A stretch of DNA of 64,000 nt from Roseibacillus sp. (lineage in GTDB: Bacteria; Verrucomicrobiota; Verrucomicrobiia; Verrucomicrobiales; Akkermansiaceae). The notes under the pieces are model-generated. The model had not been told where the DNA came from and ran no database searches. It was given only the letters and a program-made list of their open reading frames with translations. Where the stretch lies: contig JBPOGI010000001.1 of the NCBI GenBank assembly GCA_051251855.1, positions 1,024,001 through 1,088,000 on the forward strand, read 5' to 3'. Below are positions 1 through 64,000 of this stretch, piece after piece (positions within the stretch are counted from its first letter, which is position 1; every line of letters begins with the position of its first letter). The translations under genes were made by a program, and so were the position numbers.

Positions 1-717
1 GCGCGGAAAAAGGGCGCCGGCGGCCGAGGTGATAAGGAGAGTGAGTGCAAAATTAGGGAGCTTCTTAAGGAAACGCTCTAGAAATAGAAAAATGGTGAGG
101 GCCAGCAGACCAAGAACGGCTGGTTGCCAACTCGCGTGGTAGAGATGTTCGCTGATTTTTGCGACAAGAGTTGGAAAAGTTCGGCCGTCTGTTTTTTCGA
201 AATATTGAGCTATGCCCAGCAGCGGTTTGAGCTGATTGAACATGATGAGAGTCGCCGCTCCAGTGATGTAGCCCACGAGGACTGAGCGAGAGATGAATTG
301 CAGAAGGTCGGCGAGCTTAAGCATAGCGCCAGCGATCGAAAGAAGGGCGACGAGGATGACCAAGAAAGGAACTGCTTCGAGTCCTAGGGTCCCTGCGGCG
401 AGACTCGAAAACAGCATGAAGGAAGTGGCATTGGTGGGGCCGAGAATGGTGTGCCGCGAGGAGGCAAAGACGGGAGCGACCAAAGCGGCGATGGCCGAAC
501 AAAGGATGCCGTTGACGATGGGGAGTCCTGCGATGGTGGCGTAGGCCATTCCCTGGGGGACTGCTAAGAGGGCTACATTGACTGCGGCCTTGGAGTCGGC
601 TCCAAGATTTCCTGGGGTCAGGTTCTTAAAGTGATGTCGGAGAGGGAAAAAATCAGGCAAGCTATCGAACTTGTTCCGACTGGCGTTGCGCCGCACATGT
701 CTCCAGAAAAACCGCAT
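1..717 (-). CDS. SulP family anion (sulfate/bicarbonate) permease, 5' part (runs off window start)
   Basis: Not in the ORF track. Manual translation from ATG at 717 gives MRFFWRH...DSKAAVNVALLAVPQGMAYATIAGLPIVNGILCSAIAALVAPVFASSRHTILGPTNA, matching the SulP N-terminal PQGMAYA..AGLP..G..SSR...GPT signature. Confidence 0.9.
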   Translation of the reverse strand, partial: MRFFWRHVRRNASRNKFDSLPDFFPLRHHFKNLTPGNLGADSKAAVNVALLAVPQGMAYATIAGLPIVNGILCSAIAALVAPVFASSRHTILGPTNATSFMLFSSLAAGTLGLEAVPFLVILVALLSIAGAMLKLADLLQFISRSVLVGYITGAATLIMFNQLKPLLGIAQYFEKTDGRTFPTLVAKISEHLYHASWQPAVLGLLALTIFLFLERFLKKLPNFALTLLITSAAGALFPR

Positions 718-772
718 TGAGGCCCGACGCTAACAGATGAGGGCGGGGTTTGGGAAGTGATTCTGAGTCAGG

Positions 773-1873
773 TTATTCCTGAATGAGTTCGAGCTTGAAG
801 GGATACCGGCAAGCAGCGTTCCACTCCATCACGTAGATGTTCCCCAATTCATCGACCATCAAGTCGTGAACGTGCAGAAAAACGGGATGCGTTTGGTGGA
901 GAGGCTGAAGTTTTTCGTTCTTGAAAACAGGCTCACTGCCCCCAGGAGCGGAAACGACTTGCTTGGTTGTACGATCTAGAACGGCGACAAAACCACTTTT
1001 TTCAAGACGTTTACCGGTCTTAGGGTCCTTTGACCAGCATACCCCTGTATAAATGTGATCTCCGTGGAAGACGGCCTGTCCAGCATAGGCTCCTGGAAGG
1101 GGAATTGTTTCGAGATGCTTTCCTTCGAGGGTAAATCGCTTCAGCTGATTTTGCTCACGAGAACTGACCCAAAGGACGGGATTCTCAGGATCGCTCTCAT
1201 CGATCGAAATCCCATGACCGTTTGAAATATCCGAATCTTTACCAGGCTTGCGGCCGCCCCAATCTCGAATGAGTTCGCCGTCGATGGTGAAATGAAGAAT
1301 TCGGTTGGTGCTATAACCATCAATGACGAGGATTTCGTTATCGGCCGTCACCGCGACGTCGCAAGGTCCGTAGTAGGTGCCTTCATCTTCGAGGCCTAGG
1401 TCGATAGGGGAGGGCAAAGTGCGGACGAGCTCTCCTTGCTTAGTGAGCAGATTCACTGAGCCGGTCTTTTTGGTCGCTTTGCCTTCAGCGCTAAATTCCC
1501 AGCCACAATCGACGTGGATAATGAGTTCGCGGTCATCCTCTTGAATGAGATCGATGCCGTGACCGCCCTTAAGGCCCTCACCAAAGCTGCGCACATAAGT
1601 CCCATCGGGTTTGAGCACAATGATGGCATTTCTAGGATGGTCGTTCACGAGATAGAAGAAGCCGTCTTCACTCGCTACCATGGCATGGGCGTTGATCACG
1701 GGCGCGACTTCGCGGTCTACTTTAGCCCAGTCACGGATGACGCGATAACGCAAGTCGTTGTGACCGAGGACTTTTTCTTCCTCAGCCAAGGGGAGAAGAG
1801 TCTCGGTTGGTTGAAACTGAGCTGAGAGAGGACTTGAAAGTAGGCCTGTGAGGGTGAGGAGAGAAAGCTTCAC
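773..1873 (-). CDS. Secreted NHL-repeat beta-propeller protein (peptidylglycine lyase-like fold)
   Basis: Signal peptide, GTG start; repeated blades such as PCDVAVTADNEILVIDGY, GHGISID, VHDLMVDELGNIYVMEW. Confidence 0.75.
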   Translation of the reverse strand: MKLSLLTLTGLLSSPLSAQFQPTETLLPLAEEEKVLGHNDLRYRVIRDWAKVDREVAPVINAHAMVASEDGFFYLVNDHPRNAIIVLKPDGTYVRSFGEGLKGGHGIDLIQEDDRELIIHVDCGWEFSAEGKATKKTGSVNLLTKQGELVRTLPSPIDLGLEDEGTYYGPCDVAVTADNEILVIDGYSTNRILHFTIDGELIRDWGGRKPGKDSDISNGHGISIDESDPENPVLWVSSREQNQLKRFTLEGKHLETIPLPGAYAGQAVFHGDHIYTGVCWSKDPKTGKRLEKSGFVAVLDRTTKQVVSAPGGSEPVFKNEKLQPLHQTHPVFLHVHDLMVDELGNIYVMEWNAACRYPFKLELIQE

Positions 1874-1987
1874 GGGAGAGGACTCTGTGAGTTCAAAACT
1901 GAGCTGACAAGGGTAAGGTTGTTCCTTGCTCTGGAAAAACCATCGTGTTTTCGCAAGCTTTGGGGTTCACTTTTCGCAAGCTTAACT

Positions 1988-3799
1988 ATGTCCGAATACC
2001 AAACTAGACCTGGCAGCCACACGGGAATGCCGCCCGGAGTGCCGCACATCATCGGGAACGAGGCTGCGGAACGATTTTCGTTCTATGGAATGAAGGGGAT
2101 CTTAGCGGTTTTCATGGCGCAATATTTGCACCTGATGAATGACACGCCTGGCGAGGCCATGAGCGAAACAATGGCTTCCTCGAACTATCACGCTTTCAAC
2201 TTTTGGGTCTACATAACGCCATTCGTGGGTGCCCTTTTGGCAGATTTTTTCTGGGGAAAGTATCGCACGATTATCTGGCTGTCGGTGGTCTATGTGATGG
2301 GTCATGGCGCGCTGGCGTTCATGGGGACGACCGGTGATGCGCGATGGTGGATGTTTGGAGGTCTCGCTCTCATTGCGATTGGTTCGGGTGGCATTAAGCC
2401 CTGTGTTTCGGCCCATGTGGGCGACCAGTTTGGGGCCAGCAATGCGCACCTGCTGCCTAAGATTTTCAATTGGTTCTATTTTTCAATCAATGTAGGGGCG
2501 ATGGTTTCGATGCTACTGACGCCATGGCTTCTCGAGTGGTATGGCCCACATTGGGCATTCGGCGTTCCTGGGGTGTTGATGGCATTGGCAACCTTGGTGT
2601 TTTGGATGGGGAGAAAACGCTTCGTGCATATTCCAGCTCAGCCAGAAAAGACAAGAAGAGAGCTTACAAGCCCCGAGGGCATGAAGAGCATCCTGTCCCT
2701 CATTCCGCTATTCCTATTTGTTGCCATGTTCTGGGCACTCTTTGATCAGACTGGCTCGACTTGGATTTTTCAAGCGCAAGATATGGAGCGAAACTTTCTA
2801 GGGAAGGAGTGGCTACCTTCTCAAATCCAGTCTTTGAACTCGGTGTTTGTCCTCATGTTCATTCCTTTGTTCGCCTACGGACTCTATCCGCTCATTTCGA
2901 AAGTGTGGCCGCTGACTCCGTTGCGGAAAATTGGCGTTGGGCTTTTCCTGATGACTTTGTCCTTCGCGATGGTTGCCTTAGTGCAATCACGCATCGACAT
3001 GGGTGCGAGACCGAATATTTCATGGCAGGTTCTCTCCTATGCCTTGTTGACGGCGTCCGAAGTGATGGTCTCTATTGTAGCCTTGGAGTTTGCTTACACG
3101 CAGGCACCCAAGACTTTAAAGTCGATTGTAATGAGCCTCTTTCTTGCCGCGGTGGCTTTCGGTAACCTTTTTACTGCAGGTATCAATCGCATCATTGTCG
3201 TTGCCGAGCCGAAAGAATCCGAGAGTTTCGAGGGAAATAAGGTGAACTATCTTGGCGAGGATAAGGTGCTTGGCTCTGAGGATGATTTGATGCGCTTAGA
3301 AAATGGGGTTTTGACGCAAGGGCTGAAAACTGTCGAACTGGTAGATGGAAAATTTCCCCAAACGATAGCGGCCTTTAAAACATTGAAGGATCCCTGGGGG
3401 AATGCACTCCGCTATCGAGTGATGAATTCACGAACGGCTCGAATCTCCTCCGACGGCCCAGACGGGAAGGCTCGAACAAAATGGGACCAAGGGGTTGTGA
3501 TGTCGCTGCCGGAGCCAGAAGCCGTGCAGAAAACATCATGGTCCGATACTTGGCGACCTCAGGAAAGTTGGCTCACAAAGAGAAAGCGTGAACTTGGTCT
3601 CATAGAAGAATCCTCGGATGAGAAGAATCCCTATCCGTTCTCAATCGATTACTATAGCGGAGGAGGGACTCGTCTGGAGGGCGCATCTTACTTCTGGTTC
3701 TTTGCCGGGTTGATGTTCTTAACGGCAGTCGGGTTCATCCCTTATGCCCTGAGATATCAAGGAAGAACAATTCTGCAAGACTCTCACCGTGAAACCTGA
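1988..3799 (+). CDS. POT/PTR family proton-dependent oligopeptide MFS transporter with a large inserted loop near the C-terminus
   Basis: EAAERFSFYGM (ExxERFxYY) motif, GGIKPCVSAHVGDQF, FNWFYFSINVG, LEFAYTQAP. Start placed at ATG 1988 (MSEYQT) rather than the upstream TTG. Confidence 0.92.
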   Translation: MSEYQTRPGSHTGMPPGVPHIIGNEAAERFSFYGMKGILAVFMAQYLHLMNDTPGEAMSETMASSNYHAFNFWVYITPFVGALLADFFWGKYRTIIWLSVVYVMGHGALAFMGTTGDARWWMFGGLALIAIGSGGIKPCVSAHVGDQFGASNAHLLPKIFNWFYFSINVGAMVSMLLTPWLLEWYGPHWAFGVPGVLMALATLVFWMGRKRFVHIPAQPEKTRRELTSPEGMKSILSLIPLFLFVAMFWALFDQTGSTWIFQAQDMERNFLGKEWLPSQIQSLNSVFVLMFIPLFAYGLYPLISKVWPLTPLRKIGVGLFLMTLSFAMVALVQSRIDMGARPNISWQVLSYALLTASEVMVSIVALEFAYTQAPKTLKSIVMSLFLAAVAFGNLFTAGINRIIVVAEPKESESFEGNKVNYLGEDKVLGSEDDLMRLENGVLTQGLKTVELVDGKFPQTIAAFKTLKDPWGNALRYRVMNSRTARISSDGPDGKARTKWDQGVVMSLPEPEAVQKTSWSDTWRPQESWLTKRKRELGLIEESSDEKNPYPFSIDYYSGGGTRLEGASYFWFFAGLMFLTAVGFIPYALRYQGRTILQDSHRET

Positions 3800-4385
3800 T
3801 CAGTCATCAACCAAGAAAATCCATCGAAGTGTTCTCGACGGATAAAAGAGGGCTGAAATCGCTTTTCATTACCGGCGTGGATGAGGGAGGAAAACTCAGC
3901 CCCACCAAGAAGAGCTGATTACGACTCAGGAGTCTATTGTGACATCACAGCGACGCTATCGTTCTTGGCATCAAGCGGGAGATAAGTGCAAAGAATAGGC
4001 TTAAAAGATTAATTTTTAACCTTCTCGGACGATTTAGGAATGCGATACGGCAATCGTAAACGGGAAAACGCATGGAGTTGCGGTCGCTTCGGCTTGACTT
4101 CGATGGCTTTGGTCCAGAAGTCACAGTAACTTATCATTAGAGCGTGGAACATTTTTTTAAAGTTCTTCACCGCTATTTCTCATTCGTTTAAGAAGTCTAA
4201 ACTAAACTGGAGTAATTTCTTAGGGGAATCGGGTCGAAATATCTGACTGAAGATAATTTTCATTAATTCATTTAGAAGGCATGACTCAGAATGACAGTTT
4301 ATATTATTGCCTTCGGTAATTTTACCCTTGGTTAAGCATTCATTGAGAGTAGGTTAGTGAAGTTCACCAGTAACACCTATCCACT

Positions 4386-4964
4386 ATGAAGTATTTGAAA
4401 CTATCCGGAATCGTTGCTGCCGCTTTACTTGCCTGTAGCTGCAGTACCTCTAGCGTCGCGGTCAAAGAGACCTCGCTCGTCAATAGCAACTCTTCGTCCC
4501 GCGAACGTCATCTTGCGAGTTCGATCCACCAAGAAATCAATCGGTATCGGGCCACCCAAGGCCTCAAGGCACTGAAGCTACACAGTGGTTTGACCAAGCT
4601 GGCAAAGCCCCACAGTAACTATATGATGACGAATGCGGGCTCATTTAGTGTGGATTCGCAGAAGAGTCTTATTACTCACTACGGGTTTGGTGCTCGGTCG
4701 ACGATGGCCAATCGCAAGTATCAAATCGAGTCTCTCGGCGAGAACGTGATCGCTAGTTACGAGATGGGGCAGGGAACCGATTTGGCGGCAAAAATGGTGA
4801 GAGGTTGGCTGACGTCTCCCAATCACAAGCACAACATTCATTCGAAATGGACCCGAACAGGGATTGCCGTTTCATTCGATGCGCGAGGACGGGCCTTTGT
4901 TACCCAGCTCTTTGGCACGGAACCGTCTCAACTTCTGAAGGTCGGCGGTCCTGCTCAATGGTAG
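4386..4964 (+). CDS. CAP/SCP domain lipoprotein
   Basis: Lipobox-like LLACSC; INRYR..GL..L, HS.YM, GENV and W..SPNH..NI motifs of CAP domains. Confidence 0.85.
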   Translation: MKYLKLSGIVAAALLACSCSTSSVAVKETSLVNSNSSSRERHLASSIHQEINRYRATQGLKALKLHSGLTKLAKPHSNYMMTNAGSFSVDSQKSLITHYGFGARSTMANRKYQIESLGENVIASYEMGQGTDLAAKMVRGWLTSPNHKHNIHSKWTRTGIAVSFDARGRAFVTQLFGTEPSQLLKVGGPAQW

Positions 4965-4969
4965 TCTTT

Positions 4970-6382
4970 TTAAATCGAACCTCCGAGAGCGAGAAGGAGA
5001 TCGAGGTGATTCTGCAGTCTCCTGTTCTTGAGTGAAATCAAACTCGCTCGGGCATTGAGAGCTCTGCGTTGCGCCTCCAGCACCTCCAAGATACTCGGTC
5101 GATTGCCAACGTCGAGACCTTCGACAAAGTTGCTCTCAGCCCATTTTTCAGCAAGAGCAGTATTTTCCACTTCGGTGAGAAGATGCTGCTCTTGTTTTTT
5201 GAGTGAGTCGTCAGTAGCGAGCGCGGACTCTACTTCCTGAAAAGCTCGCAGAACGTCGCGTCGATAAAGACTGATTTGATTCTCGTTGTCTGCGAGTGAT
5301 TGGCGGGCTCGGGCAGAAAGCTCACCACCTGAGTATAGATTCTGGGCAATGCTCGCAGCTAGAGAGGAAGTGAGGTTGCCGACGTCGAGGAGATCGCGAA
5401 GCTCAGGCGATGAGGTGCCTGAACTGGCAGTGAGCCGAAAATTTGGAAGAAGATTTTTGCGAGATGCGTCGGCCCGTCTGGCGGACGCAAAAACGCGAAT
5501 ACGGCGAGCGGTCAAATCGGGCCTTCGCTCGAGAAGTTGAGAGGGTAGGCCCGCCTTAACGGGGGGAATCCTTGGCAATTGGGTTGAGGAATCGATTTGA
5601 GAGTTTGGGTATTCTCCGAGCAACAGCTGGAGAGAGCGCGCAGCTTCATCGCGGGCCAATTGTCGAGACTTGAGGGAGCGCTCGGCGGAAGCAATGTTAC
5701 TGCGCCCAAAGGCATCGTCGAGGGGACGTAACGTCCCTAGTTTGTAACCTCTTTGGATAATTTGGTAATTATCGCGGAAGGACTGAAGGGTTTCCTTAGC
5801 CAAAGTGAGTTGGTTTTCGGCGGTGACAAGATTACACCAGCTTTGAGCGGTATTGACTGCGAGGGAAAGTCGCGCGGAACGAAAGTCGGCGACGGTTGCT
5901 TCGTAGTCAGCAACCGAGGCGGATTCGAGATCTCGGAGTCTTCCCCAGATGTCAGGTTCCCAGGATGCATTCAGCGATAGGGCGTAGGAATCACTGCTTT
6001 CTCCGTCGCTTCGAGAGCGTGTTCCGCGTCCTGAAGCATTGATGTCTGGCAATCGGCTTGCTCGACCGATGATGGTTCCTTCGCGAGCGGTCTTGAGCCG
6101 GGTTGCAGTCGCTTGCAGGTCAGGGTTATTTTTGAGGGCAGTTCTGACAACTCGACTCAGTTGAGGATCTCGGAGGCTGGCAAGCCAATCGGTGGTGATT
6201 TTGGCGTTTTGACCCTCTTGGGCGGCGGCGAATGCAGAGAGGGTATCAAATGCGACTCCTTCGGCGGGCCTCTGACCTGGGATTGGGTTGCAGGCACTCA
6301 TAAATAGAGTGCACCCAACGAGTAACAAAGAAATTGTTCTTTCGTGACGAAAGTGGGGTGAGATTTGTATTCTGGATTGCAT
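4970..6382 (-). CDS. TolC/NodT family outer membrane efflux lipoprotein
   Basis: Lipobox MSAC; DPQL..V..AL.NNPDL, SWEPDIWGR, GLPSQLLERRPDL and terminal ALGG motifs. Confidence 0.9.
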   Translation of the reverse strand: MQSRIQISPHFRHERTISLLLVGCTLFMSACNPIPGQRPAEGVAFDTLSAFAAAQEGQNAKITTDWLASLRDPQLSRVVRTALKNNPDLQATATRLKTAREGTIIGRASRLPDINASGRGTRSRSDGESSDSYALSLNASWEPDIWGRLRDLESASVADYEATVADFRSARLSLAVNTAQSWCNLVTAENQLTLAKETLQSFRDNYQIIQRGYKLGTLRPLDDAFGRSNIASAERSLKSRQLARDEAARSLQLLLGEYPNSQIDSSTQLPRIPPVKAGLPSQLLERRPDLTARRIRVFASARRADASRKNLLPNFRLTASSGTSSPELRDLLDVGNLTSSLAASIAQNLYSGGELSARARQSLADNENQISLYRRDVLRAFQEVESALATDDSLKKQEQHLLTEVENTALAEKWAESNFVEGLDVGNRPSILEVLEAQRRALNARASLISLKNRRLQNHLDLLLALGGSI

Positions 6383-6415
6383 TCTCCGATGAAACAGTCA
6401 AATACCGCGTAAGCA

Positions 6416-7120
6416 ATGAATTGGTTTCAAAAAACGTCTCTGATGACCACAATCATCTCCATAGCCCTCTCGGGAGGCCTCTGGAGTGAAGTCGAAACTT
6501 CGCGAGTAGTGGAGAAAGGAGATACCTTGGAGGAAGTCAAACCTGAGGTCAAGGTCGAGGCTAAGACTGAGATTGAAGAAGGAGCCAAGAGCAAGGGGGA
6601 AACGGAGCCTGAAATTTTAACAGAAAAGGCAGCGGAGGCACTCGAGGAGGCAAGAGATAAAGAAAAGAAGGAGCCTTCTGAGCCCGTAGAACGGCAAGTC
6701 TTTGGTTGGAAAGAGTGGGTGAAGGTTGGAACGAAGGCGGATGTGATGAGAGCCAAGTTAGATAGTGGCGCGCGAACCTCTTCCCTCCATGCCGAAGGCA
6801 TCGAAGAGTTCGAGCGTGACGGTCGCGAGTGGGTACGCTTCACGATGCGGGATCCTGACGAGAAGGATTCGAAGTCGATTCTGATTAAGGCCCCGGTTCA
6901 ACGTGTTGCAAAGGTCAAGAATACCGATGGCACGATGGAGAGACGTTTTGTCGTCGAACTTGGTTTCTCAATGGGAGACCGCCAGCTGCGCGAGGAGTTC
7001 AATCTCAATGATCGAACTGGGATGACCTGCCCCGTCTTGATTGGGCGCAATGCCCTCCGTCATCTTGGTTATGTTGATTGCAGTCGCGTCGACCTAGCTA
7101 CCAAAAAGATTCTTAAATAA
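6416..7120 (+). CDS. RimK-associated aspartyl-protease-like protein (annotated family: putative ATP-dependent zinc protease), secreted
   Basis: GWKEWV, AKLDSGARTSSLHA, ERRFVV, FNLNDRTGM.CPVLIGRNAL motifs; signal peptide and an E/K-rich linker. Confidence 0.88.
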   Translation: MNWFQKTSLMTTIISIALSGGLWSEVETSRVVEKGDTLEEVKPEVKVEAKTEIEEGAKSKGETEPEILTEKAAEALEEARDKEKKEPSEPVERQVFGWKEWVKVGTKADVMRAKLDSGARTSSLHAEGIEEFERDGREWVRFTMRDPDEKDSKSILIKAPVQRVAKVKNTDGTMERRFVVELGFSMGDRQLREEFNLNDRTGMTCPVLIGRNALRHLGYVDCSRVDLATKKILK

Positions 7121-7126
7121 ACTCCC

Positions 7127-8653
7127 ATGAAACGAAAGAATGCCCTTCTTTGGGGCTTGGTAATCTTGCTTTGCGGAGTAGGGGTCGGACTTACGATTTA
7201 CAAGAGTGGAAAATTAGGTGTTCCTTTCTTCCCTGGAAGCAAGGTGACAGCTTGGATTATCGAGGCGACAGTTCGTCTAGAGGCGAACGGGAAAGAAGTT
7301 GAGGTTGAGCTAGGGCTTCCTCCCATGAAGGAAGGGGCCGAAGTGAGGCAGGAAGTGGCTTCACTGGGATATGGTTACCAAGAGCGAAGTCTACCAAGGC
7401 AGGGACGTCGGGGGATTTGGAGTGCCCGTTCTCGATCGGGAGTGCAAAGACTCTACTACCAAATTAGCCTTGCAGAAGAAGACTTACGCCTATTGGAAGA
7501 GCAAGCGAGTTCAGCTCCTCAAGTGGAGCCAAGTAGTGTTGGCGGAAGTGCTTCTGAAATGGCGGCTCGCGAGACCTTACGACTTGAGTGCCGCGAAAAA
7601 TCAGCCAACGCCGAGACCTTTGTGAGTCAGCTGAGAGCACAACTTTTCGGAGAGATGCTCAGCCAAGAGGCGGGCTTCCTACGCCGAAGTTATGAGGCGC
7701 GGATCGGGGAGGGGTGGGAGCGTTCGCTCTTACAGGACTTCCTGCAGATGGAAGGTATTCCCTATCGAAACGCTTGGGGAGTAGTGCTCAATGAGTCGCT
7801 AGGTTCTCAACGCCCCGTTCCAATGATCGAGTTTCATGATGGCCGTAACTGGGAATCGGTGGAAGCCGTGGAAGCGCGCGAGACAGGTAAGCTCGTTGTT
7901 TGGTCACGTGGTGACTCATTGTTGGACGTGCGAGGGGGAGAGAATTCGCAAGTGTTTTTCACTACTGCCAAGAATCTTGCTCCATTGGATGCAATGGAGG
8001 CGCTCAAGGATGCCCCCGCTTGGATTGGTTCCATTTCGTCCTTGCCGGTGAATGAACGCCGAGTCTTTAGGTATATTGCATTAATTCCGGTGGGGGTTTG
8101 CTTGATCGTCTTTTTAAGAAATATTGTGGGTTTCAATATGTTAGGCACGTTTATGCCGGTTCTTTTAGCTTTGTCCTTTTTGGAGATGCCGTTGGGGCCC
8201 GCGTTGCTGATGTTTGCCCTTCTCTTGACTGCTGGGCTAGCATTTCGATTCTTCTTAAGCCGCCTCAACTTGCTCGTGGTGCCGAGGGTGGCGGCGTGTG
8301 TGGTGGTCGTGAGTTTATTGATGATCATGTTTGGTCTCTTTAGCTGGCGAATGGGGATGGCGGTCGGCTTACAGGTAACAGTGTTTCCAATGGTGGTTCT
8401 TGCATGGACCATTGAGCGGATGTCGTTGCTTTGGGATGAGGAGGGACCAGTGGCGGCTTTGGCCCAAGCTGGCGGAAGTGTTCTGGCTGCTGTTTTGGCT
8501 TATCTCTTAATGCGGATTAGGGTCGTCGATTATTGGGCTCAGTATTTCCCGGAACTACTTTTGATTCTATTAGCAGGAATTATTTTGATTGGGCGATACA
8601 CTGGTTACCGACTTTCTGAGTTGGTGAGATTTAAGAGTTTCCCGAAATCATGA
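7127..8653 (+). CDS. Inactive transglutaminase fused to a 7-TM domain (UUP1-like membrane protein)
   Basis: N-terminal TM, soluble domain, then LRNIVGF..LGTFMPVL, LLVVPR, FPMVVLAWTIER, IGRYTGYRLSELVRF; typical position between the protease and the ATP-grasp gene. Confidence 0.88.
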   Translation: MKRKNALLWGLVILLCGVGVGLTIYKSGKLGVPFFPGSKVTAWIIEATVRLEANGKEVEVELGLPPMKEGAEVRQEVASLGYGYQERSLPRQGRRGIWSARSRSGVQRLYYQISLAEEDLRLLEEQASSAPQVEPSSVGGSASEMAARETLRLECREKSANAETFVSQLRAQLFGEMLSQEAGFLRRSYEARIGEGWERSLLQDFLQMEGIPYRNAWGVVLNESLGSQRPVPMIEFHDGRNWESVEAVEARETGKLVVWSRGDSLLDVRGGENSQVFFTTAKNLAPLDAMEALKDAPAWIGSISSLPVNERRVFRYIALIPVGVCLIVFLRNIVGFNMLGTFMPVLLALSFLEMPLGPALLMFALLLTAGLAFRFFLSRLNLLVVPRVAACVVVVSLLMIMFGLFSWRMGMAVGLQVTVFPMVVLAWTIERMSLLWDEEGPVAALAQAGGSVLAAVLAYLLMRIRVVDYWAQYFPELLLILLAGIILIGRYTGYRLSELVRFKSFPKS

Positions 8654-9654
8654 CTGCAAAGTGGTGGCACCGTTGGTTTTTAACACCTGGCGAATTGAGT
8701 CGCCTAGGGGTGGTGGGTATCAACGCGCGCAATGGTCGCTACCTTTTGCCCAATAATTCACGGAAGTACTATCGCACAGTCGATGACAAGGTGATGACCA
8801 AGAAGTTGTCCATCGAAATGGAGATTCCGGTTCCCGAACTCTACGGAACGATCGATAGCCCAGGTGGACTCAAAAACATTGGTAAACTGGTCGAGGGTAA
8901 AGACGCCTTTGTGATTAAGCCGGCCCGAGGAAGCGGAGGGAAGGGGGTGCTCGTGATCCAGGGGCGTTCCGGTGATGCTTTTCTAAAAGGCAGTGGAAGT
9001 TCATTGACGTTGGAAGAGGTGCGGTTCCATGTCTCAAACATTTTAGGTGGACTCTTCAGTTTGGGAGGTCAGCGCGATGTTGCGATGGTGGAGCAATATA
9101 TCGCGTGTGCTGATGAGGTGATGGCGATGAGCTATCGTGGAGCGCCCGATGTGAGGGTGGTCATGCTGCATGGATATCCAGTCATGGCGATGTTGAGAGT
9201 CGCGACCAAAGAGTCAGATGGTCGAGCAAACCTGCACCAAGGAGCGATTGGAATTGGTATAGATTTGGAGACGGGAATTAGCCATCATGCGGTGTGCCAT
9301 GGGGAACCGATCGAGACTCATCCTGACCTTGGAACACCTCTGTTAGGCCAACAAATACCGGATTGGGAAACCGTGTTGAAGCTAGCAGGACTTTGTTATG
9401 AAATGACTCATCTCGGTTACCTAGGAGCCGATATCATGATCGGTAAAGGGGTAGGACCAATGATTATTGAGGTAAATGCTCGGCCAGGTCTCGCGATTCA
9501 GCTGGCGAACGGGGAAGGGCTCCGTAACCGGTTTCAGATTGTGCACGACGAGGCCCTTCGGATGCAGCGCACGGCGTCGCTGGAGGAGAGAATCGACTTT
9601 TCCCGTGGTAAGCTCGTTCATCTCGCTCTGAAGGCAAAGAAGAGCCTAGTCTGA
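8650..9654 (+). CDS. Alpha-L-glutamate ligase-like ATP-grasp protein
   Basis: GINARN...N.R..Y..VDDK, FVIKPARGSGGKG, GAPDVRV, ANLHQG, EVNARPGLAIQLAN; ATGA overlap with the upstream gene. Confidence 0.9.
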   Translation: MTAKWWHRWFLTPGELSRLGVVGINARNGRYLLPNNSRKYYRTVDDKVMTKKLSIEMEIPVPELYGTIDSPGGLKNIGKLVEGKDAFVIKPARGSGGKGVLVIQGRSGDAFLKGSGSSLTLEEVRFHVSNILGGLFSLGGQRDVAMVEQYIACADEVMAMSYRGAPDVRVVMLHGYPVMAMLRVATKESDGRANLHQGAIGIGIDLETGISHHAVCHGEPIETHPDLGTPLLGQQIPDWETVLKLAGLCYEMTHLGYLGADIMIGKGVGPMIIEVNARPGLAIQLANGEGLRNRFQIVHDEALRMQRTASLEERIDFSRGKLVHLALKAKKSLV

Positions 9655-10545
9655 GCACTTACTTTTTGGCTCGTTGAAGTTCTGGCTGAAGACAGCCGAA
9701 ACTAGGTCGAGACTGGCAAAGTCCATGATAAGAATGCCCGGAGGCATTTGTGTGTTTGAGAGATGTAATAGGAGGCGCTGGTTGACCCTGTTGCTGATTG
9801 CGGTGATGTTTGGGATTCCCAGCTTCCCCTTCGTGTAGCCACTCGTGAAGTTGAGGGAAAGATGGTTAGGGTGTTTCAACGAATCCTGCCAAAGCTCTGC
9901 AATAAGGTTCCATTTTTCTTCGCCGCTCGAGAGCTGAAATCGGTCTTGGATGAGAAGGCGCTTGCTACGGTGGACACCGCGGTGTCCCCAATTGGTGCCA
10001 TCTATTCCTAGGAGCTTTCTTGCGGGAAAGCGGCGAATAAGAACTGCTTGTCCTCTTACTTGCCCAAGATCGGGCAACTTGGAACCAAGATGCCAGAGGG
10101 ATCTTCTGTGAGAGAAATAGGTTCGCGCGGTTTCCTCAAAGGATCGGGAATTCTGAGAGGGCTTGGAAGTTTCTTGGATCGATACAAGAACGAACTCGCT
10201 AGGATTCTCTTTAAGGAAACTGATGAGCGTTTCCTGCAGCTCAGCAAAGGTCTGTTTTTGGGGAATGAGACCATGATAAAGCAAAAAACCGTCCTCTTCG
10301 TGGCGGCAGCGGATGTCAAGAAAGCGCACTCCTGCGTCAAGTTGCTGTCGAACCGTGAGGCTTTGGCAGCGAGCTGTGCCTAGCAAGGGTTCGAAGAGGG
10401 CAGCAGAATTATGGGTGCCTGGCAATCGAAGCTCCACTAGGGGCGTTTTGCTGGAAACCTCTTTGAGCCATTCATGACCAAAAGGAATTTCTGCCCGTAA
10501 TAGGGGCGACGCTATGAACCAGAATGCTAGCGCAATTTTTCTCAC
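9646..10545 (-). CDS. Phosphatidylinositol-specific phospholipase C (PI-PLC X domain) family protein
   Basis: LPGTHNS, CQ...QQLDAGVRFLDIR, YHG, FL.ENPSE, LGQVRG, IQD motifs; signal peptide. Confidence 0.85.
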   Translation of the reverse strand: MRKIALAFWFIASPLLRAEIPFGHEWLKEVSSKTPLVELRLPGTHNSAALFEPLLGTARCQSLTVRQQLDAGVRFLDIRCRHEEDGFLLYHGLIPQKQTFAELQETLISFLKENPSEFVLVSIQETSKPSQNSRSFEETARTYFSHRRSLWHLGSKLPDLGQVRGQAVLIRRFPARKLLGIDGTNWGHRGVHRSKRLLIQDRFQLSSGEEKWNLIAELWQDSLKHPNHLSLNFTSGYTKGKLGIPNITAISNRVNQRLLLHLSNTQMPPGILIMDFASLDLVSAVFSQNFNEPKSKCSD

Positions 10546-10547
10546 CT

Positions 10548-11300
10548 CTAAGCCAAGGCTTCTTTGGCTGCAGCGGCGATGTAGTCGCGGTTCAGCTTGG
10601 CGATGTTATCGGCTGAAATCTCTTTAGGGCAGGCACCTTCGCACTCATACTGGTTGGTGCAATTACCGAAGCCTTCGTCGTCCATGGCGCGAACCATGGC
10701 AAGGGTGCGCTTATCTTTTTCGGGCTTTCCTTGGGGGAGCTTGTTGAGGTGTGCTGCCTTGGCTGAGACGAACAACATGGCGGAGGCATTTTTACAAGCG
10801 GCAACGCAAGCTCCGCAACCGATACAGGCCGCTGCGGAAAAGGCTTCGTCGGAAACGGTCTTGGGAATGGGAACCGAGTTGGCGTCAGGAGCGGAACCGG
10901 TCCGCACATCGATATAGCCGCCGGCGGAGACAATGCGGTCAAAAGCTGAACGATCGACAACAAGGTCGCGCACGACAGGGAAGGCGTTGGCGCGGAAGGG
11001 CTCGATCCAAATCGTTTCGCCATCTTTAAAGTGGCGCATGTGAAGCTGACAGGTGGTGATCGCCTTTTCCTCGCCATGAGGAATACCGTTGATGGTGAGC
11101 GAGCACATTCCGCAGATACCTTCGCGACAATCGTGGTCAAAGTGAATAGGATCGCCGCCGCTGGTGATGATTCCTTCGTTGACGATATCGAGCATCTCCA
11201 AGAAGGAAGCCGAGGTCGGAATGTCTTTGGCGTCGTAGGTTTCAATGTGACCCTGTGCTTCAGGGTTTTCTTGCCGCCAGACTTTGAGAGTGAGGTTCAT
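10548..11300 (-). CDS. sdhB: Succinate dehydrogenase/fumarate reductase iron-sulfur subunit
   Basis: [31 protein letters not shown] and [12 protein letters not shown]e-S motifs. Confidence 0.96.
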
Positions 11301-11321
11301 GTTCGGGAAAGGGTGGTTGTC

Positions 11322-13295
11322 TTATTTGTAGCTGCGGATACTGGGTTTGACGTCTTGGAAAACGAGTTCCTCCTTGTGGAGGACGGGGTCTTTACAGGCT
11401 CCAGTAAATTCCCATGCGGAGACATATTGGTATTCGTTGTCGTGGCGCTTGGCTTCGCCAATTCCGGTGCGACCGTCTTGCACTTCAGGATCGGATTCGG
11501 TGAATTGATGTTCCAGTCTGAAATGTCCGCCGCAGGACTCTTCACGTTCCAAAGCGTCGTGACAAAGGGTGTAAGCAAACTCAAAGAAGTCTGCAACGCG
11601 GCCCGCTTTCTCCAGCTCGGCGTTCATGCCATCACCGGAGCCTGGAACTCGAACATTTTTCCAGAAATCCTCGCGGATGCGGTCGATTTCTTTAAGGGCG
11701 AATTGAAGGCCTTCTTTAGTGCGAGCCATTCCACATTTGTCCCAAACGAGAAGTCCGAGTTCGCGGTGGAAGGAATCAACGGAACGAGTACCGTTGATGG
11801 AAAGAAGGGTTTCGAGCCGTTCCTTGACCGTTTTTTCGGACTCGGCAAAGGCAGGGTGGTCGGTAGTGACGGCGCCTGCTTTTTCATTGGCCAAATAGTT
11901 AGCAATGGTTGTTGGTATGACGAAGTAGCCATCGGCAAGTCCTTGCATCAGGGCGGAGGCGCCTAGGCGGTTCGCTCCGTGGTCTGAAAAATTTGCTTCC
12001 CCTAGAACATGCAACCCAGGGACATTGGACATGAGGTTGTAGTCTACCCAAAGGCCACCCATCGTATAGTGGACGGCAGGGAAAATCTGCATCGGCTGCT
12101 TGTAAGGGTTCTCTCCGGTAATCTTCTCATACATCTGGAAAAGGTTTCCGTAACGAGCGCGAATGGTGTCCTCGCCGAGGCGGTCGATGGCATCGCGGAA
12201 GTCAAGGAAGACACCCAATCCAGTAGGGGCCACTCCTAGCCCTTCGTCACAGACCTCTTTTGCAGAGCGGGATGCAATGTCGCGGGGAGCGAGGTTACCG
12301 AAAGAAGGATACTTACGCTCCAGATAGTAATCGCGATCGTCTTCGGCGATGTCAGAAGCTTTCTTTTTGCCTTTGCGAATGGCTTCTGCATCTTCCTTAC
12401 TCTTAGGAACCCAAATCCGTCCGTCATTGCGAAGAGACTCGGACATCAGGGTCAACTTGGACTGGTAGTCGCCAGAGACGGGGATGCAGGTGGGGTGGAT
12501 TTGAGTGTAACAAGGATTGGCCATGTAGGCGCCCTTCTTATGAGCCTTCCAAGCGGCCATCACGTTGCAGCCCATGGCGTTTGTGGAGAGGTAAAAAACG
12601 TTTCCATATCCGCCGGTAGCGAGGATGACGGCATCGGCAGCGTGCTTGGTGATTTCGCCGGTCTTGAGATTGCGCATCACGACACCTTTGGCATGACCGT
12701 CGACGATGACGAGGTCGAGCATCTCGGTGCGGGTGAACATTTCGACGCCGCCCTTGGCAACTTCCTTCTCGAGAGCTTGATAGCAACCGATGAGAAGTTG
12801 CTGTCCAGTTTGGCCGCGAGCGTAAAAGGTGCGGGAGACTTGGGCGCCACCAAAAGAGCGGTTGTCGAGAAGACCACCATACTCGCGAGCGAAGGGAACA
12901 CCTTGCGCGGTGCACTGGTCGATGATGTTTCCAGAGACTTCCGCGAGGCGATGAACGTTAGAGTCACGAGAACGAAAGTCGCCACCCTTGAGAGTGTCGT
13001 AAAAGAGACGGCGAATTGAGTCACCATCATTGCGATAGTTCTTAGCGGCATTAATGCCCCCTTGAGCCGCAATGGAGTGAGCGCGACGAGGAGAGTCTTG
13101 ATAGCAGAAGCACTGAACCTGATAACCTAGTTCAGAGAGAGTGGCTGCGGCGGAACCTCCTGCAAGCCCAGAGCCCACGACAATGACCTTGAATTTCCGC
13201 TTATTGGCTGGGTTGATGAGCTTGGAGTTCATCTTGTGGCTAGTCCACTTGTCGGCAAGAGGGCCATCCGGAACGTTACTATTGAGAGTGCTCAT
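11322..13295 (-). CDS. sdhA: Succinate dehydrogenase/fumarate reductase flavoprotein subunit
   Basis: [21 protein letters not shown] (covalent FAD His), [28 protein letters not shown]. Start set at ATG 13295 (MSTLNS); the longer ORF overlaps sdhC. Confidence 0.96.
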
Positions 13296-13324
13296 AGAGT
13301 TGGAAAAATAGAGAAAAGGTGAAA

Positions 13325-14008
13325 TTAGTTGCTGCCGAAGCCGAAGATACGAATAGCAAAAGGAATGGAGAGGAAACCAATGAGGACTAGGAGAGCGTAT
13401 GCTTTGCCTGCCTTGTCGAGGATATCGCGGGTTTTGGCTGACCGGAAGCCGAGGGTTTGGAAGACAGAAGAGAAACCGTGGCTCAAGTGAGAGCAAAGGA
13501 GAACCATGGAAACAGTGTAGAAAATCACCACAAGCCAATTCTGGAATCCTACAATGACCATCTGGTAGGGACTCTCTTTAGCGATTTTAGCCAGTTCGGG
13601 GTCGACACGCACCGTGTAGTGAAGAATGTGAAAGATGATAAAAGCGAGAACGGTGAGCCCCGACCAAATCATGATTTTCGATGACCTGCTGGCTCCGATA
13701 GTCGCTTCGTGGGCGTAGGCAGGTCTGGCGGCTTTGTTTTGGCGGACAAGGGAGACCGTCGCTACAACATGGAGAATAAGGGAACCAAGAAGAACGAAAC
13801 GAGCTATCCAAATGACCGAACCGTGGCCCATGTGATGGAGAAAATAGGCGTAATCGTTGAAAGATTTCTCACCAGCAAAGATGAGCATGTTTCCTGTTAG
13901 ATGAGCCAAAAGAAAGCCAATGAAGACAAGTCCGGTAACGGCGACTACCGTCTTTTTTCCGATCGAGGAGTTCCAAAGAGAGAAGACAGATTGCGTAAGT
14001 GCGGTCAT
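13325..14008 (-). CDS. sdhC: Succinate dehydrogenase cytochrome b (b558-type) subunit
   Basis: SSIGKK.VVAVTG, five TM segments with conserved His residues, HL.HG..S.FQTLG; first gene of sdhCAB. Confidence 0.93.
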
Positions 14009-14172
14009 GGAGTGAAAGACGGCCGAAGGTGTGCCCAGAACATGGATTTCGCAAGTGAGAATGTTGGCACTTTGTTCTGGAAGCGAGGTCTAAGGCTCTG
14101 GCGAGTCTTTTGTCATTAATCTTTTTAAAAGAATTGCCTATTTGTTAACAATTAAGTATTCTTAAGTTTGTT

Positions 14173-14793
14173 ATGAGAACCAATGCTCTCCCATCATTAC
14201 TTGTGGCGTCTGCTGGCTTCGGCTTTGCAGGCGAATCTCCCAAGCAGGCGATTATCCCTGCAGCTGTTATTCCTCAATCATCAGGTTGTCCTGAGTGTTT
14301 GAATTTTTCAGGGCTCTTCTTGGGCGCTGGAGTTGACTACTTATTTGATGCCGAGAGCGAGTATTACAATGGACGTGTGGGCTATGAGTTTGCGAACAAG
14401 AAGGGTTATTCACAATCTCTCTTCTTGGAAGTTGGTTGGATGGACAACGATGATGATTACTTGAACGGGCTCCAAGCTATTCCAGTAACTCTCAATTATG
14501 AGTATAAGCGTGCGCTCACTCGTTGTTTGAATTTTTATATTGGAGGTGGTGTTGGTGTGGCGTTTACAGACAACGACTCTGAGGTTCTCGATGATAAGGG
14601 AGCTCCTACCGGAGAATTCGATAGTCACGACGACACTGTTTTCGTGGTGCAGGCTTTCGCTGGTTTAACCTACTGCGTGACTGAAAGCGTTGAGCTTTAT
14701 GGTGGCGTTCGTTACCTCTGGTCTGACGACATCGGCGACGGTGAGGGCATTGATGACTGGTCGATCGGTGCAGGACTTCGCGTAAAGTTCTAG
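14173..14793 (+). CDS. Outer membrane beta-barrel (OmpA/OmpW-like porin family) protein
   Basis: Signal peptide, alternating beta-strand pattern, FYIGGGVG, C-terminal AGLRVKF ending in Phe. Confidence 0.8.
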   Translation: MRTNALPSLLVASAGFGFAGESPKQAIIPAAVIPQSSGCPECLNFSGLFLGAGVDYLFDAESEYYNGRVGYEFANKKGYSQSLFLEVGWMDNDDDYLNGLQAIPVTLNYEYKRALTRCLNFYIGGGVGVAFTDNDSEVLDDKGAPTGEFDSHDDTVFVVQAFAGLTYCVTESVELYGGVRYLWSDDIGDGEGIDDWSIGAGLRVKF

Positions 14794-14816
14794 CCAAACC
14801 TCTTCATATTTTTTTG

Positions 14817-14845
14817 GCCGATTCCATCTGGGATCGGCTTTTTTT
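14817..14845 (+). terminator. Intrinsic terminator after the beta-barrel gene
   Basis: GCCGATTCC-ATCT-GGGATCGGC stem-loop followed by T7, between convergent genes. Confidence 0.8.
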
Positions 14846-14850
14846 ATGCC

Positions 14851-15438
14851 CTAGTATCCACCTTTCTCAGACGCTGGGGAGGTGTGCGGGCCGTGACCAG
14901 GGTAGATGCGGGTTTCATCGGGGAGGGTTAGCAGCTTGGTTCTGATCCCTTCGAAGAGTTCTTCGTGACTGCCGCCGGGGAGGTCGGTTCGTCCTGCTCC
15001 TTGATTGAAGAGGGTGTCGCCTGCGAGAGCTAAGTTGGCTTGGGGTAATGAGTAGACGAGAGAGTCTGGCGAGTGTCCGGGAACATGCAGAAGGTCGAAG
15101 GCGAAGTTGCCGAATTGAAGGGTTTCTTTGTCCTTTAGAATGACATCGACATTGAAGTCGGGAACCTCGATGGGAAGGCCCCAAGAGCGTGCTTGTTCGT
15201 CCAGTATGAGATCGTGGGAAAAGGGAGCGTAAGCGTGGATGGGGCAAGTGAAGCGGTGGGCATCTTCGACATGGTCGAAGTGTTGATGGGTGAGGAGGAG
15301 ATAGTCGGGAGTGAGGTCTTTCTGGAGAAGCCAATCGAAAACTCCAGCAGGAGCATCGACCAGAATGGTAACGCCCCCGTCTTCGAGCAAATAGGCGTTG
15401 GTAGCGACCATGCCGCCAGTGAACATCTCAAGATTCAT
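14851..15438 (-). CDS. MBL-fold metallo-hydrolase (glyoxalase II-like)
   Basis: THQHFDH, VPGHSPD, GDTLF, GRTDLPGG, YPGHG motifs. Confidence 0.92.
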   Translation of the reverse strand: MNLEMFTGGMVATNAYLLEDGGVTILVDAPAGVFDWLLQKDLTPDYLLLTHQHFDHVEDAHRFTCPIHAYAPFSHDLILDEQARSWGLPIEVPDFNVDVILKDKETLQFGNFAFDLLHVPGHSPDSLVYSLPQANLALAGDTLFNQGAGRTDLPGGSHEELFEGIRTKLLTLPDETRIYPGHGPHTSPASEKGGY

Positions 15439-15502
15439 GGGGGTGATCTATGAGGTGTGAAGACGCTTGTCGATAGTTTGCGGGCGGATTGTCGGCAGGC
15501 TG

Positions 15503-17023
15503 TTAGCGTCCGTCGCCGGTGTAGATGATTTTTCCGTCCTTGGGTGCTTGGGGCCAGGGAGTGGTGCCGGGCGCCCATTCTTTGGGTTGGGTGTCGCGGA
15601 TTTTTTGGACGTGGTCTTTGACCCATTGGGGAGCGTTTGCGTTTTCGTCTTGGCCATAGACCCAGGGAAGAGCGGGGCTCATGAGGCGGTCCATCCCTTC
15701 GAGAGGAGGACGTTCTTTAGCGGCTTGGTCGAGGATGGCTTGGAGGCTGGCGACGATGTCGGGGTGCTTGTCGGCGATATTGGTTTTCTCGCTCGGGTCC
15801 TCTGCGATATTGAAGAGTTCTTCGCCAAGAAGCTTGTAGTCGCCGCGCAAGATGCAGGGAGGACGCACGGAGCCGGAGATTTCGAAGATAATTTCGTCGC
15901 GAGGGCTTTGCTTTCCTTCGAAGAGGGCGGGTAGCATGCTGAGACCGTCGAGGGGACGTTCTTGTTTGAGGCTGCCGCCACCAAGTTCGACGAACATGTT
16001 GTAGAGATCCACGATGTGGAAGACGGCTTCGTTCTCGCCGCCTGCTTTGACTTTTTCAGGCCAGCGCATCACGAAGGGAACGCGGACGCCTCCTTCGAAA
16101 TTGGTGTTCTTGGTGCCACGGAAGGGAGCGTTCATTTCTTCGCGAAGACCGCCATTGTCGTTGGCAAAAATGACGACGGTGTTGTCACCGAAACCAGCTT
16201 GGTCGACGGCTCCCACGATGCGGCCGACGGCGTCGTCGAGGCATTTGAGGGCGGCATAGCGCTTGTCGAGGGTGTCGGTGTAGCGGGGGATTTCTTCTAG
16301 TGGACCGTGAACAGCGTTGAAGGGCACGTAGAAAAAGAAGGGCTTGTCGGCGGTTTGTTCGCCGATGAGACGAACGGTCTCGTTGGCGATGAGGTCGGTG
16401 GCGTAGCCTTGCTCAAAGACGGGCTTCTGGTCGCGGTGCCAGTCGTAGACCGCGTAGCGTGCGGGGGCGTTGTGCGGGATGGTGTAATTGTTGTAGTCGA
16501 TGCCCCAGCCATAGTGGCCGTATTGATGGTCGAAGCCTTGTCCCATGGGAAGGTTTTCGGGCAGCCACTCGCCGCAATGCCACTTGCCAATCATGCCAGT
16601 GGTGTAGCCGACTTCTTTGAGAGCTTCGGCGACGGTGCGCTCTTCGGTGGCAAGGGCGTGAATGCGTCGGGTCTCGTCACCTTCATCGTTTTTGACGAGC
16701 TCCATATCTAACATTGCGAGGTAGCTGGGCTTGCCGAAGTCCTCTGAGCGCCAGTCACTCCAAGTCCGGAAAGCATAGCGTCCGGTGAGAAAGGCGGAGC
16801 GAGTGGGCGCACAAACAGCATGGACATAAAATCGGGTGTAGCTGGTGCCTTCTTGGCGCAGCTTGTCGATATGCGGAGTGTGGTTGGGGTCGCCACCGTT
16901 GAAGCCGGGTTCGTTCCATCCCATATCATCGGAGAGGATGAAGACGATGTTGGGACGGGTGCCTGCGACTTCGGCGTGAAGGACAGGCGAGAGGAGAGCG
17001 AGAGCGCAGAGAAGTGTTTTCAT
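15503..17023 (-). CDS. Arylsulfatase (formylglycine-dependent S1 family), secreted
   Basis: PNIVFILSDDMG, CAPTRSAFLTGR (CxPxR), GKWH, DNGG, KNTNFEGGVRVP. Confidence 0.93.
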   Translation of the reverse strand: MKTLLCALALLSPVLHAEVAGTRPNIVFILSDDMGWNEPGFNGGDPNHTPHIDKLRQEGTSYTRFYVHAVCAPTRSAFLTGRYAFRTWSDWRSEDFGKPSYLAMLDMELVKNDEGDETRRIHALATEERTVAEALKEVGYTTGMIGKWHCGEWLPENLPMGQGFDHQYGHYGWGIDYNNYTIPHNAPARYAVYDWHRDQKPVFEQGYATDLIANETVRLIGEQTADKPFFFYVPFNAVHGPLEEIPRYTDTLDKRYAALKCLDDAVGRIVGAVDQAGFGDNTVVIFANDNGGLREEMNAPFRGTKNTNFEGGVRVPFVMRWPEKVKAGGENEAVFHIVDLYNMFVELGGGSLKQERPLDGLSMLPALFEGKQSPRDEIIFEISGSVRPPCILRGDYKLLGEELFNIAEDPSEKTNIADKHPDIVASLQAILDQAAKERPPLEGMDRLMSPALPWVYGQDENANAPQWVKDHVQKIRDTQPKEWAPGTTPWPQAPKDGKIIYTGDGR

Positions 17024-17045
17024 AAGGTTGTGGGAAAGTGAGATG

Positions 17046-17945
17046 TTAGACGTCGCAGATACTGATGGCTTCTTGGAGGCCTTTCAAAGGGTCGCCGACG
17101 GGGAGCCATTCGTGTCCGATATAGCCGGTGTAGCCAGTGGCGAGGATGGCTTTCATGAGGCCGCGGTAATTGATTTCTTGGTCGTCGCCGATTTCGCCAC
17201 GACCGGGGTTGCCGGCAATTTGGACGTGGGCGATGAGGTCTTTGTTTTCTTGGAATCGTTTGATGAGGTCGCCATCCATGACTTGAATATGATAGGCATC
17301 GAAGAGGAGTTTGAAGTTGGGTGAGTTGACGGCCTTGATGATTTCGAGGCAAGTGTCCATGTGGTCGCCTTGGTAGCCGGGGTGACCCTTCATGGCTTCG
17401 TCGTTGCGGGTGTTGAGGGGCTCAAGAATGAGGGTGACTCCAGCTTTTTCGGCGATGGGGGCCATTCGCTGGTAGCCTTCAACACAGCTAGCAAAGCCTT
17501 CTTCGGGGGTGACTTTGCTGCCGTTTTCTTCGGAAGAGGTGTCGAGTAGGCCGGTGAAGGTCATGACGTTGGGGAAGCCAGCTTCGGAGGTGGCGGCGAT
17601 GGCTTTTTCGAGAGTGGCAAAGACTTCAGCGTGGTGGCCCTTGTTGTTCATGCCGCGAACGAAGGTGTGGGATTTAGTGGCGCCGCAGACGAGTCCGGTG
17701 CCTTTAAGGAGAGGGAGGTCTTCGGCGGGGAAGAGCTCGATGCCGGCTACGCCGAGGTTTTGAGCGTGTTTGATGAGTTCTTGGTGGGTCCAGCCAGCTT
17801 TGGTCATAAAGGGCCAGGCGGCGATGACCTGCTTGAGATTGCCTTTGAGCTTGGTGGGAGCTTCTTTTTCGGCCCCTGTGAGGAGGGAGGGGCTGGCGGC
17901 GGCGCAGGTGGCGAGAAATCGTCGTCGATTGGTAGATAGGCTCAT
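17046..17945 (-). CDS. Hydroxypyruvate isomerase/xylose isomerase-like TIM barrel, Tat-exported
   Basis: Start moved to ATG 17945, giving the Tat motif TNRRRFL; LEPLN...HPGY, LLFDAYHIQ..GD, HVQIA.NPGRGE, EINY, IGHEW. Confidence 0.85.
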   Translation of the reverse strand: MSLSTNRRRFLATCAAASPSLLTGAEKEAPTKLKGNLKQVIAAWPFMTKAGWTHQELIKHAQNLGVAGIELFPAEDLPLLKGTGLVCGATKSHTFVRGMNNKGHHAEVFATLEKAIAATSEAGFPNVMTFTGLLDTSSEENGSKVTPEEGFASCVEGYQRMAPIAEKAGVTLILEPLNTRNDEAMKGHPGYQGDHMDTCLEIIKAVNSPNFKLLFDAYHIQVMDGDLIKRFQENKDLIAHVQIAGNPGRGEIGDDQEINYRGLMKAILATGYTGYIGHEWLPVGDPLKGLQEAISICDV

Positions 17946-18052
17946 TCGGGAAGAGTATGTGCACTGGAATCGCTTTTGTGCAGTCAGAAAAGAAGGGCTG
18001 ACGGCGAAACTTGCTCTTGTCGGTAGCGCGGGGTTTGCGCAGGCTTTTGCCG

Positions 18053-18559
18053 ATGGCAACAGGTTCAGAAATTGTGCAAGTGGGGGTCGTGATGGGGAGT
18101 GACTCGGATTGGCCCACGATGGTGAAGGCGACCGAGGTGCTGGAGGAGTTTGGGGTCGCTTACGAAGCCCGAGTGGTCAGTGCGCATCGGACGCCGGAGC
18201 TTTTGATGGAATATGGGCAGACTGCTTTAGACCGAGGCTTGAAGTGTATTATTGCGGGAGCGGGTGGCGCGGCGCATTTGCCTGGGATGTTGGCTGCGGC
18301 GACCATTGTCCCTGTGCTGGGGGTGCCGGTGCGGTCGAAGGCGCTGAGTGGGATGGATTCTTTGCTGTCGATTGTGCAGATGCCGAAGGGAATTCCGGTG
18401 GCGACGTTCGCGATTGGGGAAGCAGGGGCTGCGAATGCGGGTTTGGCGGCGGTTTCGATTTTGGCGAATGAGAATGCGGAGCTACGCGAGAAGTTGTTGA
18501 AGTTCCGCGAGAACCAGCGGGATACTGTTTTGGCGAAGACGCTGCCACCGCAACTCTGA
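18053..18559 (+). CDS. purE: N5-carboxyaminoimidazole ribonucleotide mutase
   Basis: [44 protein letters not shown]; start at ATG 18053. Confidence 0.97.
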
Positions 18560-18563
18560 TTTT

Positions 18564-19694
18564 TTGAAGACGATGATTTTACCGGGTGGAACACTGGGGG
18601 TTTTGGGCGGCGGACAGTTGGGACGCATGTTGTGTCTGGAAGCACGGCGCATGGGTTATCGCACCATCGTGTGGAGCGGTTCGGATGTGGCGGAGCCGAC
18701 GCAAGGGGTGGCGGATGAGGTGATTTTGAAGCCGTTTTCCGATGCGGAGGCGCAGGCTTACTTTATTAAAGAGGTCGATGTCGCGACGGTGGAGTTTGAG
18801 AATATTGACCATGATGTTTTACGAGCGGTTGATGAAGCGGTGGGTCTGCATCCTCGACCAGAGGCGGTGGCGATTTGTCAGAATCGTGAGCGAGAGAAGA
18901 TGTTTTTGCAGGGACAAGGGATTCCTTGTGCGCCTTTTCGTGTGATTGAGAACGCGGCTGATTTGGCGGCGGGGGTGACGGAGTTGGGTGGCAAGGGAGT
19001 GCTCAAGACCGCAGCCTTTGGTTATGATGGTAAGGGGCAGATTCGGGTTTCGGAGGGAATGGACTGGGAAACGGTTTGGGCGGAGTTTGATTTTCCGCGG
19101 GCGGTGTTAGAAAAATGGATTCCGTTCGAAAAAGAGGTTTCAGTCATGGTGGCTCGGGGTGGGGATGGTGAGATGGTGGTCTATGATGTCGCGGAGAATG
19201 TGCATCGAGAGCATGTCTTGGACTATTCGATTGTTCCCGCCGAGATTGACCCTGCGATTGCGCAGAAGGCTCAGGAGTTGGCGAGGAAATTGGCTGAGGG
19301 CCTCGATTATCGTGGGATTATGGGGGTGGAGTTTTTTGTCTCGGAGGCCGATGGGTTGATCGTGAATGAAATGGCGCCACGTCCGCATAACTCGGGGCAT
19401 CACACCATGGATGCGTGTGAGGCGTCGCAGTTCGAGCAGCAGTTGAGGGCGGTGATGGGGATTTCGTTGGGAAGTTCCAAGTTGTTAGAGCCGGTGGTGA
19501 TGTTGAACCTGTTAGGCGACCTTTGGCGTGGGGAGGGGCTCTTTGATAAGTTGGCTAATTCGGAACGGACGACTTGGCATGTTTATGGGAAGTCTCGGAG
19601 TTCGGGATTGAGGAAGTGTGGGCACGCGAACTTTTTGGGGGGAGGGGCGCTAGAACGGGCCTCGACGCTGAAGAAGTCGGTGTTGGGTTCCTGA
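18564..19694 (+). CDS. purK: N5-carboxyaminoimidazole ribonucleotide synthase
   Basis: GGGQLGRM, TVEFENI, GYDGKGQ, NEMAPRPHNSGH, SQFEQQLRA; follows purE (start TTG 18564 or ATG 18573). Confidence 0.96.
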   Translation: MKTMILPGGTLGVLGGGQLGRMLCLEARRMGYRTIVWSGSDVAEPTQGVADEVILKPFSDAEAQAYFIKEVDVATVEFENIDHDVLRAVDEAVGLHPRPEAVAICQNREREKMFLQGQGIPCAPFRVIENAADLAAGVTELGGKGVLKTAAFGYDGKGQIRVSEGMDWETVWAEFDFPRAVLEKWIPFEKEVSVMVARGGDGEMVVYDVAENVHREHVLDYSIVPAEIDPAIAQKAQELARKLAEGLDYRGIMGVEFFVSEADGLIVNEMAPRPHNSGHHTMDACEASQFEQQLRAVMGISLGSSKLLEPVVMLNLLGDLWRGEGLFDKLANSERTTWHVYGKSRSSGLRKCGHANFLGGGALERASTLKKSVLGS

Positions 19695-19702
19695 CTGGGT
19701 TT

Positions 19703-19834
19703 GTCACTGGGAGCGCTGGTCTTCGACCGGCCCCACTGGTTCGTTTTTCCGAAGTGATTGGGGTGGTTTGGGGTTTTGACGAACCTGCTTTGACGGGGCA
19801 GTGGGGCCGGTCACAGACCAGCGCTCCCAGTGAC
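19703..19834. repeat. REP-like inverted doublet: two 36-bp arms (34/36 identical) around a 60-bp spacer
   Basis: gtcactgggagcgctggtcttcgaccggccccactg (19703-19738) versus the reverse complement of 19799-19834; each arm contains its own small hairpin. Confidence 0.8.
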
Positions 19835-20248
19835 GGTTCTTGTGAGAATTTCGGCGTGGTCGAAGGCGAGTAGGGGGAGGTTGTGGAGGGGGTGCCATTG
19901 GACGGCGGTGGCGTCGTCGGCGGCTTTGGGGGATTGGGTGTCTTGATTAGTTTTTGCGAGATAGACGAGTGAGACGGTATGACCTCGAGGGTCTCGGTTG
20001 GGGCGGCCGTAGAAGCCGGCTTGGTGGAATGTGAGTCCGGTAAGGTGGGTTTCTTCTTCCAGTTCGCGTGCGACGGCGTGGTCGGGATTTTCATTCTCGT
20101 CAACGAAGCCTCCCGGGAAGGCCCATTGGCCAGCGAAGGGTTCGTTCTTTCGCTGGATGAGGAGAACGTGAGTGGGGTTCTCCTCGGGCGCGAGCACGAT
20201 GGCGTCGACGGTGACCGCTGGGCGAGGGTAGTCGTAGGTGAAGGGCAT
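19811..20248 (-). CDS. Nudix hydrolase (ADP-ribose pyrophosphatase-like)
   Basis: PRPAVTVD, WAFPGGFVDENE....AVARELEEET Nudix box, RDPRG, LAFDH; last gene of the NAD salvage operon; no wHTH domain. Confidence 0.9.
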   Translation of the reverse strand: MPFTYDYPRPAVTVDAIVLAPEENPTHVLLIQRKNEPFAGQWAFPGGFVDENENPDHAVARELEEETHLTGLTFHQAGFYGRPNRDPRGHTVSLVYLAKTNQDTQSPKAADDATAVQWHPLHNLPLLAFDHAEILTRTVTGSAGL

Positions 20249-20252
20249 GGCG

Positions 20253-22193
20253 TTAGAGTTCGTTCAGTTCTTTGGCGAAGCTGCCGCTGAGAATGGGGAA
20301 GCGGCACCAGGTCTTGGGGTCGAGGTTGTCGTCGTCGAGGTGGAAGCCGGGGGCGTAGCGTTCGCGTTTCCATTGGTTGCGGCTCCAGAGTTGGAAGAAG
20401 CGTTTGACCCAGGCCTTGAGTTGCTCCGGTTGGTATTGAGGGAAGGCGTCGGTGACGAGTTGGAGGATGTCTTTCGGGCTGCGCTTGTCGCGGATGGCCC
20501 ACTTTTCGATTTGGTCGAGGAGGGGGTAGGGCATGAGGTCGCCTTCGTCGGTTTGCTCCGCTTCGCCGGGACGGAGTTCGGCGGTGGGTTGCTGTTTGTT
20601 CACTGAGGCGAGTGCGGGGATGGGGGAAATCTCGGGAGCGCCGGTTTCTTCTATCCAGCGCAGCCAGTGACGGAGGAAGGCTTTGTCGATCCCTGCAATG
20701 GGGGCAAGTCCGCCGCAGGTATCGCCGTCCATGGTGGCATAGCCGACGGCTGCCTCTGAGCGGTTGCTGGTGGTGAGGAGGAGGGCGTTGCGAATGTTGG
20801 CGAGCATCCAGATGCCGGGGGCACGGACGCGGGCTTGGATGTTTTGGCGTGCGATGTCGTCGTCTTCCCAAGTGAGAGGGCGATCGAGGTGTTTTTCGAG
20901 AATACCTTCATAGCCATCAACGAGGGGAGCGATGTTCCAGTTGTCAAAGGTGCAGCCGAGAGCCTCGGCGAGGTCGCGTGCGGCGTTGAGGGTGGTGTCG
21001 CCGCTGTTTTCGCTGCCCTGATAGATGCAGGCGAGGAGGGTGGGCATGGCGAAGGCGTCCTTGTCTTTGCCGAGGTGAGCGAGTCTCTTTTTGAGGGCTT
21101 TGGCTCCGAGTTCTTGTTCGGCGAGTTGAAAGGTGAGGGCGACCAAGACCGCGCAGGCTGCTGAGTCGGCTCCGCCACTGAGAGAGACGATGAAGCCGCG
21201 GCTGTAGCTTTTGCGGAGGTAGTCGAAGAGTCCGAGGGTGACGGCGCGGGTGAATTCTTCTTCTTTGCCGAGAGGCTCAGGAAGTTGCGCGGCGGTGGGA
21301 AGGTGGGGACTCTCTTCCAAATGAGAGGGGTGCCGATGGAGTTGGTCAGACTCGAGGATGAAGGGGCGTCCGGCAGAGCGTGCTTGCGCCAGGCGGTTGA
21401 GTTCGAGGTCGACGGTGGCGGTGGTGAGGCAGTGGTCGCGGAAGCTGAAACGAGGGCCTTCCGCAATGAGTCGTCCACTGTTCGCGATGAGGTTGCCGCC
21501 GTCGTAAATGATTTTGCCGGCTTCGTTGCCGAGGAGGTTGGCGTAAAGGTAAGCCACTCCGAAGGCGCGTGAACCTTCGCGCACGAATTGACGGCGGGTG
21601 GTTTGTTTGCGAAAGGCGAAGTGGCTGGCGCTGGGGTTGAGGATGATGTCGGCTCCGAGTGAGCTGGCGTTGCGACCGGGGCGGTCGGGGACCCAGGCGT
21701 CTTCGCAGATTTCGAAAGCAACGCGCACGTCGCCCAGGGTGAAGACGAAGTCGCCGAGAGGGTATTCGCGGCCGTCGATGCGCACCTGTTCTTGCATGGT
21801 TTCGGGCCAAGGTGAGAACCAACGGGGCTCGTAGTGGAGTCCGTCGCCGGCGAGGTTTTGTTTGGCGTAGAAGCCGACGAGTTCGGCGTCAGAGATGAGG
21901 GCGACGACGTTGAAGAGTCTGTTTTGGTAGCGGAGAGGGAGTCCAATCGCGACGGCGAGGCCTTGGGTCTCGGGAAGCATGTTGAGGAGGATGGCGAGGG
22001 CGCGGTCGGCGGTGTCGGGAGCGAGGAACTGGTCTTCGCAGCCGTAGCCGGTGATGGCGAGCTCGGGGAGGCAGAGGAGGGCGGCCTGCTCTTTTTTTGC
22101 TTCGGCAATGACGGCGAGGATGCGCTCTTGGTTGCCGTCCCAGTCGAGTGGGGTTTGGTTGATTGAGGCGGCGGCGAGGTGGAGATTTCTCAT
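20253..22193 (-). CDS. nadE: Glutamine-dependent NAD+ synthetase
   Basis: Nitrilase domain (PELAITGY, K.NL...GLHYEPRWF, EICEDAW) fused to a synthetase domain (SLSGGADS, QNIQAR, TSNRSE, PTAELRP, NQWKRE); start ATG 22193. Confidence 0.95.
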   Translation of the reverse strand: MRNLHLAAASINQTPLDWDGNQERILAVIAEAKKEQAALLCLPELAITGYGCEDQFLAPDTADRALAILLNMLPETQGLAVAIGLPLRYQNRLFNVVALISDAELVGFYAKQNLAGDGLHYEPRWFSPWPETMQEQVRIDGREYPLGDFVFTLGDVRVAFEICEDAWVPDRPGRNASSLGADIILNPSASHFAFRKQTTRRQFVREGSRAFGVAYLYANLLGNEAGKIIYDGGNLIANSGRLIAEGPRFSFRDHCLTTATVDLELNRLAQARSAGRPFILESDQLHRHPSHLEESPHLPTAAQLPEPLGKEEEFTRAVTLGLFDYLRKSYSRGFIVSLSGGADSAACAVLVALTFQLAEQELGAKALKKRLAHLGKDKDAFAMPTLLACIYQGSENSGDTTLNAARDLAEALGCTFDNWNIAPLVDGYEGILEKHLDRPLTWEDDDIARQNIQARVRAPGIWMLANIRNALLLTTSNRSEAAVGYATMDGDTCGGLAPIAGIDKAFLRHWLRWIEETGAPEISPIPALASVNKQQPTAELRPGEAEQTDEGDLMPYPLLDQIEKWAIRDKRSPKDILQLVTDAFPQYQPEQLKAWVKRFFQLWSRNQWKRERYAPGFHLDDDNLDPKTWCRFPILSGSFAKELNEL

Positions 22194-22195
22194 GT

Positions 22196-23533
22196 TTAGG
22201 CGGGAAGGTGTTTTTGAATGAGTTCGTGTCGAGCGGCTTCTAACTGTGGGCTTCTGACGAGGGTGGCTGGATTTTGGCGATAGTGAGCCCAATTGGCGAG
22301 GGCGCGTTCGCGAATCTTGCTGAGAGGTTCGGCGGGTTGGGTCGCTTTGCCTTTTTTGAGGATGGGTTGCAGGAGGTGAGGCGTGGCGGGGTCTTCTTCG
22401 AGTTCGTTGAAGAGAGTGACTACGTTGTTGGTGTGGGTGGCGTTGAGGCAGCCGGGGTTCGAGACTTTGATGGCGTCGTTGCTGAGTTTGACGGTGTAAC
22501 GCCAGTCCTTTTTTTCGCGGATGGCTCCGAGTTTGTAGACGCCACCGAGGGCGGGTTGCTCGTAGGCGGTGACGAGTTTGGTGCCGACGCCCCAGGTGTC
22601 GATTTTTGCTCCCTTGGCTATGAGCTGCTGGATGGTTTCGACGTTGAGGTCGTTGCTGGCGACGATACGAGCTTGAGGGTAGCCGGCTTTGTCGAGGAGT
22701 TTGCGGGCCTCGATACTGAGAGCGCAGAGGTCGCCCGAATCGAGGCGGATGCCAGCGAAGGTATGACCTTGGGTTTTGAGCTCGTTGGCGATTTGAATGG
22801 CTTTCTTGACGCCTTCGGTGGTGTCGAAAGTGTCGACGAGGAGGGTGGTGTTGTTAGGAGCGGCTTCGGCATAGGCGCGGAAGCTGTCGAGCTCGTCATC
22901 GAAGCTCATGACCCAGCTGTGGGCGTGGGTTCCTTTGACGGGAATATTAAATTGTTGGCCGGCCAGAACGTTCGAGGTGGCGACACAGCCTCCGAGGTAG
23001 GCGGCTCGGCTGGCGCTGAGCCCACCATCGGGGCCTTGCGCGCGACGGAGTCCGAATTCAAGGACGGGATCGCCTTGCGCTGCTTCACAGATGCGTGCGG
23101 CTTGGGTGGCAATGAGGGTTTGGAAGTTGATGATGTTGAGAAGGGCTGTTTCGACGAGCTGACATTGCAAGATGGGACCGCGCACTTGCAGGATGGGCAT
23201 GTTGGGGAGAGCGAGGCTGCCTTCGGGGAGGGCTTTCACGGTGAGGCTCCAGTCGAGGTCGGCGAGGGTGTCGAGGTAGCCTTTTTGGAAGAGTGGTTGC
23301 TCGTCGTTGCCGGTGAGAGTGGCGAGGTAAGTGAGGTCTTCTTTGGTGAAGGTGAGGTTGCTGAGGTAGTCGAGGGCGGGTTGGATGCCGGCGACGAGGG
23401 CGGCGGTTTCGCCGAAGGGGGCGCGGCGGAAGAAGAGATGGAAGACCGCTTCCTGTTGGTGGCGGTCATGGTGCCAGTAGGCTTGCCCCATGGTGAGCTG
23501 GTAGAGGTCGGTGAGGAGGGGGCTGTTGGTCAT
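22196..23533 (-). CDS. pncB: Nicotinate phosphoribosyltransferase
   Basis: LLTDLYQLTM, EFGLRRAQG, GTHAHSWV, LLVDT.D, IRLDSGDL, ASNDL, GVGT, ALGGVYKL. Confidence 0.95.
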   Translation of the reverse strand: MTNSPLLTDLYQLTMGQAYWHHDRHQQEAVFHLFFRRAPFGETAALVAGIQPALDYLSNLTFTKEDLTYLATLTGNDEQPLFQKGYLDTLADLDWSLTVKALPEGSLALPNMPILQVRGPILQCQLVETALLNIINFQTLIATQAARICEAAQGDPVLEFGLRRAQGPDGGLSASRAAYLGGCVATSNVLAGQQFNIPVKGTHAHSWVMSFDDELDSFRAYAEAAPNNTTLLVDTFDTTEGVKKAIQIANELKTQGHTFAGIRLDSGDLCALSIEARKLLDKAGYPQARIVASNDLNVETIQQLIAKGAKIDTWGVGTKLVTAYEQPALGGVYKLGAIREKKDWRYTVKLSNDAIKVSNPGCLNATHTNNVVTLFNELEEDPATPHLLQPILKKGKATQPAEPLSKIRERALANWAHYRQNPATLVRSPQLEAARHELIQKHLPA

Positions 23534-23547
23534 GGAAAAGATGATAG

Positions 23548-23562
23548 GTGTATTTTTTACAC
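23548..23562. promoter_or_regulatory. Candidate NrtR operator (GT-N7-AC palindrome) upstream of pncB
   Basis: GTGT-ATTTTTT-ACAC lies 15-29 nt upstream of the pncB start; GT-N7-AC is the established core of NrtR sites at NAD salvage operons. Confidence 0.65.
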
Positions 23563-23611
23563 GAACAAGTTTTTTCTGTTTTGAATGACTGATGGCGAGT
23601 GAACTGGGGGC

Positions 23612-24568
23612 ATGATTGAACGGGCGGCAGCTTGGGTGACGGAGAAATTCTGGCTATGGACCTTGCTAGGGTTTGCCTGGGCTTGGCTGGTGCCGGCTCA
23701 CTTCACTTGGTTTTTGGGGACAATTGGTGAGGTGAAGCTCACTGCGCTAGGGTTGGGGATTATTATGCTGGGAATGGGGGTGACTCTGACGGTGCGCGAT
23801 TTTAAGGAAGTGTTGAAGATGCCGTGGCAAGTGGGCATTGGAGTGGGGGCCCAGTTTGTTGTGATGCCGTTTGTTGGCTGGTCGGTGGCGAATCTGTTTC
23901 AGCTACCAGATGAATTGAAGTTGGGGGTGATTTTGGTGAGTTGTTGTCCGGGAGGAACGGCGTCGAATGTGGTGTGCTTTTTGGCTCGTGGAAATTTGGC
24001 GCTGAGTGTCTTGATGACGATGACTTCGACGCTGCTGGCGGTGGTGTTGACGCCGCTTTTGACGAAGGCTTATGGGGCAGGGACTCTAGAGGTGAATGCG
24101 GGGGCGATGATTGTGACGATGGTGACCATTGTGCTTTTGCCGATTATTGCGGGGGTGTTGCTGAATCAGTTCTTTGGAGAAAAGTTGAAGTTGGTGAAGA
24201 CGATTTCGCCGGTGCTTTCGGTGTTGGTGATTGTGTTGATCGTGGGTGCGGTGGTGGGAGTGACGAAGGAGAATATCATCAAGTATGCGGGGACGCTGAT
24301 TCCGGCGGTGTTGACGGTGCATGTCTTGGGTTTTGGTTTGGGATATGGGTGGGCGAAGGTCTTTGGGTTTGGTTTGCGGGAGCGGCGGACGGTCTCGATT
24401 GAGGTGGGGATGCAGAACTCGGGGCTGGGGTCGGAGTTGGCGAAAACACATTTCAATTTATTGGTGGCGGCACCGTGTGCGATTTCGGCGTTTTTTCACT
24501 GTGTGATTGGGAGTGTGCTGGCGAGTTGGTGGTCGCGGGTTGATGAGAAAGAAGAGTCAGACATTTGA
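23612..24568 (+). CDS. Bile acid:sodium symporter (BASS) family transporter
   Basis: IMLGMG.TL...DF, AQFVVMP, CCPGGTASNV, SIEVGMQNSGL. Confidence 0.92.
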   Translation: MIERAAAWVTEKFWLWTLLGFAWAWLVPAHFTWFLGTIGEVKLTALGLGIIMLGMGVTLTVRDFKEVLKMPWQVGIGVGAQFVVMPFVGWSVANLFQLPDELKLGVILVSCCPGGTASNVVCFLARGNLALSVLMTMTSTLLAVVLTPLLTKAYGAGTLEVNAGAMIVTMVTIVLLPIIAGVLLNQFFGEKLKLVKTISPVLSVLVIVLIVGAVVGVTKENIIKYAGTLIPAVLTVHVLGFGLGYGWAKVFGFGLRERRTVSIEVGMQNSGLGSELAKTHFNLLVAAPCAISAFFHCVIGSVLASWWSRVDEKEESDI

Positions 24569-24606
24569 CTTTTGTTGGCGGGGTAGTGCCTTAGCTTGGA
24601 GGGGCG

Positions 24607-26433
24607 ATGGGTAAGGTGCAGGTGATGTCCGAAACGCTGGCGAGTCAAGTGGCTGCCGGTGAGGTGGTCGAGCGCCCATCGAGTGTGGTCAAGGAGCTGG
24701 TGGAAAATGCGCTGGATGCGGGGGCGAAGGAGATTGTGGTGGAGGTGCGGAAGGGCGGCATTGCGCTCATTAAGGTGCGCGATGATGGTTGTGGGATGTC
24801 GCGCGAGGATGCGGTGAAGAGTTTGGAGCGCCATGCCACGAGTAAGTTGACGGCGGTGGAGGATTTGGATGGGATTCGCACGCTGGGGTTTCGGGGGGAG
24901 GCGGTGCCGAGTATTGCCAGTGTGGCGCGGTTTCGGCTGACGACGCGGGAAAAGGGGGCGGACTTTGGCACCGAGGTGCTGGTGGAAGGCGGGACTCTCG
25001 GTGAGGTCAAAGAAGCGGGTTGTGCGGTGGGGACGGAGGTGGAGGTGAAGGACTTGTTTTTCAATGTGCCGGCGCGACGAAAGTTTTTGCGGACGGAGCT
25101 CACGGAGGGGGGGCATGTGGAGCATGAAGTGCGAATGCATGCGCTGGCGTCGCCGGGGGTGCGGTTTGTGTTTCGGAAGGACGGGAGGACGGTGTTCGAT
25201 GTGCCGGCGAGTAAGGATGCGCGGGTCAGGATTGGGGAACTGGATGGGCGTGAGTTGATGCGCTCGATGCAGGAGGTGAATTGGAGTGAGGGTGGGATGA
25301 CGGTGAAGGGATACGCTTTGCCGGCGGAGGGAGCGCGTAAGACGAGGCGCGGGCAGGCGATGTTTTTGAATGGGCGTCCGGTGGATGATCGGGTGATTTG
25401 GAAGGCAGTGTCGGATGCCTATGGAGAGAGATTGGGTCGAGGATTGTGTCCGGTGGCTTGGTTGTGGTTAGATTTGCCGGCGGGTTCGGTGGATGTGAAT
25501 GTGCATCCGGCGAAGAAGGAAGTGCGCTTTCATAAGCCGAGTGAGGTGCGGTCGGTTTTGATGGAGGCGGTGGCTGCGGGGCTGAGGGGGGAGATTCAGG
25601 GGGAGGATGACATCGTTGAAGGTGAGGAAGTGGCGGCGGTGGAGTTGGTGGGGGTGGCTACTGAAGAAGTTTCTGCTGAGGCGAAGGTTTCGAAGAAGAA
25701 GGTTCCTTTGACAGGGAAGGGTGCCTCAAATTTGCCTCCTTTGCCGTCGAAAGAGGCGTTGCAAGAATTGGTGAAGGCGGCGCCCAAGCCTGAGATGAAG
25801 GCTCGCACGATTGAGGTGCAGCAGCAGGGGGAGTTGGCGGTGGAGAAAGCTCCCACGGAGGGGGCGGAGAGTTTTCGGGTGGTGGGGTGCTTGCAGGACC
25901 GCTTTGTGATTTTAGAGGGGAAGGAAGGCTTAGTGCTGATGGACCCGAGAAACTCACGGGAGCGTATTGTGTATGAGCGCTTGTTGGGGAGAAAGCAGGA
26001 GAGTTTGTCGCAGGGACTGTTGGTGCCGGTGGTGTTGCATTTGGATGCGCGGGATGCGGCGGTGGTGTTTGCGAATCGAGAGAACTTTGCGGAAGCAGGG
26101 ATGGATATCGATGAGTTCGGTGGCAATACGGTGCAGGTGCGGAGTGCGCCTGATTTTCTGGGTGAGGGGGAAGTGGAAGAGTTGGTTTTGAGGTTGGTGG
26201 ATGAGTTGGTGGAGAGTGAAGGGACGCGAGGAGGGCGCTCGGTGGCGTTTGAGATTTTCGCGGCGAAGTTTGCGAGGCAAGGGGCCAAGGGCGAGAAAGC
26301 GCGAGTGGGGACGGCGCAGGGATTGTTGGAAGCGCTCTTTCAATGTCAGTTGCCGTATTGCACGGCAGATGGGCGTCCCACGATTGTGCATTATTCGACG
26401 AGTGAGCTGGATAGACGTTTTGGGAGGAAGTGA
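24607..26433 (+). CDS. mutL: DNA mismatch repair protein MutL
   Basis: AAGEVVERPSSVVKELVENALDAGA, DDGCGM, HATSK, TLGFRGEA, LFFNVPARRKFL, DVNVHPAKKEVRF; C-terminal domain with degenerate metal motifs. Confidence 0.95.
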   Translation: MGKVQVMSETLASQVAAGEVVERPSSVVKELVENALDAGAKEIVVEVRKGGIALIKVRDDGCGMSREDAVKSLERHATSKLTAVEDLDGIRTLGFRGEAVPSIASVARFRLTTREKGADFGTEVLVEGGTLGEVKEAGCAVGTEVEVKDLFFNVPARRKFLRTELTEGGHVEHEVRMHALASPGVRFVFRKDGRTVFDVPASKDARVRIGELDGRELMRSMQEVNWSEGGMTVKGYALPAEGARKTRRGQAMFLNGRPVDDRVIWKAVSDAYGERLGRGLCPVAWLWLDLPAGSVDVNVHPAKKEVRFHKPSEVRSVLMEAVAAGLRGEIQGEDDIVEGEEVAAVELVGVATEEVSAEAKVSKKKVPLTGKGASNLPPLPSKEALQELVKAAPKPEMKARTIEVQQQGELAVEKAPTEGAESFRVVGCLQDRFVILEGKEGLVLMDPRNSRERIVYERLLGRKQESLSQGLLVPVVLHLDARDAAVVFANRENFAEAGMDIDEFGGNTVQVRSAPDFLGEGEVEELVLRLVDELVESEGTRGGRSVAFEIFAAKFARQGAKGEKARVGTAQGLLEALFQCQLPYCTADGRPTIVHYSTSELDRRFGRK

Positions 26434-26488
26434 GTTTTTTAGCCGCAAAGATGCTCAAAATCCGCAAAAATGAACTACCGTTGGAGAG

Positions 26489-26878
26489 TTGTCTCAGTTA
26501 ACTTCTCAAGGAATGGAGAATGCGTTCTACAAACTGATAAAGGATGAAGAAGCGATCCGTCTCGCAAATAGTGCTGTTTCTGATGATTTCCTGAAACAAA
26601 GAGCTGAATGCACAAGGTTTCAGTTCTATTTCAGGATATTTCAGAGCGAGCTGACCTTTCGTTCTTTTGTGGTGGTTGCGGTGTGGTTTTGGATCGGACA
26701 CTTTTTCGAGGACTCCTTTTTAGTAGCCATGCTGCTTGCTCTCCTCGTATTGGAAGTGAACTGGCGGCTGGTGAAAAGGGATGCAGTGAAGCAACTCTAT
26801 CGGAGGGAAACGGAGAGAGAAAAGAAGTCGGAGGAATCGAAGCAAGACAACGTATCCCAAATTCGAACGAGTTCGTGA
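26489..26878 (+). CDS. Hypothetical membrane protein (2 TM)
   Basis: 129-aa ORF with two hydrophobic segments; lower GC than neighbours; TTG start uncertain. Confidence 0.5.
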   Translation: MSQLTSQGMENAFYKLIKDEEAIRLANSAVSDDFLKQRAECTRFQFYFRIFQSELTFRSFVVVAVWFWIGHFFEDSFLVAMLLALLVLEVNWRLVKRDAVKQLYRRETEREKKSEESKQDNVSQIRTSS

Positions 26879-27432
26879 GTCGAGGTGGTCAGGTTGAAAG
26901 GGCTGGAAGATTAGGCCAAAACTCAAGGTTACCGGTTCGAGAGGTCTCTTTGGGGCAGAGAATTGCAGGTGTGTTCTTGGTGTTGATGAGTTGCCTCATT
27001 GCGGCTATCGGTGGGATGACTGTTTTTGCTGGAATTTCCCTTTGGATACGGTTGCAGGTGAACTCTGCAAAAGCTTCCGGGCAGCATGAATGGTTGCTGG
27101 CTGTTGGGATGATTCTGGGAGGGGTGAGTGCAATGTTCGCGGGGAATATCGCGGTGCAAGTGGGTCATTGGATTGCGGGAAAAGAAGTTTGGTCTCACAG
27201 CCGGAATCCGGTCAGAGCTGCGTGCCGAAAGGCTGTTTTTGAACTTGCTACTGTTTTCGGTTTTGCCGGTTCTATTGCGGGATTTCTTTGGCTGAGTATG
27301 CTTGTTCTTTACCGAGATTTTTCGATGTTGTGGTTTGCTCTCGGAACTTTTGTTCTCAGTCTGTTTCTTCTAGCGAGTGTGGCATGGTGGAGCAGAAGGA
27401 AGGGGCGTAGTTCTACTCCCTTGGGTGAGTGA
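26875..27432 (+). CDS. Hypothetical membrane protein (4 TM)
   Basis: GTG at 26875 overlaps the upstream TGA (GTGA) and is in frame with ORF 26608..27432; four hydrophobic helices follow. Confidence 0.5.
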   Translation: MSRGGQVERAGRLGQNSRLPVREVSLGQRIAGVFLVLMSCLIAAIGGMTVFAGISLWIRLQVNSAKASGQHEWLLAVGMILGGVSAMFAGNIAVQVGHWIAGKEVWSHSRNPVRAACRKAVFELATVFGFAGSIAGFLWLSMLVLYRDFSMLWFALGTFVLSLFLLASVAWWSRRKGRSSTPLGE

Positions 27433-27460
27433 AATAGTGGAGACTGAGCGCCGAGATTCT

Positions 27461-27555
27461 CTCGCCCTTTCAGGGCTTGGTTTTCTACTCAATGGCTTAA
27501 CCCGGGGTGCCGCTTCGCTCTACCCCGGGCTTTGTTCTCTCGTCCCGTTGGGACT
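27461..27555. repeat. REP-like tri-hairpin palindromic element
   Basis: GCCCT-TTC-AGGGC (27464-27476), CCCGGGGT...ACCCCGGG (27501-27529) and GTCCC-GTT-GGGAC (27542-27554), between convergent genes. Confidence 0.65.
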
Positions 27556-27561
27556 CTGATG

Positions 27562-30500
27562 CTACCTCGAAGGGGTGAGTTGGTTGTGCCAGTGTTCGGC
27601 GATTTCGGTGAGGGCGCTTTTGGAACCTGATTTGGAGAAGGCGCTTTGTTGGAGGTCGGAGATTTCTTTGCTGAGGTCGGCGGCCTTTTCGGTGGGGACG
27701 GATGTCTTGAGCTGTTCGAGCCAGTGGAGGAGGCTGACTTCGGTGAGGTTGGAGGGGATGGCTGGACCGGAGACGATTTGTTCGGTGGGCGCGTTTGATT
27801 TCTTGAAGAAGCGCCAGGCGAAGAAGGCGATTGCCACGAGGATGAGGAGGAGAATCCAGGGCCAGATGCGAGGGCCGGTGGATTCGTTGAGTTGAACAGT
27901 CTCGCCAACAGGGAGAAGATCGACGTCTTGATAGCGCTGACGAAGGATGGCGTCTTCTTCGGCGAGAGAGTCGGTTGCGAGTTCGGTGAGGGCGGGGAAG
28001 GTGAACTCTGAGGGGGAGGAGCCTTTGGGCTTGAGGGTGACGCGGTATTCATGGGTGGACAGGGGGGCTCCGTCGTCGGTTTCGGTGGTGAGTTCTTCCA
28101 CTTGAAGTTCGCGGTCATCGATGCTGACGACTTCGAAGCCTTTGGGGGGCATGGTGACCAGTTTATCCAAGGAGGGAACGAGTCCATTAGCGGAGGTTTT
28201 GACTTCGAGTTGCCATTCTTCTTTTTCGGCGGCGGTGCGCTCGTCCAAGGTCATGGTGAGCTTGAGGTCGCGCACGGGGCGAGGGCCTGCTTCGGCTGCG
28301 ACGACGGAGACGTTTGCGGAGCTGATGGGGAGGACGACATGGCCGGAGGTGTCGAGGAAGTCGAGGTCGATTTTTAAGGGAGGGACGGTGTCGGTTTGGG
28401 GGCCTTTCGCTTTCAGGAGGAAGTAGGCGTAGGGGGTGGTTCGCCAGCCGATACGGGGGGAGGTGCGGGATTCGATTTTGTCGGTGTGGAAAGTGAGGGA
28501 GACCACTTCGAAGTTTTCTTCGAGGGCGGCGCGGGAGGCTTTCTCGAACTTGTCGCGGTAGTCTTCGGTGGGGCGGCCGAAATTATAGGAATAGGAGACG
28601 GTGTTTTGATTTTGGAGGTAGCGTTGGAAGCCGCCAGACTCGCGTTCGATTTCGCGGGTGTGATGAATGTTGATGAAAAGTCCGAAGGGCTCGGTGCCGA
28701 TTTGGGCGGAACCATCTAAAGTGGAGACGAGTTCGATTTCGGTGATCAGATCCTGATAGTAGTCGAAGACGGCTTGCGCGGATTCGATTTCTTCGCGATC
28801 GCCGACGATGCCGATAGCGGCTTCGAGATAGCGGTATTTGAGATCGGGAGAAACGTTGGCGAGTCGGGTGTTGAGGGTGCTAGCGAAGCTCTGGTAGTGA
28901 CGTTCGCGGGTCTTATCGTCGGGAAGAGCGTCGAGAGCAGCTTTGATTTTTGCGAACTCGGAGGAGACCGGCATGTGATGATTCTTGAGGGCTTCTAACA
29001 GAGGAGAGCCGAGGGCGGCATAAAACCAAGTCTCATAGACGGCAGAGGATTCGTCGCTTTCTGTCTCCAAGGGCAAGGATTGGGCGTAGAGCTGAGCGGC
29101 ATCTGCAAAGTCGTCGAGGGCGGTTCTCTTGGTGGTGGAGTGGGTAGATTGCGGCTGTAGGGCGGAGAGGTAGTTGGATTCCTCGTAAGTGAGGGCGGCC
29201 AGTTGGGTGAGGAGTTTGGAAGACTTGGGCTCGTTGCCCCAGGCGTTGGCGGTGACTTCGCGGGCCATTTCGTAGCCGGCGAGAACCTGTTGATGGAGTT
29301 CTTTGTCTTTTCGCTTGGTCTTGAATTGCTCCTGGAGTTTGGGATTGGGCCAGAGGGCGGCCAAGTTGATACGCATCTTTTCGATGAGAGAGGCAATGGT
29401 GTCGCCATCGACGGCTTTGATATCGCCGAAGACGGTTTGGAGGGCTTCGACGCGCCAGACTTCAGCTTGGGAGTGAACGGTGATGAAAGCACTGGCGAAT
29501 TCTTCGTTGAAGTTCTCTTCTAGTTTAAGCTCGCGCACGGAGGTCACCAGTTCAGAGAGTTCGACGAGGTTGCGCTCTTGCTTGGAGCGGGTGAGGGGGA
29601 TGGTTTCGGCGCGGTTGTTGTAGCCGTAAAAGTAGGAATAGGAGGAGCGGTAGCGGCTTTGCTGATTGGGGTTGTGGTTATCGGCCCAAACGTCGATGAG
29701 GTTTCTGACGAGTCCTTCGGCGGTATCGGGCTTGTGGGTGGAGAGCTGCTTGATGAAAGGGAAGGCTTTCTGGTGTTCTTTGACCTTGAGAAAGAGGCGG
29801 GGGATTTTTTCAATAAGCTGTAACTGAACGGTCTCGTCGACGGCGGCGATCCACTTGTCAGAGGGCGCGACTTCGATGATGTCGCCAGCGGGGATGGGGT
29901 TGGGTTGCTCGCGATTGTTGTTTTGAGAGTATTGCCGAGAGCCGTAGTATCTGTTGCCGTAGTTATCATACTGCATTTGGGGGCGCATGGAGTCGGAACG
30001 GTCGAGGCGTTGGGTGAGGTCGGCTTCTTTGAGCCAGTTGAGAGCGTAGATGGTGAAGATTTCTTTCCACTCGGGGAGGTCGATTCCGTCGGTGGCGAGG
30101 AGGGCTTCGGCGGCGCTTTTTTGGAGCTTGGCTTGTTGGAGGCGGAATTGGGAATTGCGAATTTGTCCTGCTTGAGAGGCGAGGGTGCCGACGGCAGCGA
30201 GGATGTCAAAGCCTTCGCCTGCGGGGTCGGAGAAGGTCTTGCGCAGCCAGTCTTGACCGGAGCCTTCTTCGAGTTCGGAGACGAGAGAGAGGGCGCGGTA
30301 AAGCGCTTCGCCGCGTTGGTCCATGGGGGCGTTCTCGGTGGACATGACCTGTAAGGAAAGTTCCCAAGCGAACGGGAGGTGCTCTTTACCTAGGTCCTTC
30401 TGGTGGGCTTCGGCGTGGTAGCGAGCGATAACGTTGAGTTCTTTGACTCGTTCGTATTTCTGCGCTTCTTGAACAGGGGGGAGGAAGTCTGCGGCTTGCT

Positions 30501-31281
30501 CGACTTGTCCCGCGTTGAGAAGAAGAGAAGAGGTGCGGAAGCGTTGCTCGGAATCGCTGGCACCGAAGTAGCGGGTGCCGGTCTTGAGTCGGTTGAAGAA
30601 GCTTTTGGGGGCGTCTTTGGAGAGAAGTTTAGCGAGGGACTCGATAGTGGAGACTTCAGGGTCGACTGGAGATGCGTCGGAGAGTGCGAGGACGTCGTCG
30701 GGGCTGAGGTAGTTGTTTTGGTTGTGGGGCTTGGCTCCCATGACCATGACTTCGGGCCTTGGCTTTACTTGAACGGGTTTGCCGAGCTCGGTGAGGAGGT
30801 GGGTGTAAGTCGTTTTGGCGAGGTCTTCGGGGAGGTCGGCGAGGTATTCGCGGACGGCGGTCCACTCGCCGAGGATGACGTTGCTTTGGAAGGTCTCGGC
30901 TGCTTTTTGATAGTCTTTGCGTAGCTCTTCTTTTTTAAGCGCTTCGGGATCGGGGGGAGGCTGTTTTTCGGCGTTGGGATTGGGTGCTGGTGGCACCTTT
31001 TCTTCTTTGGGGGGCTCGGGGTGGCGGCGTTCGCTTTCTTCCTTGAGGATCCCTGAGGGAGTGCGGTCGAACTTGAGCTTGGCTAAAAACTCCTTGCGAA
31101 AGGCTTCGGGGTCTTTCTGTTTGCTGCCTTGGTTTCCTTGGCTGCTACTTGGTTTCGCCCCTTGGGCCTGAGCCTGTTGGGGGTTGTCGAGATTCATGGG
31201 GATTTCGACGCGTTGACCATTGATGGTGATCTGCGAGAGGACGGGCGTGACGAGGAGAAGGAGAGGAAGGGTGAACTTCAT
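27562..31281 (-). CDS. Large (1239 aa) exported, C-terminally membrane-anchored hypothetical protein; last gene of the MoxR-VWA operon (BatD-like position)
   Basis: Signal peptide MKFTLPLLLLVTPVLSQ; helical-repeat-like middle; beta-rich C-terminal region; TM IWPWILLLILVAIAFFAWRFF near the end. Confidence 0.75.
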   Translation of the reverse strand: MKFTLPLLLLVTPVLSQITINGQRVEIPMNLDNPQQAQAQGAKPSSSQGNQGSKQKDPEAFRKEFLAKLKFDRTPSGILKEESERRHPEPPKEEKVPPAPNPNAEKQPPPDPEALKKEELRKDYQKAAETFQSNVILGEWTAVREYLADLPEDLAKTTYTHLLTELGKPVQVKPRPEVMVMGAKPHNQNNYLSPDDVLALSDASPVDPEVSTIESLAKLLSKDAPKSFFNRLKTGTRYFGASDSEQRFRTSSLLLNAGQVEQAADFLPPVQEAQKYERVKELNVIARYHAEAHQKDLGKEHLPFAWELSLQVMSTENAPMDQRGEALYRALSLVSELEEGSGQDWLRKTFSDPAGEGFDILAAVGTLASQAGQIRNSQFRLQQAKLQKSAAEALLATDGIDLPEWKEIFTIYALNWLKEADLTQRLDRSDSMRPQMQYDNYGNRYYGSRQYSQNNNREQPNPIPAGDIIEVAPSDKWIAAVDETVQLQLIEKIPRLFLKVKEHQKAFPFIKQLSTHKPDTAEGLVRNLIDVWADNHNPNQQSRYRSSYSYFYGYNNRAETIPLTRSKQERNLVELSELVTSVRELKLEENFNEEFASAFITVHSQAEVWRVEALQTVFGDIKAVDGDTIASLIEKMRINLAALWPNPKLQEQFKTKRKDKELHQQVLAGYEMAREVTANAWGNEPKSSKLLTQLAALTYEESNYLSALQPQSTHSTTKRTALDDFADAAQLYAQSLPLETESDESSAVYETWFYAALGSPLLEALKNHHMPVSSEFAKIKAALDALPDDKTRERHYQSFASTLNTRLANVSPDLKYRYLEAAIGIVGDREEIESAQAVFDYYQDLITEIELVSTLDGSAQIGTEPFGLFINIHHTREIERESGGFQRYLQNQNTVSYSYNFGRPTEDYRDKFEKASRAALEENFEVVSLTFHTDKIESRTSPRIGWRTTPYAYFLLKAKGPQTDTVPPLKIDLDFLDTSGHVVLPISSANVSVVAAEAGPRPVRDLKLTMTLDERTAAEKEEWQLEVKTSANGLVPSLDKLVTMPPKGFEVVSIDDRELQVEELTTETDDGAPLSTHEYRVTLKPKGSSPSEFTFPALTELATDSLAEEDAILRQRYQDVDLLPVGETVQLNESTGPRIWPWILLLILVAIAFFAWRFFKKSNAPTEQIVSGPAIPSNLTEVSLLHWLEQLKTSVPTEKAADLSKEISDLQQSAFSKSGSKSALTEIAEHWHNQLTPSR

Positions 31282-31322
31282 ACGTTGAGGTAGGAGAATG
31301 TTGTGTTGGAAAAGAGACGTTT

Positions 31323-32021
31323 TTAGCTGCCAGAGCCATCGGGTGGAGGACCGCTGCCTGCTCCGCGAGCGTCTTCGGTTCCTGGCTTTTTACCGGACTT
31401 TCCTGCTTTCGGGCGACCGCCCGAGGAGCAGCCTTGTCATTGGCTGGGGATGGGAAGGCCGTAGAGTTCGGCGGGGTCGATACGTGCGAGGCGGATGGTG
31501 GCTTCGAGGTCGTCGGCGGAGGTCTTGGCGAGTTCGGGATCGGCGGCGGTTTGGGCGAGGAGCTTGTATTCTTGGCGAGCGGCTTCGATTTCGGGCTCCC
31601 ACTCGGAATCGGGGAGGCCTTCGAGCTTCATGAGGTAAGTCATGTAGTACCGCGCATTGGCGAGGGCAGCCCGGGTTTCGTCACGAAGCTGCGGGTCGGC
31701 GTTGGGGTCTTGGTCGAGGACGAGCATGAGTTCAGCGAGTTCTTCGCGGGCTTCGGGGAGCTTCTTGTTGAGCATTTTCGCTTTCGCGATTTCGAGCTCT
31801 ATGCGACGGGCAGTGGTGACCTCTTCTTTGGGAAGTTTGCCCATGGCGGCTTCCCAGCACTTAATGGCTTGAGAGTAGTCCTCGTCGGCAAGAGCGGCTT
31901 CGGCTTTGTTGATGGACCCTTGAGCCTCGTCGAGGTCGAGATGGCTTTGTCCGGGGCCGAAATGCCATGCGGCAAATGCGAGCGGGATGAGGAGCCAGAG
32001 GGTTGTCAGTGCGATTTTCAT
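31323..32021 (-). CDS. Membrane-anchored TPR-like protein with an in-frame UGA (codon 195) forming a U-x-x-C motif; candidate selenoprotein (232 aa read-through, 194 aa if UGA stops)
   Basis: ATG 32021 overlaps the upstream stop (ATGA). The frame continues ...LPIPSQ-UGA-QGCSSGGRPKAGKSGKKPGTEDARGAGSGPPPDGSGS-TAA (31323). A SECIS-like hairpin follows the UGA. Confidence 0.75.
31403..31439 (-). promoter_or_regulatory. Candidate bacterial SECIS element (UGA plus stem-loop with GGUC apical loop)
   Basis: mRNA UGA CAAGG CUGCU CC UCGGGC GGUC GCCCGA A AGCAG: 5-bp lower stem, small internal loop, 6-bp upper stem, loop G22-G23-U24-C25 counting the U of UGA as 1. Confidence 0.7.
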
Positions 32022-33019
32022 GAGTGGTTGATGGTTGTGAGTAGTCTTGGTCGCTTCCACAAAGCGGAGCCAAGATTGTTCCTTTGTGTGATTAAATAGA
32101 GAATGAGCGGCAAAGAGGCCAGCAGGAAAGACGCACATGCAAGGATGATGAGGGCATACTCGCGAAGGGTTAGTTCGACCTTTTCGGCGGTGACTTGAAG
32201 GGTGCCAAGGCTGCGCAGGACGTTGGTGGGGACGTGCTTGAGGTTGCCGTCATGATACTCGCCACCGAGGCGGTTGGCGATTTCGCGCAGGGTGGAGACG
32301 TCTTGGCGTGATTGGCGGCCGTCGATGAAAGAGCCCTTCATGGGGTCGCCGACGCCGACGACGAGGGCGCCTCCGACGGAGGGTGGCATACGTGGCATTC
32401 CAGTGGGAGGGACGGTGTCGCCGTCGGAGATGAGAACGAGGGTGGTGGAGTTGGGGAGCCAGTCCTGTGCGATTTTGGCGGCTTCCTCGAGGCCGTCGAA
32501 GAGGCGGGTTTTTCCGGTTTCAAATGCGTAGTGCATGGGGAGGTCGCCGAGGATATTGAGAAGGACTTCGCGGTCGCGGGACTCTTTGACGACGGGTTTG
32601 GCTGAACTGTAAGTCGCGACTACGGTGAAGTGCATTTTCTCGTCTGAGACGCGTTGCAGGAGAGACTTCACCAAGGCAGAGGCGCGACGGGTGCGGGAGT
32701 CGGTTCCGACTTCGCCGGCGTCTTGCAGGCGCATGGAAGGGGAGACGTCGAGGACGAGAAGAAGGTGCTCGCGGTCGGCGGGTTCGATGGTTTCGAGCTT
32801 GGAGCGATGAGCCTTGGGTGAAAGGAGGAAGAGGGTGGAGAGAGCCCAGGCGATGATGGTGAGGCAGAGAGTCCTAACAAGAGGAACAATCCACAGGAGG
32901 AAGGAAGGGGTTTCTTGGAGCAGTGACTTTACCGCCGAAACGCGCTTCCAGTGCATGACTTCGGCCGCGGCGACAAGAATCGCAACGGCGAGTGAGATGA
33001 GAATGGAGGTGGTCATCAT
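32018..33019 (-). CDS. VWA domain membrane protein (BatB-like)
   Basis: MIDAS motif LDVSPSM and later ISDGD; N- and C-terminal TM segments; TAATG overlap with the upstream VWA gene. Confidence 0.85.
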   Translation of the reverse strand: MMTTSILISLAVAILVAAAEVMHWKRVSAVKSLLQETPSFLLWIVPLVRTLCLTIIAWALSTLFLLSPKAHRSKLETIEPADREHLLLVLDVSPSMRLQDAGEVGTDSRTRRASALVKSLLQRVSDEKMHFTVVATYSSAKPVVKESRDREVLLNILGDLPMHYAFETGKTRLFDGLEEAAKIAQDWLPNSTTLVLISDGDTVPPTGMPRMPPSVGGALVVGVGDPMKGSFIDGRQSRQDVSTLREIANRLGGEYHDGNLKHVPTNVLRSLGTLQVTAEKVELTLREYALIILACASFLLASLPLILYLITQRNNLGSALWKRPRLLTTINHS

Positions 33020-33933
33020 TACCAAGGGTTGTAGCGCAAGCCGAAGAGGGTGAGAAGGTGGAGACCGATGACGGAAAAGGCGGCGAGGACAAAGGGTCTA
33101 AAGTTGTCGACGGGGTCGGGGGTGAGGCGCTTGATGGGCGCTTGTTTCATGGCGTCGATTTGTTTGAAAACAGCCTCGAGTGCTGCGGGGTCACCGGCGG
33201 AAAAGTATTGTCCTCCTGTGATTGAGGAGATGACAGACACCTCTGGAGGGGGTGCGCCTTGGGCGACATGCACTCCGTAGAGAACGATGCCGTTTTCTTT
33301 GAGCGAGTTGGCGATTTCGACATCTTTGCCGTTGTAGAGGTCGAAGGATTGTCCGTCGGTGATGAGGAGAATCATCCGGTCGCCGTCCTCGCGTGAGATG
33401 AGAACTTTTTCGCAGGCTCTCACGGCCTTACCGATTTCGGTGCCACCAAACCAGCGTGGGAGGCTTTGGGGGCGAAGAAAAGGGGGGGCGCAGCGGAAGG
33501 CGGAGACGTCGGAGGTGAGCGGAATCCAGTGTAAATAGTTGTTGCCGAAGATGGTGAGGCCAAAGGCGTCTCCCTTGCGATAGTCAATGAAGCTATTGAC
33601 CGCTTCCATGGCAGCGTCATAGCGGTCCCCGTCGCCAAAGTTGGCGGTCATGGAGCCAGAGACATCGATGCAGAATTGAATGTTGGTCATTTCCTGCGCG
33701 GTGCGTGGTTGTTCGAATTTGCGAGGGCCCGCTAAGATGACGATGGCGAGAGCGAGGATGAGAGCGGGGAGTGAACCTGCGAGGTCGAGTACCCAGGTGA
33801 GGAGGCGTCGGCGTTGATGGGGGTGATTGTCGCTGGGAACGGGAACGGGCTGGGCCTTGAAGCGATGTTGGAAGACAAGCAGTCCGATGGGGACAACAAG
33901 GAGCAACAACACGAATGGATGGGCGAAGAGCAA
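33019..33933 (-). CDS. VWA domain membrane protein (BatA-like)
   Basis: F.HP..LLLL start, LAGP, IDVSGSM MIDAS, GDAFGL.IFG, PLT.D, GGTEIG, LITDG, TGG.YF.A. Confidence 0.88.
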   Translation of the reverse strand: MLFAHPFVLLLLVVPIGLLVFQHRFKAQPVPVPSDNHPHQRRRLLTWVLDLAGSLPALILALAIVILAGPRKFEQPRTAQEMTNIQFCIDVSGSMTANFGDGDRYDAAMEAVNSFIDYRKGDAFGLTIFGNNYLHWIPLTSDVSAFRCAPPFLRPQSLPRWFGGTEIGKAVRACEKVLISREDGDRMILLITDGQSFDLYNGKDVEIANSLKENGIVLYGVHVAQGAPPPEVSVISSITGGQYFSAGDPAALEAVFKQIDAMKQAPIKRLTPDPVDNFRPFVLAAFSVIGLHLLTLFGLRYNPW

Positions 33934-33939
33934 GGTTGG

Positions 33940-34782
33940 CTAGGTGCGGTAAGGTTCGAGGAGGGTGTCGATTTCGGAGGAGGAGACCTCGCTGGCAGGG
34001 GCGTGGAGCCAATGCTCGAGCTTGCGGAGGAGGGGGGAGGCTTCGGGGTGGTCGCGCAGAAGGGCGAGAGATTTGGCGGGGGGAAGGTCGGTGACTTCGG
34101 GAACACGCTTACGCCAGTGGGCGAGGATGAGGCGCTCGAGTTGCGCTTGTTCTTCGGTGGCGAGTTGGCCTTGGGATGCTTTTTTGAGAATGGGTTCGAG
34201 ACGATCGGCGAGGGTGGGAGGAGGCACTTCGGTTTGGTGGCTTTCCTTTCTTTTGCGGCTGGAAAAGAAGAGCCAAGTGAGCCCCGCTATCCAAACAAGG
34301 CCAAGGATGAAAAGAAGAGCGCGATAGCCTCCAATGCGAGGAGCGGGTTTGGGTTGGAGGGCGGCAGGTTGCGGTAAGCCCGGAGGGAGGCCGGTGGTGA
34401 TGATGAGTGGGATAAAGTGGGATGAGGTTCCGGATTCGGTGGCGGTGGGACGAAGGTAGTCGCCGAGATTGTAGGAACCGGGGTCGAGGCCTTGCACCTC
34501 GAAGGTGTAGCGGAAGCCGTCTTGGGCAGGTTTGGTTTCGACGAGGCGAACGATGAGCGGGACTTCGCGGTCTTTGCGGGGGACGGGTTCCGTGAGTGGG
34601 CCGGTGAGATAGAGGTCTTCGAGGAGGAGGGGGAGGCCGACGCGTTGGGTGGGTGTTTCGGCGTGGAGAGGTAGGGTGCAGAAGAGCGCGAAAAGGAGAA
34701 GGAAGATGATTTTCCCGAAATCCGCCTGAAGTGGGACGGTTCGTTGATGCGGCTTGCAAAGCCACGCTCCTGTTTCTTTCAT
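33940..34782 (-). CDS. Hypothetical membrane-anchored protein of the MoxR-VWA operon
   Basis: ATGA coupling to the DUF58 gene; hydrophobic signal-like segment, beta-rich domain, TM ALLFILGLVWIAGLTWLFF, helical tail. Confidence 0.7.
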   Translation of the reverse strand: MKETGAWLCKPHQRTVPLQADFGKIIFLLLFALFCTLPLHAETPTQRVGLPLLLEDLYLTGPLTEPVPRKDREVPLIVRLVETKPAQDGFRYTFEVQGLDPGSYNLGDYLRPTATESGTSSHFIPLIITTGLPPGLPQPAALQPKPAPRIGGYRALLFILGLVWIAGLTWLFFSSRKRKESHQTEVPPPTLADRLEPILKKASQGQLATEEQAQLERLILAHWRKRVPEVTDLPPAKSLALLRDHPEASPLLRKLEHWLHAPASEVSSSEIDTLLEPYRT

Positions 34783-35627
34783 CGGGAGAGGAGGTTGCGG
34801 GATTGTAGGAAGAGTCGGAGGGAGGCGAGAAAGGGTTGGTCGGTTTTGAGGAGGAAGTGGTCTACGGAGGCGCCTTGAAGCTCGCTCACGATGTCATCGG
34901 TGGTGGTGAATTGCTGGCGTGCAGGGGCGGTGATGGTGCGGTTGCTTTCGGCATCTTTGGCTCGGAGGAATCCGGCGCCAGCGAGTCCGTCTTCGGCAGG
35001 GTCGCGCAGCAGGATGGTGACCACGTCGTGACGACCGTTGACGAGCTTGAGAGCGGGAATGGCGGAAGGGTCGTGCAGGTCGGTGAGAACGAAGATGAGG
35101 GCGCGTTGTTTGAGAGAGGGATTGAGAGCGAGGAGTTTTTCGCCGAGCTGGGTTTTTTCCACGAAATCGAAGTGCCGGAGCTGGTGCAGCCAGAGCATGA
35201 GGGTTTCGCGGGAGAGGGAGGGGGAGACTTTGAGGTCGCGAGAGCCGGCTGCTAACAAGCCGACGGGAGAAACTCGGTCGAGGCAGGCAAGGGCGAGTCC
35301 GCCGGTGATTTGAACCGCGAGTTGATATTTTGAGAGCTTGGTGGAGCTCAAGGTCATGGAGGCGGAACTATCGACCACGAACCAGACGGGGAGCTGCTTG
35401 GGAGTTTCGTATTCTTTGATGTGGGGAACGCCGGTGCGTGCGGTGACTCGCCAATCGATGGTTTTGACGGGGTCACCGGGGACGTAGGGGCGCGATTGGA
35501 CATACTCTAAACCTGAACCAAGGAAGGGACTGCGGTCGGTGCCGTAGCTGAGGGAGTCAGCCAAGCGCTTGATCGCGATCACGAATTGTCGCGAGTCAAG
35601 AGGATCGGTTTGTTGGAGTTCGGGCAT
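34779..35627 (-). CDS. DUF58 domain protein
   Basis: S.F.GSGLEY...RPY.PGDPV..IDWRVTAR...KEYE and VVDSSASM motifs; follows the MoxR gene. Confidence 0.92.
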   Translation of the reverse strand: MPELQQTDPLDSRQFVIAIKRLADSLSYGTDRSPFLGSGLEYVQSRPYVPGDPVKTIDWRVTARTGVPHIKEYETPKQLPVWFVVDSSASMTLSSTKLSKYQLAVQITGGLALACLDRVSPVGLLAAGSRDLKVSPSLSRETLMLWLHQLRHFDFVEKTQLGEKLLALNPSLKQRALIFVLTDLHDPSAIPALKLVNGRHDVVTILLRDPAEDGLAGAGFLRAKDAESNRTITAPARQQFTTTDDIVSELQGASVDHFLLKTDQPFLASLRLFLQSRNLLSR

Positions 35628-35629
35628 GG

Positions 35630-36634
35630 CTAGCTGACCGAGGCTTCGAGGATCTCATTGAGGACGCCCTTGGGAGTCTTGCCTTCGGCGAGAGCTTCGT
35701 AGGAAAGGCGGATGCGGTGGAGGCAAACGTCTTCGGCGAGGGCAAAGAGGTCTTCGGGGATGACGTAGTCGCGACCGTGGATGAGGGCGCGAGCGCGGGA
35801 GGCCTTGAGGAGAGAGATTCCTGCACGAGGAGAACAGCCGAGTTCGAGGTCGGGGTGTTGGCGAGTGCGCTCGACGACGTCGATGACGTGTTTGAGAAAG
35901 ACGTCCGAGACGTGAATGTCGTGCACGGCTTGGGTAGCGTTGACGAGGTCTTCGGTAGTTCCGACTGCGTCGCCGCCGATGAGATCGAATTCCGTTTTGG
36001 CGACTGCTCCGCCGTCTTTCTTGCTGATGCCTAGCCTCATGTTGCGACGGAGAATTTCTTCCTCTTCCTCAGGGGTGGGGTAAGTGAGGCGGTGACAAAG
36101 CATGAAACGGTCGAGCTGGGCTTCGGGAAGCTCGAAGGTGCCGGATTGCTCGATGGGGTTCTGGGTCGCAATCACGAGGAAGGGGGTGGGAAGGGAGTAG
36201 GTCTCAGCTCCGAGGGTGACCTTACGCTCTTGCATGGCCTCTAGAAGAGCACCTTGAACCTTGGGCGCGGCGCGGTTGATCTCGTCGGCGAGAAGGAGGT
36301 TTGTGAAAATGGGGCCTTTGTGGGTGCGGAAGCTGCCCGACTTTTCATCGAGAATCTCGGTTCCAACGATATCGGAGGGCAAAAGGTCGATGGTGAACTG
36401 GATGCGGCGGAAATCGAGATGAAGCGCTTTGGAGACAGTGTTAACCAGAAGAGTCTTCGCCAGCCCGGGCATTCCTTCGAGGAGAAGGTGACCCGAGGTG
36501 AGAAGGGCGATGAGAGTGCGTTCGACGACCACGTCCTGTCCGACGACAATTTCGCCAGTTCGTTCTCGGATGGATTGGAGCCACGCGGACGTGGCCTCGG
36601 ATGAAGGGTGAGGTGCGCTCATAGAAAGGGTCAT
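35630..36634 (-). CDS. MoxR family AAA+ ATPase
   Basis: HLLLEGMPGLAKT, RIQFT.DLLPSDI.G, LLADEINRA.PKVQ.ALLEAMQE, ATQNPIEQ.GT.LPEAQLDRF, GCSPRA. Confidence 0.95.
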   Translation of the reverse strand: MTLSMSAPHPSSEATSAWLQSIRERTGEIVVGQDVVVERTLIALLTSGHLLLEGMPGLAKTLLVNTVSKALHLDFRRIQFTIDLLPSDIVGTEILDEKSGSFRTHKGPIFTNLLLADEINRAAPKVQGALLEAMQERKVTLGAETYSLPTPFLVIATQNPIEQSGTFELPEAQLDRFMLCHRLTYPTPEEEEEILRRNMRLGISKKDGGAVAKTEFDLIGGDAVGTTEDLVNATQAVHDIHVSDVFLKHVIDVVERTRQHPDLELGCSPRAGISLLKASRARALIHGRDYVIPEDLFALAEDVCLHRIRLSYEALAEGKTPKGVLNEILEASVS

Positions 36635-37233
36635 TGTTCGGGAACTGGTCTACTCTGATGAAAACGAGAGAGGAGGGGAAGTTTGTTTCTTGAAGGGAAC
36701 AGTTCATTTGGTTGATGGTCCCCTGAAGTAGTTTCCACAAAAAGAAAGTTCGCCTCTCAAATTTAGATTCAAGCGAAGTGCAATTTGATGCGATCAGCGC
36801 CGGTAGTATACTCTTGGAATTCTGAAAGTTGTGACTTTTTTTTAGAATACAATTTCTAGCAAGTTGTTAATCAGGAGTTGTTGTCGCGAGGGCGGAATTT
36901 TGATTTTACTCATTTAATTAAAGCGTTTTAATTAAGCGATTTAAGTTTGAATTGCACGTGAAAGAAGCAATCAGGAAACCGGGAGTTTTTCATGATTTCG
37001 CAACAAGATTCTTAGGTCGAGTTAAGCTTCTCGAGCGTCAAGTATGTTAGAAATAAAGCCGTGGAACCCATGTTTTTAAAAGGGCCAAAAAGTTCCCCGC
37101 AAGAAGTGGTTCTAACTCTTGGCCATGTTAGAAAATCCTCCCTAAAACTTCGCTCTCTTCCGGAGAAACCGAGGCCGTGGTCAGTCGCAGTGGCGCCGAC
37201 GTTGATACTGGGAGAGACATTCAATAACGCCCC
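36635..37233. promoter_or_regulatory. AT-rich divergent promoter region between the MoxR operon and dnaA; possible oriC
   Basis: 600-bp non-coding, AT-rich; near-palindrome TTAATTAAAGCGTTTTAATTAA (36914-36935); repeated TGTTAGAAA; only one near-canonical DnaA box (gtttccaca, about 36731-36739). Confidence 0.45.
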
Positions 37234-38718
37234 ATGTCCCAACCCTCAACCTCTCAATCCGATGCTTCTTTTCCAGAAAACTTCCCCGGCGCAGCAGCTC
37301 AACCAGAACTCGAAGAAGAGTTCGTAGCCCGTCAGATCGCCGATCCTTGGGCCAAGATCGCTCCAGTATTGAAGTCCCTTGTTCACGAAAACGTTTTCAA
37401 CCGGTGGTTTGCGAATGCTGAGTTGCTGAGAGAAGATGACGGCACTTGGGTGTTAACAGTGCCAACCGATACCCATTGTCTTTGGATTGAGACTAACTTT
37501 ATGCCGGAGCTCTGCACTGCGCTGGGAACAGCGCTCGATCTCGCAGAGGCAGGACAGGTCCGGATTCGAGAGAAAAGCCTTTCAGACCAGCAAACCTCCG
37601 AACCCCATTCCGAGCCGACAGTAGTTGAGCGGGAGCTTTTCGAAGACTTGGCCTCGTCCAGCGCCGACGAAGAAGATTTCCTCAAGCGAATGAAGCGAGC
37701 TCGCCTAAATCCAGCAAACACCTTCGAGCGTTTTGTGGTCGGTGGAAGCAATGAGTTCGCCCATGCGGCATGCCTTGCGGTTGGTCAAGGCCGAGGACAG
37801 GCCTTTAACCCCCTCTTCATCCACGGTGGCTCGGGAATGGGTAAAACGCATCTTGCACAAGCCTTGGGACAGGAGTTCCTTAAGAACCAACCGAAGAAAC
37901 GAGTGGTCTATTTGACCTGTGAGCAGTTCTGCAATGAGTTCATTGATGCCGTTCAAAAGGGAAGTTTGACCCAATTCCGCAACAAATACCGTAAGGCGGA
38001 GGTTCTGATTGTGGATGACATCCAGTTTCTCAAGGGAAAGGAAAAGACGGGAGATGAGTTTTTCCACACTTTCAATGCCCTGCTTGAGCTTCAAGCACAG
38101 ATTATTTTGACCTCGGATCGCCCCGCTTCTGAGATTCAGAGCTTGGAGAATCGACTTATGACGCGGTTCGAGAGCGGTCTTACCGTCGCGCTTGAACCTC
38201 CTTCACTGGAAATGCGGGTCGCGATTCTCCAGAAAAAGATGGAGGAATGGCAGGTTCAGATTTCTCCTGAAATCCTTCACTTTATCGCTGAAAGGGTGCG
38301 CACAAGCGTGCGACGTCTGGAAGGCGCCTTGGTGCGCGTTGCGACTTTTTCGTCGCTGGGATCTGGAGGGCTCACCTTGGCGCGCGTGGAGTCTTTGCTG
38401 AAAGACATTTTTCATGAGGAAGCGAGCCACAAAGTCACCATCGACTCGATTCAGCGCACCGTTGCGGATTACTACGACTTGCGGATCGCAGACATGACAG
38501 GTCGTCGTCGTCCTAAGAAAATCGCCCATGCCCGCCAGGTAGCGATGTATTTGAGCCGTAAGTTGACCAAGAATTCGCTCATGGAGATTGGCGAGGCCTT
38601 CGGAGGTCGGGACCATGGAACCATCATTCATGCAGTGAAAAAGGTGACCACTCTGGTTGAAAGCGAGACCGACACCAAAGAAGAGGTCGATCATCTGGCC
38701 TCACGCTTGAATCGGTAA
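37234..38718 (+). CDS. dnaA: Chromosomal replication initiator protein
   Basis: LNP..TFERFVVG.SN, FNPLFIHGGSGMGKTHL, DDIQFL, EFFHTFN, RL.TRFESGL, RRLEGAL, RQVAMYL, IG..FGGRDHGT. Confidence 0.97.
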   Translation: MSQPSTSQSDASFPENFPGAAAQPELEEEFVARQIADPWAKIAPVLKSLVHENVFNRWFANAELLREDDGTWVLTVPTDTHCLWIETNFMPELCTALGTALDLAEAGQVRIREKSLSDQQTSEPHSEPTVVERELFEDLASSSADEEDFLKRMKRARLNPANTFERFVVGGSNEFAHAACLAVGQGRGQAFNPLFIHGGSGMGKTHLAQALGQEFLKNQPKKRVVYLTCEQFCNEFIDAVQKGSLTQFRNKYRKAEVLIVDDIQFLKGKEKTGDEFFHTFNALLELQAQIILTSDRPASEIQSLENRLMTRFESGLTVALEPPSLEMRVAILQKKMEEWQVQISPEILHFIAERVRTSVRRLEGALVRVATFSSLGSGGLTLARVESLLKDIFHEEASHKVTIDSIQRTVADYYDLRIADMTGRRRPKKIAHARQVAMYLSRKLTKNSLMEIGEAFGGRDHGTIIHAVKKVTTLVESETDTKEEVDHLASRLNR

Positions 38719-38852
38719 CTTCGGCTGAAAGGGCAGATCTGCTGAAAAAGTGAAGAACGACGAGTTTGGAGCGCATCGGGTCATAATTCGATAGGGGCTT
38801 GCAAAAGGTCGGGACTTCTTAGAAACCTAAGGGAGCCTTCGGGCACACCCTT

Positions 38853-39950
38853 ATGAAGTTTCGTATTGCAAAGGAAGCCTTTCTCGATGGTTTGCAGCAA
38901 GTTCAGCATGTTGTCAGCACTCGCACCACGCTGCCTATCCTCTCTAATGTTCTCATTGAAGCCAAAGATGGCGAATTGCGGCTTACCACGACCGACCTTG
39001 ATGTCGGTGTCAGTGGCAGCGTCAAAGCCGAAGTTACAAAAGAGGGTGCGACGACCCTGCCTGCCAAACGTCTGGTGAGCATCATCCGTGAGCTGCCTTC
39101 TGCCGAGATTGAGATCTCAATCGATGCCAAGAACGTTGCGAGCATTTCGAGTGGTCCTAGTTTCTTCAAGATCATTGGGCTCCCGCATGACGAGTTTCCG
39201 CCTTTGCCTGATTTCAATGATGCCAAGGAGTATAAGATTCCGCAGGCGATTTTTAAAGAAGGTCTCAAGAAGACTTCTTACGCAATTTCAACGGATGAGA
39301 CGCGCTATGTTCTCAACGGCATTTTCATCTCCTTTAAGGAAGGGAAGATGACTCTTGTTGCCACTGATGGTCGTCGTCTCGCGATGGTTGAGAACGAGTT
39401 GGAGTTTCCAGCCACACACGAGACCGAAATCATTGTTCCTACTAAGGCTATTCAAGAGCTTGCTCGCCTAAGCAGTATGGAAGGTGAAGTGCAGGTGAAG
39501 TTACAGTCAAACCAGATTTCCTTTGAGATTGGCGATAGCATCATCGTTTCCAAGTTAATTGAGGGGAACTACCCCAATTACCGTCAGGTCATTCCTGGGG
39601 AAAAGAAAGAGCGCCTTGACCTCAATCGCGAGTCGTTCTTCGAAACCGTTCGTCGTGTTTCATTACTCTCTTCGGAAAAGTCCAATTCGGTGAAACTCGT
39701 CTTCGGACCGGACACTCTCGACATCACTGCTAACTCTCCAGATATTGGTGAAGCGAAAGAGTCCATGGCGGTGAAATATTCTGGACCCGAGTTTGCGATT
39801 GCTTTCAATCCAGACTTCCTAATGGCTCCTCTCCGCGCCTTGGATGAGGATGACCTTCATCTAGATCTCATTGATGAGATGAGCCCGGGTGTTCTTCGAG
39901 CAGCAGGGAACTTCCTCTATGTTCTGATGCCCATGCGGGTGACAAACTAG
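38853..39950 (+). CDS. dnaN: DNA polymerase III beta sliding clamp
   Basis: TTLPILSNVLI, TTDLD, STDETRYVLNG, VATDGRRLA, SKLIEG.YPNY..VIP, LMPMR; directly after dnaA. Confidence 0.97.
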   Translation: MKFRIAKEAFLDGLQQVQHVVSTRTTLPILSNVLIEAKDGELRLTTTDLDVGVSGSVKAEVTKEGATTLPAKRLVSIIRELPSAEIEISIDAKNVASISSGPSFFKIIGLPHDEFPPLPDFNDAKEYKIPQAIFKEGLKKTSYAISTDETRYVLNGIFISFKEGKMTLVATDGRRLAMVENELEFPATHETEIIVPTKAIQELARLSSMEGEVQVKLQSNQISFEIGDSIIVSKLIEGNYPNYRQVIPGEKKERLDLNRESFFETVRRVSLLSSEKSNSVKLVFGPDTLDITANSPDIGEAKESMAVKYSGPEFAIAFNPDFLMAPLRALDEDDLHLDLIDEMSPGVLRAAGNFLYVLMPMRVTN

Positions 39951-39960
39951 GAGAATTCTA

Positions 39961-40115
39961 GGACTCGAACCTTTAGGTCGTCTGGCACGGCTCTCTGTTT
40001 AGGGAATCATTTTCCGCGTGCAGTCACACTGCTCACGCAGAGATTATGCTGCTCTGGGCGACAGGGCCTAATCTTCAGATGACGGCGTCCTTGAAAGGCT
40101 CGCATTCGAGGTTCC
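39961..40115 (+). ncRNA. Candidate structured RNA: ~155-nt imperfect rod-like hairpin in the dnaN/TPR convergent gap
   Basis: Nested helices ctcgaa/ttcgag, ccttt/aaagg, gtcgtctg/cagatgac, ctgt/acag, gcgtg/cacgc, gcagt/actgc; G-U pairs favour the + strand. Family not identified. Confidence 0.4.
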
Positions 40116-40117
40116 GC

Positions 40118-42502
40118 CTATGGGAGGAGTTTCTTATATTTGGCAGCGGCAGCGAGCGAAGTCGAGTCTCCCTTCTCTTCATACACTTCGATAGCTCGCT
40201 TGATGGCTGAAGTCTTCGTTTCCTCTGTTCCAATGATTTCGGCGACCACCACGTAGTGACTGAGGGCTCCGTCCAAGTCGTCTTGGCGATGAGCGATGTC
40301 GCCCATGGTGATGCGAAGTTCGGCATTGAGTCCACCTTGTGGTTTCAGCTCAAGTGCTTGTTTGGCAACATCGCTTGCTGCTGCGAATTGGCGCAACCCC
40401 AGAAGAGCTTTCGATTTGCGGTGAAGAAGAACTGCACGCAGGTAAGCGCTTTCCTCAATAGGCATGAGAATGTCGCAGGCTTGAACGGTTTCCTTATGAT
40501 AGCCGAGGGCTTCCGCGCTTTGAGCATAAGCTTTCCATACCGCCTTTTTTGTATCAGTGGGCTTGTTAGGTGTGACCGCTTTGGTGAGATACTTCCAAGC
40601 TTGAGCATAGGCGCCATCGGCTGCAAACTTTGCTCCGAGCCATGCATAGACGGGGCGGGGAAGTCCTGAATCGGGAAACTCCTTCATCAACCGATCCAAC
40701 TCGGGCTGGAGAGCCGCTTGGTCTTGGCGCGCGAAGTGAATGAGAGCAAGGTGAATGGAGCTATCTTTCCCGAGCCCGCTAGGATTAAGCTCGCGAGCCT
40801 TAATGAAGGCAGGGAGCGCTAAGTCATGTTCTTCCTGCTTAAAGTGAGACCATCCCAGAATGAAATGAGAAGCGGCAATATCTCGCGCGGCTCGTTTGGG
40901 GAATTCTTTGAGAAGCCGGTGATGGGTGGTGATGAGCTTCGGAAAATTCTCTTTTTTACGATAAAGCTCCGCCATTCCCGAGAGCGCTTGGAGACGAAAC
41001 TCGGCCTCGTTGGTCTTGGATAGCAAGAGTTCGTAATCCGACACTGCAGCTTCTTCCGCACCCAATGCGACGTTGATGGCGCCACGATGCGCGAGGGCCC
41101 GAACAGCATTCTTGTCTTCAGGATGCTTGGTTAGGAAGACGTTGAAGGAATCGAGTGCTCCTTTTCGATCGCCAGTTTTTAGGCGTGAATAAGCTAAGCG
41201 ATAGCGTACCCGAGGAATATTCGCGGCGTCGATTCGGGAGAGGTTTATGTCGCCATATTGGCGAGCAGCCTCGCGATACTTGCGTGCGGACGAATACTTT
41301 TCGGCGAGCATAAGGTGGACATTATCCACCCGGGGATCCTCGTTATGATTCTTCTCGTAGCGTTTGAGGAAATCCTCCCCGGCTTTGAAGAAGCTGGCTT
41401 GCCCTTTTTTGTATTCGCGAGTGAGAACGGCGTAAGCGGCGTCGAAGGCTTGGTTCTTGTTTGTGGAAACTTTGGAGAGACGCTCGTAAAGCTTATTGGC
41501 AGTGTCACCATCGCCAGTTTGGCGGAAGGCTTCGGCGGCCATTGCAATGCGCTGGGCGTCTTGATCACGAGGGAGCTTGTAGTTACCGCTTTGGTAAAGC
41601 TTGACCACGCGAGGCAAGTCTTTGGCGTCGTAGGCCTCCGACATGAGAGTGAGCTGGGCTTTGCCATGCCATTCAGCGAGTTTGGGGGTGGTAAGAATGG
41701 TTTCGAACCATGCGGTGGCTTCGGCGTTCTTACCCAACTCGCGCGCGAGAAGAGCTGATTGCAAAATCGAATCAGAGGCGATCTTAGAATCCTTGGAATC
41801 GGTGAGAATCTTGTAGTTGGCATAGGCGCGACTCGCTTCACCTGTTTTGGCATAGATAGCGGCAATAGCGACGCGTGCTTTCTCCTGATACGGGGATCCT
41901 TCATCAAAAACCACGGCTCGAAGCGCATTCTTGAGGTCGTCAGTACGGTCGAGCTGCTGGAGGCAAAGCGCCCTTTGAAAAAGTGCCACGTGGCGCGTCT
42001 CGGCCTTGGTTGCGACTTTGGCTAAACGCGCGAAGAGGGGCTCGGCGGCTTCATACTTCTTGTTTTGATAATAGGTATTCGCCACTTGCTGGGCAGCTGC
42101 TTCGACTAGTGGACCAGCAGCCCCGGAGTTCGCTAAAGCGGTATAAACCGAGAGAGCTTGGTCCTGATTGCCCAGTTTTTCGTAACAAGAAGCGATATAG
42201 AACTGAGCCTCGGTCGCTCGGCTGTCGTGAGGGAAGGCTTTGCGGAAACGTTCGAAGGTGCGGAGGGAACTCTCGTAGGCAATTTTTCGAACTTCTGCTT
42301 TCTTCGCGGACTTGGCTTCTGCGTAGGCCAGTTGAGCTGCTTCGTAAAGGTCGCGTGCGGGGTCTGCTCGGAGAGGCGCAGGAGGAGCTTCGGCTGGGGA
42401 AGGCTGAGGCTCCTGTGCACTGGCACCTAGAGTTAAGCCACTTGTAATGGCCAAAAAGATGGCTTTGTTGGGCGAGCTGTTGGGGAGGGGGCGAATTTTC
42501 AT
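40118..42502 (-). CDS. Exported tetratricopeptide repeat protein
   Basis: Signal peptide, many TPR-like helical pairs (A.F..A.CY.KLG, F....P.D..A..A); co-transcribed with ExbB/ExbD-type genes. Confidence 0.85.
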   Translation of the reverse strand: MKIRPLPNSSPNKAIFLAITSGLTLGASAQEPQPSPAEAPPAPLRADPARDLYEAAQLAYAEAKSAKKAEVRKIAYESSLRTFERFRKAFPHDSRATEAQFYIASCYEKLGNQDQALSVYTALANSGAAGPLVEAAAQQVANTYYQNKKYEAAEPLFARLAKVATKAETRHVALFQRALCLQQLDRTDDLKNALRAVVFDEGSPYQEKARVAIAAIYAKTGEASRAYANYKILTDSKDSKIASDSILQSALLARELGKNAEATAWFETILTTPKLAEWHGKAQLTLMSEAYDAKDLPRVVKLYQSGNYKLPRDQDAQRIAMAAEAFRQTGDGDTANKLYERLSKVSTNKNQAFDAAYAVLTREYKKGQASFFKAGEDFLKRYEKNHNEDPRVDNVHLMLAEKYSSARKYREAARQYGDINLSRIDAANIPRVRYRLAYSRLKTGDRKGALDSFNVFLTKHPEDKNAVRALAHRGAINVALGAEEAAVSDYELLLSKTNEAEFRLQALSGMAELYRKKENFPKLITTHHRLLKEFPKRAARDIAASHFILGWSHFKQEEHDLALPAFIKARELNPSGLGKDSSIHLALIHFARQDQAALQPELDRLMKEFPDSGLPRPVYAWLGAKFAADGAYAQAWKYLTKAVTPNKPTDTKKAVWKAYAQSAEALGYHKETVQACDILMPIEESAYLRAVLLHRKSKALLGLRQFAAASDVAKQALELKPQGGLNAELRITMGDIAHRQDDLDGALSHYVVVAEIIGTEETKTSAIKRAIEVYEEKGDSTSLAAAAKYKKLLP

Positions 42503-42508
42503 CGTGGG

Positions 42509-42940
42509 CTAGCTACCACTGGAAGAGCCACCAGCGGTCTGGGTTGCAAAGGAAATATTCCATACTCCGGCACGGGTGCAAACGTCCATCACACGCACCA
42601 CATGTTGGAAGTCGGTATCCGCATCGCCGCGAACACGGACGGGCTGGTCGCGGTCGACTCGGGTAATTGCGGAGAGCTTATCGAAGAGGGCTGTGTCGGC
42701 GACGAGTTCACCATTGACGTAGGTAGTACCGTCCGCGCGGACGTTGATGATGATTTCCAAGTAAGAACGGCTTTCGCGTTCTTTGCTATCAGTGGAAGAG
42801 GGAACGGAAACTTTGAGGTCGAGTTCAGCACGGGAAAATTGCCAAGTGACGATAAAGAAGATGAGCAGCAGAAAGACGATGTCGATCATGGGGGCAAGCT
42901 GGAAGCCTGCAGGCTCGGGTTCTGGACGTTTGAATTTCAC
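42509..42940 (-). CDS. exbD: Biopolymer transport protein ExbD/TolR family
   Basis: APMIDIVFLLLIFF TM motif, VRVRGD, VV.VMD.C..AG; GTG start. Confidence 0.9.
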   Translation of the reverse strand: MKFKRPEPEPAGFQLAPMIDIVFLLLIFFIVTWQFSRAELDLKVSVPSSTDSKERESRSYLEIIINVRADGTTYVNGELVADTALFDKLSAITRVDRDQPVRVRGDADTDFQHVVRVMDVCTRAGVWNISFATQTAGGSSSGS

Positions 42941-42961
42941 AAGTAAGAGATGGGAAAAAAG

Positions 42962-43792
42962 TTACTGGCCTTGAGGTAACACCACATCTTGTGCGCCATA
43001 CATTTCGCCAGTAGGGGCGGGCATGGGTGCTTGTTGTGGCACGGGAGCCGTGGCAGGCGTCGCTTTCAACTGAGACGTTAGCAACGAGATGATGTGGGTA
43101 GAGGCGGCTTCGAACTCGTGAAGAAGGCGATTCACACGCCCTTTGAAGAAGGAGTGGAAAACCATAGCGGTGATGCCGATAACGAGACCACTCGCAGTGG
43201 TAACCAATGCCTCCGAGACACCGGAAGCCAATTGCATGGGGAGGTTGCCAGGGCTTCCTCCTTGGGAGATGAGCATGAAGGATTTGATCATACCAATGAC
43301 GGTTCCCAAGAGCCCCAGCATGGGAGCAATGGCACCGATGTCACCGAGCCATGTGATACGCTGAGCGAGAATGCCTGATTGGCGTGAACCTTCGGACTCA
43401 GCCACTTCCTTGATTTCGGTAGCCGAGGCGGCAGGGTTTTCGGTGACGAATTGCAGGGTTTTGGATGTCAACCTCGCGACCATCTCAGAGCGGCGATGGC
43501 TATAGGAAAGAAGGCCCATGAAGTCGCGCTTGCGCAACATTGAGTCTGCGGCATTCATGAAGCGATTGGTCACTACCGTAGGACGTCGAATCGTCAACGT
43601 GTATAGAATGATGAGGATGATAGCAATGAGCGCCATGGCAGCCAAGGGAATCATCATGATGCCACCTTCGCCAAGAATCTCGATGAGAGGGACTTTGGGA
43701 AGGGCTGTGCCGCCTTCGGAGGCCTCAGCAGGGGTGTCTTGAGCCATCGTGAGACCGCTGGACAGAATCAGGAGCAGGGGAAGTGATTTCAT
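42962..43792 (-). CDS. MotA/TolQ/ExbB proton channel family protein
   Basis: L..IGAIAPMLGLLGTVIGMI..F and LA.GVSEALVTTA.GL.I; start set at ATG 43792 (MKSLPLLL). Confidence 0.92.
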   Translation of the reverse strand: MKSLPLLLILSSGLTMAQDTPAEASEGGTALPKVPLIEILGEGGIMMIPLAAMALIAIILIILYTLTIRRPTVVTNRFMNAADSMLRKRDFMGLLSYSHRRSEMVARLTSKTLQFVTENPAASATEIKEVAESEGSRQSGILAQRITWLGDIGAIAPMLGLLGTVIGMIKSFMLISQGGSPGNLPMQLASGVSEALVTTASGLVIGITAMVFHSFFKGRVNRLLHEFEAASTHIISLLTSQLKATPATAPVPQQAPMPAPTGEMYGAQDVVLPQGQ

Positions 43793-43959
43793 AAAGAAGT
43801 TCAGACCAAAGAATAGCAATTCCCAGCCCGTCTGCAAGAGCAGTGCGTGCTGCGAAGCTGACTGCGTCTTGACACTATTTCGACTGAAAAGCGTCTCTGG
43901 GTATTCAATTTGTCTGACGAGTAGCGGGTCTGTGCTATCGTTGCCTGAGAAAGCAGACA

Positions 43960-45513
43960 ATGGCGGTTGATTTGAAAGAACAGATGCGCACGGTGCCGCA
44001 CAAACCGGGGGTCTACCTCATGAAGGACCGATTGGGCTCAATCATCTACGTTGGTAAGGCGAGAGATTTGAAAAAACGGCTTTCGAGCTACTTCATGCCT
44101 TCAAAAAAAATGCGAGGTGACCTCAAGACACGGGCTCTCATCGACTCCATTTGTGATTTTGAAATTCATGTCGTGCGCAATGAACCCGAGTCGTTACTCC
44201 TAGAGGGCAAGCTCATCAAACAGTATCGTCCGCGCTACAACGTGGCCTTTCGTGATGACAAACGTTTTCTCTTGGTGAGAATCGACTTGGAGGATCCTTG
44301 GCCCAAATTCACCACCACGCGTCTCAAGAAGGAAGATGGCGCGCGCTACTTTGGTCCGTTTGCCCATTCGGGTGCGTTGCGTTCGACCTTGGCTTGGTTG
44401 CATCGTGAGTTTGGATTGCGGACCTGCCAGCCCAAGGTTCCTGGGGAGAAAGATTACAAGCACTGCAACGCGGATGTGATTCGAAACTGCACCGCACCCT
44501 GTGTGGGTAAAATTGAGCGTGCTGCCTATTTGACTCGAGCTGAAGAAGCGTGCTCTCTCCTAGAAGGCAAAGGGAGACGGGAGCGTCTGAAGGGATTGCG
44601 AATTGAGATGGAAGCTGCGGCAGTGAGGATGGATTTTGAGAGAGCAGCCAAGCTGCGTGATGTGATGCAGAACTTGGAAAAAACGCTGAGCCCGACACGA
44701 CAGTTTACGCGGGGTCGTGGAGTGCCGACGACAGTCAAACCGACCGAGGACTTGGAGGAATTGGGACGCTTAATGAGTTTGCCCGGGCCTCCTGAGATTA
44801 TGGAGTGCTTCGATATTTCGAACATCTCGGACACGCACATTGTGGCCAGCATGGTGCGCTTTCGCGGGGGCGCTCCAGACAATCAGAATTATCGCCGATA
44901 TCGGATCAAGACGGTGTCGGGCCAGGATGACTTTGCGAGCATGGCCGAAGTGGTCCGGCGGCGGTATGCGCGGATTTTGGCGGAAAACGGAGAGGCGAAT
45001 CCTGAGATTGCGGAGGCGAGTCAGGAACGACCTTTGGAGGCCTTGCGGCGTCTGGCGAGGGAAGGGAAGAGTCCAATTACGATTCCAGATCTGGTGATTG
45101 TGGATGGTGGAAAAGGCCAGCTCTCTTCAGCGGTAACGGAACTGGAGAGATTGGGGTTGGGAGAATTGACAATTGTGGGATTGGCTAAGCAGCGGGAAGA
45201 GATTTTCTTTCCGGGAGAAAGCGAGCCCCTTTTGCTTTCGCATGATACAGGTGCGCTGAAATTGATGCAGCGAATTCGTGACGAAGCGCATCGATTTGCC
45301 AATGGGTATAACGAATTGTTATTAAGGAAGCGAATGAAGGAGAGTCTACTCGATGAGTGCCCTGGGATTTCGCCGAGACGGAAAGCGGCTTTATTGAAGA
45401 AATTTGGTAGTGTCGCACGGTTACGAGAGTCCACCGCCGAAGAAATAGCGACCTTACCTGGAATTTCCGAGAAGGCCGCTGAGGGGATTTTAGAGTGGCT
45501 GGATAATCAGTAA
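43960..45513 (+). CDS. uvrC: Excinuclease ABC subunit C
   Basis: PGVYLMKD...IIYVGKA..L..R (GIY-YIG), UVR coiled coil FERAAKLRD, ECFDISN, DDFASM, VDGGKGQL, RDEAHRFA, C-terminal HhH. Confidence 0.96.
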   Translation: MAVDLKEQMRTVPHKPGVYLMKDRLGSIIYVGKARDLKKRLSSYFMPSKKMRGDLKTRALIDSICDFEIHVVRNEPESLLLEGKLIKQYRPRYNVAFRDDKRFLLVRIDLEDPWPKFTTTRLKKEDGARYFGPFAHSGALRSTLAWLHREFGLRTCQPKVPGEKDYKHCNADVIRNCTAPCVGKIERAAYLTRAEEACSLLEGKGRRERLKGLRIEMEAAAVRMDFERAAKLRDVMQNLEKTLSPTRQFTRGRGVPTTVKPTEDLEELGRLMSLPGPPEIMECFDISNISDTHIVASMVRFRGGAPDNQNYRRYRIKTVSGQDDFASMAEVVRRRYARILAENGEANPEIAEASQERPLEALRRLAREGKSPITIPDLVIVDGGKGQLSSAVTELERLGLGELTIVGLAKQREEIFFPGESEPLLLSHDTGALKLMQRIRDEAHRFANGYNELLLRKRMKESLLDECPGISPRRKAALLKKFGSVARLRESTAEEIATLPGISEKAAEGILEWLDNQ

Positions 45514-45525
45514 AGTAAGTCACCA

Positions 45526-47643
45526 CTACTCAAGCGACTCGCCGGCTAACTTATCGCTCACCAATTTAATGAGATAGTTAGGAGTCAGTACTTCAGGCGT
45601 GATGTTCGGAACCTTCTTTTCCGGAGAGTAGAGCACATTTACAGGGATGGCTGAGCGACCAAGCTTGGTAAGTTCGGCATCGATTTCTTCGTTAGTCGTA
45701 GTTTTATCGGCCTTGAGGAAAAGAACGTTCCGGTTATTCATTAAGTCGACGACCTCCTGAGTATAAGCGTTCTTTTTGTTCACTTGGCAGGTGAGGCACC
45801 ATTTAGCAGTGAAGTCCACGTAGACAGGACGGCCCTCGGCAAGAGCTTCTTGCTCTTTCTCTTTTGTCCATTTCCCCCATTCGATAGTGACTACTTTCGA
45901 CTCGTCAATTGCTTGCCCTGGCTTGGCAAGAACAAAGCCAGCAAGGAAGAGCGCAAGCGTCACGCCGCGAGCAATCCACTTGGTTTTAGCTTTACGAATC
46001 GGGGTGGTCCAACGACCCCAAACCCATCCTGCTGCCGCAATCAAGGAGAGTCCAATCATCACGAAGAGTCCTTTTTGTCCGTAGTCTTGTTCGAAAACTT
46101 GCGCTGAATAAACCCAAAGCAGGTAACCAACGGTAGCAAACAGGAGGAAGGACATCCCTTGCTTGAAGGATTCCATCCAAGCTCCAGGGCGTGGGAGTTT
46201 TCTCACAAGGCCAGGGAAAGCTGAAAGGGTCAAGTAGGGAAGCGATAGTCCGGCAGCCATCACTGTGAAAGCCATAAAGAACCAGAAGGTTGGCAGGGCA
46301 ACCGCAGCACCGAGAGCGGCACCCAAGAAAGGAGCTGAACAAGGGGTCGCGACTACTGTTGCGAGAACGCCGGAGAAGAATGAACCTCCGAGGCCGTCTT
46401 TGCGGGTCAGATTGGAGCCGACTCCGGTTGCCCCAACTCCGATTTCGAAGACCCCATACATGTTCATGGCCAACAACAGCATCACGATGATGAGGGTGAA
46501 CATGACGTAGGGGTTCTCGAGTTGGCCGCCCCAGTTCTTGATACCTCCTAGAAGCATGATGAGAGTAAGCAGCCAAAAGCTTGCAAAGACGCCACCAGCA
46601 AAGGCGAAGCCATGCATCATGATCTTCTTACGGTCATGACCCGCTTGGTCAACGAAACCCATGATTTTGATTCCAATCACGGGGAAGACACAAGGCATGA
46701 GATTGAGAATCAGTCCGCCGACAAACATTCCAGTGAGGATGGGAAAGAGACTTGAGAAACTGACAGGAGTCTTTTTTTCCTCGGGAGTTCCAATCGAAGT
46801 TTCCACGAGATAGGATTGAGTGCCATCCGTTAGAATTCCTGTAAGTTGGTCTAACACAGGTCCCGGATCAGCGAACTCGTTCCCTTGGTTACGGGGGAGG
46901 TTGAGGGTGATAGTGTCGCCTTCCATGGTCGCGACGTGGGGGGCTTGCACGCTGACTTGGCCATCTTCGTCGAAAAATTTGAGACCGTCGGCATTGAGGT
47001 TTCCAGCAGGAGAAACGGTGACTGTGATGATGTTACTGACTTCGGTAGCCTTGATGTTGAAGTCCTTGGCTTCTGTGGGGTAGTGCGCGCGTGCTTTCTG
47101 GAATTCGGCAGTAAGAGAAGGGTCTGGAGATGATGTTGCGGTGATAGGTAATTTGAGAAATTGTTGTGTCTTCTCAGGGACGCAGCCTTTGTCGTCACAG
47201 ATTTGCCAACGAGAATTCAGGGTGATTTCGGCTGTTCCACCAGCGGTGAGATTTGCTGGGGGGGTGATTTTATAGAGATGGTGAACCGTCCCTTCGTAGC
47301 CGATTGTTTTGAAGCCAAAGGAGCTACTGAGGTGAGGGGTGGGCCATCCCAAGTATTCTGCAGTGAATCCTTCAGGGAGGGTCCACTCGGTGCTGAGGAC
47401 TTCACCAATGAGGCCCGTGTTGAGGTAGTAGCTATGCCAGCCTTCAGGATGGGTGAGCTTAAGAGCGACGGTGAAGGGTTGACCAGATGCGATAGAGGAG
47501 ACTTCAGAAAGGAGGCTAGCCTGGGTTTCCTCTTTCTTAGGTTTGCTCTTGGCACTGGGGAGACTGAAGGGATCGAAGTCATCAGCGGAGAGGAATCCAG
47601 TAAAAGGAATGAGGCTGAAAAGAAGAAGGAAGAGAATTTTCAT
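45526..47643 (-). CDS. Protein-disulfide reductase DsbD family (N-terminal Ig-like, TM, thioredoxin domains)
   Basis: WQICDDKGCVP, LNLMPCVFPV, ATPCSAPFLG, DFTAKWCLTCQVN. Confidence 0.9.
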   Translation of the reverse strand: MKILFLLLFSLIPFTGFLSADDFDPFSLPSAKSKPKKEETQASLLSEVSSIASGQPFTVALKLTHPEGWHSYYLNTGLIGEVLSTEWTLPEGFTAEYLGWPTPHLSSSFGFKTIGYEGTVHHLYKITPPANLTAGGTAEITLNSRWQICDDKGCVPEKTQQFLKLPITATSSPDPSLTAEFQKARAHYPTEAKDFNIKATEVSNIITVTVSPAGNLNADGLKFFDEDGQVSVQAPHVATMEGDTITLNLPRNQGNEFADPGPVLDQLTGILTDGTQSYLVETSIGTPEEKKTPVSFSSLFPILTGMFVGGLILNLMPCVFPVIGIKIMGFVDQAGHDRKKIMMHGFAFAGGVFASFWLLTLIMLLGGIKNWGGQLENPYVMFTLIIVMLLLAMNMYGVFEIGVGATGVGSNLTRKDGLGGSFFSGVLATVVATPCSAPFLGAALGAAVALPTFWFFMAFTVMAAGLSLPYLTLSAFPGLVRKLPRPGAWMESFKQGMSFLLFATVGYLLWVYSAQVFEQDYGQKGLFVMIGLSLIAAAGWVWGRWTTPIRKAKTKWIARGVTLALFLAGFVLAKPGQAIDESKVVTIEWGKWTKEKEQEALAEGRPVYVDFTAKWCLTCQVNKKNAYTQEVVDLMNNRNVLFLKADKTTTNEEIDAELTKLGRSAIPVNVLYSPEKKVPNITPEVLTPNYLIKLVSDKLAGESLE

Positions 47644-47752
47644 GAAGTGATTGATTACTACTACGATGAATCGAGAGCGATTTCATTCCCTGATTTCTGC
47701 ATTATCTTGCCATCGAGTTAGGAAAAAGTAGGTCTGGCTCAGATGTTCCCAT

Positions 47753-47779
47753 AAAAAAGGCCCGCCGAAGCGAGCCTTT
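47753..47779 (-). terminator. Intrinsic terminator after the glycine-zipper gene
   Basis: Minus strand AAAGGCTCGC-TTCG-GCGGGCC followed by a T run (cUUCGg tetraloop). Confidence 0.8.
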
Positions 47780-47805
47780 CTAAAAGAGAGAGTTGAGGAA
47801 GGGTC

Positions 47806-48111
47806 CTAGTATTGAGGATAAACCTGCTGGGATTGTCCGTATTGCTGTTGCTGCTGAACGGTATAGCCTCCGCCTTGCTGGAGGTCTTTGTTATTCCCAA
47901 CCGCAGCGCCACCGGCGCCACCAAGAAGTCCGCCAATAGCAGCACCACGGGCACCGTTGCCGTCACCGACGTTGTTACCGATGATTCCACCGAGAATAGC
48001 TCCGCCGGCAGCTCCGACGGCAGCATCACGTTGCAGGTTGTTTTGAGGAGCGCAGTTGCTCAAAGCGATTGCGGCGACGACGGTCAGGGAGGCAGTAATG
48101 GTCTGTTTCAT
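47806..48111 (-). CDS. Glycine-zipper lipoprotein
   Basis: Lipobox-like LSNC; GAAGGAILGGIIG...GAAIGGLLGGAGGAAVG; followed by a terminator. Confidence 0.85.
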   Translation of the reverse strand: MKQTITASLTVVAAIALSNCAPQNNLQRDAAVGAAGGAILGGIIGNNVGDGNGARGAAIGGLLGGAGGAAVGNNKDLQQGGGYTVQQQQQYGQSQQVYPQY

Positions 48112-48187
48112 AATAAATTTGAATTGTTTAAGGAATGTTAATCAAATACAGCTCGGCGTCAATTGCTTTTCGTGCCTGCTGTCTGGA

Positions 48188-49231
48188 TTATAAAACAGCT
48201 TTGGTTGGGAGTTTATTCAAGATTTCCTGAATCAATTTGGGGCCTTTGTAAATGAAGCCCGTGTAGAGCTGTAAAAGAGTGGCTCCGGCTTCCAGCTTTG
48301 CGAGGGCATCTTCAGCGGTCATGATACCACCGACTCCAATGATTGGAACTGATGAACCTAACTCGGAGTGAAAGGCCGCGATCGTTTTGGTCGAGAGTTC
48401 GGTTTCAGGGGCACCTGAAAGTCCTCCTTGTTCGGCGGCATATCGATGACCTTCCACTTTCTTGCGCTCGATGGTGGTATTGGTCGCAACGAGAGCGTCG
48501 AGGCCCCCGTCTCGAAAAACTTGGGCGAGCTCCTTGATATGATTCGCGTGAAGGTCGGGGGCCACTTTGAAAGCGATGGGAACGTTTCGGCTTGTGGTGC
48601 TCCTTAACTTTTCGCGCTCTTGTTGAAGCGTATCCAAGAGCCGAGCCGTCGAATCTGCAGCTTGGAGGTCCCGCAGACCTGGGGTATTAGGCGACGACAA
48701 GTTGACAGTGATATAGTCGGCCACAGGGTAGGCCGCACGGAAGGCGATGAGGTAATCGTCGACGGCCTTTTCGTTGGGTGTGGCCTTATTTTTCCCAATA
48801 TTGAAGCCGACTGGGCCTTGGAAGGTTCGATGATTGCGGACATTGGCGACTCCGATATCGATACCGGGGTTATTGAATCCCATGCGATTAATGAGTGCTT
48901 GGTGTTCAGGTAGACGGAAGAGTCGTGGTTGGGGATTTCCGGATTGGGGCCGAGGAGTGATGGTTCCGATTTCGATAAAGGAGAAACCGAGACGACCAAA
49001 AGCATCGATAGTGTTGCCTTCTTTATCAAGACCTGCAGCGAGTCCGACTGGATGGGCGAAGGTGAGGCCCATGCATTCCACCGAGTCGGTAGAAGGTAGT
49101 TTGGGAGCCATGGCTCCGAGCAGGCCTGACTTTTCAGCGATCCGAAGACTCGATAGCGAAATGTCATGAGCCTTCTCTGCGTCGAGGGTGAAGAGAAAAG
49201 ATTTGAGGAGAGGGTAGGTCGTCGTGAGCAC
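48188..49231 (-). CDS. pyrD: Quinone-dependent dihydroorotate dehydrogenase (class 2)
   Basis: GLAAGLDK, EIGTITPRPQ.GNP.PRLFR, INRMGFNN, NIGKNK, NLSSPNTPGLR, KVAPDL, GGLSG, IIGVGGI. Confidence 0.96.
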   Translation of the reverse strand: MLTTTYPLLKSFLFTLDAEKAHDISLSSLRIAEKSGLLGAMAPKLPSTDSVECMGLTFAHPVGLAAGLDKEGNTIDAFGRLGFSFIEIGTITPRPQSGNPQPRLFRLPEHQALINRMGFNNPGIDIGVANVRNHRTFQGPVGFNIGKNKATPNEKAVDDYLIAFRAAYPVADYITVNLSSPNTPGLRDLQAADSTARLLDTLQQEREKLRSTTSRNVPIAFKVAPDLHANHIKELAQVFRDGGLDALVATNTTIERKKVEGHRYAAEQGGLSGAPETELSTKTIAAFHSELGSSVPIIGVGGIMTAEDALAKLEAGATLLQLYTGFIYKGPKLIQEILNKLPTKAVL

Positions 49232-49301
49232 GTGGCAAAAGCTTCAACAATATTGTCCCAAAAATCCAACCTCGTTTCGAAGAGCTGAGTCAGTAGAAGC
49301 C

Positions 49302-50693
49302 CTACTTGAAGAACTCGCGAAGAGCTTTCTTTTCGTCGGGATGCAGATCAGGAGCGACCTTCCAGATGAGTTCGCCGCCTTCGCCCAAATCTTCGACGGT
49401 TCCTCCGCCGCGCACGCCCACTTTACGCTCATCGACGCGGTGCTCGCCGTCTTGTAATTCGAGAAGGTCTCCGGGAAGAGTGTTTGAGAGGTCGCGCGAC
49501 TCGAGCCCCTCAAGGTCGCCCGCATCAAGTTCATCTCCCTTTTGCCCCAGCACGCCTGGTGCGGTTCCAGGCCCTCGACCGAGGCCTCCGTTGCCAGCAC
49601 CCTCTTGGCCTTCACCATCTTGTCCTTGACCCTGACCAGGGCCTTGTCCGTTGCCTTGTCATCCAGGGCCTCCTTCCTGCATGAGTTCGTCGAGCCACTC
49701 ATCGCCCTGTCCCTGACCTTCGCCGGGCTCTCCTTCGCCCCCTGCGTTTTGCATTTGCTGGGCTTGCTTACGCATGTTTTCGCGTAGCTGATCCATCTGC
49801 TCTTGAGAGAGATTTCCCAGCTTCTTGGGATCCATGCCACCGAGTTGTTTGAGCAACTCTTTATTCGGTTTCATTGCTCCGTTGTTCATCTTCTCAAGCG
49901 ACTGGTCAAACTCATCAAGAAGGCGTTCACGCGTTTCGGGGTTCATGCTTTCGCTATGATTTTGGAGAGCATTGAGGGCGCGCTCGGCTTTGCGTATGTC
50001 GCGTTCCAGTTCTTTGAGCTGCTGCTCGTGAGCCTCCTTAAGGCTATCGGTGGCTTCGAGCGAGGAATGGTCAAACCACTCTTCTTTCGGTTGCTCGCGG
50101 AGCTCTTCAACTTTCTCTTCAATTTCGTCGAGATAGTCCTCGTCAATGATGTCGTCCTTACGAAGCTCATCGATACTGGCCTGAAGTGCTTGCCGGTTGG
50201 CCGGCTCTTCGGGTGGGGCCGCGTTGGGATCGTTTTTAGCTGAAATCGGAAGAAAAAATGCAGCCGAAAGGAGCAGTAAGGTGGCGAGAGGAGGGATGAG
50301 AAGTCGAGGCCAATTCCAGCTCGTGCCATCGCTGGTCTCTTCGGCGACTTGGGGCCAAGGAGCGACCCCTTGTCTAGCTGCGGTGAGAGAGTTGTTTAAC
50401 GCCATAGCAGACTCGATGCGGACCAAGGCATTTTCCGTCGAAGTGAAATGTCGGCGAGCTACGAACCAGGCGATCAAGATCACAATGGCTAGGATACCAC
50501 AGGCCACTGCGAGGGAGGGCATCCAAGGAAAGGCGGCCCACTCTCGGCGAGCGAGCATGACGAGGCCTGCTCCCACGAGACCAGCGATGAGAAGGGGGAG
50601 AGAGAGCTTTTCCAAAAACCACGCCCAATTGAAACGCCGAGCCGTCGCCTTGGCGATTGCGAGCCAGCGTGATTGGACAGAACCTTCAGCCAT
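49302..50693 (-). CDS. Hypothetical membrane/coiled-coil protein with an in-frame UGA (codon 345) in a Gly/Gln-rich linker; 463 aa if read through (recoding candidate or nonsense mutation)
   Basis: ORFs 49659..50693 and 49302..49553 share a frame. Reading through gives ...QEGGPG-UGA-QGNGQGPGQGQGQDGEGQEGAGNGGLGRGPGTAPGVLG...LHPDEKKALREFFK-TAG with no other stop. Confidence 0.65.
49628..49661 (-). promoter_or_regulatory. Candidate SECIS-like hairpin with GGUC loop downstream of the in-frame UGA
   Basis: mRNA UGA CAAGGCAACGGACAA GGCCCU GGUC AGGGUC: 6-bp stem with one G-U pair, loop at nt 25-28; no lower stem seen. Confidence 0.5.
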
Positions 50694-50762
50694 AGTGGAA
50701 ATCTAGTCGGAAATATCGAAAAGTCGAAGGGCTTTTCTTTGGTTAATAGTCACGATTTTGTG

Positions 50763-52628
50763 CTAGAGCCCCATCGGCTGAGCCGACTCCTCCTCTTTAG
50801 ACTTAGGCGCTTCATCAGGGACTAAGGCGTAGATTATAGTTCCGTCCGGCACGCTCGCGGGTTCATCGCTGGACTCGAAGGGCATCAATCCCTTTTCAGG
50901 ATGGTTTAAGAAGAGGACACGCGCAGAAGGCCCGTGCTCTCTGATGAAGTCTTCGAGAGTGAACTGCTCGGTAAGCAAAGTGTTCTTGATGACTGCTCCG
51001 CGTAAGGCAGTGGCTTCGAGATCGCGGAACTTGGGACCATTGAGGAAGCAGAGGCGCGCGCGTTGGCGATGGTCGACGGCCTTGGAGTGGTGGCCATCGC
51101 TATCGTAGGGAGTCAGTTGCCAGCAGTTAGCCTTTCCAAAAAGGTGCCCGAATTCTTGGGCAGCCATGGTGTTAATTTCATCGTTGGGGGTAGCAGCAAT
51201 GAGTTGGCCAATACCAGTGAGTTCGAGATTCTCTTCGGCAAATTCGGAGAGGATGTTGGCGCGAATGGCTGAGAGGCCTTCCATCTTTGCGGAAGATACG
51301 TTTTCGTATTTGGTATCTAACAGAAGCACTGGATGACCGTCTTCTTGGAGCGCTTTGGCGAGCATGCGAGTCCATTTGTCCGCGCCCGCAAAAAGGACCC
51401 CTCGGGTAGATTTGGCAGCGACTCCCAAAGCTCGTGCCATGGGCACCGCGAGTAGTCCGTAGATAAGAACTGTGCCAATAATCACAACGAAAGTCACGGG
51501 CACGAGTTGCTCGGCTTGCTCGGCGATACCTTCTGCTAATTTGTTGTCGTGAGCAGCATGAGAAAACTCGAGAGCGAAGATGGAGGCTACCGCAGCGGCA
51601 ACGATACCGCGAGGAGCCATCGCTGCGAGAAAGAGGTTTTCGCGAAAGGTGGTTTGCTTGGAACCTAGAGTAGCGATGAGAACCGAAGCAGGACGAACCA
51701 CTAGAACCAAAAGCGCTAGGAACATGAGTCCAGGAACGAGGGCGGACCGAAGTTCGCTCAACTCAATACGACCAGACAAGAGGATGAAAAGGAGAGAGAT
51801 GATTAGGACGCGCAGGTGCTCCTTAAACTCGAGGACTTGCTTAACGGAGACGCTTTTTTGATTAGCCAGCAAGATTCCCAAGACCGTGACGGTGAGAAGT
51901 CCAGACTCGGCCTGAATGGCATTCGAAATGGCAAAGGAGGCGGCTACGACTGCGAGGAGAAAGACGGATTCGAGGAAGTCGGGAATGAGGTGCCGCTTAA
52001 GAAGCTGCTCAATAATCTTCCCCAAGAAGAAGGCGAGTCCAAAGCCAACCACCAAAGTTAAGAAGAGCGCTTTTAGGAGATCGCCAATGGCATCCTGCAC
52101 CCCTGAAGAGATGGCAACCTGAAAGACGAGAACAGCAAGAATAGCTCCGATGGGATCAACAACAATGCCTTCCCATTTGACGATGGAAGCGACCTTCCGA
52201 GTGGGCTTAATGAGTCGCAGGAGGGGACCGATGACGGTGGGACCCGTAACGACAAGGATAGCTCCCAATAATGCGCAGACTCGCCAGTCCCAAGCAAAGA
52301 CGAGCTTGGCGGCGATACTGGTGAGAACACCTGCGATGACAACGGTCCATGTGCAAAGCCGTCGCACAGGGCTACCTGCTTCTTTTAGCTCCGAGAATTT
52401 GAGAGTGAGCCCACCTTCGAATAGAATGATGGCCACGAAGAGCCCTGTGATGGCGAGCAAGGTGGGTTCTGGAATGAACTCGTCAATGCGCGTGCCTCCT
52501 GTTGCTGCAGAAAGCCCAAATCCAAAAGCGAGTAGCAAGAGAATCGAAGGCAAGCGAAAACGCCATGCGAGCCATTGAGCTAAAATGCCGAGAGCGAGGA
52601 CTGCGGCGAGATAAGTAAGAGGGGTCAT
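50763..52628 (-). CDS. CPA1 family cation:proton antiporter with C-terminal NAD-binding-like domain
   Basis: QWLAWR.RLPSI, AIILFEGGL.L, VTGPTVI.PLL, WEGIV.DP.GA, ESGLL.VT, APRGIVAAAV. Confidence 0.92.
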   Translation of the reverse strand: MTPLTYLAAVLALGILAQWLAWRFRLPSILLLLAFGFGLSAATGGTRIDEFIPEPTLLAITGLFVAIILFEGGLTLKFSELKEAGSPVRRLCTWTVVIAGVLTSIAAKLVFAWDWRVCALLGAILVVTGPTVIGPLLRLIKPTRKVASIVKWEGIVVDPIGAILAVLVFQVAISSGVQDAIGDLLKALFLTLVVGFGLAFFLGKIIEQLLKRHLIPDFLESVFLLAVVAASFAISNAIQAESGLLTVTVLGILLANQKSVSVKQVLEFKEHLRVLIISLLFILLSGRIELSELRSALVPGLMFLALLVLVVRPASVLIATLGSKQTTFRENLFLAAMAPRGIVAAAVASIFALEFSHAAHDNKLAEGIAEQAEQLVPVTFVVIIGTVLIYGLLAVPMARALGVAAKSTRGVLFAGADKWTRMLAKALQEDGHPVLLLDTKYENVSSAKMEGLSAIRANILSEFAEENLELTGIGQLIAATPNDEINTMAAQEFGHLFGKANCWQLTPYDSDGHHSKAVDHRQRARLCFLNGPKFRDLEATALRGAVIKNTLLTEQFTLEDFIREHGPSARVLFLNHPEKGLMPFESSDEPASVPDGTIIYALVPDEAPKSKEEESAQPMGL

Positions 52629-52715
52629 ACGGTGAAGGAACTGTAGGAAAACAAGTTCTCTACGCGAGACCTAATCGGGTATCGCAGATTGTCTGTAATA
52701 TTCCCACTAGGACAC

Positions 52716-52742
52716 AAAAAAACCGCAGGATAAACTGCGGCT
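52716..52742 (-). terminator. Intrinsic terminator downstream of tRNA-Glu
   Basis: Minus strand GCCGCAG-TTTATC-CTGCGG followed by T7. Confidence 0.75.
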
Positions 52743-52769
52743 TCTTTTGAATTACTCTTTATGAAAGAG

Positions 52770-52844
52770 TGGCAACCCGTAGGGGGATCGAACCCCTATT
52801 GCCAGGATGAAAACCTGGAGTCCTAACCATTAGACGAACGGGTC
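52770..52844 (-). tRNA. tRNA-Glu (TTC)
   Basis: GACCCGT acceptor stem, D arm TCGTCTAATGGTTAGGAC, anticodon arm CCAGG-TTTTCAT-CCTGG, T loop GGTTCGATCC, encoded CCA end. Confidence 0.96.
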
Positions 52845-52965
52845 ATTTTCGGTGGGGCGGGAAGATTGTCTGAAAAACGCTATATGGCAAGATGTTTTTG
52901 GCGGGGCAGAGCAAAAAATTGTCATGATATCGACTTCGACGGTCTTCGTTATTGTATAAAACAAG

Positions 52966-52990
52966 AGAGGGCACCCTGTGGGTGCCCTCT
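52966..52990. terminator. Strong hairpin, probable terminator of the BlaI-H1 gene
   Basis: AGAGGGCACCC-TGT-GGGTGCCCTCT perfect 11-bp stem flanked by A/T runs. Confidence 0.7.
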
Positions 52991-53066
52991 TTTGAGTAAT
53001 TAAAGAAGTTGGAACTCCCTAAAACACACGCTTTGCAGAAGTCGCTCTGCGCGTATTAGGAGAGGT

Positions 53067-53816
53067 CTAACGCTTCTTGCGACGGACGATTTTCTTCTTC
53101 GCCACTTTCTTGGTAGCCTTTTTAGCCTTCTTTTTAGAAGCCTTCTTGGCAGTCTTTTTCTTAGCAACCTTCTTCTTCGCTACTTTCTTTTTGGCGACCT
53201 TCTTCTTGGAAGCCTTTTTCGCTACTTTCTTCTTGGCCGCTTTCTTAGCTACTTTTTTCTTCGCTACCTTCTTCTTGGCCGCCTTTTTCACTGCTTTTTT
53301 AGCAGCTTTTTTGGCGACCTTCTTTTTACCAGCCTTTTTCGCTGCTTTCTTAGCTACCTTCTTGACTGCTCTTTTAGCAGCCTTCTTGGCAACTTTCTTC
53401 CGCGCGGGGGCGGCCTTTTTCTTTGCTGTTTTCTTTTTCGCCATAGCTTTATGTGCTGTGAGTTCGCGCCCGAGGGCGGCTTTCTCTTCCGGGGTGAGAG
53501 GTCCGGTCGAGAGAATGGAACGGGCAGCGTCACCGACACTTCCCGCAAAAGCGTGATTTACCAATTCGCGCATCAGGGGAGCCATCACTGATGATTGGTC
53601 TTTTGTCGCAGAGTAAGTATTAGCCCTGCCGCTTCGAGCTGACTTCACCAGCTTCTTTTTTTCAAGACTCTGTAACACCGACAGAATGGTGGTGTAGGCT
53701 CGGTCTTTGCCATCAGGAAACATCTCGATGATCTCACTAACGGTAGAAGGACCCTGACTCCAGAGAACGGAGAGGGCCTGAACTTCTAGGTCAGATGGAG
53801 CTATCGACTGATTCAT
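53067..53816 (-). CDS. BlaI/MecI/CopY family transcriptional regulator fused to a histone-H1-like Lys/Ala-rich tail
   Basis: SDLE...L.VLW..GP.TV.EI, AYTTI.SVL..L.KK.LV, F.GS motifs, then about 125 aa of KKAA/KKVA repeats. Confidence 0.85.
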   Translation of the reverse strand: MNQSIAPSDLEVQALSVLWSQGPSTVSEIIEMFPDGKDRAYTTILSVLQSLEKKKLVKSARSGRANTYSATKDQSSVMAPLMRELVNHAFAGSVGDAARSILSTGPLTPEEKAALGRELTAHKAMAKKKTAKKKAAPARKKVAKKAAKRAVKKVAKKAAKKAGKKKVAKKAAKKAVKKAAKKKVAKKKVAKKAAKKKVAKKASKKKVAKKKVAKKKVAKKKTAKKASKKKAKKATKKVAKKKIVRRKKR

Positions 53817-53960
53817 AATGGGAAGAGACTATTTAGTAAATCCTAAAAGTAAGGGGAAGTGCAAGGTTAATATGTCTAAAGTAATACTGTTTGGCGTTGC
53901 CAAGTTGTGGTGATAGGAGCCTTACGAGTTCTACGAGAGTCCAAGTAATTGAGAGAGGTT

Positions 53961-54407
53961 CTAGCGTGGAATGTTCAAAGATTGTCCGGTGATAATTACA
54001 TCGCTCGTTAATCCGTTGGCTTGTCGAATCTCGTCTACGCTCACTCCATACTTGCGGCTCAGTCCCCAAAGGGTGTCTCCGCCACCCACAGTGTGACTAC
54101 TTCCTCCGCTCGATGAGGTGGGGGCGCTCGTTACGGGGGGAGTGTAACTTGGAATAGTTGCTGGAGGATTAATGGGGCTTGTTGGGATGGATTGATAGGG
54201 GGCGCTTTGAGCTGGTGCTTGGTAAGGTGCTTGTGCCGCAGGAGCATAACCTCCTTGAGTCGTCACTCCAGGAACAGCGTAAGGATTGTTGGGATCTTGA
54301 TAGGTGCCACCCTGTGCGGCACCGCCTTGTTGAGATACCGGAGCCATACAACTGACAACGAGAAGGGGGACGCTTGCGAAAACAAAAGTTGTAGTAACAA
54401 ATTTCAT
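53961..54407 (-). CDS. LysM domain lipoprotein
   Basis: Start ATG 54407; lipobox VVSC; Pro/Gln linker; HTV..GDTLWGLSRKYGVSVDEIRQANGL.SD.I..GQ.L.IP. Confidence 0.9.
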   Translation of the reverse strand: MKFVTTTFVFASVPLLVVSCMAPVSQQGGAAQGGTYQDPNNPYAVPGVTTQGGYAPAAQAPYQAPAQSAPYQSIPTSPINPPATIPSYTPPVTSAPTSSSGGSSHTVGGGDTLWGLSRKYGVSVDEIRQANGLTSDVIITGQSLNIPR

Positions 54408-54526
54408 GTGGCGTTCTTTGTACAAAAAACAAGTCGTTAAAGAATCGTAATGTGCGTCTGCAATAAATAAGAGCGTGAAAAAAAATCGGAAGAAATCTTC
54501 ATAACTTAGCGTAAATTCTCAATATC

Positions 54527-55855
54527 ATGGAAACAACTTCTCGACGACGCTTCTTACTTGGGCTAGGTGCTGCGGTTAGTTTGCCATCCTTCGAATCTTC
54601 GCGAAACCTTATGGCTGCGAACTCTAACGTTCGTCCCTTGGCAACTACTGCAAGCGGCGCGCCTCTGCGGATGGCTTATCTTTACGTCCCCAACGGAGTG
54701 AATGTTGGGAAGTGGAAATCAGGGGAAACTCTCTCTCCCCTAAAAAATCTCCGCGAAAATTTTTCAGTCATCAATGGCCTCGAATGCGAAAAGGCGACCT
54801 CCGGAGGCGACGGCGGAGGAGACCATGCACGTGGCAACGCTGCGTTTCTAACAGGTGTGCGTCCCAAAAAAACAGCTGGAGCCGACATCGCTTTGGGTCA
54901 ATCTATCGACCAATTCGCGGCAGAACGTTTGGGTGGAACGACTCGATTTCGTTCGCTTGAGTTGGCAACCGATGGAGTCAGGAAATCAGGTGCTTGTGAT
55001 TCAGGTTATTCATGCGCCTATCAGTTCAACCTCTCTTGGCGTTCAGAAACGTTACCGATGACTCCTGAGTCTAATCCTCGTCTTCTCTTTGAACGCCTTT
55101 TTGGAAAAGGCTCGGGCAAAGAACGTGAGGAAGGACGTGCTCGCCGTTTGGCAAGTGAACGGTCGATTCTTGATTTCGTAACTGAGGATGCCAAAGCCTT
55201 GCAAAAGGAACTCGGACGGGGTGACCAAATGAAGCTCGATGAATATCTTACTAGTGTTCGTGAGATCGAGCGGCGCATTGAGCAGTCGGAAAAGTGGTCT
55301 TTGCCCAACATCGAGGGAGTGGATGTTCCAAACGGGATTCCACCCAGCTATAAGGAGCATTTGAGGTTGATGTTTGATATGATGCTTCTCGCTTTCGAGA
55401 CAGATTCAACTCGCGTCGCGACCTTTGCTCTCGCGCATGAAGGCAGTAACCGTAACTTTAATCACATTGGAGTCCCAGAAGGACATCATTCGCTATCTCA
55501 TCATGATCGCCAGAAAGAGAAGCTGGCGAAGATTGCCAAGATTGACCTCTTTTACGCCGAGCAGCTTGCTTACTTTTTAGAGAAGGCCAAGACGAAGAAG
55601 GATTTTGATGGGAAATCAATTTTAGACAATTCGATGTTCCTTTATGGCAGCGCGATTGAGGATGGAAATCGCCACGCTCATAACAACTTACCCATTGTCT
55701 TGGCCGGGGGAGGGGGAGGTGTTCTCGCACCGGGTAAAGACATCACTCTTCCAAGTGATACCCCGATTACCAATCTTTACCTGCGAATGCTGCAAGAAAT
55801 GGGGGTGTCCGCAGAGCGTTTTGGAGACTCAACGGGAACATTGAAGCTCACTTAG
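54527..55855 (+). CDS. DUF1552 domain protein (Tat-like signal)
   Basis: SRRRFL.G.GA..LP, R.A..YVPNG, SIDQ..A, SLEL, CDSGYSCAY...LSW, P.E.NPR..FERLFG, LAFETDSTRV, HH.LSHH, H...NLP..LAG. Confidence 0.9.
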   Translation: METTSRRRFLLGLGAAVSLPSFESSRNLMAANSNVRPLATTASGAPLRMAYLYVPNGVNVGKWKSGETLSPLKNLRENFSVINGLECEKATSGGDGGGDHARGNAAFLTGVRPKKTAGADIALGQSIDQFAAERLGGTTRFRSLELATDGVRKSGACDSGYSCAYQFNLSWRSETLPMTPESNPRLLFERLFGKGSGKEREEGRARRLASERSILDFVTEDAKALQKELGRGDQMKLDEYLTSVREIERRIEQSEKWSLPNIEGVDVPNGIPPSYKEHLRLMFDMMLLAFETDSTRVATFALAHEGSNRNFNHIGVPEGHHSLSHHDRQKEKLAKIAKIDLFYAEQLAYFLEKAKTKKDFDGKSILDNSMFLYGSAIEDGNRHAHNNLPIVLAGGGGGVLAPGKDITLPSDTPITNLYLRMLQEMGVSAERFGDSTGTLKLT

Positions 55856-55890
55856 CAACTCACACCAGACTTGTTCTTTTACTCAAAAGA

Positions 55891-56886
55891 GTGTCGCTAG
55901 GGGCGGTGATATCTTTCGCAACAGTTCTTGAGGCCGTTCTACCTGTCTATCTCCTGACAGGAGCAGGAGTCGTTTTGAGGCGCTTTAAAGTCCTCACCCC
56001 TGATCTGGATAAGGGGATGCTGAAGCTTGTGATACACGTGCTCTATCCTTGTCTCATTCTCGACAAGGTCTTGGGCAACGATTTACTCCGGTCTCCTTCG
56101 GTGGTTGGTTGGGGGATTGGATTAGGTTTCGGCCTCATTATGTTGGGGTATGGTGTTGCCTGGCTGGTCAGCAGAATGTTGGGGATGAAAAAAGGGTCGG
56201 GAAGTCGAAGCTTCACCCTCGCTGGCGGCTTGCAAAACTTTGGCTACGCCGCCATTCCAGTATTACTGGCTTTGTTCGCGACTGAATTCACCGGTGATAA
56301 AGTGCTCGGGGTTCTCTTTGTACACAATCTTGGGGTGGAGATTGCGATTTGGGTGGTTGGAGTGATGATTCTTACGGGCCAATTCTTGAAGTCGGCAAAG
56401 GTTCTTTTGAATGGACCATTGATTGCGATTTTCTTGGGCTTGGTGGGTGTCTATACTGGGGCTGGAAGGTTCTTTGATCACGAAGAGGGTCCATTGATCG
56501 GCTCTATCCTTCGCACGGGAATGAGTTGGATGGGTGGTTGTGCCTTCCCAATGGCTCTCCTTTTGATCGGAGCAACGATTGGCGACCTCTTTGGAAAAGA
56601 ACGGATTGATTGGAAGGTAGCGACGGGCGCGGTTCTGGTTCGCAATGTCTTGATGGCCTTTTTGATTCTTTGCGCTGCAAAATACTTACCGCTGATTACC
56701 GAGCTCAAGCAGGTGCTCGTGGTGCAGGCGAGTATGCCGGCGGCAGTGACTCCAATCATTCTCGCTCGCGTCTATGGAGGAAAGCCGCAAGTGGTCATGC
56801 AAGTGGTCATGGCGACGAGTATTGTATCCTTGTTCACGATGCCCTTCGTTGTGGCGTGGGGTGTCTCGTGGGTCGGATTACTCTAA
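55891..56886 (+). CDS. AEC (auxin efflux carrier) family transporter
   Basis: VLPVYL, YPCLIL, NFGYAAIP, NGPLIAI, AFPMALLLIG, ASMPAAV; about 10 TM segments. Confidence 0.88.
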   Translation: MSLGAVISFATVLEAVLPVYLLTGAGVVLRRFKVLTPDLDKGMLKLVIHVLYPCLILDKVLGNDLLRSPSVVGWGIGLGFGLIMLGYGVAWLVSRMLGMKKGSGSRSFTLAGGLQNFGYAAIPVLLALFATEFTGDKVLGVLFVHNLGVEIAIWVVGVMILTGQFLKSAKVLLNGPLIAIFLGLVGVYTGAGRFFDHEEGPLIGSILRTGMSWMGGCAFPMALLLIGATIGDLFGKERIDWKVATGAVLVRNVLMAFLILCAAKYLPLITELKQVLVVQASMPAAVTPIILARVYGGKPQVVMQVVMATSIVSLFTMPFVVAWGVSWVGLL

Positions 56887-59800
56887 CTCGATACGGAAGC
56901 GGAAGAACTGTTTTGATTCTGCTGGGAGAGGGATTTCCAAACGATAGACATCGTTCCCGACATCGTTGGCTTCGGAACCGGATACTCTTTGAAATGAAAG
57001 AGCTAAGTCAGATTGGGTGAGAAGAGCGAAGCGAATGTCCTCACTATAAAGAGAGGGAAACTCAGTCTCCAGTTGCAGGTTGCCGTTCGAGAGCTTCGAG
57101 ATCACGATACAAGGAGGAGTGAGAGCAATAGCTGGGCCGGTTGGTGAGCTCCCATTGAGCGTTGGGTTGGTGTCTTCGAGGAGTTCTTGCAGATTGGAGT
57201 AACCATCACCATCGGCATCGTCAAAGGGGTCGGTTGGTTGCCCAAAGAAAAAGAGCTCCCACTCGTCATCAAGTGCATTAAAATTGCTATCAACAAACGA
57301 TGGTCGCGGAACGACAACAAGCTCGGCGGAAATGACATCAAGAGAATTACCCAGTTTTGCGGGAAGATGGTCACGATCAGTAAAGGCGTGGACTTCTAAC
57401 TCGGCACCCACGGGAAGAGGCTCTTGAAAGAGGTAGGGAGTGCCATCACTGCGGAAGAGTTCGTAGGGAGTGCCACCTGCGGTGAAGAGCAGAGGAATCT
57501 TCCCTTCCTGGAAGGAGTCCGGACCAACTGCAAGAGTGAGAGTCGTGGTGGGCCGAGCAGGGAAGGCAGCCATAAGTTGTACCAGAAGAGCGTCAGCTGC
57601 AGCAAACTCAGCTGCAGATAAAGTGATATCTTGTGCGTAGCCGACTCCATTCTCTGAACCTGGCAATGCAATCTGTCCGTCGATGGAGCTACTCGTTGCT
57701 TCTAGTTGAGCAATGACTCCTCGCAAAGTGTCGAAAGGGTTTGGATAAAGGCCCGGGGTCGAGTTGGGATCGACGAAGTCAGAGTAGAAGGCGATCTCCG
57801 AGGAGAGTTTTTTCATTGCTGTCACCTCTGGAGTTGCCGAGAGGATGAGGCCTTTGAGAATTCCAGCATACACGTCTTGCAGAAGATGCCCTGAGTCGGA
57901 GGGCGAAATCCAATCTTGCAGAGCTAAGAGCTCGTCTTTTCCAACTGAAAAGGGATGTCCTGCGGTTGCCTCGGCCAAGGGCGTAGGAATCTCGGCATCA
58001 CGAAAGGCGGTCAAACTCAGTTGGCTATTGAGGGGCAAAGTTTGACGGTCTTGCAGATACTCTTGTATGAGTCTTTCGAAGAGAAGAAAGGCGAGGCTAT
58101 CGTCGGGGGTGAGGCTTTCATCAATAGTTGACCGAGTAAGCGAGAGGTAGTGATTCTGCGCTGCGGAGAGCCAATCGGCAGCAGCGGTGGCTGTTGAGCT
58201 CACGCCGTCGTATGTGAAGTCAAACTCTCCCACTGTTTGATGAGGAACAGGAATGAGCGCAACGAGTTCGCGCCCATGGTCCGAAGTGACCACAGGCTGA
58301 ATGGGAAAGGTAGGACTCGTTGAAACGATGACGAACAAGTCGCGATCACTTGCAGGGACTTTTTCGAAAAGAGCGGTGGGATGAAGGTAGCCTGAGATGT
58401 TGCGAGTGACCTCATGGCCAAGAAGTGTTCCATCGAGCGCATGTAGATAGAGGTCAGCGGGGGATTCGGAAGCTCCATCCGGATAGGCGAGCCCAGGAGT
58501 GTTGAGGGCAGTCGGTGCAAAGGGTGTGACGGCGAGATCGAAGACGTTTTGAAGGTTGAGAGAGAGCGGGGTAGTAGGGGTGCTATTGATGTCGGCAGGG
58601 TCGGTTCCGAGGAGAAGTTCATATAAGTCATCGACGGCATCGAGGTCTGCGTCTTTGCCTGCGGTGGGGTCGAGTCCGTTGGCAATCTCAACAAAATCAG
58701 GAACACCATCGCCATCTGAGTCGAGGTTGCCGGGCTCCCCGTAGTATGAGTAGCTCGCTTGGTAGATCGGGGAGCGCCCGCCGCTCGCACTGGTGGCATA
58801 GTATTGCAGAGTGAATGGCGAGAGGGTGTCTCCCACTGCCTCAATGGCGGCACCCGGAGTGGCGCTTTGCCAATCACTATCACCTGCAAAGCGATAGAAG
58901 ACTGAGGTGCTTCCGTCTACGGTGCTGAGGACGGGCGAAACTTCAGTGGTGAACTTTCCAGGCAGTGGAGAGACCGATACTTGGGGGGGGAGCTGTCCGA
59001 CGAAAGTTTGCAAGCTCAAGAGAGAGACGGCGCCTTCGCTTTGATTACCGAGGACATGTGTCGGGCTGGTATCAGGACTGAGGGTGAGGGCACTGCCTGC
59101 GCTTAGACCTCCAGTCTCGGAAGTGAATGTTTCCGGAGTAACCATAACGTTGCCCCCAGATGTGATGCTGAGAGAGCTCGTCCAGTCTGGGACCTGAATG
59201 GTTTCAATCAGTTTAGCCCCTGGGTCGATGAGAGGTTCGCCGTCGTAGAGAAGGATATTGGTGAGAGCAACTTGGCTACCCACTGCTGGCAAGGGAGTGC
59301 TGCCAGTTTGCTTCCATTCATTACCATTGTGCTCGTAGTCCAAAGCAAGGTTAGCGGCATCACCGAAAGGTCCCGCAAGAAGTGACATCTTGTTGTCATT
59401 CAGTGCCACGAGACCAGTGAATCGCGAGTCCAAAGGTGCGACAAATCCTTGCCCAGCGATTGGAGCTCCGCCTGTCGTTAAAGTGTAGAGACGAGCATAT
59501 TCGAAACCATCATAGATAACGAGAAAGGAGCCTGAACCGAGTGGTGAGATGCTTGCGATGGGCGCTTCTAAAGTGTGAGAGACTTTGGCGAGGAGGCTGA
59601 GGCCATTGCTACGGCTCACTTGGAGAACAGGACTACCCTTCACATAGATAAGGACGTGTTGCAAAGGTGAACCGCTAAAGGAGCCTGCAAGAAACTCCGC
59701 GTTTTGAGGAACGTAGATGGTTTGTTTGTTCGAGAGGACGGTGTTGCTATTGTATACCCGAAGACGGGGGGAGGACCCTCTCAGCATGGCAGCGTAGAAC

Positions 59801-60396
59801 TGAGAGCCTCCTTCGGTATAGCGATAGCGCGTTCCTCTTTCAGCAACGAACACCGGATCGGCAGTGAGGACTTCGGAGGTGTCGCCAGAGAGGGATCGGA
59901 AGAGATGGCGTTGGTCTTCGTCGGGGGCATTGTTCTCACTGGTATGAACGACTAAGTCCATCAAAGCAGGGTCATTGCCTGCTACGGGGAGCTCTAACGC
60001 AGCTACTGAGCTGGGTGCAATGCCGCTGGGAAGGATTTGTTCCGTCGTGCTTGTCGCGGCAGAGAGAGAGGGTTCGACGAGGACCATCTGATTCGCGAGG
60101 CGACCAGCCAAGACGACAGCGTCTTTTCCTGCGACACGAATCGGCCCACAGGTCATGGCATCGACCGATGGGAGGCCACTAGGGCGGGTCTGACTCCATT
60201 GCACGCTGCCGTCAGGTTGCTGAAATGCGACACGATAAAGTCCGTTAGCTCGCTGGACGAAAATAGCATCGAGGTCACCATCGGCATCGAAGTCGCCATA
60301 GCCGGAGATTTCGGCAGGAGTAACGATCACTTGTCGCGAGTTGACAGCGTGAAGAATTCCGCAAGTCGCAAAGAGGAAGAGAAAAGGAGAGCGCAT
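56878..60396 (-). CDS. Large secreted protein with FG-GAP-like and DxDxDG calcium-binding repeats
   Basis: Signal peptide; GDFDADGDLD, DSDGDGVPDFVE...GLDP, DADGDGYSNLQE...TNP; C-terminal FFRFRIELE. Confidence 0.8.
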   Translation of the reverse strand: MRSPFLFLFATCGILHAVNSRQVIVTPAEISGYGDFDADGDLDAIFVQRANGLYRVAFQQPDGSVQWSQTRPSGLPSVDAMTCGPIRVAGKDAVVLAGRLANQMVLVEPSLSAATSTTEQILPSGIAPSSVAALELPVAGNDPALMDLVVHTSENNAPDEDQRHLFRSLSGDTSEVLTADPVFVAERGTRYRYTEGGSQFYAAMLRGSSPRLRVYNSNTVLSNKQTIYVPQNAEFLAGSFSGSPLQHVLIYVKGSPVLQVSRSNGLSLLAKVSHTLEAPIASISPLGSGSFLVIYDGFEYARLYTLTTGGAPIAGQGFVAPLDSRFTGLVALNDNKMSLLAGPFGDAANLALDYEHNGNEWKQTGSTPLPAVGSQVALTNILLYDGEPLIDPGAKLIETIQVPDWTSSLSITSGGNVMVTPETFTSETGGLSAGSALTLSPDTSPTHVLGNQSEGAVSLLSLQTFVGQLPPQVSVSPLPGKFTTEVSPVLSTVDGSTSVFYRFAGDSDWQSATPGAAIEAVGDTLSPFTLQYYATSASGGRSPIYQASYSYYGEPGNLDSDGDGVPDFVEIANGLDPTAGKDADLDAVDDLYELLLGTDPADINSTPTTPLSLNLQNVFDLAVTPFAPTALNTPGLAYPDGASESPADLYLHALDGTLLGHEVTRNISGYLHPTALFEKVPASDRDLFVIVSTSPTFPIQPVVTSDHGRELVALIPVPHQTVGEFDFTYDGVSSTATAAADWLSAAQNHYLSLTRSTIDESLTPDDSLAFLLFERLIQEYLQDRQTLPLNSQLSLTAFRDAEIPTPLAEATAGHPFSVGKDELLALQDWISPSDSGHLLQDVYAGILKGLILSATPEVTAMKKLSSEIAFYSDFVDPNSTPGLYPNPFDTLRGVIAQLEATSSSIDGQIALPGSENGVGYAQDITLSAAEFAAADALLVQLMAAFPARPTTTLTLAVGPDSFQEGKIPLLFTAGGTPYELFRSDGTPYLFQEPLPVGAELEVHAFTDRDHLPAKLGNSLDVISAELVVVPRPSFVDSNFNALDDEWELFFFGQPTDPFDDADGDGYSNLQELLEDTNPTLNGSSPTGPAIALTPPCIVISKLSNGNLQLETEFPSLYSEDIRFALLTQSDLALSFQRVSGSEANDVGNDVYRLEIPLPAESKQFFRFRIELE

Positions 60397-60417
60397 GATA
60401 TCGGAGTAGGGCTTGAG

Positions 60418-63400
60418 CTAATTTTGATAAAAAGGAATCGTGAGAGGGTTGGTCGGAATGGTGCGATCGACCTCACCATCCTCTCGAAAGCGAACGAGGA
60501 GATAAACATAGGTGTAGCCCTCGACCACGCCTTGAGAATCGATGAGATAGATCCCGAACTCTTTGGGTGACTCTGGGTCTTTGACGATGGTGATGAGAGG
60601 GTCTTGAATCTCGAGATAATCCTTTCCACTCTCGTTCACCTCATGGGTGCGGAGCTTTTCTAAAAGAGGAGCCACCTGCGCTACATCCCCAGAGACGAGA
60701 GGGAAAAAGGCATTGGGAACCTGATAACGATAGAGAGTGAAGGGGAGGAGAGACTCTCCTTCCTCGGTTGTGAATATATTATAACTGTAACCTGGGGAGT
60801 CTAAGATCCGGGAGGGGATGTGATTAATCCCGCCATCAGAGAGGATGCGACCTGACTCCACTTCACTTTCTTCCTCATAGTCGACGGAACCAATCTTAAT
60901 CATCGCCGCAGGATCGGTAAAGTTACCGACGTCAATCATCTGGGCCTTCACTTCGGGGATGAAGTCTTCGTCAATAGGAGGGAGCGAACGCGCAGGCCAG
61001 GGGACTTGGGGGCCTGTGGGTGGTCCAGACTCGGTCCAAGTAAAATTGACGATATTACTGGGTTCTCCGACGTCCCCCGCTGGGGACATGGACTTAACGT
61101 AGAACTGATATTCGCGACCTGGAAGAAGGTCGACGGTTAACTCGTATTGGCCAGGGAGGGCAGGATTCCCAAAGTTGCCTCCAACACGACCTGTTTTGAA
61201 ATCGTGATGCTGCACGCCATTGATGAGCTCTCCAGTTTGTCTTTCAACAGTCACCAAAGCTCCTCCATTAAACGGATTGATGTAGCTGAACGAAATGATA
61301 CGCGGGGCAAGTTCCGTTGAGTATTCCATCTCGATGGAGGAGAGGCCGTCACCGATACCCACGAGGAAGCGCTCCACCCCATTGGGTTCGCAACTCCACC
61401 GCAAGGTTCCTTGAGGAGAATTGGTGTCTCCGGCATGGTCCACTTGGGCGAGAAGGGGAGTGGGCATCTCGACTCGACTATGCATTCGAATGCAACGCAC
61501 AAGGCTCATGGGCGAAGGATTGCCGTGGCGATCGAAAAGCTGTAAAAAGTAACAGACTACTGAGGCATAGGCAGGGTGGTCATAGTCTGGGACGGTGACT
61601 TCGCTTCCGACAGGATCGACGATGCCTTGCTCAATCATGACTAGCGGCCCAGCGTCAATACGCTCGTAGAGTTTGTATTCTTGAGTTTCGGGAGTCGCGG
61701 TGAAGGTGAATTCAATCGGATTAGGATCTCCGTTGGGTTTGGTTGGATTATGGAAGCCCGACCCGCCACCAGAGACGTCAAAGGCTTCTTCGGTGATGAC
61801 TTCGACTTGGCAGACTTCGAAGCAAACTTGCAAGGCAATAGGAGGATCCATATTTGGGTAGTCGATCCCAGCAATAGAGAAGCGCTCGCAAACTTTTTTT
61901 CCTTGTTTGTTTTTGGCACAGATTTCCACCATCGCCTTAGAGTCTGGCTGGGTCTGTTTATAAGGCACAAAGTGATGGACATTGAGGTCGGTCGCCCCTG
62001 GTTTGAGCGCTCTTTGACCAATGACTTGTTCGCCAATCACGACGCCGTCATTAACGAGGATCAGCTTAACTTGCAGAGAGGCAATGCCGGGGTCGACCGC
62101 ATCAACTTTGAAGATGAGTGGGACACCTCCCTTTCGAGTGCCCGTAAAGAGGTCAAGCAAAGGCGTAAGTTGAGGAGTTGCCACCTCACCCACTTTTTTG
62201 ATTTCAGGACAAAGTTGAGAGGTCAGCACTGTTCCGCCAGCCTGAACAGGGCCTTGCCTATCACGCAGCACGCCCCAACCGGGAGCAGAATGCCCTGACG
62301 GCAGGTCCCCGCACGAGGTCTCCAAAACTGCTTTCACTGAATACCATACCGTGACGCCCGCTTGCGCAGGAAGAGCAGGGGCTCCTGTCCCACCATCGAG
62401 AAACTCATAGTCTTCCACACCACTCACATGCGGGATTTCACCAGAAACGAGATGGCCTGCTTCTATTGTAGAATGATTCACGGCGAGCTTCATCTCTTCG
62501 AGGCTATCCCAACGATAGACGAGGTAATGACTTGGCTCAGGAATTGATGGCGGAGGGGACCATGAGACGGCGAGACGGGTGCTGCCGCTATTAGTCGCAG
62601 TGTTGTAACTGTATTGATTTTCCACATCGACAGCCACAGGCACGAGAGGGGGATGGCGATGACAGAAGGTGACGATTGTTCCATCGGACACCGCTGCAGG
62701 ACGTCCAAGGATATCTAAGGTAGCAACGAAGTAATAGAGCTGCTGCCCATCTTGAAACGCTGGCTTGTTCTCCGCCTGCGCTTGGTTGTCGTCAAGGATG
62801 AAGTAAGGATCTGGGACGGGAGGGTCAGCACCAGGATAAAGCGGAATGGTAGCAGCCTGAGTGAGAGTAAGGAGTTGAGTCGGCAGGACTGGGAGAAGGT
62901 TGACCTGTTGAACAAGGCTAGACTGATTAACGAGATAGTTATTCAGCTGAGAAGGTGTTGGAGGGGTAGTGTTATGGTTGTTTGACTCCGCAAAAGTCTT
63001 TTCCATACGATAGACACCATATCCATAAGTGAGGGGCGTATCGCGTTTCAAGTTGTCGGGAACTCCCCAGCGTAGGGCGACGTTGAGGTGACCTTTAGGT
63101 GAGTCATCAGGAATGACAACGGGTGGCCCCGGCGCCGTGATGGGTGAGGGATTATTGCGGTCCAAAGTAATGCGACCGACGACTTGGGAAAATGCGGTTC
63201 CGGGAGTATTGCTTCCATCGGGTTGAGTGCGAACCTCGAAGGTCGAAACCGCGGAGGCCATGGGCACAAGCGCCCCAGTCCCCATGGCTACCGCGACAGC
63301 GGGTTCGGTCCGCGACAAAAAGTAGAGTCGATTGAAAAGCTCAGGTTCTTGCGCTGTAATTTGGAGGAGAGCCGACAGCTTATTTCCGAGTGAGAGACCT

Positions 63401-63780
63401 ACTGCCGGCATGACATCACCGAACAGTCCATCGAGGGTTTCATCGACCATAGCTTTATTTGCTAAAACGGGAGGGAGACTATCAATGCGCGCATCCAGAA
63501 AGACGGAACGGGTGGTCGGTTGCACGAGGGCGACTTGGGAAAAAGCATGACCCGAATTGGGCTGACCATTTTTACGATAGATTGCGTAGGTGCGCCCCTG
63601 AAGGAGAGATGTGTCCTGAGCCTGCCAGAGCAGCCAGGCATGGTTGCCATTCTCAACATAGGTGGTTCCAGCAAGAAAAAGGAGCGAGTCCTCGGGTGCT
63701 CGGTTCTGAGAAAAACTACTGCCTAAGCAACTCAACCAAGCGAGAAATATGTAAAAGACCTTCATGACCATTGCGTTCAC
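60418..63780 (-). CDS. Large secreted beta-sandwich (FN3-like) protein
   Basis: Signal peptide; repeated W..P...Y.VYR, YYFV..LD..G..S and L.PG..Y.F.V patterns typical of FN3-like modules. Confidence 0.7.
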   Translation of the reverse strand: MNAMVMKVFYIFLAWLSCLGSSFSQNRAPEDSLLFLAGTTYVENGNHAWLLWQAQDTSLLQGRTYAIYRKNGQPNSGHAFSQVALVQPTTRSVFLDARIDSLPPVLANKAMVDETLDGLFGDVMPAVGLSLGNKLSALLQITAQEPELFNRLYFLSRTEPAVAVAMGTGALVPMASAVSTFEVRTQPDGSNTPGTAFSQVVGRITLDRNNPSPITAPGPPVVIPDDSPKGHLNVALRWGVPDNLKRDTPLTYGYGVYRMEKTFAESNNHNTTPPTPSQLNNYLVNQSSLVQQVNLLPVLPTQLLTLTQAATIPLYPGADPPVPDPYFILDDNQAQAENKPAFQDGQQLYYFVATLDILGRPAAVSDGTIVTFCHRHPPLVPVAVDVENQYSYNTATNSGSTRLAVSWSPPPSIPEPSHYLVYRWDSLEEMKLAVNHSTIEAGHLVSGEIPHVSGVEDYEFLDGGTGAPALPAQAGVTVWYSVKAVLETSCGDLPSGHSAPGWGVLRDRQGPVQAGGTVLTSQLCPEIKKVGEVATPQLTPLLDLFTGTRKGGVPLIFKVDAVDPGIASLQVKLILVNDGVVIGEQVIGQRALKPGATDLNVHHFVPYKQTQPDSKAMVEICAKNKQGKKVCERFSIAGIDYPNMDPPIALQVCFEVCQVEVITEEAFDVSGGGSGFHNPTKPNGDPNPIEFTFTATPETQEYKLYERIDAGPLVMIEQGIVDPVGSEVTVPDYDHPAYASVVCYFLQLFDRHGNPSPMSLVRCIRMHSRVEMPTPLLAQVDHAGDTNSPQGTLRWSCEPNGVERFLVGIGDGLSSIEMEYSTELAPRIISFSYINPFNGGALVTVERQTGELINGVQHHDFKTGRVGGNFGNPALPGQYELTVDLLPGREYQFYVKSMSPAGDVGEPSNIVNFTWTESGPPTGPQVPWPARSLPPIDEDFIPEVKAQMIDVGNFTDPAAMIKIGSVDYEEESEVESGRILSDGGINHIPSRILDSPGYSYNIFTTEEGESLLPFTLYRYQVPNAFFPLVSGDVAQVAPLLEKLRTHEVNESGKDYLEIQDPLITIVKDPESPKEFGIYLIDSQGVVEGYTYVYLLVRFREDGEVDRTIPTNPLTIPFYQN

Positions 63781-63862
63781 TAGGGCTTACCCGTTTGAAT
63801 CTCCGGTCTGACAGTCAGGAGTGAGAAAGTTGAGAAAAGCGACGATTCCTCGACTTCAGCCG

Positions 63863-64000
63863 TCAATATACCTGGGCCTCAACCCCTGCGGGCAGAGCCG
63901 TAATAAGCTCAAGCTCCAAAGAAACAATCGTCGCCCAAGCATCGGCAGTAGTGGCATCTGGAGCCGAAACTACAACGGTGCGCAGGGCAGGGGGGCTTTG
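63863..64000 (-). CDS. ApbE family FAD:protein FMN transferase, 3' end only
   Basis: Manual translation QSPPALRTVVVSAPDATTADAWATIVSLE...QVY*, matching the ApbE C-terminal V.A..A..ADA.AT motif. Confidence 0.7.
   Translation of the reverse strand, partial: QSPPALRTVVVSAPDATTADAWATIVSLELELITALPAGVEAQVY

Follow-up and report, generated by a model that had tools for sequence, protein, structure and literature searches.

A probable selenoprotein with a TPR-like domain in a Bat-like MoxR–VWA gene cluster of Verrucomicrobiota

Gene order and reading frame

The window analysed here is a stretch of 64,000 nucleotides from a Roseibacillus sp. genome (contig JBPOGI010000001.1), which carries on its minus strand a gene cluster in the order of Bat operons: MoxR, DUF58, a membrane protein, two VWA proteins, a TPR-like protein and a large exported protein (Table 1). 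The gene for the TPR-like protein starts with an ATG at 32021 and contains an in-frame TGA at codon 195 (31439–31437), beyond which the frame continues to a TAA at 31325–31323. The original prediction had the frame open past the TGA up to the TAA ending at 31323, and re-translation gave exactly these coordinates. The C-terminus of the 232-residue read-through product reads ..LPIPSQ-U-QGCSSGGRPKAGKSGKKPGTEDARGAGSGPPPDGSGS.

With starts taken from the longest open reading frames, neighbouring genes going down the operon lie 2 nt apart, overlap by 4 nt, lie 6 nt apart, overlap by 7 nt and overlap by 4 nt (ATGA); at this fifth junction the TGA stop of the BatB-position gene runs into the ATG of the TPR-like gene. 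As had been claimed, each of these five junctions is an overlap or is shorter than 10 nt. The distance from the TPR-like gene to the next gene is 155 nt if the protein ends at the TGA, and read-through shortens it to 41 nt.

Table 1. Genes and features of the cluster, with the evidence for each assignment
Feature	Position in window	Strand	Evidence
MoxR-type AAA+ ATPase	35630..36634	minus	Pfam AAA_3 (6.5e-63), AAA_lid_2
DUF58 protein	34779..35627	minus	Pfam PF01882, E = 4e-38
280-aa membrane protein, no Pfam/NCBIfam match	33940..34782	minus	Two hydrophobic segments
VWA membrane protein, BatA position	33019..33933	minus	Pfam VWA_2 and VWA
Upstream VWA membrane protein, BatB position	32018..33025	minus	Pfam VWA_2; three hydrophobic segments
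Probable selenoprotein CDS, 232 codons, U195	31326..32021	minus	Translation; Sec/Cys alignment of relatives
Predicted N-terminal membrane helix (residues 2–21), then near-invariant H-x-G-P-G-Q	31959..32018	minus	AlphaFold helix 2–21; hydrophobic segment 1–19
TPR-like all-helical domain (residues 23–186)	31464..31955	minus	AlphaFold, Foldseek, weak Pfam
Probable Sec codon UGA (codon 195), first position of U-Q-G-C	31437..31439	minus	TGA in 29 further genomes, Cys in 27
Tail: Q-G-C, basic Lys/Pro/Gly linker, conserved end D-A-R-G-A-G-x-G-P-P-x-D-G-S-G-S	31326..31436	minus	Conservation, low pLDDT
Probable SECIS hairpin: 5-bp lower stem, internal loop, upper stem UCGGGC/GCCCGA, apical loop GGUC (31418–31415)	31403..31431	minus	Folding and covariation
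1239-aa downstream protein, BatD position	27562..31281	minus	Signal-peptide-like N-terminus, no Cys, one C-terminal membrane helix

This gene order supports the assignment of the TPR-like gene to the BatC position within a MoxR-DUF58-VWA-VWA cluster. Like BatC, the encoded protein takes the same place in the same order and is TPR-like, a likeness of gene order and fold; it differs in that no selenocysteine or C-x-x-C tail is reported for BatC in the literature searched. The two VWA proteins match the Leptospira BatA and BatB models below the cut-off only, with the BatA-position protein scoring 70.5 bits on the NCBIfam Leptospira BatA model (cut-off 380). A further difference from Bat operons is the downstream protein, which has no Pfam match even at E ≤ 5 and thus does not match the BatD family (PF13584); a weak language-model lead to BatD (0.79) agrees with its architecture of a signal peptide and a C-terminal helix.

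Selenocysteine and cysteine forms among relatives

A sequencing or assembly error at the TGA is ruled out by the contigs of two sequencing runs (depths 26 and ~3970), which have no other letter, and thus no TGC or TGT, at this position, and by the presence of the TGA in 29 other genomes. Both runs may stem from the source study, and two further runs cover the stretch partly.

Full-length relatives are found in 58 of 401 genomes of the same order. The aligned codon is TGA in 30 of these 58 and Cys in 27 of the remaining 28, and the relatives show no general ending at PSQ with TAA or TAG, in agreement with the expectation of Cys or TGA at this codon. The TGA is the sole in-frame stop in 29 of the 30 Sec forms, and one genome has two TGA codons. 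Sec-form genomes are related to one another and not independent, and the 30 forms represent a few stem types and at least three to five switches; in a tree of the N-terminal domain, at least five switches between Sec and non-Sec are needed, at least three of which are forced by well-supported branches. A phylum-wide sample gave a match at E ≤ 1e-10 in just 7 of 401 genomes, and because other lineages dominate this sample it says little about the range of the family. At the 30 Sec-form loci, the BatB-position gene is adjacent in 24 and a homologue of the BatD-position protein adjoins in 27.

The Cys forms carry two to six Cys residues with variable spacing (C-x-C, C-x-x-C) in a Lys-rich stretch; such spacing, with up to six Cys, would suit a metal site no less than a redox pair. 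Two chalcogen ligands only (U-x-G-C) are kept in 28/30 Sec forms; of the two exceptions, L043 retains one more Cys and L069 has two Sec and no Cys. Distant members of the family contain no Cys whatever, and the Sec/Cys site is therefore an add-on to the core role of the family.

Past the UGA the frame remains open for 35–40 codons in 29 Sec forms, all of which finish with G-x-G-S, and the tail alignment shows no variation at G231 and S232. For the final 16 codons of 29 Sec forms the entropy at codon positions 1, 2 and 3 is 0.52, 0.36 and 1.67 bits, respectively. Judged by these alignments, the tail is conserved as protein-coding sequence, so that coding sequence is conserved on both sides of the in-frame UGA and the 37 downstream codons are conserved as protein across relatives, as the original prediction anticipated. 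These data bear directly on the alternative that the UGA is a true stop, with a complete 194-residue product followed by a small ORF, a regulatory RNA or a decaying remnant. Its support comes from database calls, all of which give the 194-residue form. Against it stand the lack of a start codon in the tail frame, the coding signature at position 3, the 30 genomes in which the frame is open to the same G-x-G-S end, the Cys forms, which are continuous ORFs bearing the same tail, and the tight operon spacing that read-through restores, and we regard it as extremely improbable. The uniform database calls are those expected if gene callers truncate the gene, as had been foreseen: the closest 37 database matches are all 194-residue forms ending at the UGA, the named entries among these are all ‘hypothetical protein’, and at least 28 of the best 150 cluster representatives stop precisely where the UGA lies. 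In Roseibacillus persicicus a homologue, likewise called at 194 residues, is 81% identical.

The SECIS hairpin

The RNA directly downstream of the UGA folds as drawn in the original prediction, CUGCU-CC-UCGGGC-GGUC-GCCCGA-A-AGCAG (31431–31403), with an energy of −16.7 kcal/mol (z = −3.55) that was reached in 0 of 200 shuffles, energies having been calculated for three Sec forms. Counted from the U of the UGA, the apical loop consists of G22, G23, U24 and C25. The loop starts 18 nt past the UGA here and 18–30 nt past it across the Sec forms. All 30 Sec forms have the GGUC loop with the same closing C-G pair, and the GGUC hairpin is found in 0/27 Cys forms. The stem shows covariation (GC in 13, CG in 11, AU in 1 and UG in 1 at pair 11:18), with a covariation score of 0.554 against 0.158 in shuffles (0/500 as high) and ≤0.278 in slid controls; its contiguous length ranges from 2 to 8 bp over the Sec forms, two of which have an internal mismatch. 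The hairpin agrees with the published bacterial SECIS model (PMC13188914) in its spacing of 18–30 nt and in its 4-nt loop with G at the first loop positions. Throughout the genome (4.96 Mb, both strands) there are 865 hairpins that have a GGUC loop and a stem of 5 bp or more, giving a chance expectation of ~0.002 for such a hairpin 16–37 nt past a given TGA. An Rfam scan of 31300–31500 returned two noise-level rows only (E = 0.4 and 4).

The reading of this hairpin as a SECIS thus holds for the GGUC loop and the upper stem, but the lower stem CUGCU/AGCAG is not conserved beyond this genome. Likewise, the proposed placement of G23-U24 at the offset of the Escherichia coli fdhF SECIS is correct for the closest clade, whereas elsewhere the loop starts at +22, +25, +31 or +34. 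The likeness to fdhF comprises the in-frame UGA, a coding-region hairpin that follows directly and carries G and U in its small apical loop, a Sec/Cys pair among homologues and the presence of selA, selB, selD and selC; in this genome it extends to the upper stem-loop at nt 16–31 with G23-U24 in the loop, as described for E. coli (PMC8659212). It differs from fdhF in its clade-dependent loop offset (+22 to +34) and in the missing bulged U17, a SelB contact in E. coli according to the same review (PMC8659212). The proteins are also unrelated, with the Sec here located at the start of a disordered tail and not in an active-site pocket as in formate dehydrogenase.

Since the hairpin lies inside conserved coding sequence, its conservation is partly that of the protein. 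The codons GGU-CGN (Gly-Arg) make up the loop, so that one and the same sequence encodes the peptide S-G-G-R-P and forms the RNA structure. The loop Gly codon is GGU in 30/30 Sec forms versus 0/24 Cys forms, with a background of 21 GGU among 144 Gly codons in six neighbouring genes. A third Cys of the Cys forms (C-x-x-C-x-S-G-[KR]-C) is missing in the Sec forms, probably because of this overlap between peptide and RNA. If true, this would be dual coding in which Gly-Arg codons spell the SECIS loop and the 3′ arm displaces the third Cys, a clean case in which a peptide motif has been shaped by an RNA structure.

Selenocysteine machinery and the meaning of UGA

The machinery looked for in the genome is present: SelA (376 bits), SelB (331 bits) and SelD (376 bits) all score above curated cut-offs, and tRNA-Sec is encoded. 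Among the relatives, SelA is detected in 28/30 Sec-form genomes versus 6/28 others (131/401 overall), and the two Sec-form genomes in which it was not detected are 80% and 67% complete. The UGA of SelD itself in the same genome is followed by ACGCA-GGUCU-UGCGU, a SECIS of the same type, and a pattern screen of the genome also recovers FdhA and two thioredoxin-like U-x-x-C genes. UGA serves as an ordinary stop as well, with the upstream gene ending in TGA and eight Sec forms closing their own frame with TGA.

UGA-195 itself is very probably decoded as selenocysteine by SelB and tRNA-Sec, their recruitment being achieved via the coding-region SECIS hairpin with its GGUC loop starting 18 nt past the UGA. 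Read-through by another route, in which a near-cognate Trp, Cys or Arg tRNA or a local reassignment reads the UGA and the hairpin slows termination, finds a precedent in the UGA-to-Trp reassignment reported in some Verrucomicrobiota (PMC13462651). It is nevertheless highly improbable: this genome, and the same genes, also use UGA as an ordinary stop, Cys and not Trp occupies the aligned position, the GGUC loop is that of the SelD SECIS, and the TGA forms track SelA. Decoding as selenocysteine remains the preferred reading, and the gene very probably encodes a real 232-residue selenoprotein, as far as alignments and RNA folding can tell. The observations named beforehand as capable of refuting this reading (relatives ending at PSQ, a genome lacking Sec machinery, TGC or TGT in the reads) all came out in its favour.

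Protein architecture

The original prediction described a membrane-anchored TPR-like protein with a flexible tail, and the AlphaFold model agrees (mean pLDDT 88.2, pTM 0.77). Its pLDDT is 81 for residues 21–30, 92–98 for residues 31–190 and about 48–56 in the tail, which is thus predicted to be disordered. The best Foldseek rows are generic TPR modules (STI1, the Hop TPR2A domain, BamD), with no match at E ≤ 0.001 against the PDB, and weak Pfam matches concern TPR_2 and TPR_19 (E about 0.03). The model therefore supports an architecture in which a single membrane helix at the N-terminus is followed by a TPR-like domain and then by a basic, disordered tail, U-x-G-C...G-x-G-S. A thioredoxin-fold thiol:disulfide oxidoreductase was considered and rejected, as the model is all-helical and TPR-like, with the motif at the start of the low-confidence tail.

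Relation to known selenoprotein families

The protein could not be placed in any of the catalogued prokaryotic selenoprotein families. It matches no Pfam family at E ≤ 0.01, and the sole NCBIfam row is BamD (21.9 bits, cut-off 81.4), with no selenoprotein model matched, including NF045500. The 119 families of the 2026 catalogue (PMC13188914, Table 1) include no TPR, Bat or MoxR-VWA entry. TPR, MoxR, von Willebrand, aerotolerance and Verrucomicrobi- are not mentioned in the main texts of PMC13326102, PMC13188914, PMC12013277 and 10.1101/2022.07.06.499078, and PMC2398784 mentions GOS_C and contains no TPR, Verrucomicrobi-, von Willebrand or transmembrane. The peptide motifs of the family are absent from the supplements of PMC2398784, PMC12013277 and PMC13326102, whose text may be incomplete. 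Among the matches listed in a literature search, no paper links a selenoprotein with MoxR, and the literature found on selenoproteins or SECIS elements in Verrucomicrobia gave no relevant description, including passages of PMC4807772. The claim that the family is undescribed therefore holds as far as Pfam, NCBIfam and the catalogue (PMC13188914) are concerned. The hypothetical protein GOS_A (two sequences) was excluded by a peptide-motif search alone.

GOS_C and other U-x-x-C selenoproteins share the motif, their identification by Sec/Cys homology and their frequent occurrence in marine bacteria, while GOS_C has a thioredoxin-like fold (PMC2398784) compared to the TPR-like fold found here. The architecture can also be set beside proteins outside the selenoproteome. 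Cytochrome c maturation proteins of the CcmH/CcmI type combine a membrane anchor, a C-x-x-C motif outside a thioredoxin fold and a periplasm-facing TPR domain. The present protein differs from these by the lack of a Pfam or NCBIfam match, by a gene context without cytochrome maturation and by the position of its motif on a disordered tail.

Taken together, the minus-strand protein is in all likelihood a previously unlisted selenocysteine-containing protein that is widespread in Verrucomicrobiota. If true, a well-supported family, common in marine and soil Verrucomicrobiota, would be added to the bacterial selenoproteome, and it would be one that databases systematically truncate at the UGA.

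Putative function of the U-x-G-C arm

The charges flanking the helix (Lys/Arg before, acidic residues after) and the hydrophobicity profile suggest that the domain and tail face the periplasm, which would place them next to the exported downstream protein. The tail is strongly basic, which is unusual for a periplasmic segment. In a Borrelia homologue the VWA domain is periplasm-facing (PMC5700661). On the flexible arm, the U-x-G-C pair would alternate between a selenol/thiol and a selenenylsulfide state, and this cycling may supply the Bat-like complex with a reductant or a redox sensor for envelope targets. We put this redox function forward tentatively, giving it a little short of an even chance. 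It is in line with the partial rescue of a Bacteroides fragilis bat mutant by reducing agents and with the proposal that Bat proteins reduce periplasmic proteins or export reducing power (PMC3557215). However, Leptospira bat mutants have no oxidative-stress phenotype (PMC3557215), which counts against a redox role.

The same selenoprotein could instead use its Sec/Cys cluster as a metal ligand (e.g. for Cu, Zn, Fe or Hg), a role that we consider possible but rather unlikely, as is the further suggestion, drawn by analogy, that the flexible arm takes up an ion or hands it over for the MoxR-VWA machinery. The two to six variably spaced Cys in the Lys-rich stretch of the Cys forms resemble a metal-binding cluster, NorQD is an example of a MoxR/VWA pair that inserts a metal cofactor (PMC9976466, PMC13036017), and several catalogued U-x-x-C selenoproteins handle metals (Table 1 of PMC13188914). 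Yet the two chalcogen ligands of 28/30 Sec forms are too few for a stand-alone site, no conserved histidine or acidic ligand lies nearby, and no metalloenzyme client can be identified in the cluster by Pfam or NCBIfam.

Returning to the redox function, the role of Bat/MoxR-VWA envelope clusters is still called elusive (PMC3557215), and a Sec/Cys site in one subunit would, if true, give a concrete chemical handle on them. A more far-reaching proposal, which we judge unlikely, sees in the Sec/Cys arm the reactive centre so far missing from Bat-type MoxR-VWA complexes, a tethered periplasmic selenol that reduces envelope targets or senses their oxidation; if true, it would at last provide a chemistry for the widespread ‘aerotolerance’ clusters. 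The same genome may, furthermore, encode a Sec accompanied by a GGUC hairpin in the Gly/Gln-rich linker of a second membrane protein, at a position where relatives have Gly, which would, if true, represent a use of Sec outside any classical redox motif.

Reading frame and gene spacing

Reading through the UGA at codon 195 adds 37 in-frame codons to the minus-strand gene and yields a product of 232 aa with the C-terminal end ..LPIPSQ-U-QGCSSGGRPKAGKSGKKPGTEDARGAGSGPPPDGSGS, at the coordinates originally predicted (see the table below). The contrast in spacing noted with it is likewise borne out. When junctions are computed from the longest-ORF starts, the others in the operon all overlap or fall under 10 nt (down the operon +2, -4, +6, -7 and -4 nt, negative values denoting overlap), whereas the last, to the next gene, measures 155 nt with a stop at the UGA and 41 nt with read-through. 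UGA is an ordinary stop in the source genome, as shown by the VWA gene just upstream, whose own terminator is the TGA within the ATGA it shares with the target, and TGA is reused as a true stop in eight of the relatives that carry TGA at the aligned codon (Sec forms). Contigs from two sequencing runs, at depths of 26 and about 3970, cover the TGA of the target and show no alternative letter that would indicate a read error, both runs belonging to one study, possibly the source, and thus not being independent.

Features of the operon and other genes considered (G000 coordinates refer to contigs of the source genome, all others to the window)
Feature	Position	Strand	Basis or remark
MoxR AAA_3	35630-36634	-	Pfam
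DUF58	34779-35627	-	Pfam
280-aa membrane protein	33940-34782	-	
VWA protein	33019-33933	-	three hydrophobic segments
VWA protein	32018-33025	-	three hydrophobic segments
Target gene	ATG 32021; TGA 31439-31437; TAA 31325-31323	-	candidate selenoprotein
Hairpin of target	31431-31403	-	minimum-energy fold
1239-aa protein	27562-31281	-	signal-peptide-like start; one C-terminal membrane helix (residues 1135-1153)
DsbD-type thiol:disulfide electron transporter	45526-47643	-	DsbD_N, DsbD_TM, thioredoxin-like domain
463-aa membrane/coiled-coil protein	49302-50693	-	in-frame TGA 49661-49659 (codon 345)
Thioredoxin-like gene next to selA, ..VPG-U-GPC..	G000:C1:1812084	+	pattern screen
Thioredoxin-like gene, ..WGG-U-GGC..	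G000:C10:234380	-	pattern screen
FdhA, motif ..CSRA-U-HAP..	G000:C1:1403243	+	pattern screen
Large ORF, ..TGDL-U-SVYWRQ..	G000:C6:420847	+	in-frame TGA
Large ORF, paralogous to the preceding, same motif	G000:C6:424896	+	in-frame TGA

Conservation of the UGA and the tail

A profile of seven relatives, searched with stops read through against 401 genomes of the same order, matched in 80; 58 hold a full-length copy, and all 58 were parsed. The aligned codon, which the original prediction had proposed to inspect, is exactly TGA in 30 of these copies and Cys in 27 (Cys forms), namely 23 from the main clade (motifs like CQGCSSGRC and CNCKSGKC) and four from a divergent EGQCM group; one copy has neither. 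Short forms with no tail account for a further 22 rows, which come from 21 genomes, chiefly of one family, and break off around profile position 160-183; another two rows, weak and partial (E about 1e-5), align to the mid-domain only. L072 and L073, short forms with apparent internal stops, were ruled out as tail-bearing members.

Conservation of the tail as protein could also be confirmed. In all 29 scorable Sec forms (L058 contains N and was excluded), 35-40 codons stay open after the UGA and end in G-x-G-S. Over the last 16 tail codons, entropy is 0.52 bits at the first codon position, 0.36 at the second and 1.67 at the third, a pattern that is the signature of coding sequence. A tree of the N-terminal domain only, with trait columns removed and L058, the duplicate L008 and L072/L073 left out, needs at least five switches between Sec and non-Sec, at least three of which strongly supported branches make unavoidable.

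The SECIS hairpin

The hairpin folds as drawn in the original prediction, being the minimum-energy structure (-16.7 kcal/mol, z = -3.55, 0/200 shuffles as good) with G22-G23-U24-C25, numbered from the U of UGA, as its apical loop. GGUC-loop hairpins of at least 5 bp number 865 in the source genome, so that the probability of one falling 16-37 nt beyond any particular TGA is about 0.002. A hairpin whose GGUC loop is closed by C-G is present in 30/30 Sec forms; the loop starts at +22 (10 forms), +25 (3), +31 (16) or +34 (1) from the U of UGA, a spacing of 18-30 nt, on clade-specific stems (CGGGC/GCCCG, GCCC/GGGC, CCGC/GCGG, CUGC/GCAG, CUCC/GGGG); none of the 27 Cys forms has a GGUC hairpin in range. 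In a loop-anchored alignment of the Sec-form hairpins (26 distinct rows), pairing holds in 76.4% of cells vs 51.1% for shuffled data, and covariation scores 0.554 vs 0.158 (0/500 as high in both cases; slid controls reach at most 0.278), with few independent covariation events because the sequences are mutually related. The pair adjoining the closing pair is GC in 13 rows, CG in 11, AU in one and UG in one, and is never unpaired.

In these respects the element conforms to the consensus model of bacterial SECIS (PMC13188914, section 5). According to a review (PMC8659212), the upper stem-loop of the E. coli SECIS occupies nt 15-31, has U17 as a bulge and holds G23 and U24 in its loop. The proposed likeness to it holds for the span and G23-U24 of the source-genome element, which has no bulged U17, but not for a fixed offset, which varies from +22 to +34 among Sec forms.

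The loop always lies in frame as GGU-CGN (Gly-Arg), its Gly codon being GGU in 30/30 Sec forms vs 0/24 Cys forms, where the corresponding G-[KRQ] uses GGC (18), GGG (4) or GGA (2); six neighbouring genes use GGU for 21/144 Gly codons. On sequence grounds, insertion of Sec at codon 195 by a SelB/SECIS-dependent route is supported, as is dual coding, in which one stretch of nucleotides would specify the peptide S-G-G-R-P as well as the SECIS. With the sequence GCCCGA, the 3' stem arm would force Arg-Pro where Cys forms have [KR]-Cys, which is probably why the third Cys is missing in 29/30 Sec forms.

L069 (G344:C54) is the sole Sec form with two TGA codons, reading U-Q-G-T-U after ..LPLPSQ. Its single GGUC hairpin lies 30 nt past the first UGA and 18 nt past the second, and one SECIS may serve both.

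Sec machinery and other UGA genes

The source genome (4.96 Mb, 13 contigs, 95% complete) was found to encode the Sec machinery sought, with SelA (376 bits), SelB (331 bits), SelD (376 bits, with its own in-frame TGA) and tRNA-SeC (anticodon TCA). SelA is present in 131/401 genomes of the order, in 28/30 Sec-form genomes (the two exceptions are 80% and 67% complete) and in 6/28 genomes whose target copy is without TGA. The UGA of SelD is followed by ACGCA-GGUCU-UGCGU, and a hairpin pattern screen also picks up FdhA along with two thioredoxin-like genes of the U-x-x-C kind, all three likely known selenoproteins. Hairpins with a GGUC loop are therefore the SECIS type of the source organism.

Two paralogous large ORFs have 619-635 open codons before an in-frame TGA and 653 after, with a GGUCN-loop hairpin 17 nt downstream. 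The 463-aa protein, for which no Pfam family was found, has relatives matched over the full 1-463 that are stop-free in most of 49 genomes. Six genomes of the source genus have TGA at the same column (one has two TGA), each with a (G)CCCU-GGUC-AGGG hairpin beginning 21 nt after the UGA; others have Gly, a gap or, once, Cys. The candidate Sec would fall in a Gly/Gln-rich linker without a Cys partner, an unusual setting for a selenoprotein.

Predicted structure and function

The AlphaFold model of the target (57 family sequences; mean pLDDT 88.2, pTM 0.77) places one helix at residues 2-21 and another seven across 23-180, with pLDDT mostly 95-98, falling to around 50 in the tail from about residue 196, which would place Sec195 at the hinge between domain and tail. 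Foldseek returned TPR modules only (STI1, Hop TPR2A, BamD), none at E <= 0.001, and Pfam matches to TPR_2 and TPR_19 are both sub-threshold. The N-terminus carries Lys/Arg and the post-helix segment is acidic; by the positive-inside rule, domain and tail are predicted to lie outside the cytoplasm.

The gene order is that of the Bacteroides aerotolerance (Bat) cluster as described in PMC5700661 and PMC3557215, with the target in the position of the TPR protein BatC. The downstream 1239-aa protein contains no Cys, matches no Pfam family and has a weak language-model lead to BatD, the large exported Bat protein. Among 30 related loci, the large protein lies downstream in 27 and the two VWA genes upstream in 23-24; in one genus, the target and large protein form a pair separate from the VWA genes.

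The target may be a membrane-anchored TPR subunit of a Bat-like complex with a U-x-G-C selenenylsulfide couple on a flexible arm, which may face the periplasm beside the exported Cys-free partner. Such a couple would fit an old proposal, summarised in PMC3557215, that the Bat proteins provide the periplasm with reducing power. The main rival to this redox couple is that the Sec/Cys cluster binds metal; the Cys forms carry variable multi-Cys clusters and, by analogy, other MoxR-VWA systems are described as inserting metal. Both functions are putative. The DsbD-type transporter, 14 kb from the target and with no link to the operon, is a candidate supplier of reducing power to the periplasm.

A new family and its wider relatives

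Neither Pfam nor NCBIfam, whose release 20 includes selenoprotein models, has a model that matches the target; it has no entry among the 119 prokaryotic selenoprotein families of the May 2026 catalogue (PMC13188914, Table 1), and no earlier description was found in selenoprotein literature texts and supplements. In agreement with the original prediction, we therefore conclude from sequence comparison that it represents a new selenoprotein family, predicted to use standard bacterial decoding. The nearest 37 proteins in databases each have a length of 194 aa, the named ones (e.g. Roseibacillus, Akkermansiaceae) being "hypothetical protein", and Cys forms of 233-238 aa are annotated "tetratricopeptide repeat protein".

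A profile search of 1.84 billion representatives gave 795 proteins at E <= 0.001, 211 of them at E <= 1e-30. Among the best 150 of the 795, sorted by a rough regular expression, 29 stop precisely at the UGA site, ..LP[LI]P-x-Q (one looks a misfit), at least 49 run on into Cys-rich motifs, and in many others an acidic or Gly-rich tail lacks Cys but keeps the G-x-G-S end. Distant relatives elsewhere in the phylum (L075, L076 and L077) lack Cys beyond the TPR-like domain and carry acidic GQGEGEGE-type tails with the same G-x-G-S end. The Cys-less tails show that the Sec/Cys cluster was added within one part of an older family, and their shared end that the invariant carboxy-terminus predates the Sec/Cys motif.

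Follow-up and report, generated by a model that had tools for sequence, protein, structure and literature searches.

Two probable membrane-anchored selenoprotein families tied to MoxR gene clusters in marine Verrucomicrobia

Two genes of Roseibacillus sp. are each interrupted by an in-frame UGA that is very likely recoded as selenocysteine (Sec) through an ordinary bacterial insertion hairpin. Both lie on the minus strand of the 64,000-nucleotide stretch of DNA analysed here (the window), as do all other features described below. The two UGAs are most likely Sec codons because the genome encodes tRNA-Sec, SelA, SelB and SelD, all over cut-off, and its SelD gene itself carries an in-frame TGA (Sec-SelD). 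The original prediction of recoding, which depended on the presence of SelB and tRNA-Sec, is upheld as very likely. Taken separately, decoding as Sec appears nearly certain at the first UGA (site 1, gene 1) and highly probable at the second (site 2, gene 2). Read together, the comparisons point with good confidence to two unlisted, predicted membrane-anchored selenoproteins translated with the genome's own SelB and tRNA-Sec. These proteins would carry Sec on a flexible and likely periplasmic tether, where it would act as a redox centre or metal ligand for MoxR/vWA (Bat-like) envelope complexes; for both genes, the periplasmic location and the function are putative assignments.

Gene 1 (31323..32021) encodes a protein of 232 amino acids that is annotated in databases as a 194-residue product. 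A predicted N-terminal transmembrane anchor (residues 1-21) precedes a TPR-like helical body and a Gly/Lys/Pro tail, predicted to be disordered from about residue 196, and the motif U195-Q-G-C198 (UxxC) lies on this tail, in agreement with the flexible site behind an anchored helical body that had been proposed. The UGA (31437..31439), followed in frame by CAAGGC, is a putative Sec codon replaced by Cys in homologues without SelB. Structure prediction and Foldseek reveal no thioredoxin fold in gene 1; the best Foldseek matches, around E 1e-3 with none reaching E 0.001, are to generic TPR domains, and Pfam TPR is found in two homologues (P0058, P0112) and not in gene 1 itself.

By sequence comparison, site 1 behaves as a clean Sec/Cys family with a UxxC motif, whose place in a MoxR-DUF58-vWA operon is that of BatC. 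The codon is TGA in 40 and TGC in 24 of 64 loci, and among 120 listed homologues Cys is found in 60 and W in one (P0074), while the other 59 break off immediately ahead of the site. In one sample of 151 genomes, SelB accompanies all 14 TGA forms and none of the 10 Cys forms, a count made without three distant homologues lacking the aligned motif (G325, G259, G283) and two weak matches; in this and all other counts, the relatives are linked by descent and are not independent samples. Variants with UxxU or a second UGA (L226, L232, L233) all occur with SelB, and some homologues lack the Cys motif altogether. The hairpin that follows (31403..31431) has an apical stem, UCGGGC/GCCCGA (31424-31419 / 31414-31409), capped by a GGUC loop (31418-31415) that starts at nt 22, and a lower stem (31431-31427 / 31407-31403). 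Its apical part, spelled by the codons for S-G-G-R-P, has third positions that are 79-100% fixed in 40 TGA genes versus 33-75% elsewhere, and folding of site 1 gives -20.8 kcal/mol (z -2.9, 0/200 shuffles as good). In Sec-using lineages, the first Cys of the motif would have become U and an ancestral S-G-K-C would have been rewritten as S-G-G-R-P, a change that would have built the hairpin at the cost of the last Cys.

The operon of gene 1 begins with a MoxR AAA+ ATPase (35630..36634; Pfam AAA_3, AAA_lid_2), followed by a DUF58 gene (34779..35627; Pfam), a 280-residue membrane protein without a family match in the profile search (33940..34782), a BatA-like vWA protein (33019..33933; NCBIfam BatA_Lepto at E 1e-19 and 70 bits, where the cut-off is 380) and a second, weakly BatB-like vWA protein (32018..33025) whose stop overlaps the start of gene 1 (ATGA). 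Downstream, at the BatD position, lies a 1239-residue protein (27562..31281), modelled as a helical solenoid with beta-rich C-terminal domains and a C-terminal transmembrane segment, for which Foldseek returns no clear fold match and only low-TM solenoid matches. It is a near-constant neighbour (59/62 loci), and a complex prediction pairing residues 24-194 of gene 1 with residues of this protein scores 0.00, which weighs neither way. Where gene-1 loci exceed 12 kb (n=36), MoxR is present in 28 and both vWA genes in 30. This succession of MoxR, DUF58, membrane protein, two vWA proteins, TPR-like protein and large protein, with membrane anchors, follows the gene order of the Bacteroides aerotolerance (Bat) operon, and gene 1 takes the corresponding place after the two vWA genes. 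In contrast, Bat models match neither gene 1 nor the 1239-residue gene, so that neither a BatC nor a BatD match is found, the BatA and BatB scores fall far under cut-off, and the portion of PMC3557215 available says nothing of Sec/Cys tails on Bat proteins.

According to the same portion of PMC3557215, proposals for Bat-type MoxR/vWA operons were that they repair oxidised periplasmic proteins or export reducing power; their function was still elusive after a later test, and survival of oxidative stress by Leptospira biflexa was not impaired by Bat deletion, which counts against a redox role. The chances seem about even that a Bat-like complex has gene 1, through UxxC, as its thiol/selenol redox arm. 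Its main rival is metal binding, in which the Sec/Cys motifs would hold Zn, Cu or an Fe-S cluster loaded or passed on by MoxR/vWA rather than form a disulfide redox pair. The three to four Cys of the Cys forms (CxxCCxxxC, CxCxxxxC) and the missing thioredoxin fold speak for such a ligand role, as does the metal loading into Bat MIDAS sites postulated for MoxR in the accessible part of PMC3557215. It is nevertheless somewhat unlikely, given that Sec forms retain UxxC or UxxU alone, having traded the last Cys for the hairpin, and that the motif of gene 1 is predicted to be disordered.

Gene 2 (49302..50693) encodes 463 residues, of which databases record 344: three predicted transmembrane segments (residues 26-50, 52-84 and 129-153), a helical stalk, a Gly/Gln linker containing U345, and a conserved C-terminal domain of 91 residues. 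The UGA (49659..49661), a putative Sec codon again followed in frame by CAAGGC, lies in a G-P-G-U-Q-G linker. The 91 codons of this domain differ mostly synonymously (e.g. 41 synonymous versus 15 non-synonymous differences), and no ATG is found downstream of the UGA in gene 2. The hairpin of site 2 (49628..49643) has a stem, GGCCCU/AGGGUC, with one G-U pair (49643-49638 / 49633-49628) and a GGUC loop (49637-49634) starting at nt 25. It is unremarkable by energy alone because its folding (-10.3 kcal/mol) gives z -1.5, with 18/200 shuffles as good; called genes contain 12 further PGQG runs, none of which uses its codons, CCU GGU CAG GGU (P-G-Q-G).

The UGA of site 2 is present in six of nine genomes of the genus, all with SelB and each with a (C/U)CUGGUCAGG hairpin; it occupies the same column in proteins that are 60-85% identical, and 18 database proteins of the family end at W+12 or W+13. 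It is missing from genomes with fewer Sec sites, and the three genus genomes without it are the same three that have Cys, not UGA, in MiaB. A sample of 401 genomes of the phylum contains the family in 66, with TGA only in the window's genome, and a metagenome scan finds one locus. Doubled UGAs occur in L061 and L162, the latter a metagenome contig in which UGA and hairpin are present twice with the same 25-nt spacing, and a genome of another genus (G294), which has SelB, has an additional UGA of its own, close to the CxxC position. In 19/54 loci the family is found no more than 1.5 kb from MoxR; in the window's genus it is detached from MoxR.

Cys is distributed quite differently here. Within the genus, the residues that replace U are Glu, Gln, Gly and Asp, and in no case Cys; a relative with 87% identity carries Glu, and none of the nine full-length genus proteins has Cys in or before the linker. 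No Cys is found at the aligned column, in a linker that aligns poorly; among 91 other homologues, linker Cys occurs in eight, at offsets of +9 to +28 versus +12 for U. Outside the genus, 54 of these 91 have CxxC about 25 residues upstream of the site-2 position, and 65 have CxxC or another Cys at the stalk-linker junction. The upstream CxxC that most relatives have is missing from the genus, and many of its members would carry a single, dispensable Sec some 25 residues further on. A tentative reading, more doubtful than not, is that marine Verrucomicrobiales recruit Sec into accessory subunits of MoxR/vWA envelope machines, and that the Sec of site 2 did not descend from a Cys at its position; a UGA-plus-hairpin cassette may have arisen in the Gly/Gln linker, duplicable as a unit, replacing a CxxC lost elsewhere and being dropped rather than reverted to Cys.

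Site 2 lends itself to two other explanations, each improbable and to a similar degree. The UGA could be a selenium valve, at which read-through with selenium adds the conserved C-terminal domain and translation without it ends at residue 344, the inserted residue hardly mattering. The non-Cys replacements, the doubled UGAs and the position of U in a length-variable linker directly ahead of the conserved domain would fit such a valve, but the junction Cys of relatives outside the genus and the UGA of G294 close to the CxxC position argue for a chemical role, and no selenium-related partner is known. Alternatively, Sec could be a nearly neutral passenger: PGQG codons would form a chance SECIS in a selenium-rich marine lineage, in which a UGA ahead of them would be tolerated, gained and lost by drift. 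Its scattered occurrence, U and non-U forms being intermixed on a quick tree (five rows without the anchor motif left out), its loss where genomes have fewer Sec sites, the missing Cys counterpart and the low-complexity context are compatible with drift. Against it stand the single column kept in six genomes together with the 18 proteins cut at W+12 or W+13, and the fixed hairpin codons, unused in other PGQG runs; a useless UGA would presumably also cost read-through efficiency and be lost quickly.

Genome-wide comparisons place the hairpins of sites 1 and 2 beyond chance, and their sequences show both to be under selection. With a stem of at least 6 bp and a loop start at nt 16-40 from the first stop base, in genes called by a dedicated codon model, GGUC tetraloop hairpins follow 3/747 TGA, 0/1360 TAA and 0/1349 TAG gene ends, and the three cases are the two sites described here and a gene for YlbF that has a Sec/Cys pair. 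The two GGUC loops on 6-bp stems described in the original prediction are confirmed in position, and none of the 10 other TGA-ending called genes of the window matches the scan. Where coding-like sequence lies on both sides of a stop, a hairpin follows 19/50 TGA, 3/49 TAG and 3/49 TAA, a non-circular control. The bacterial SECIS consensus (PMC13188914, section 5) places a hairpin right after UGA, with a loop that starts with G then G/U at a spacing of 16-37 nt and an energy below -7.5 kcal/mol, and both sites conform to it in every respect, with loops at nt 22 and 25, a GG start and the energies given above. Confinement of UGA to genomes with Sec machinery extends from site 1 to site 2 (6/6 genomes, and G294). 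It is very improbable that the UGAs are plain stops, errors, pseudogene lesions or signs of genome-wide reassignment to Trp or Gly, despite database proteins ending at both, the W in P0074 and an out-of-frame ATG overlapping each UGA (opening ORFs of about 16 codons), as the UGAs are kept across many genomes, TGA terminates about 730 genes of this genome, the downstream domains are under purifying selection and the contigs compared, which may be the source data, show no variant.

The genome has about 25 candidate Sec sites, including SelD, FdhA, MiaB, YlbF and many thioredoxin-fold proteins; this list was chosen by eye, partly on hairpins, which makes its hairpin counts partly circular, and the control on 50 TGAs is the unbiased test. 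A hidden set missed by annotation was rightly suspected, both present proteins being stored cut at the UGA, but it is not only membrane-tethered. Across the 25 sites, the loop is GGUC in 12, AGUU in five, CGUG in two, AGUC in one and absent by a simple test in five. SelD, one of the known selenoproteins proposed for comparison, alternates between AGUY and GGUY loops in 25 genomes of the bacterial family. GGUC is accordingly rejected as an exclusive or lineage-unique loop. The lineage signal consists of an R-G-U-Y loop 16-37 nt after the UGA and an A bias before it. This loop falls inside the published general bacterial model, from which the window's family differs in narrowing it to R-G-U-Y and in the A bias. 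Of the lineage-specific consensus first put forward, the hairpins stand as SECIS elements, but GGUC is merely the commonest R-G-U-Y form and the shared 9-mer UGA-CAA-GGC has no part in it. The 9-mer, likely a coincidence, occurs 37 times in the genome and at 2/25 curated in-frame UGAs (about 0.12 shared hexamers being expected among 22 non-paralogous sites), and is rejected as a signal, being found in 10/35 classed site-1 orthologues and 2/6 site-2 genus genes; CAA-GGC would at both sites encode only Gln-Gly. Neither the A bias just before UGA nor the MoxR linkage of both families had been remarked on at first, and no paper on the base before UGA was found in the literature.

Both genes very likely represent uncatalogued, predicted membrane-anchored families that are linked with clusters of MoxR chaperone genes in marine Verrucomicrobia. 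They are absent from the 119-family table (PMC13188914), which has no TPR, MoxR/vWA or DUF4175-like family, and from the NCBIfam selenoprotein models, a comparison that covers these two sources; the BSepDB family table or PMC12013261 could list them. No paper on either family was found in the literature searched. By the usual criterion, a UxxC motif with numerous Cys homologues, gene 1 resembles the predicted UxxC selenoproteins of Table 1 in PMC13188914; it differs in that it has no thioredoxin fold and carries the motif on a disordered tail behind a TPR-like helical body. UniRef calls two gene-2 homologues DUF4175 (P0211, P0398), although Pfam DUF4175 matches neither gene 2 nor P0124, P0177 or P0211 at E 0.01. 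Membrane segments, stalk and Gly-rich region give DUF4175 / TIGR02302-like membrane-anchored coiled-coil proteins a layout that we take to be similar to that of gene 2.

The bacterial selenoprotein catalogue would gain two families, and dozens of truncated database proteins would be corrected. The combination of A-UGA and R-G-U-Y loop is simple enough to serve as a filter in searches for the lineage's large hidden selenoproteome. In the part of PMC12013277 available, the deep-Sep authors write that Cys homologues seem to exist for every known selenoprotein, and candidates pass their filter only if they have Cys or known-Sec homologues; site 2 is likely lost in such a filter and may show another route to Sec sites. 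The conserved UxxC/CxxC in the BatC slot makes the Bat redox idea testable with one point mutant. If marine Verrucomicrobiales do recruit Sec into MoxR/vWA machines as suggested above, site 2 would represent a bacterial selenoprotein for which no homologue has Cys at that position, and perhaps a switch that depends on selenium; at site 1, the redox role of Bat-type operons would become accessible through a single atom.

Both UGA codons are as originally described: inspection of the minus strand shows each followed by CAAGGC and by a 6-bp stem capped with GGUC, the loop starting at nt 22 for site 1 (31439-31437, minus) and at nt 25 for site 2 (49661-49659, minus). Read-through gives a protein of 232 aa with U195-Q-G-C for gene 1 (32021-31323, minus) and one of 463 aa with G-P-G-U345-Q-G for gene 2 (50693-49302, minus). 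The best named homologues of both originate from Roseibacillus (order Verrucomicrobiales), and contigs from four runs, possibly the very data behind the assembly, carry no sequence variants. Since dnaA and dnaN (37234-39950, plus) lie between the two sites, a replication origin is probably near. Stretches of 30-40 nt at 47748-47785 and 34735-34774, common to other contigs, where assemblies break, are probably small dispersed repeats.

The genome encodes the SelB and tRNA-Sec on which selenocysteine (Sec, U) insertion would depend: tRNA-Sec scores 63.9 bits against a cut-off of 47, and selA, selB and selD are each above theirs. UGA also keeps its ordinary role as a stop, terminating ∼730 called genes. 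The tRNA complement includes an array of ten genes inside 1.5 kb (G000:C10:114076-115599) and two tRNA-Trp(CCA) genes. Among 3456 genes called with our own codon model, a GGUC tetraloop on a stem of at least 6 bp follows 3/747 TGA, 0/1360 TAA and 0/1349 TAG gene ends. For stops selected solely because coding-like sequence flanks them on either side, a hairpin with an N-G-U loop and an energy of at most -5.5 kcal/mol was found behind 19/50 TGA, 3/49 TAG and 3/49 TAA codons. The selD gene has its own in-frame TGA, then a hairpin capped by GGUCU, and SelD genes of the family place the loop at nt 36 in 24/25 cases, AGUY alternating with GGUY.

From the scan outputs, 25 candidate Sec sites were chosen by eye, 11 of them in published families (SelD, FdhA, ArsC, MsrA, SelW, Prx, VPGU-thioredoxin, two thioredoxins, TlpA-like and DUF3179). 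Their loops, a partly circular tally, are GGUC (12), AGUU (5), CGUG (2) and AGUC (1), with none found at 5. These tallies and the alternation in SelD define an R-G-U-Y consensus, which falls inside the general bacterial SECIS model as given in the accessible part of PMC13188914 (G within the first two loop positions, often then G or U, the loop lying 16-37 nt beyond UGA). In the originally proposed signature, the GGUC loop is the most frequent variant of this consensus, and the 9-mer UGA-CAA-GGC is wrong. Only the two window sites among the 25 have CAAGGC after UGA, and the 9-mer is kept in 10/35 site-1 orthologues and 2/6 site-2 genes, so it was rejected as a recoding signature. About 0.12 chance pairs sharing such a hexamer are expected among 22 non-paralogous sites; CAAGGC encodes Gln-Gly, and both tails are rich in Gly and Gln.

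What had been overlooked in the shared context is a bias towards A ahead of Sec-UGA. In the genome, Gly codons preceding Sec-UGA are GGA in 9/9 cases, against 140/1060 preceding Cys codons; in YlbF orthologues GGA precedes 11/11 UGA forms and 0/16 Cys forms. It precedes the site in 19/25 SelD genes (199/715 for other Gly codons of that comparison), and the Gln codon before site 1 is CAA in 37/39 (57% genome-wide). The rule is nevertheless not strict: in MiaB, GGG precedes 11/17 UGA codons and all 3 Cys forms have GGA, the preceding base is other than A at 12/25 sites, and GGA is fairly common before terminal TGA too (17/44, a count that takes in some Sec sites). Guesses at the cause are that the release factor acts more slowly or that tRNA-Sec pairs better. 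U directly after Sec-UGA is rare (1/25 versus 173/747 at TGA gene ends).

Other candidates extend the set. The YlbF/YmcA-family gene (G000:C1:1159560-1159967, minus) ends GGGG-U-G-C-stop and has its SECIS beyond the stop, in the 3′ untranslated region; TGA occurs in 21/136 matching family genomes, all 21 with SelB, and stems differ wholly between genomes while the loop is kept as GGUC or AGUY. MiaB (G000:C11:190581-192023, minus) has UGA at the TYG-C-QMN Cys, a position that is TGA in 17/20 loci and TGC in 3/20. Three ASPIC/UnbV FG-GAP paralogues (G000:C6:415417-426857, plus) each have D-L-U-S-V-Y-W and a hairpin. Five candidates with an in-frame UGA have no Pfam family: PAGET-U (G000:C8:391946-393088), PGVF-U (G000:C1:1391804-1392739), WGG-U-GGC (G000:C10:234048-234560), TT-U-GPC (G000:C7:209450-210106) and ET-U-EDC (G000:C10:209658-210275), the last divergent from another MoxR gene. 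A 1247-codon ORF (G000:C6:448513-454524, minus) continues in frame for 756 codons past its TGA, after which our hairpin test found none.

At site 1 the putative Sec has Cys as its counterpart in homologues. Among the matches listed (120 of 460), 59 end exactly ahead of the site, 60 have Cys at it and 1 has W; in a set of 150 distant representatives, Cys lies no more than 3 residues from the site in 70, and 42, fragments among them, finish at or ahead of it. In DNA the codon is TGA at 40/64 loci and TGC at 24/64. SelB is present in 14/14 TGA genomes and 0/10 Cys genomes of one 151-genome sample, whose related genomes are not independent cases. The motif is CxxC(C)SGKC or CxCxSGKC in Cys forms and UQGCxSGGRP in Sec forms; the last Cys therefore yielded to hairpin-forming codons, whose third positions are 79-100% fixed (33-75% at other fourfold codons). 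Three loci, all with SelB, have a second UGA (UxxU or UQGCU), and there the GGUC hairpin is shifted downstream on a different stem.

Site 2 has a different setting. The gene-2 family occurs in 106/151 family genomes and 66/401 phylum genomes, the site-2 TGA in 6/9 genus genomes, all 6 with SelB. Each of these has a (C/U)CUGGUCAGG hairpin at nt 25, counted in G271, which has two UGAs, from the second. Contig L162 carries UGA and hairpin twice with identical spacing, and the hairpin codons occur at 0/12 other PGQG runs in called genes. Eighteen database proteins terminate at this column; the C-terminal domain beyond it is under purifying selection, and the region downstream of the UGA contains no ATG. 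Contrary to the usual Sec/Cys history, genus members without UGA have Glu, Gln, Gly or Asp at the site, and 0/9 genus proteins have a nearby Cys. Outside the genus (n=91), 54 homologues have a CxxC ∼25 residues upstream, 8 a linker Cys at other offsets and 26 neither; in a different genus, one genome carries a separate UGA close to the CxxC position. In a quick tree CxxC is missing from the genus clade, where U and non-U forms are intermixed, which suggests repeated loss. The genus genomes lacking the UGA (G226, G245 and G212) all keep SelB and Sec-SelD and have Cys in YlbF, and Cys in MiaB is confined to these three; their selenoproteome appears to be shrinking in a coordinated fashion. Site 2 may possibly act as a selenium valve, or may be a near-neutral passenger.

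Judged from sequence, recoding at both UGAs through the known mechanism is very likely. Binding of SelB to the hairpin loop and delivery of Sec at UGA are established for bacterial SECIS generally; here SelB-GTP-Sec-tRNA would bind the R-G-U-Y loop and the bound complex would deliver Sec. Recoding would add two families that are not listed, and the history of one of them is unusual. Neither gene matches a Pfam family or the NCBIfam selenoprotein models, sequence look-ups returned nothing resembling them, and a literature search on selenoproteins and MoxR found nothing relevant. Both are absent from the 119-family table in the accessible part of PMC13188914, the table that the catalogue comparison covered.

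Ahead of gene 1 the operon runs from MoxR through DUF58 and a membrane-protein gene to a pair of vWA genes; gene 1 overlaps the second of the pair and is followed by a 1239-aa gene (59/62 loci). Gene 1 occupies the BatC position of Bat-type operons; a profile search of its operon matched none of the Bat models above cut-off. Gene-2 homologues adjoin a MoxR gene in 19/54 loci; here gene 2 is detached, and the matching MoxR, on contig C6, is 79% identical to that of locus L169. The genome has nine MoxR paralogues. An AlphaFold model of gene 1 shows one TM helix and TPR-like stacked helices, with the tail disordered from Sec onwards. The TM pattern, together with the periplasmic vWA domain described for a Borrelia Bat-like protein in the available part of PMC5700661, predicts a periplasmic location for both tails. 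According to the accessible part of PMC3557215, Bat proteins have been proposed to reduce damaged periplasmic proteins, and Leptospira Bat deletions caused no oxidative-stress defect. The tethered selenol would most likely serve MoxR/vWA complexes, as a redox arm or a metal ligand.

Follow-up and report, generated by a model that had tools for sequence, protein, structure and literature searches.

The gene on the reverse strand at positions 49302..50693 of a 64,000-nucleotide stretch of Roseibacillus sp. DNA, here called the window, is interrupted by an in-frame TGA (49661-49659) that is very likely decoded as selenocysteine (Sec) by the SelB/tRNA-Sec pathway. Because the codon would then specify an amino acid, the gene would yield one protein of 463 residues and not one of 344 residues. 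It is highly probable that this product is a three-helix, membrane-anchored coiled-coil protein with a SelB/SECIS-directed Sec345, and that it comes from an unnamed family of Verrucomicrobiota. This is a new selenoprotein family with an already known mechanism. A preliminary description of the same DNA had raised several readings of the TGA; the insertion of Sec is supported, a nonsense mutation or an error is contradicted, and the remark that the site has no CxxC partner fails for the family as a whole. The features discussed below are as follows.

49302..50693, reverse strand: whole gene, 463 codons if the TGA is Sec, then a TAG stop
49304-49302, reverse strand: TAG stop of the long frame
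50693..49659, reverse strand: open reading frame (ORF) of 344 amino acids that starts with ATG and ends at TGA 49661-49659
49659..49661, reverse strand: in-frame TGA, codon 345, predicted Sec, from the frame and the context shared with relatives
49743..50693, reverse strand: residues 1-317, three hydrophobic helices and then a helical acidic coiled coil, as modelled by AlphaFold2
49578..49742, reverse strand: residues 318-372, low-complexity linker rich in Gly, Gln, Glu and Pro that holds the Sec codon, with low pLDDT
49644..49658, reverse strand: spacer of 15 nt between the UGA and the hairpin, 15 nt long in 6/6 TGA-bearing genes of the genus
49628..49643, reverse strand: SECIS-type hairpin with the stem GGCCCU/AGGGUC, from folding and the fit to the bSECIS model
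49637-49634, reverse strand: GGUC tetraloop of the hairpin, its first nucleotide 21 nt past the UGA
49305..49577, reverse strand: residues 373-463, conserved C-terminal segment, from invariant residues and pN/pS

The layout of the ORFs agrees with what had been described from the letters of the window. The 344-residue ORF ends at the TGA within the linker (...DELMQEGGPG, TGA, QGNGQGPGQG...), and a further 118 codons without a stop lead from there to the TAG. The ORF for dihydroorotate dehydrogenase (pyrD, 48188..49231, Pfam DHO_dh) has its GTG 70 nt on. The hairpin GGCCCU-GGUC-AGGGUC, which had been proposed 3' of the UGA, was located at 49643-49628, with its base 15 nt past the TGA. Its stem is formed by six pairs, including one G-U, and folding gave no convincing lower stem, as had also been remarked. 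In section 5 of PMC13188914, the bSECIS consensus model is defined by a loop of 3-9 nt, a stem of 4-16 bp, a G within the first two loop positions, a spacing from the UGA of 16-37 nt, and a minimum free energy of -7.5 kcal/mol or lower. The window hairpin satisfies this model with its GGUC loop, 6-bp stem, distance of 21 nt, and energy of -9.1 kcal/mol. The latter value, calculated for the 19-mer hairpin, was equalled by 2 of 200 shuffles, and that of the 42-mer from the UGA onward (-10.3 kcal/mol) was equalled by 46 of 200. Folding energy alone is weak support for a hairpin beyond chance, and the energy over 42 nt is ordinary for a G+C-rich stretch. An Rfam cmscan of 49400-49800 at E ≤ 10 found no SECIS family, and its sole match was raiA-hairpin (14.9 bits, E = 3.6). 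When the whole genome was scanned for hairpins with a GGTC tetraloop and at least 4 bp located 12-30 nt after a TGA, 402 TGAs were returned, with no spacing enriched; 33 of these 402 matches lie within long open frames, and most are noise-like. For this reason, a strict GGTC tetraloop does not define the SECIS set of this genome.

The comparison with relatives, in contrast, gives strong support. An in-frame TGA in the linker was found in at least 15 genes of the family, six from the same genus, at least six from three other genera of the same taxonomic family, and three from a second family, although the genomes that carry it are related and these counts are not independent events. Within the genus it occurs in six of nine genomes, and G001, G003, G006, G008 and G002 show the same TGA in the context GG-x-G U. 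Among the 150 matches listed, from 301 genomes, 12 have the TGA, and those outside the genus belong to g15 (n = 4), g12 (n = 1) and g11 (n = 1); in family f4, it is present in 3 of the 28 matching genomes. A tree of 23 sequences was also built, and 9 of its 20 inner branches are not resolved. Each of the 15 TGAs is followed by a hairpin whose apical loop lies 18-23 nt downstream. In g1, g11 and g12, a GGUC(A) loop begins 21 nt past the UGA and the stem sequences vary, as in the hairpin UCCUGGU[GGUCA]ACUAGGA of G197. The hairpin of g15 is CCC-G-GCCA[GGA]UGGC-GA-GGG, and those of f4 are GCUCU[GGUC]AGGGC, GGGGUCA[GGUC]UGGCUCC and AGGGCCA[GUC]UGGCUCU. When eight hairpins were aligned, 89.6% of the cells paired, and double-sided changes occurred at two pairs; the covariation is modest, as 39 of 500 shuffles matched the observed score.

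It had been cautioned that the stem could be a by-product of the G-P-G-Q-G codons. This concern is answered by codon usage across 47 homologs, in which Pro-Gly-Gln is encoded by CCTGGTCAG in 0 of 19 cases in TGA-less genes versus 5 of 12 in TGA-bearing genes. Likewise, the octamer CTGGTCAG is present in all six TGA-bearing genes of the genus versus none of the 13 aligned TGA-less homologs. In G006, Ser takes the place of Pro, and the paired letters CU are still kept. As judged from these alignments, the presence of the hairpin goes with the TGA and does not follow from the peptide sequence. In the alignment of homologs, which had been suggested as a check, the TGA is shared by 14 other genomes and the hairpin is retained.

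The sequence after the linker was compared with its counterparts in eight congeners. Over these 91 codons, pN was 0.10-0.21 and pS was 0.63-0.83, i.e., saturated, and dN/dS was 0.07-0.09 in both pairs where it could be computed. By these ratios, the C-terminal 91 codons are under strong purifying selection; a measurement of dN/dS past the TGA had been proposed as a check. The ratios bear on the alternative that the TGA genuinely terminates translation, either because the gene has been truncated by a recent nonsense mutation, pseudogenization or a sequencing error, or because it is split, with a tail that is untranslated or started internally. Gene callers do end the gene at the TGA, and an in-frame GTG at 49553 could serve as an internal start for an ORF of 83 codons. 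However, this sole internal start is located downstream of the invariant RGPGTAPG motif, and ribosomes must therefore pass the TGA to translate that motif. Moreover, the TGA is common to six of nine congeners whose synonymous sites are saturated and to other genera, the tail is under purifying selection, and the frame continues past the TGA in all 15 genes despite the differing lengths of the linker. A mutation from GGA to TGA or an assembly error, which had been offered as one possible origin, also fails because other genomes share the TGA and have kept the hairpin. Reads had been named as a further check; at the level of letters, the contigs from four public runs are identical, including at the TGA, although all of them come from one study that may be the source of this DNA and are not independent support. 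The public runs listed as containing the sequence were DNA runs, with no RNA run among them. Genuine termination is, accordingly, very improbable.

The genome encodes the machinery that the insertion of Sec would need. SelA (455.6 bits), SelB (331 bits, cut-off 242), SelD (375.9 bits) and tRNA-Sec (63.9 bits, cut-off 47) all score above the curated cut-offs. The selD gene itself has one in-frame TGA, with the hairpin CGCA[GGUCU]UGCG 32 nt on, and the hairpin GGGC[GGUC]GCCC lies 18 nt past the other in-frame TGA of the window (about 31440). SelB and tRNA-Sec were also confirmed in eight congeners and in G037, in a check that left out G191, G254, G234, G122, G197, G221, G336 and G338. The full Sec machinery, together with a TGA, a bSECIS-type hairpin and its spacing in 14 other genomes, is what upholds the earlier suggestion of Sec insertion. 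The host bacterium is marine.

A reassignment of UGA to Trp or Gly throughout the lineage (NCBI codes 4 and 25) would also open the frame, and the abstract of PMC13462651 reports the reassignment of UGA to Trp in some Verrucomicrobiota. Nevertheless, 364 of the 1595 open frames with 400 or more codons terminate at TGA here, release factor RF2 is present (476 bits), and the homologs of the window gene in G015, G020, G034 and G038 end with TGA. In relatives, residues other than Trp are aligned with the site. Elsewhere in the genome TGA functions as a normal stop, and reassignment can be regarded as extremely improbable.

Programmed read-through that does not depend on a SECIS is harder to dismiss. 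Among the stop codons of bacteria, UGA is known as the one most prone to leakage, and a near-cognate tRNA, for Trp, Cys, Arg or Gly, could decode it at low frequency to give a major isoform of 344 residues and a minor one of 463 residues, with no selenium involved. The Gly-rich neighbours of the codon, the presence of Gly, Glu or Asn and not Cys at the site in relatives, and the unremarkable energy of the hairpin over 42 nt are in keeping with this view. However, read-through does not explain why a hairpin with a G-rich loop lies 18-23 nt after all 15 TGAs and is absent from TGA-less genes, why its loop resembles that of the genome's own SelD SECIS, or why SelB and tRNA-Sec are found in all of the TGA-bearing genomes tested. 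In addition, a low level of leakage would leave most of the protein without the strongly selected C-terminal segment. This explanation is considered improbable, and decoding as Sec remains the preferred one.

On the basis of the observed reading frame, the hairpin, their conservation and the purifying selection past the TGA, we infer the binding of the hairpin by SelB, the incorporation of selenium and the role of the residue. The hairpin 15 nt past the UGA would serve as a SECIS of the bacterial type, and the SelB-GTP-Sec-tRNA(Sec) complex would bind to the G-rich apical loop at a distance of 21 nt from that codon. This complex would be delivered to the ribosome in competition with RF2, and ribosomes that lose to RF2 would release a 344-residue product without the conserved C-terminal segment.

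The E. coli fdhF SECIS, the textbook case, is a hairpin within the coding sequence just past the UGA, and its GGUC apical loop exposes a G and a U for SelB; the stem of its minimal form begins 11 nt from the UGA. The window hairpin likewise lies inside the coding sequence past the UGA and has a GGUC loop. It differs from the fdhF element in that it has neither a bulged U nor an extended lower stem, its base is 15 nt from the UGA, and the sequence of its stem is unrelated. In a broader sense, the gene resembles known bacterial SelB/SECIS genes in its in-frame UGA, in the stem-loop directly 3' within the coding sequence, and in the TGA orthologs of other Sec-using genomes. Unlike in those genes, the predicted Sec has no recognisable redox motif or folded active site around it, and the nearest relatives have Glu, Gly or Asn, not Cys. 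Hairpins of this kind, whose loop is GGUC or GGUCU, also occur in two further genes of this genome, namely the other UGA gene of the window (about 31323-32138, reverse strand), a UxxC gene in a Bat/MoxR-like operon, and selD. The former also encodes a membrane or envelope protein tied to a MoxR-type system. In both, however, Sec stands beside a Cys (UxxC, and C-A-G-U in SelD), the spacings are 18 nt and 32 nt, respectively, versus 21 nt here, and the proteins are unrelated.

The residues found at the site deserve separate consideration. The absence of a CxxC partner holds for the window gene but not for the family, in which a CxxC about 30 residues upstream is common (20 of 34 TGA-less loci and 55 of 120 database homologs). 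In G037, G336 and G338 of family f4, a UxxC occupies exactly the CxxC columns; it aligns cleanly with the CxxC of G328, G027 and the same 20 of 34 TGA-less loci. At the U345 column, L012 has a Cys, and 9 of 107 database homologs have a lone Cys in the corresponding part of the linker, both within a low-complexity alignment. Since such an alignment is uncertain, the match between Sec and Cys at site 345 is only suggestive. The linker has no Cys at all in 44 of 120 database homologs. In close relatives, the site is occupied by Glu (P0059 and P0037, the latter with 87% identity), Gly or Gln (G004, a TGA-less congener resembling R. persicicus), or Asn or nothing (G005 and G007), and such non-Cys residues in the closest relatives are atypical for a functionally important Sec. 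Comparison of these sequences suggests that Sec345 may have replaced the CxxC located about 30 residues earlier, which is present in most relatives and was lost in this genus. Sec345 may be a reactive chalcogen on a flexible tether, with a possible part in redox reactions, in metal binding or in a selenylsulfide link to a partner, for which the UxxC protein of the Bat-like operon in the window is one candidate.

The window protein has hydrophobic helices at about residues 30-50, 57-80 and 128-147. The AlphaFold2 model, built from 26 sequences, contains helices at 2-51, 57-80, 128-147 and 165-317, with pLDDT values by block of mostly 73-91. The mean pLDDT is 68.4, and residues 320-444 have no fold, with values below 50 across most of them. 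The linker that carries Sec345 is probably disordered according to this model, although the input was shallow and low confidence is weak evidence of disorder. It holds the short helix DEWLDELMQE and varies in length and sequence between species. The Sec site falls within about 60 residues that include neither Lys nor Arg, so trypsin would yield no usable peptide. Conserved residues of the N-terminal part include W10, N22, W25 and R49. The C-terminal segment, with the pattern RGPGTAPGVLG...DLSNTLPGDLL...GEH...GGG...W...P.EK.AL..FFK, is conserved across the order, and R373, G374, G376, H418, G431, G439, G440, L450, P452 and E454 are invariant in 26 sequences.

Of 41 related genomes, 33 have a full-length homolog, as do 170 of the 301 genomes of the taxonomic family. 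A Pfam scan of the window protein matched no family at E ≤ 0.05, and for the 118-residue tail nothing exceeded the cut-off; with NCBIfam, too, neither the read-through protein nor the tail matched anything over the cut-off. A profile search of solved structures returned only coiled-coil noise (E ≥ 0.088), and a protein-atlas search returned only unnamed clusters of Verrucomicrobiota. Neither Verrucomicrobiota nor DUF4175 appears in the text of the review PMC13188914, and the text of the BSepDB and deep-Sep papers does not mention Verrucomicrobiota, DUF4175 or MoxR.

One UniRef record names a homolog from Haloferula a 'DUF4175 domain-containing protein'. The window protein is similar to the DUF4175-type proteins encoded beside MoxR/DUF58 in its N-terminal membrane anchor, its long helical and low-complexity region, and the family's association with a MoxR AAA+ ATPase cluster. 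In a Pfam scan of 26 members at E ≤ 0.05, which matched 35 families, the 25 with the most matches did not include DUF4175. MoxR is encoded directly downstream of the gene in 19 of 47 loci, and in G016, the order is the homolog of the window gene, MoxR, a 606-aa protein, an ABC ATPase, a 501-aa protein and DUF58. Unlike at DUF4175-type loci, the gene is beside MoxR in none of the nine loci of its own genus, where the orthologous MoxR is on another contig.

A further reading, rather unlikely on present evidence, is that the UGA and its SECIS form a translational gate and do not serve to place a catalytic residue. The supply of selenium and the capacity of SelB would then set the ratio of the 344-residue stub to the 463-residue protein, and only the full form would carry the conserved C-terminal segment, which would bind a partner. 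Three observations would be explained by such a gate: the position of Sec in a disordered Gly/Gln tract, the use of Glu, Gly or Asn in place of Cys by close relatives, and the persistence of the TGA across lineages with saturated synonymous sites. If it exists, the gate would tune an envelope system associated with MoxR to the selenium status or redox status of the cell.

As a consequence of the predicted decoding as Sec, the gene would be mis-annotated in every TGA-bearing genome, cut at residue 344. It would also place Sec outside a folded active site, which is rare. The nearest relatives have non-Cys residues at the site, whereas in more distant ones CxxC or UxxC occurs at another point of this linker, and pipelines in which the top matches have to include Sec/Cys pairs are likely to miss such genes. 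For the family, a reactive position occupied by Cys or Sec would offer the first clue to the function of a membrane protein that is uncharacterised and often encoded beside a MoxR ATPase.

The gene is composed of two same-frame parts with a TGA between them, and a hairpin follows the TGA:

50693 to 49661-49659, minus strand: open reading frame of 344 aa, from ATG to TGA
to 49304-49302, minus strand: same-frame continuation of 118 codons, up to a TAG
49643-49628, minus strand: hairpin GGCCCU-GGUC-AGGGUC, 15 nt after the TGA, six pairs including one G-U, GGUC tetraloop

The factual statements made from the sequence beforehand are all correct. The TGA lies within a Gly/Gln/Glu/Pro-rich tract (...DEWLDELMQEGGPG-TGA-QGNGQGPGQGQGQ...), and 70 nt separate the TAG from the dihydroorotate dehydrogenase ORF. 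When the read-through protein was used as the query, full-length homologs were found in 33 of 41 related genomes and in 170 of 301 from the same family. Beyond the linker, residues 373-463 are conserved across the order as RGPGTAPGVLG...DLS..LPGDLL...GEH...GGG...W...P.EK.AL..FFK, with R373, G374, G376, H418, G431, G439, G440, L450, P452 and E454 invariant in 26 sequences. Over these 91 post-linker codons, comparison with eight congeners gave pS of 0.63-0.83, which is saturated, and pN of 0.10-0.21; dN/dS, proposed earlier as a check on the tail, was 0.07 and 0.09 in the two computable pairs. An independently initiated tail cannot explain this conservation, since the invariant RGPGTAPG motif is encoded upstream of the sole in-frame start after the TGA (GTG at 49553). 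Judged by these constraints, the tail beyond the TGA is translated.

The preliminary description had also considered a GGA>TGA nonsense mutation or an assembly error, with the TGA private to this genome. Contigs from four public runs are identical to the window sequence over the whole gene, although the runs come from one study that is possibly the source of the DNA. The TGA is common to at least 15 genes and is not a private change; the family-wide TGA figures are drawn from the 150 matches listed, with 31 more beyond them. Six of nine genomes of the genus carry it in the linker: G000 (the window's own), G001, G003, G006 and G008 once each, and G002 twice, six codons apart. The homologs in G004, G005 and G007 have no linker TGA. 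Outside the genus, it occurs in four genomes of genus g15 and one each of g12 and g11, all of the same family, and in three genomes of a second family, f4 (G037, G336 and G338). The double TGA of G002 (locus L006 on contig C4, codons 340 and 346, ..DPG-U-PDGGG-U-PNGGQD-PGQG..; assembly 79% complete) resembles a tandem duplication of 18 nt, TGA included. Of the two TGAs, the second alone lies the usual 15 nt from the GGUC hairpin; 15 nt after the first is UGACCG[AAUGG]CGGUCA, whose stem includes the second TGA.

In the gene tree, genes with and without U are intermixed inside the genus clade (support 100/99), a pattern implying repeated loss or, less probably, repeated gain; nine of the 20 inner branches are unresolved. 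Even the closest genomes differ from one another to saturation at synonymous sites. By our own estimate, an unselected TGA should have mutated to sense in most lineages by now, as seven of its nine single-base changes give sense codons. That six or more species of the genus have kept the TGA and its hairpin despite this saturation argues that Sec, or the recoding event, would be useful where the TGA is kept.

The hairpin is tied to the TGA and is present after it in every one of the 15 genes. Within the genus, the 15-nt spacing is exact in 6/6 genes (in G002, from the second TGA). The octamer CTGGTCAG occurs in all six TGA-bearing genes of the genus-level comparison and in none of the 13 TGA-less aligned genes, and in G006 the Pro codon is replaced by one for Ser (tCT) with the paired nucleotides retained. 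The concern had been raised that G-P-G-Q-G codons could give rise to the stem by chance. The codon and hairpin counts over 47 homologs counter it: Pro-Gly-Gln is encoded by CCTGGTCAG in 5 of 12 tripeptides of the 13 TGA-bearing genes versus 0 of 19 in the 34 TGA-less genes, and no linker GGUC-tetraloop hairpin was found among these 34. Three TGA-less genes have such a hairpin near the 5' end of the gene. In other genera, the stem letters differ and the loop position is the same:

G197: UCCUGGU[GGUCA]ACUAGGA
G221: ACCC[GGUCA]GGGU
g15: CCC-G-GCCA[GGA]UGGC-GA-GGG
G037: GCUCU[GGUC]AGGGC
G338: GGGGUCA[GGUC]UGGCUCC
G336: AGGGCCA[GUC]UGGCUCU

The loop starts 21 nt after the UGA in the window genus, g11, g12 and G338, and 23, 20 and 18 nt after it in g15, G336 and G037, respectively. 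A pair count over eight sequences has 89.6% of cells paired and two pairs in which both partners have changed; when the partner is shifted by one to three columns, pairing falls to 21-67%. The observed score is reached by 39 of 500 shuffles, which is moderate support. The 19-mer folds at -9.1 kcal/mol, equalled by 2/200 shuffles, and the 42-mer at -10.3 kcal/mol, equalled by 46/200. Folding energy by itself is not decisive for the window hairpin. A second small GGUC-tetraloop hairpin, CCUC-GGUC-GAGG (49573-49584, minus strand, 81 nt after the TGA, in codons for G-L-G-R-G), is probably due to chance, because no TGA is suitably spaced upstream of it.

The bacterial SECIS consensus in a 2026 review (PMC13188914) comprises an apical loop of 3-9 nt, an upper stem of 4-16 bp, a G at one of the first two loop positions that is usually followed by G or U, a UGA-loop distance of 16-37 nt and an MFE of -7.5 kcal/mol or lower. 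The window hairpin agrees on all five points (4-nt GGUC loop, 6-bp stem, 21 nt, -9.1 kcal/mol). The window genome encodes SelB (331 bits), tRNA-Sec (63.9 bits), SelA (455.6 bits), SelD (375.9 bits, with one in-frame TGA) and RF2 (476 bits), all above the curated cut-offs. SelB and tRNA-Sec were also found in all eight congeners, so codon loss in the three TGA-less congeners is not due to loss of the machinery, and in G037. The latter has two separate SelB-like matches above the cut-off (279 and 258 bits), the second spanning only model positions 2-367. Two further in-frame TGAs of the window genome can be compared:

G000 contig C7:93121-94050, plus strand: SelD gene, same-genome SECIS control, one in-frame TGA (...LSSCAG-U-ASK...)
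31323-31440, minus strand: other in-frame TGA of the window, extending ORF 31437..32138 (...PSQ-TGA-QGC..., UxxC motif)

SelD is a long-known selenoprotein family. At 32 nt, its TGA is followed by CGCA[GGUCU]UGCG atop a 10-bp lower stem. The TGA near 31440 precedes GGGC-GGUC-GCCC by 14 nt (loop at 18 nt); its gene stands at the end of a Bat/MoxR-like operon, with a MoxR homolog at 35645-36601. The G-G-U-C loop, which the E. coli fdhF SECIS likewise has, recurs among the SECIS elements of this organism; it is not universal there, since a strict genome-wide scan for GGUC-loop hairpins was uninformative. A reassigned genetic code was rejected because TGA terminates 364 of the 1595 open frames that have 400 codons or more and is thus a normal stop. 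It is the least used of the three (TAA 626, TAG 605); this low use, unusual for 53.7% G+C, may be related to UGA being heavily employed for Sec. Altogether, it is highly probable that the TGA is recoded by the known SelB/SECIS mechanism.

The family linker has two Cys/Sec hot spots. Site A directly follows the helix ...LRENMxKxAQ and is CxxC in 20/34 TGA-less loci; among 120 database homologs, 55 have CxxC, 20 other Cys, 44 none, and one lacks the RGPG landmark. In G037, G336 and G338, the TGA replaces the first Cys of this motif (U-K-S-C, U-K-G-C) and aligns with C-K-A-C of G328, a textbook Sec/Cys pair. The g15 TGA (..KPP-U-GGG..) adjoins site A. Site B, the window site, comes after the short helix DEWLDELxxEGG and holds the TGAs of the window genus, g11 and g12, each as U, five or six residues and P-G-(Q/G), an arrangement that suggests a single origin. 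Locus L012 has Cys in the site-B column, and 9/107 database homologs have one in the site-B sub-linker (e.g., G-K-C-Q-G, G-Q-C-P-G-G-D-Q-P-G). Cys is absent here from the nearest relatives. Glu occurs in P0037 (87% identity, sister to the window gene, support 100/97) and P0059, two database homologs; G005 and G007 have Asn or Gly/Gln, and G004 has lost the segment, keeping a ccc-ggt-cag-ggc remnant. Another homolog, P0050, has a Cys-rich insert in this sub-linker (..GNCPGGNCPGCPDCQG...), suggesting that this stretch is able to turn into a site with several thiols that may bind metal.

Because it is repeatedly replaced by Glu, Gly or Asn, Sec345, if inserted, shows itself not to be essential to core function. 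Site-A CxxC is absent from all 12 genes with a lone U. The favoured reading is that Sec345 would be a reactive chalcogen on a flexible tether, substituting for a lost CxxC. Alternatively, the UGA-SECIS pair could be a gate at which selenium decides between a 344-residue stub and the full protein, which we consider unlikely. PMC4513850 reports a recoding efficiency of 30-40% in E. coli; if that figure applies here, some truncated product is to be expected under either reading.

No Pfam or NCBIfam family was found for the window protein, and a sequence search of solved structures gave no relative. Its database homologs are "hypothetical protein" entries from Roseibacillus (78% and 60% identity), Haloferula, Luteolibacter and Akkermansiaceae. 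One homolog has the UniRef label "DUF4175 domain-containing"; DUF4175 is absent from the 25 most-matched of 35 Pfam families for 26 scanned members, and the window protein has no Pfam match. An AlphaFold2 model (mean pLDDT 68.4, 26-sequence alignment) has confident hydrophobic helices at 2-51, 57-80 and 128-147, which are interpreted as membrane-spanning. Residues 165-317 are also helical, structure is not confidently predicted between about 320 and 444, and two short helices lie at the C-terminus. With a net charge of about +3 at the N-terminus and ARRH after helix 2, the positive-inside rule hints that the long C-terminal part may be periplasmic.

In 19/47 loci, the next gene downstream, on the same strand, encodes a MoxR-type AAA+ ATPase, an undercount given the short flanks of several loci; in the window genus this is so in 0/9 loci. 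In other genera the family gene is the first of a cluster; in G016 (L065, G016:C127:24000-34459), the order is family gene, MoxR, 606-aa protein, ABC ATPase, 501-aa protein and DUF58, the 606-aa and 501-aa proteins both being without a Pfam family. The orthologous MoxR of the window genome (79% identity) is on another contig (L064, G000:C6:160000-172000) with no linker-Sec gene beside it, and is followed by a 788-aa protein without a Pfam family. The linker-Sec gene has moved away from the MoxR cluster in this genome.

A literature search gave no paper pairing Roseibacillus with selenocysteine, and titles and abstracts on selenoproteins, SECIS and Verrucomicrobia contain no such protein. The main texts of the 2026 review (PMC13188914), BSepDB and deep-Sep mention neither Verrucomicrobiota nor DUF4175, and those of BSepDB and deep-Sep do not mention MoxR; their supplementary tables may list more families. 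The window gene would probably fail filters that require Sec/Cys pairs among the top hits. It represents a new selenoprotein family in which the position of Sec is atypical and the decoding mechanism is a known one.
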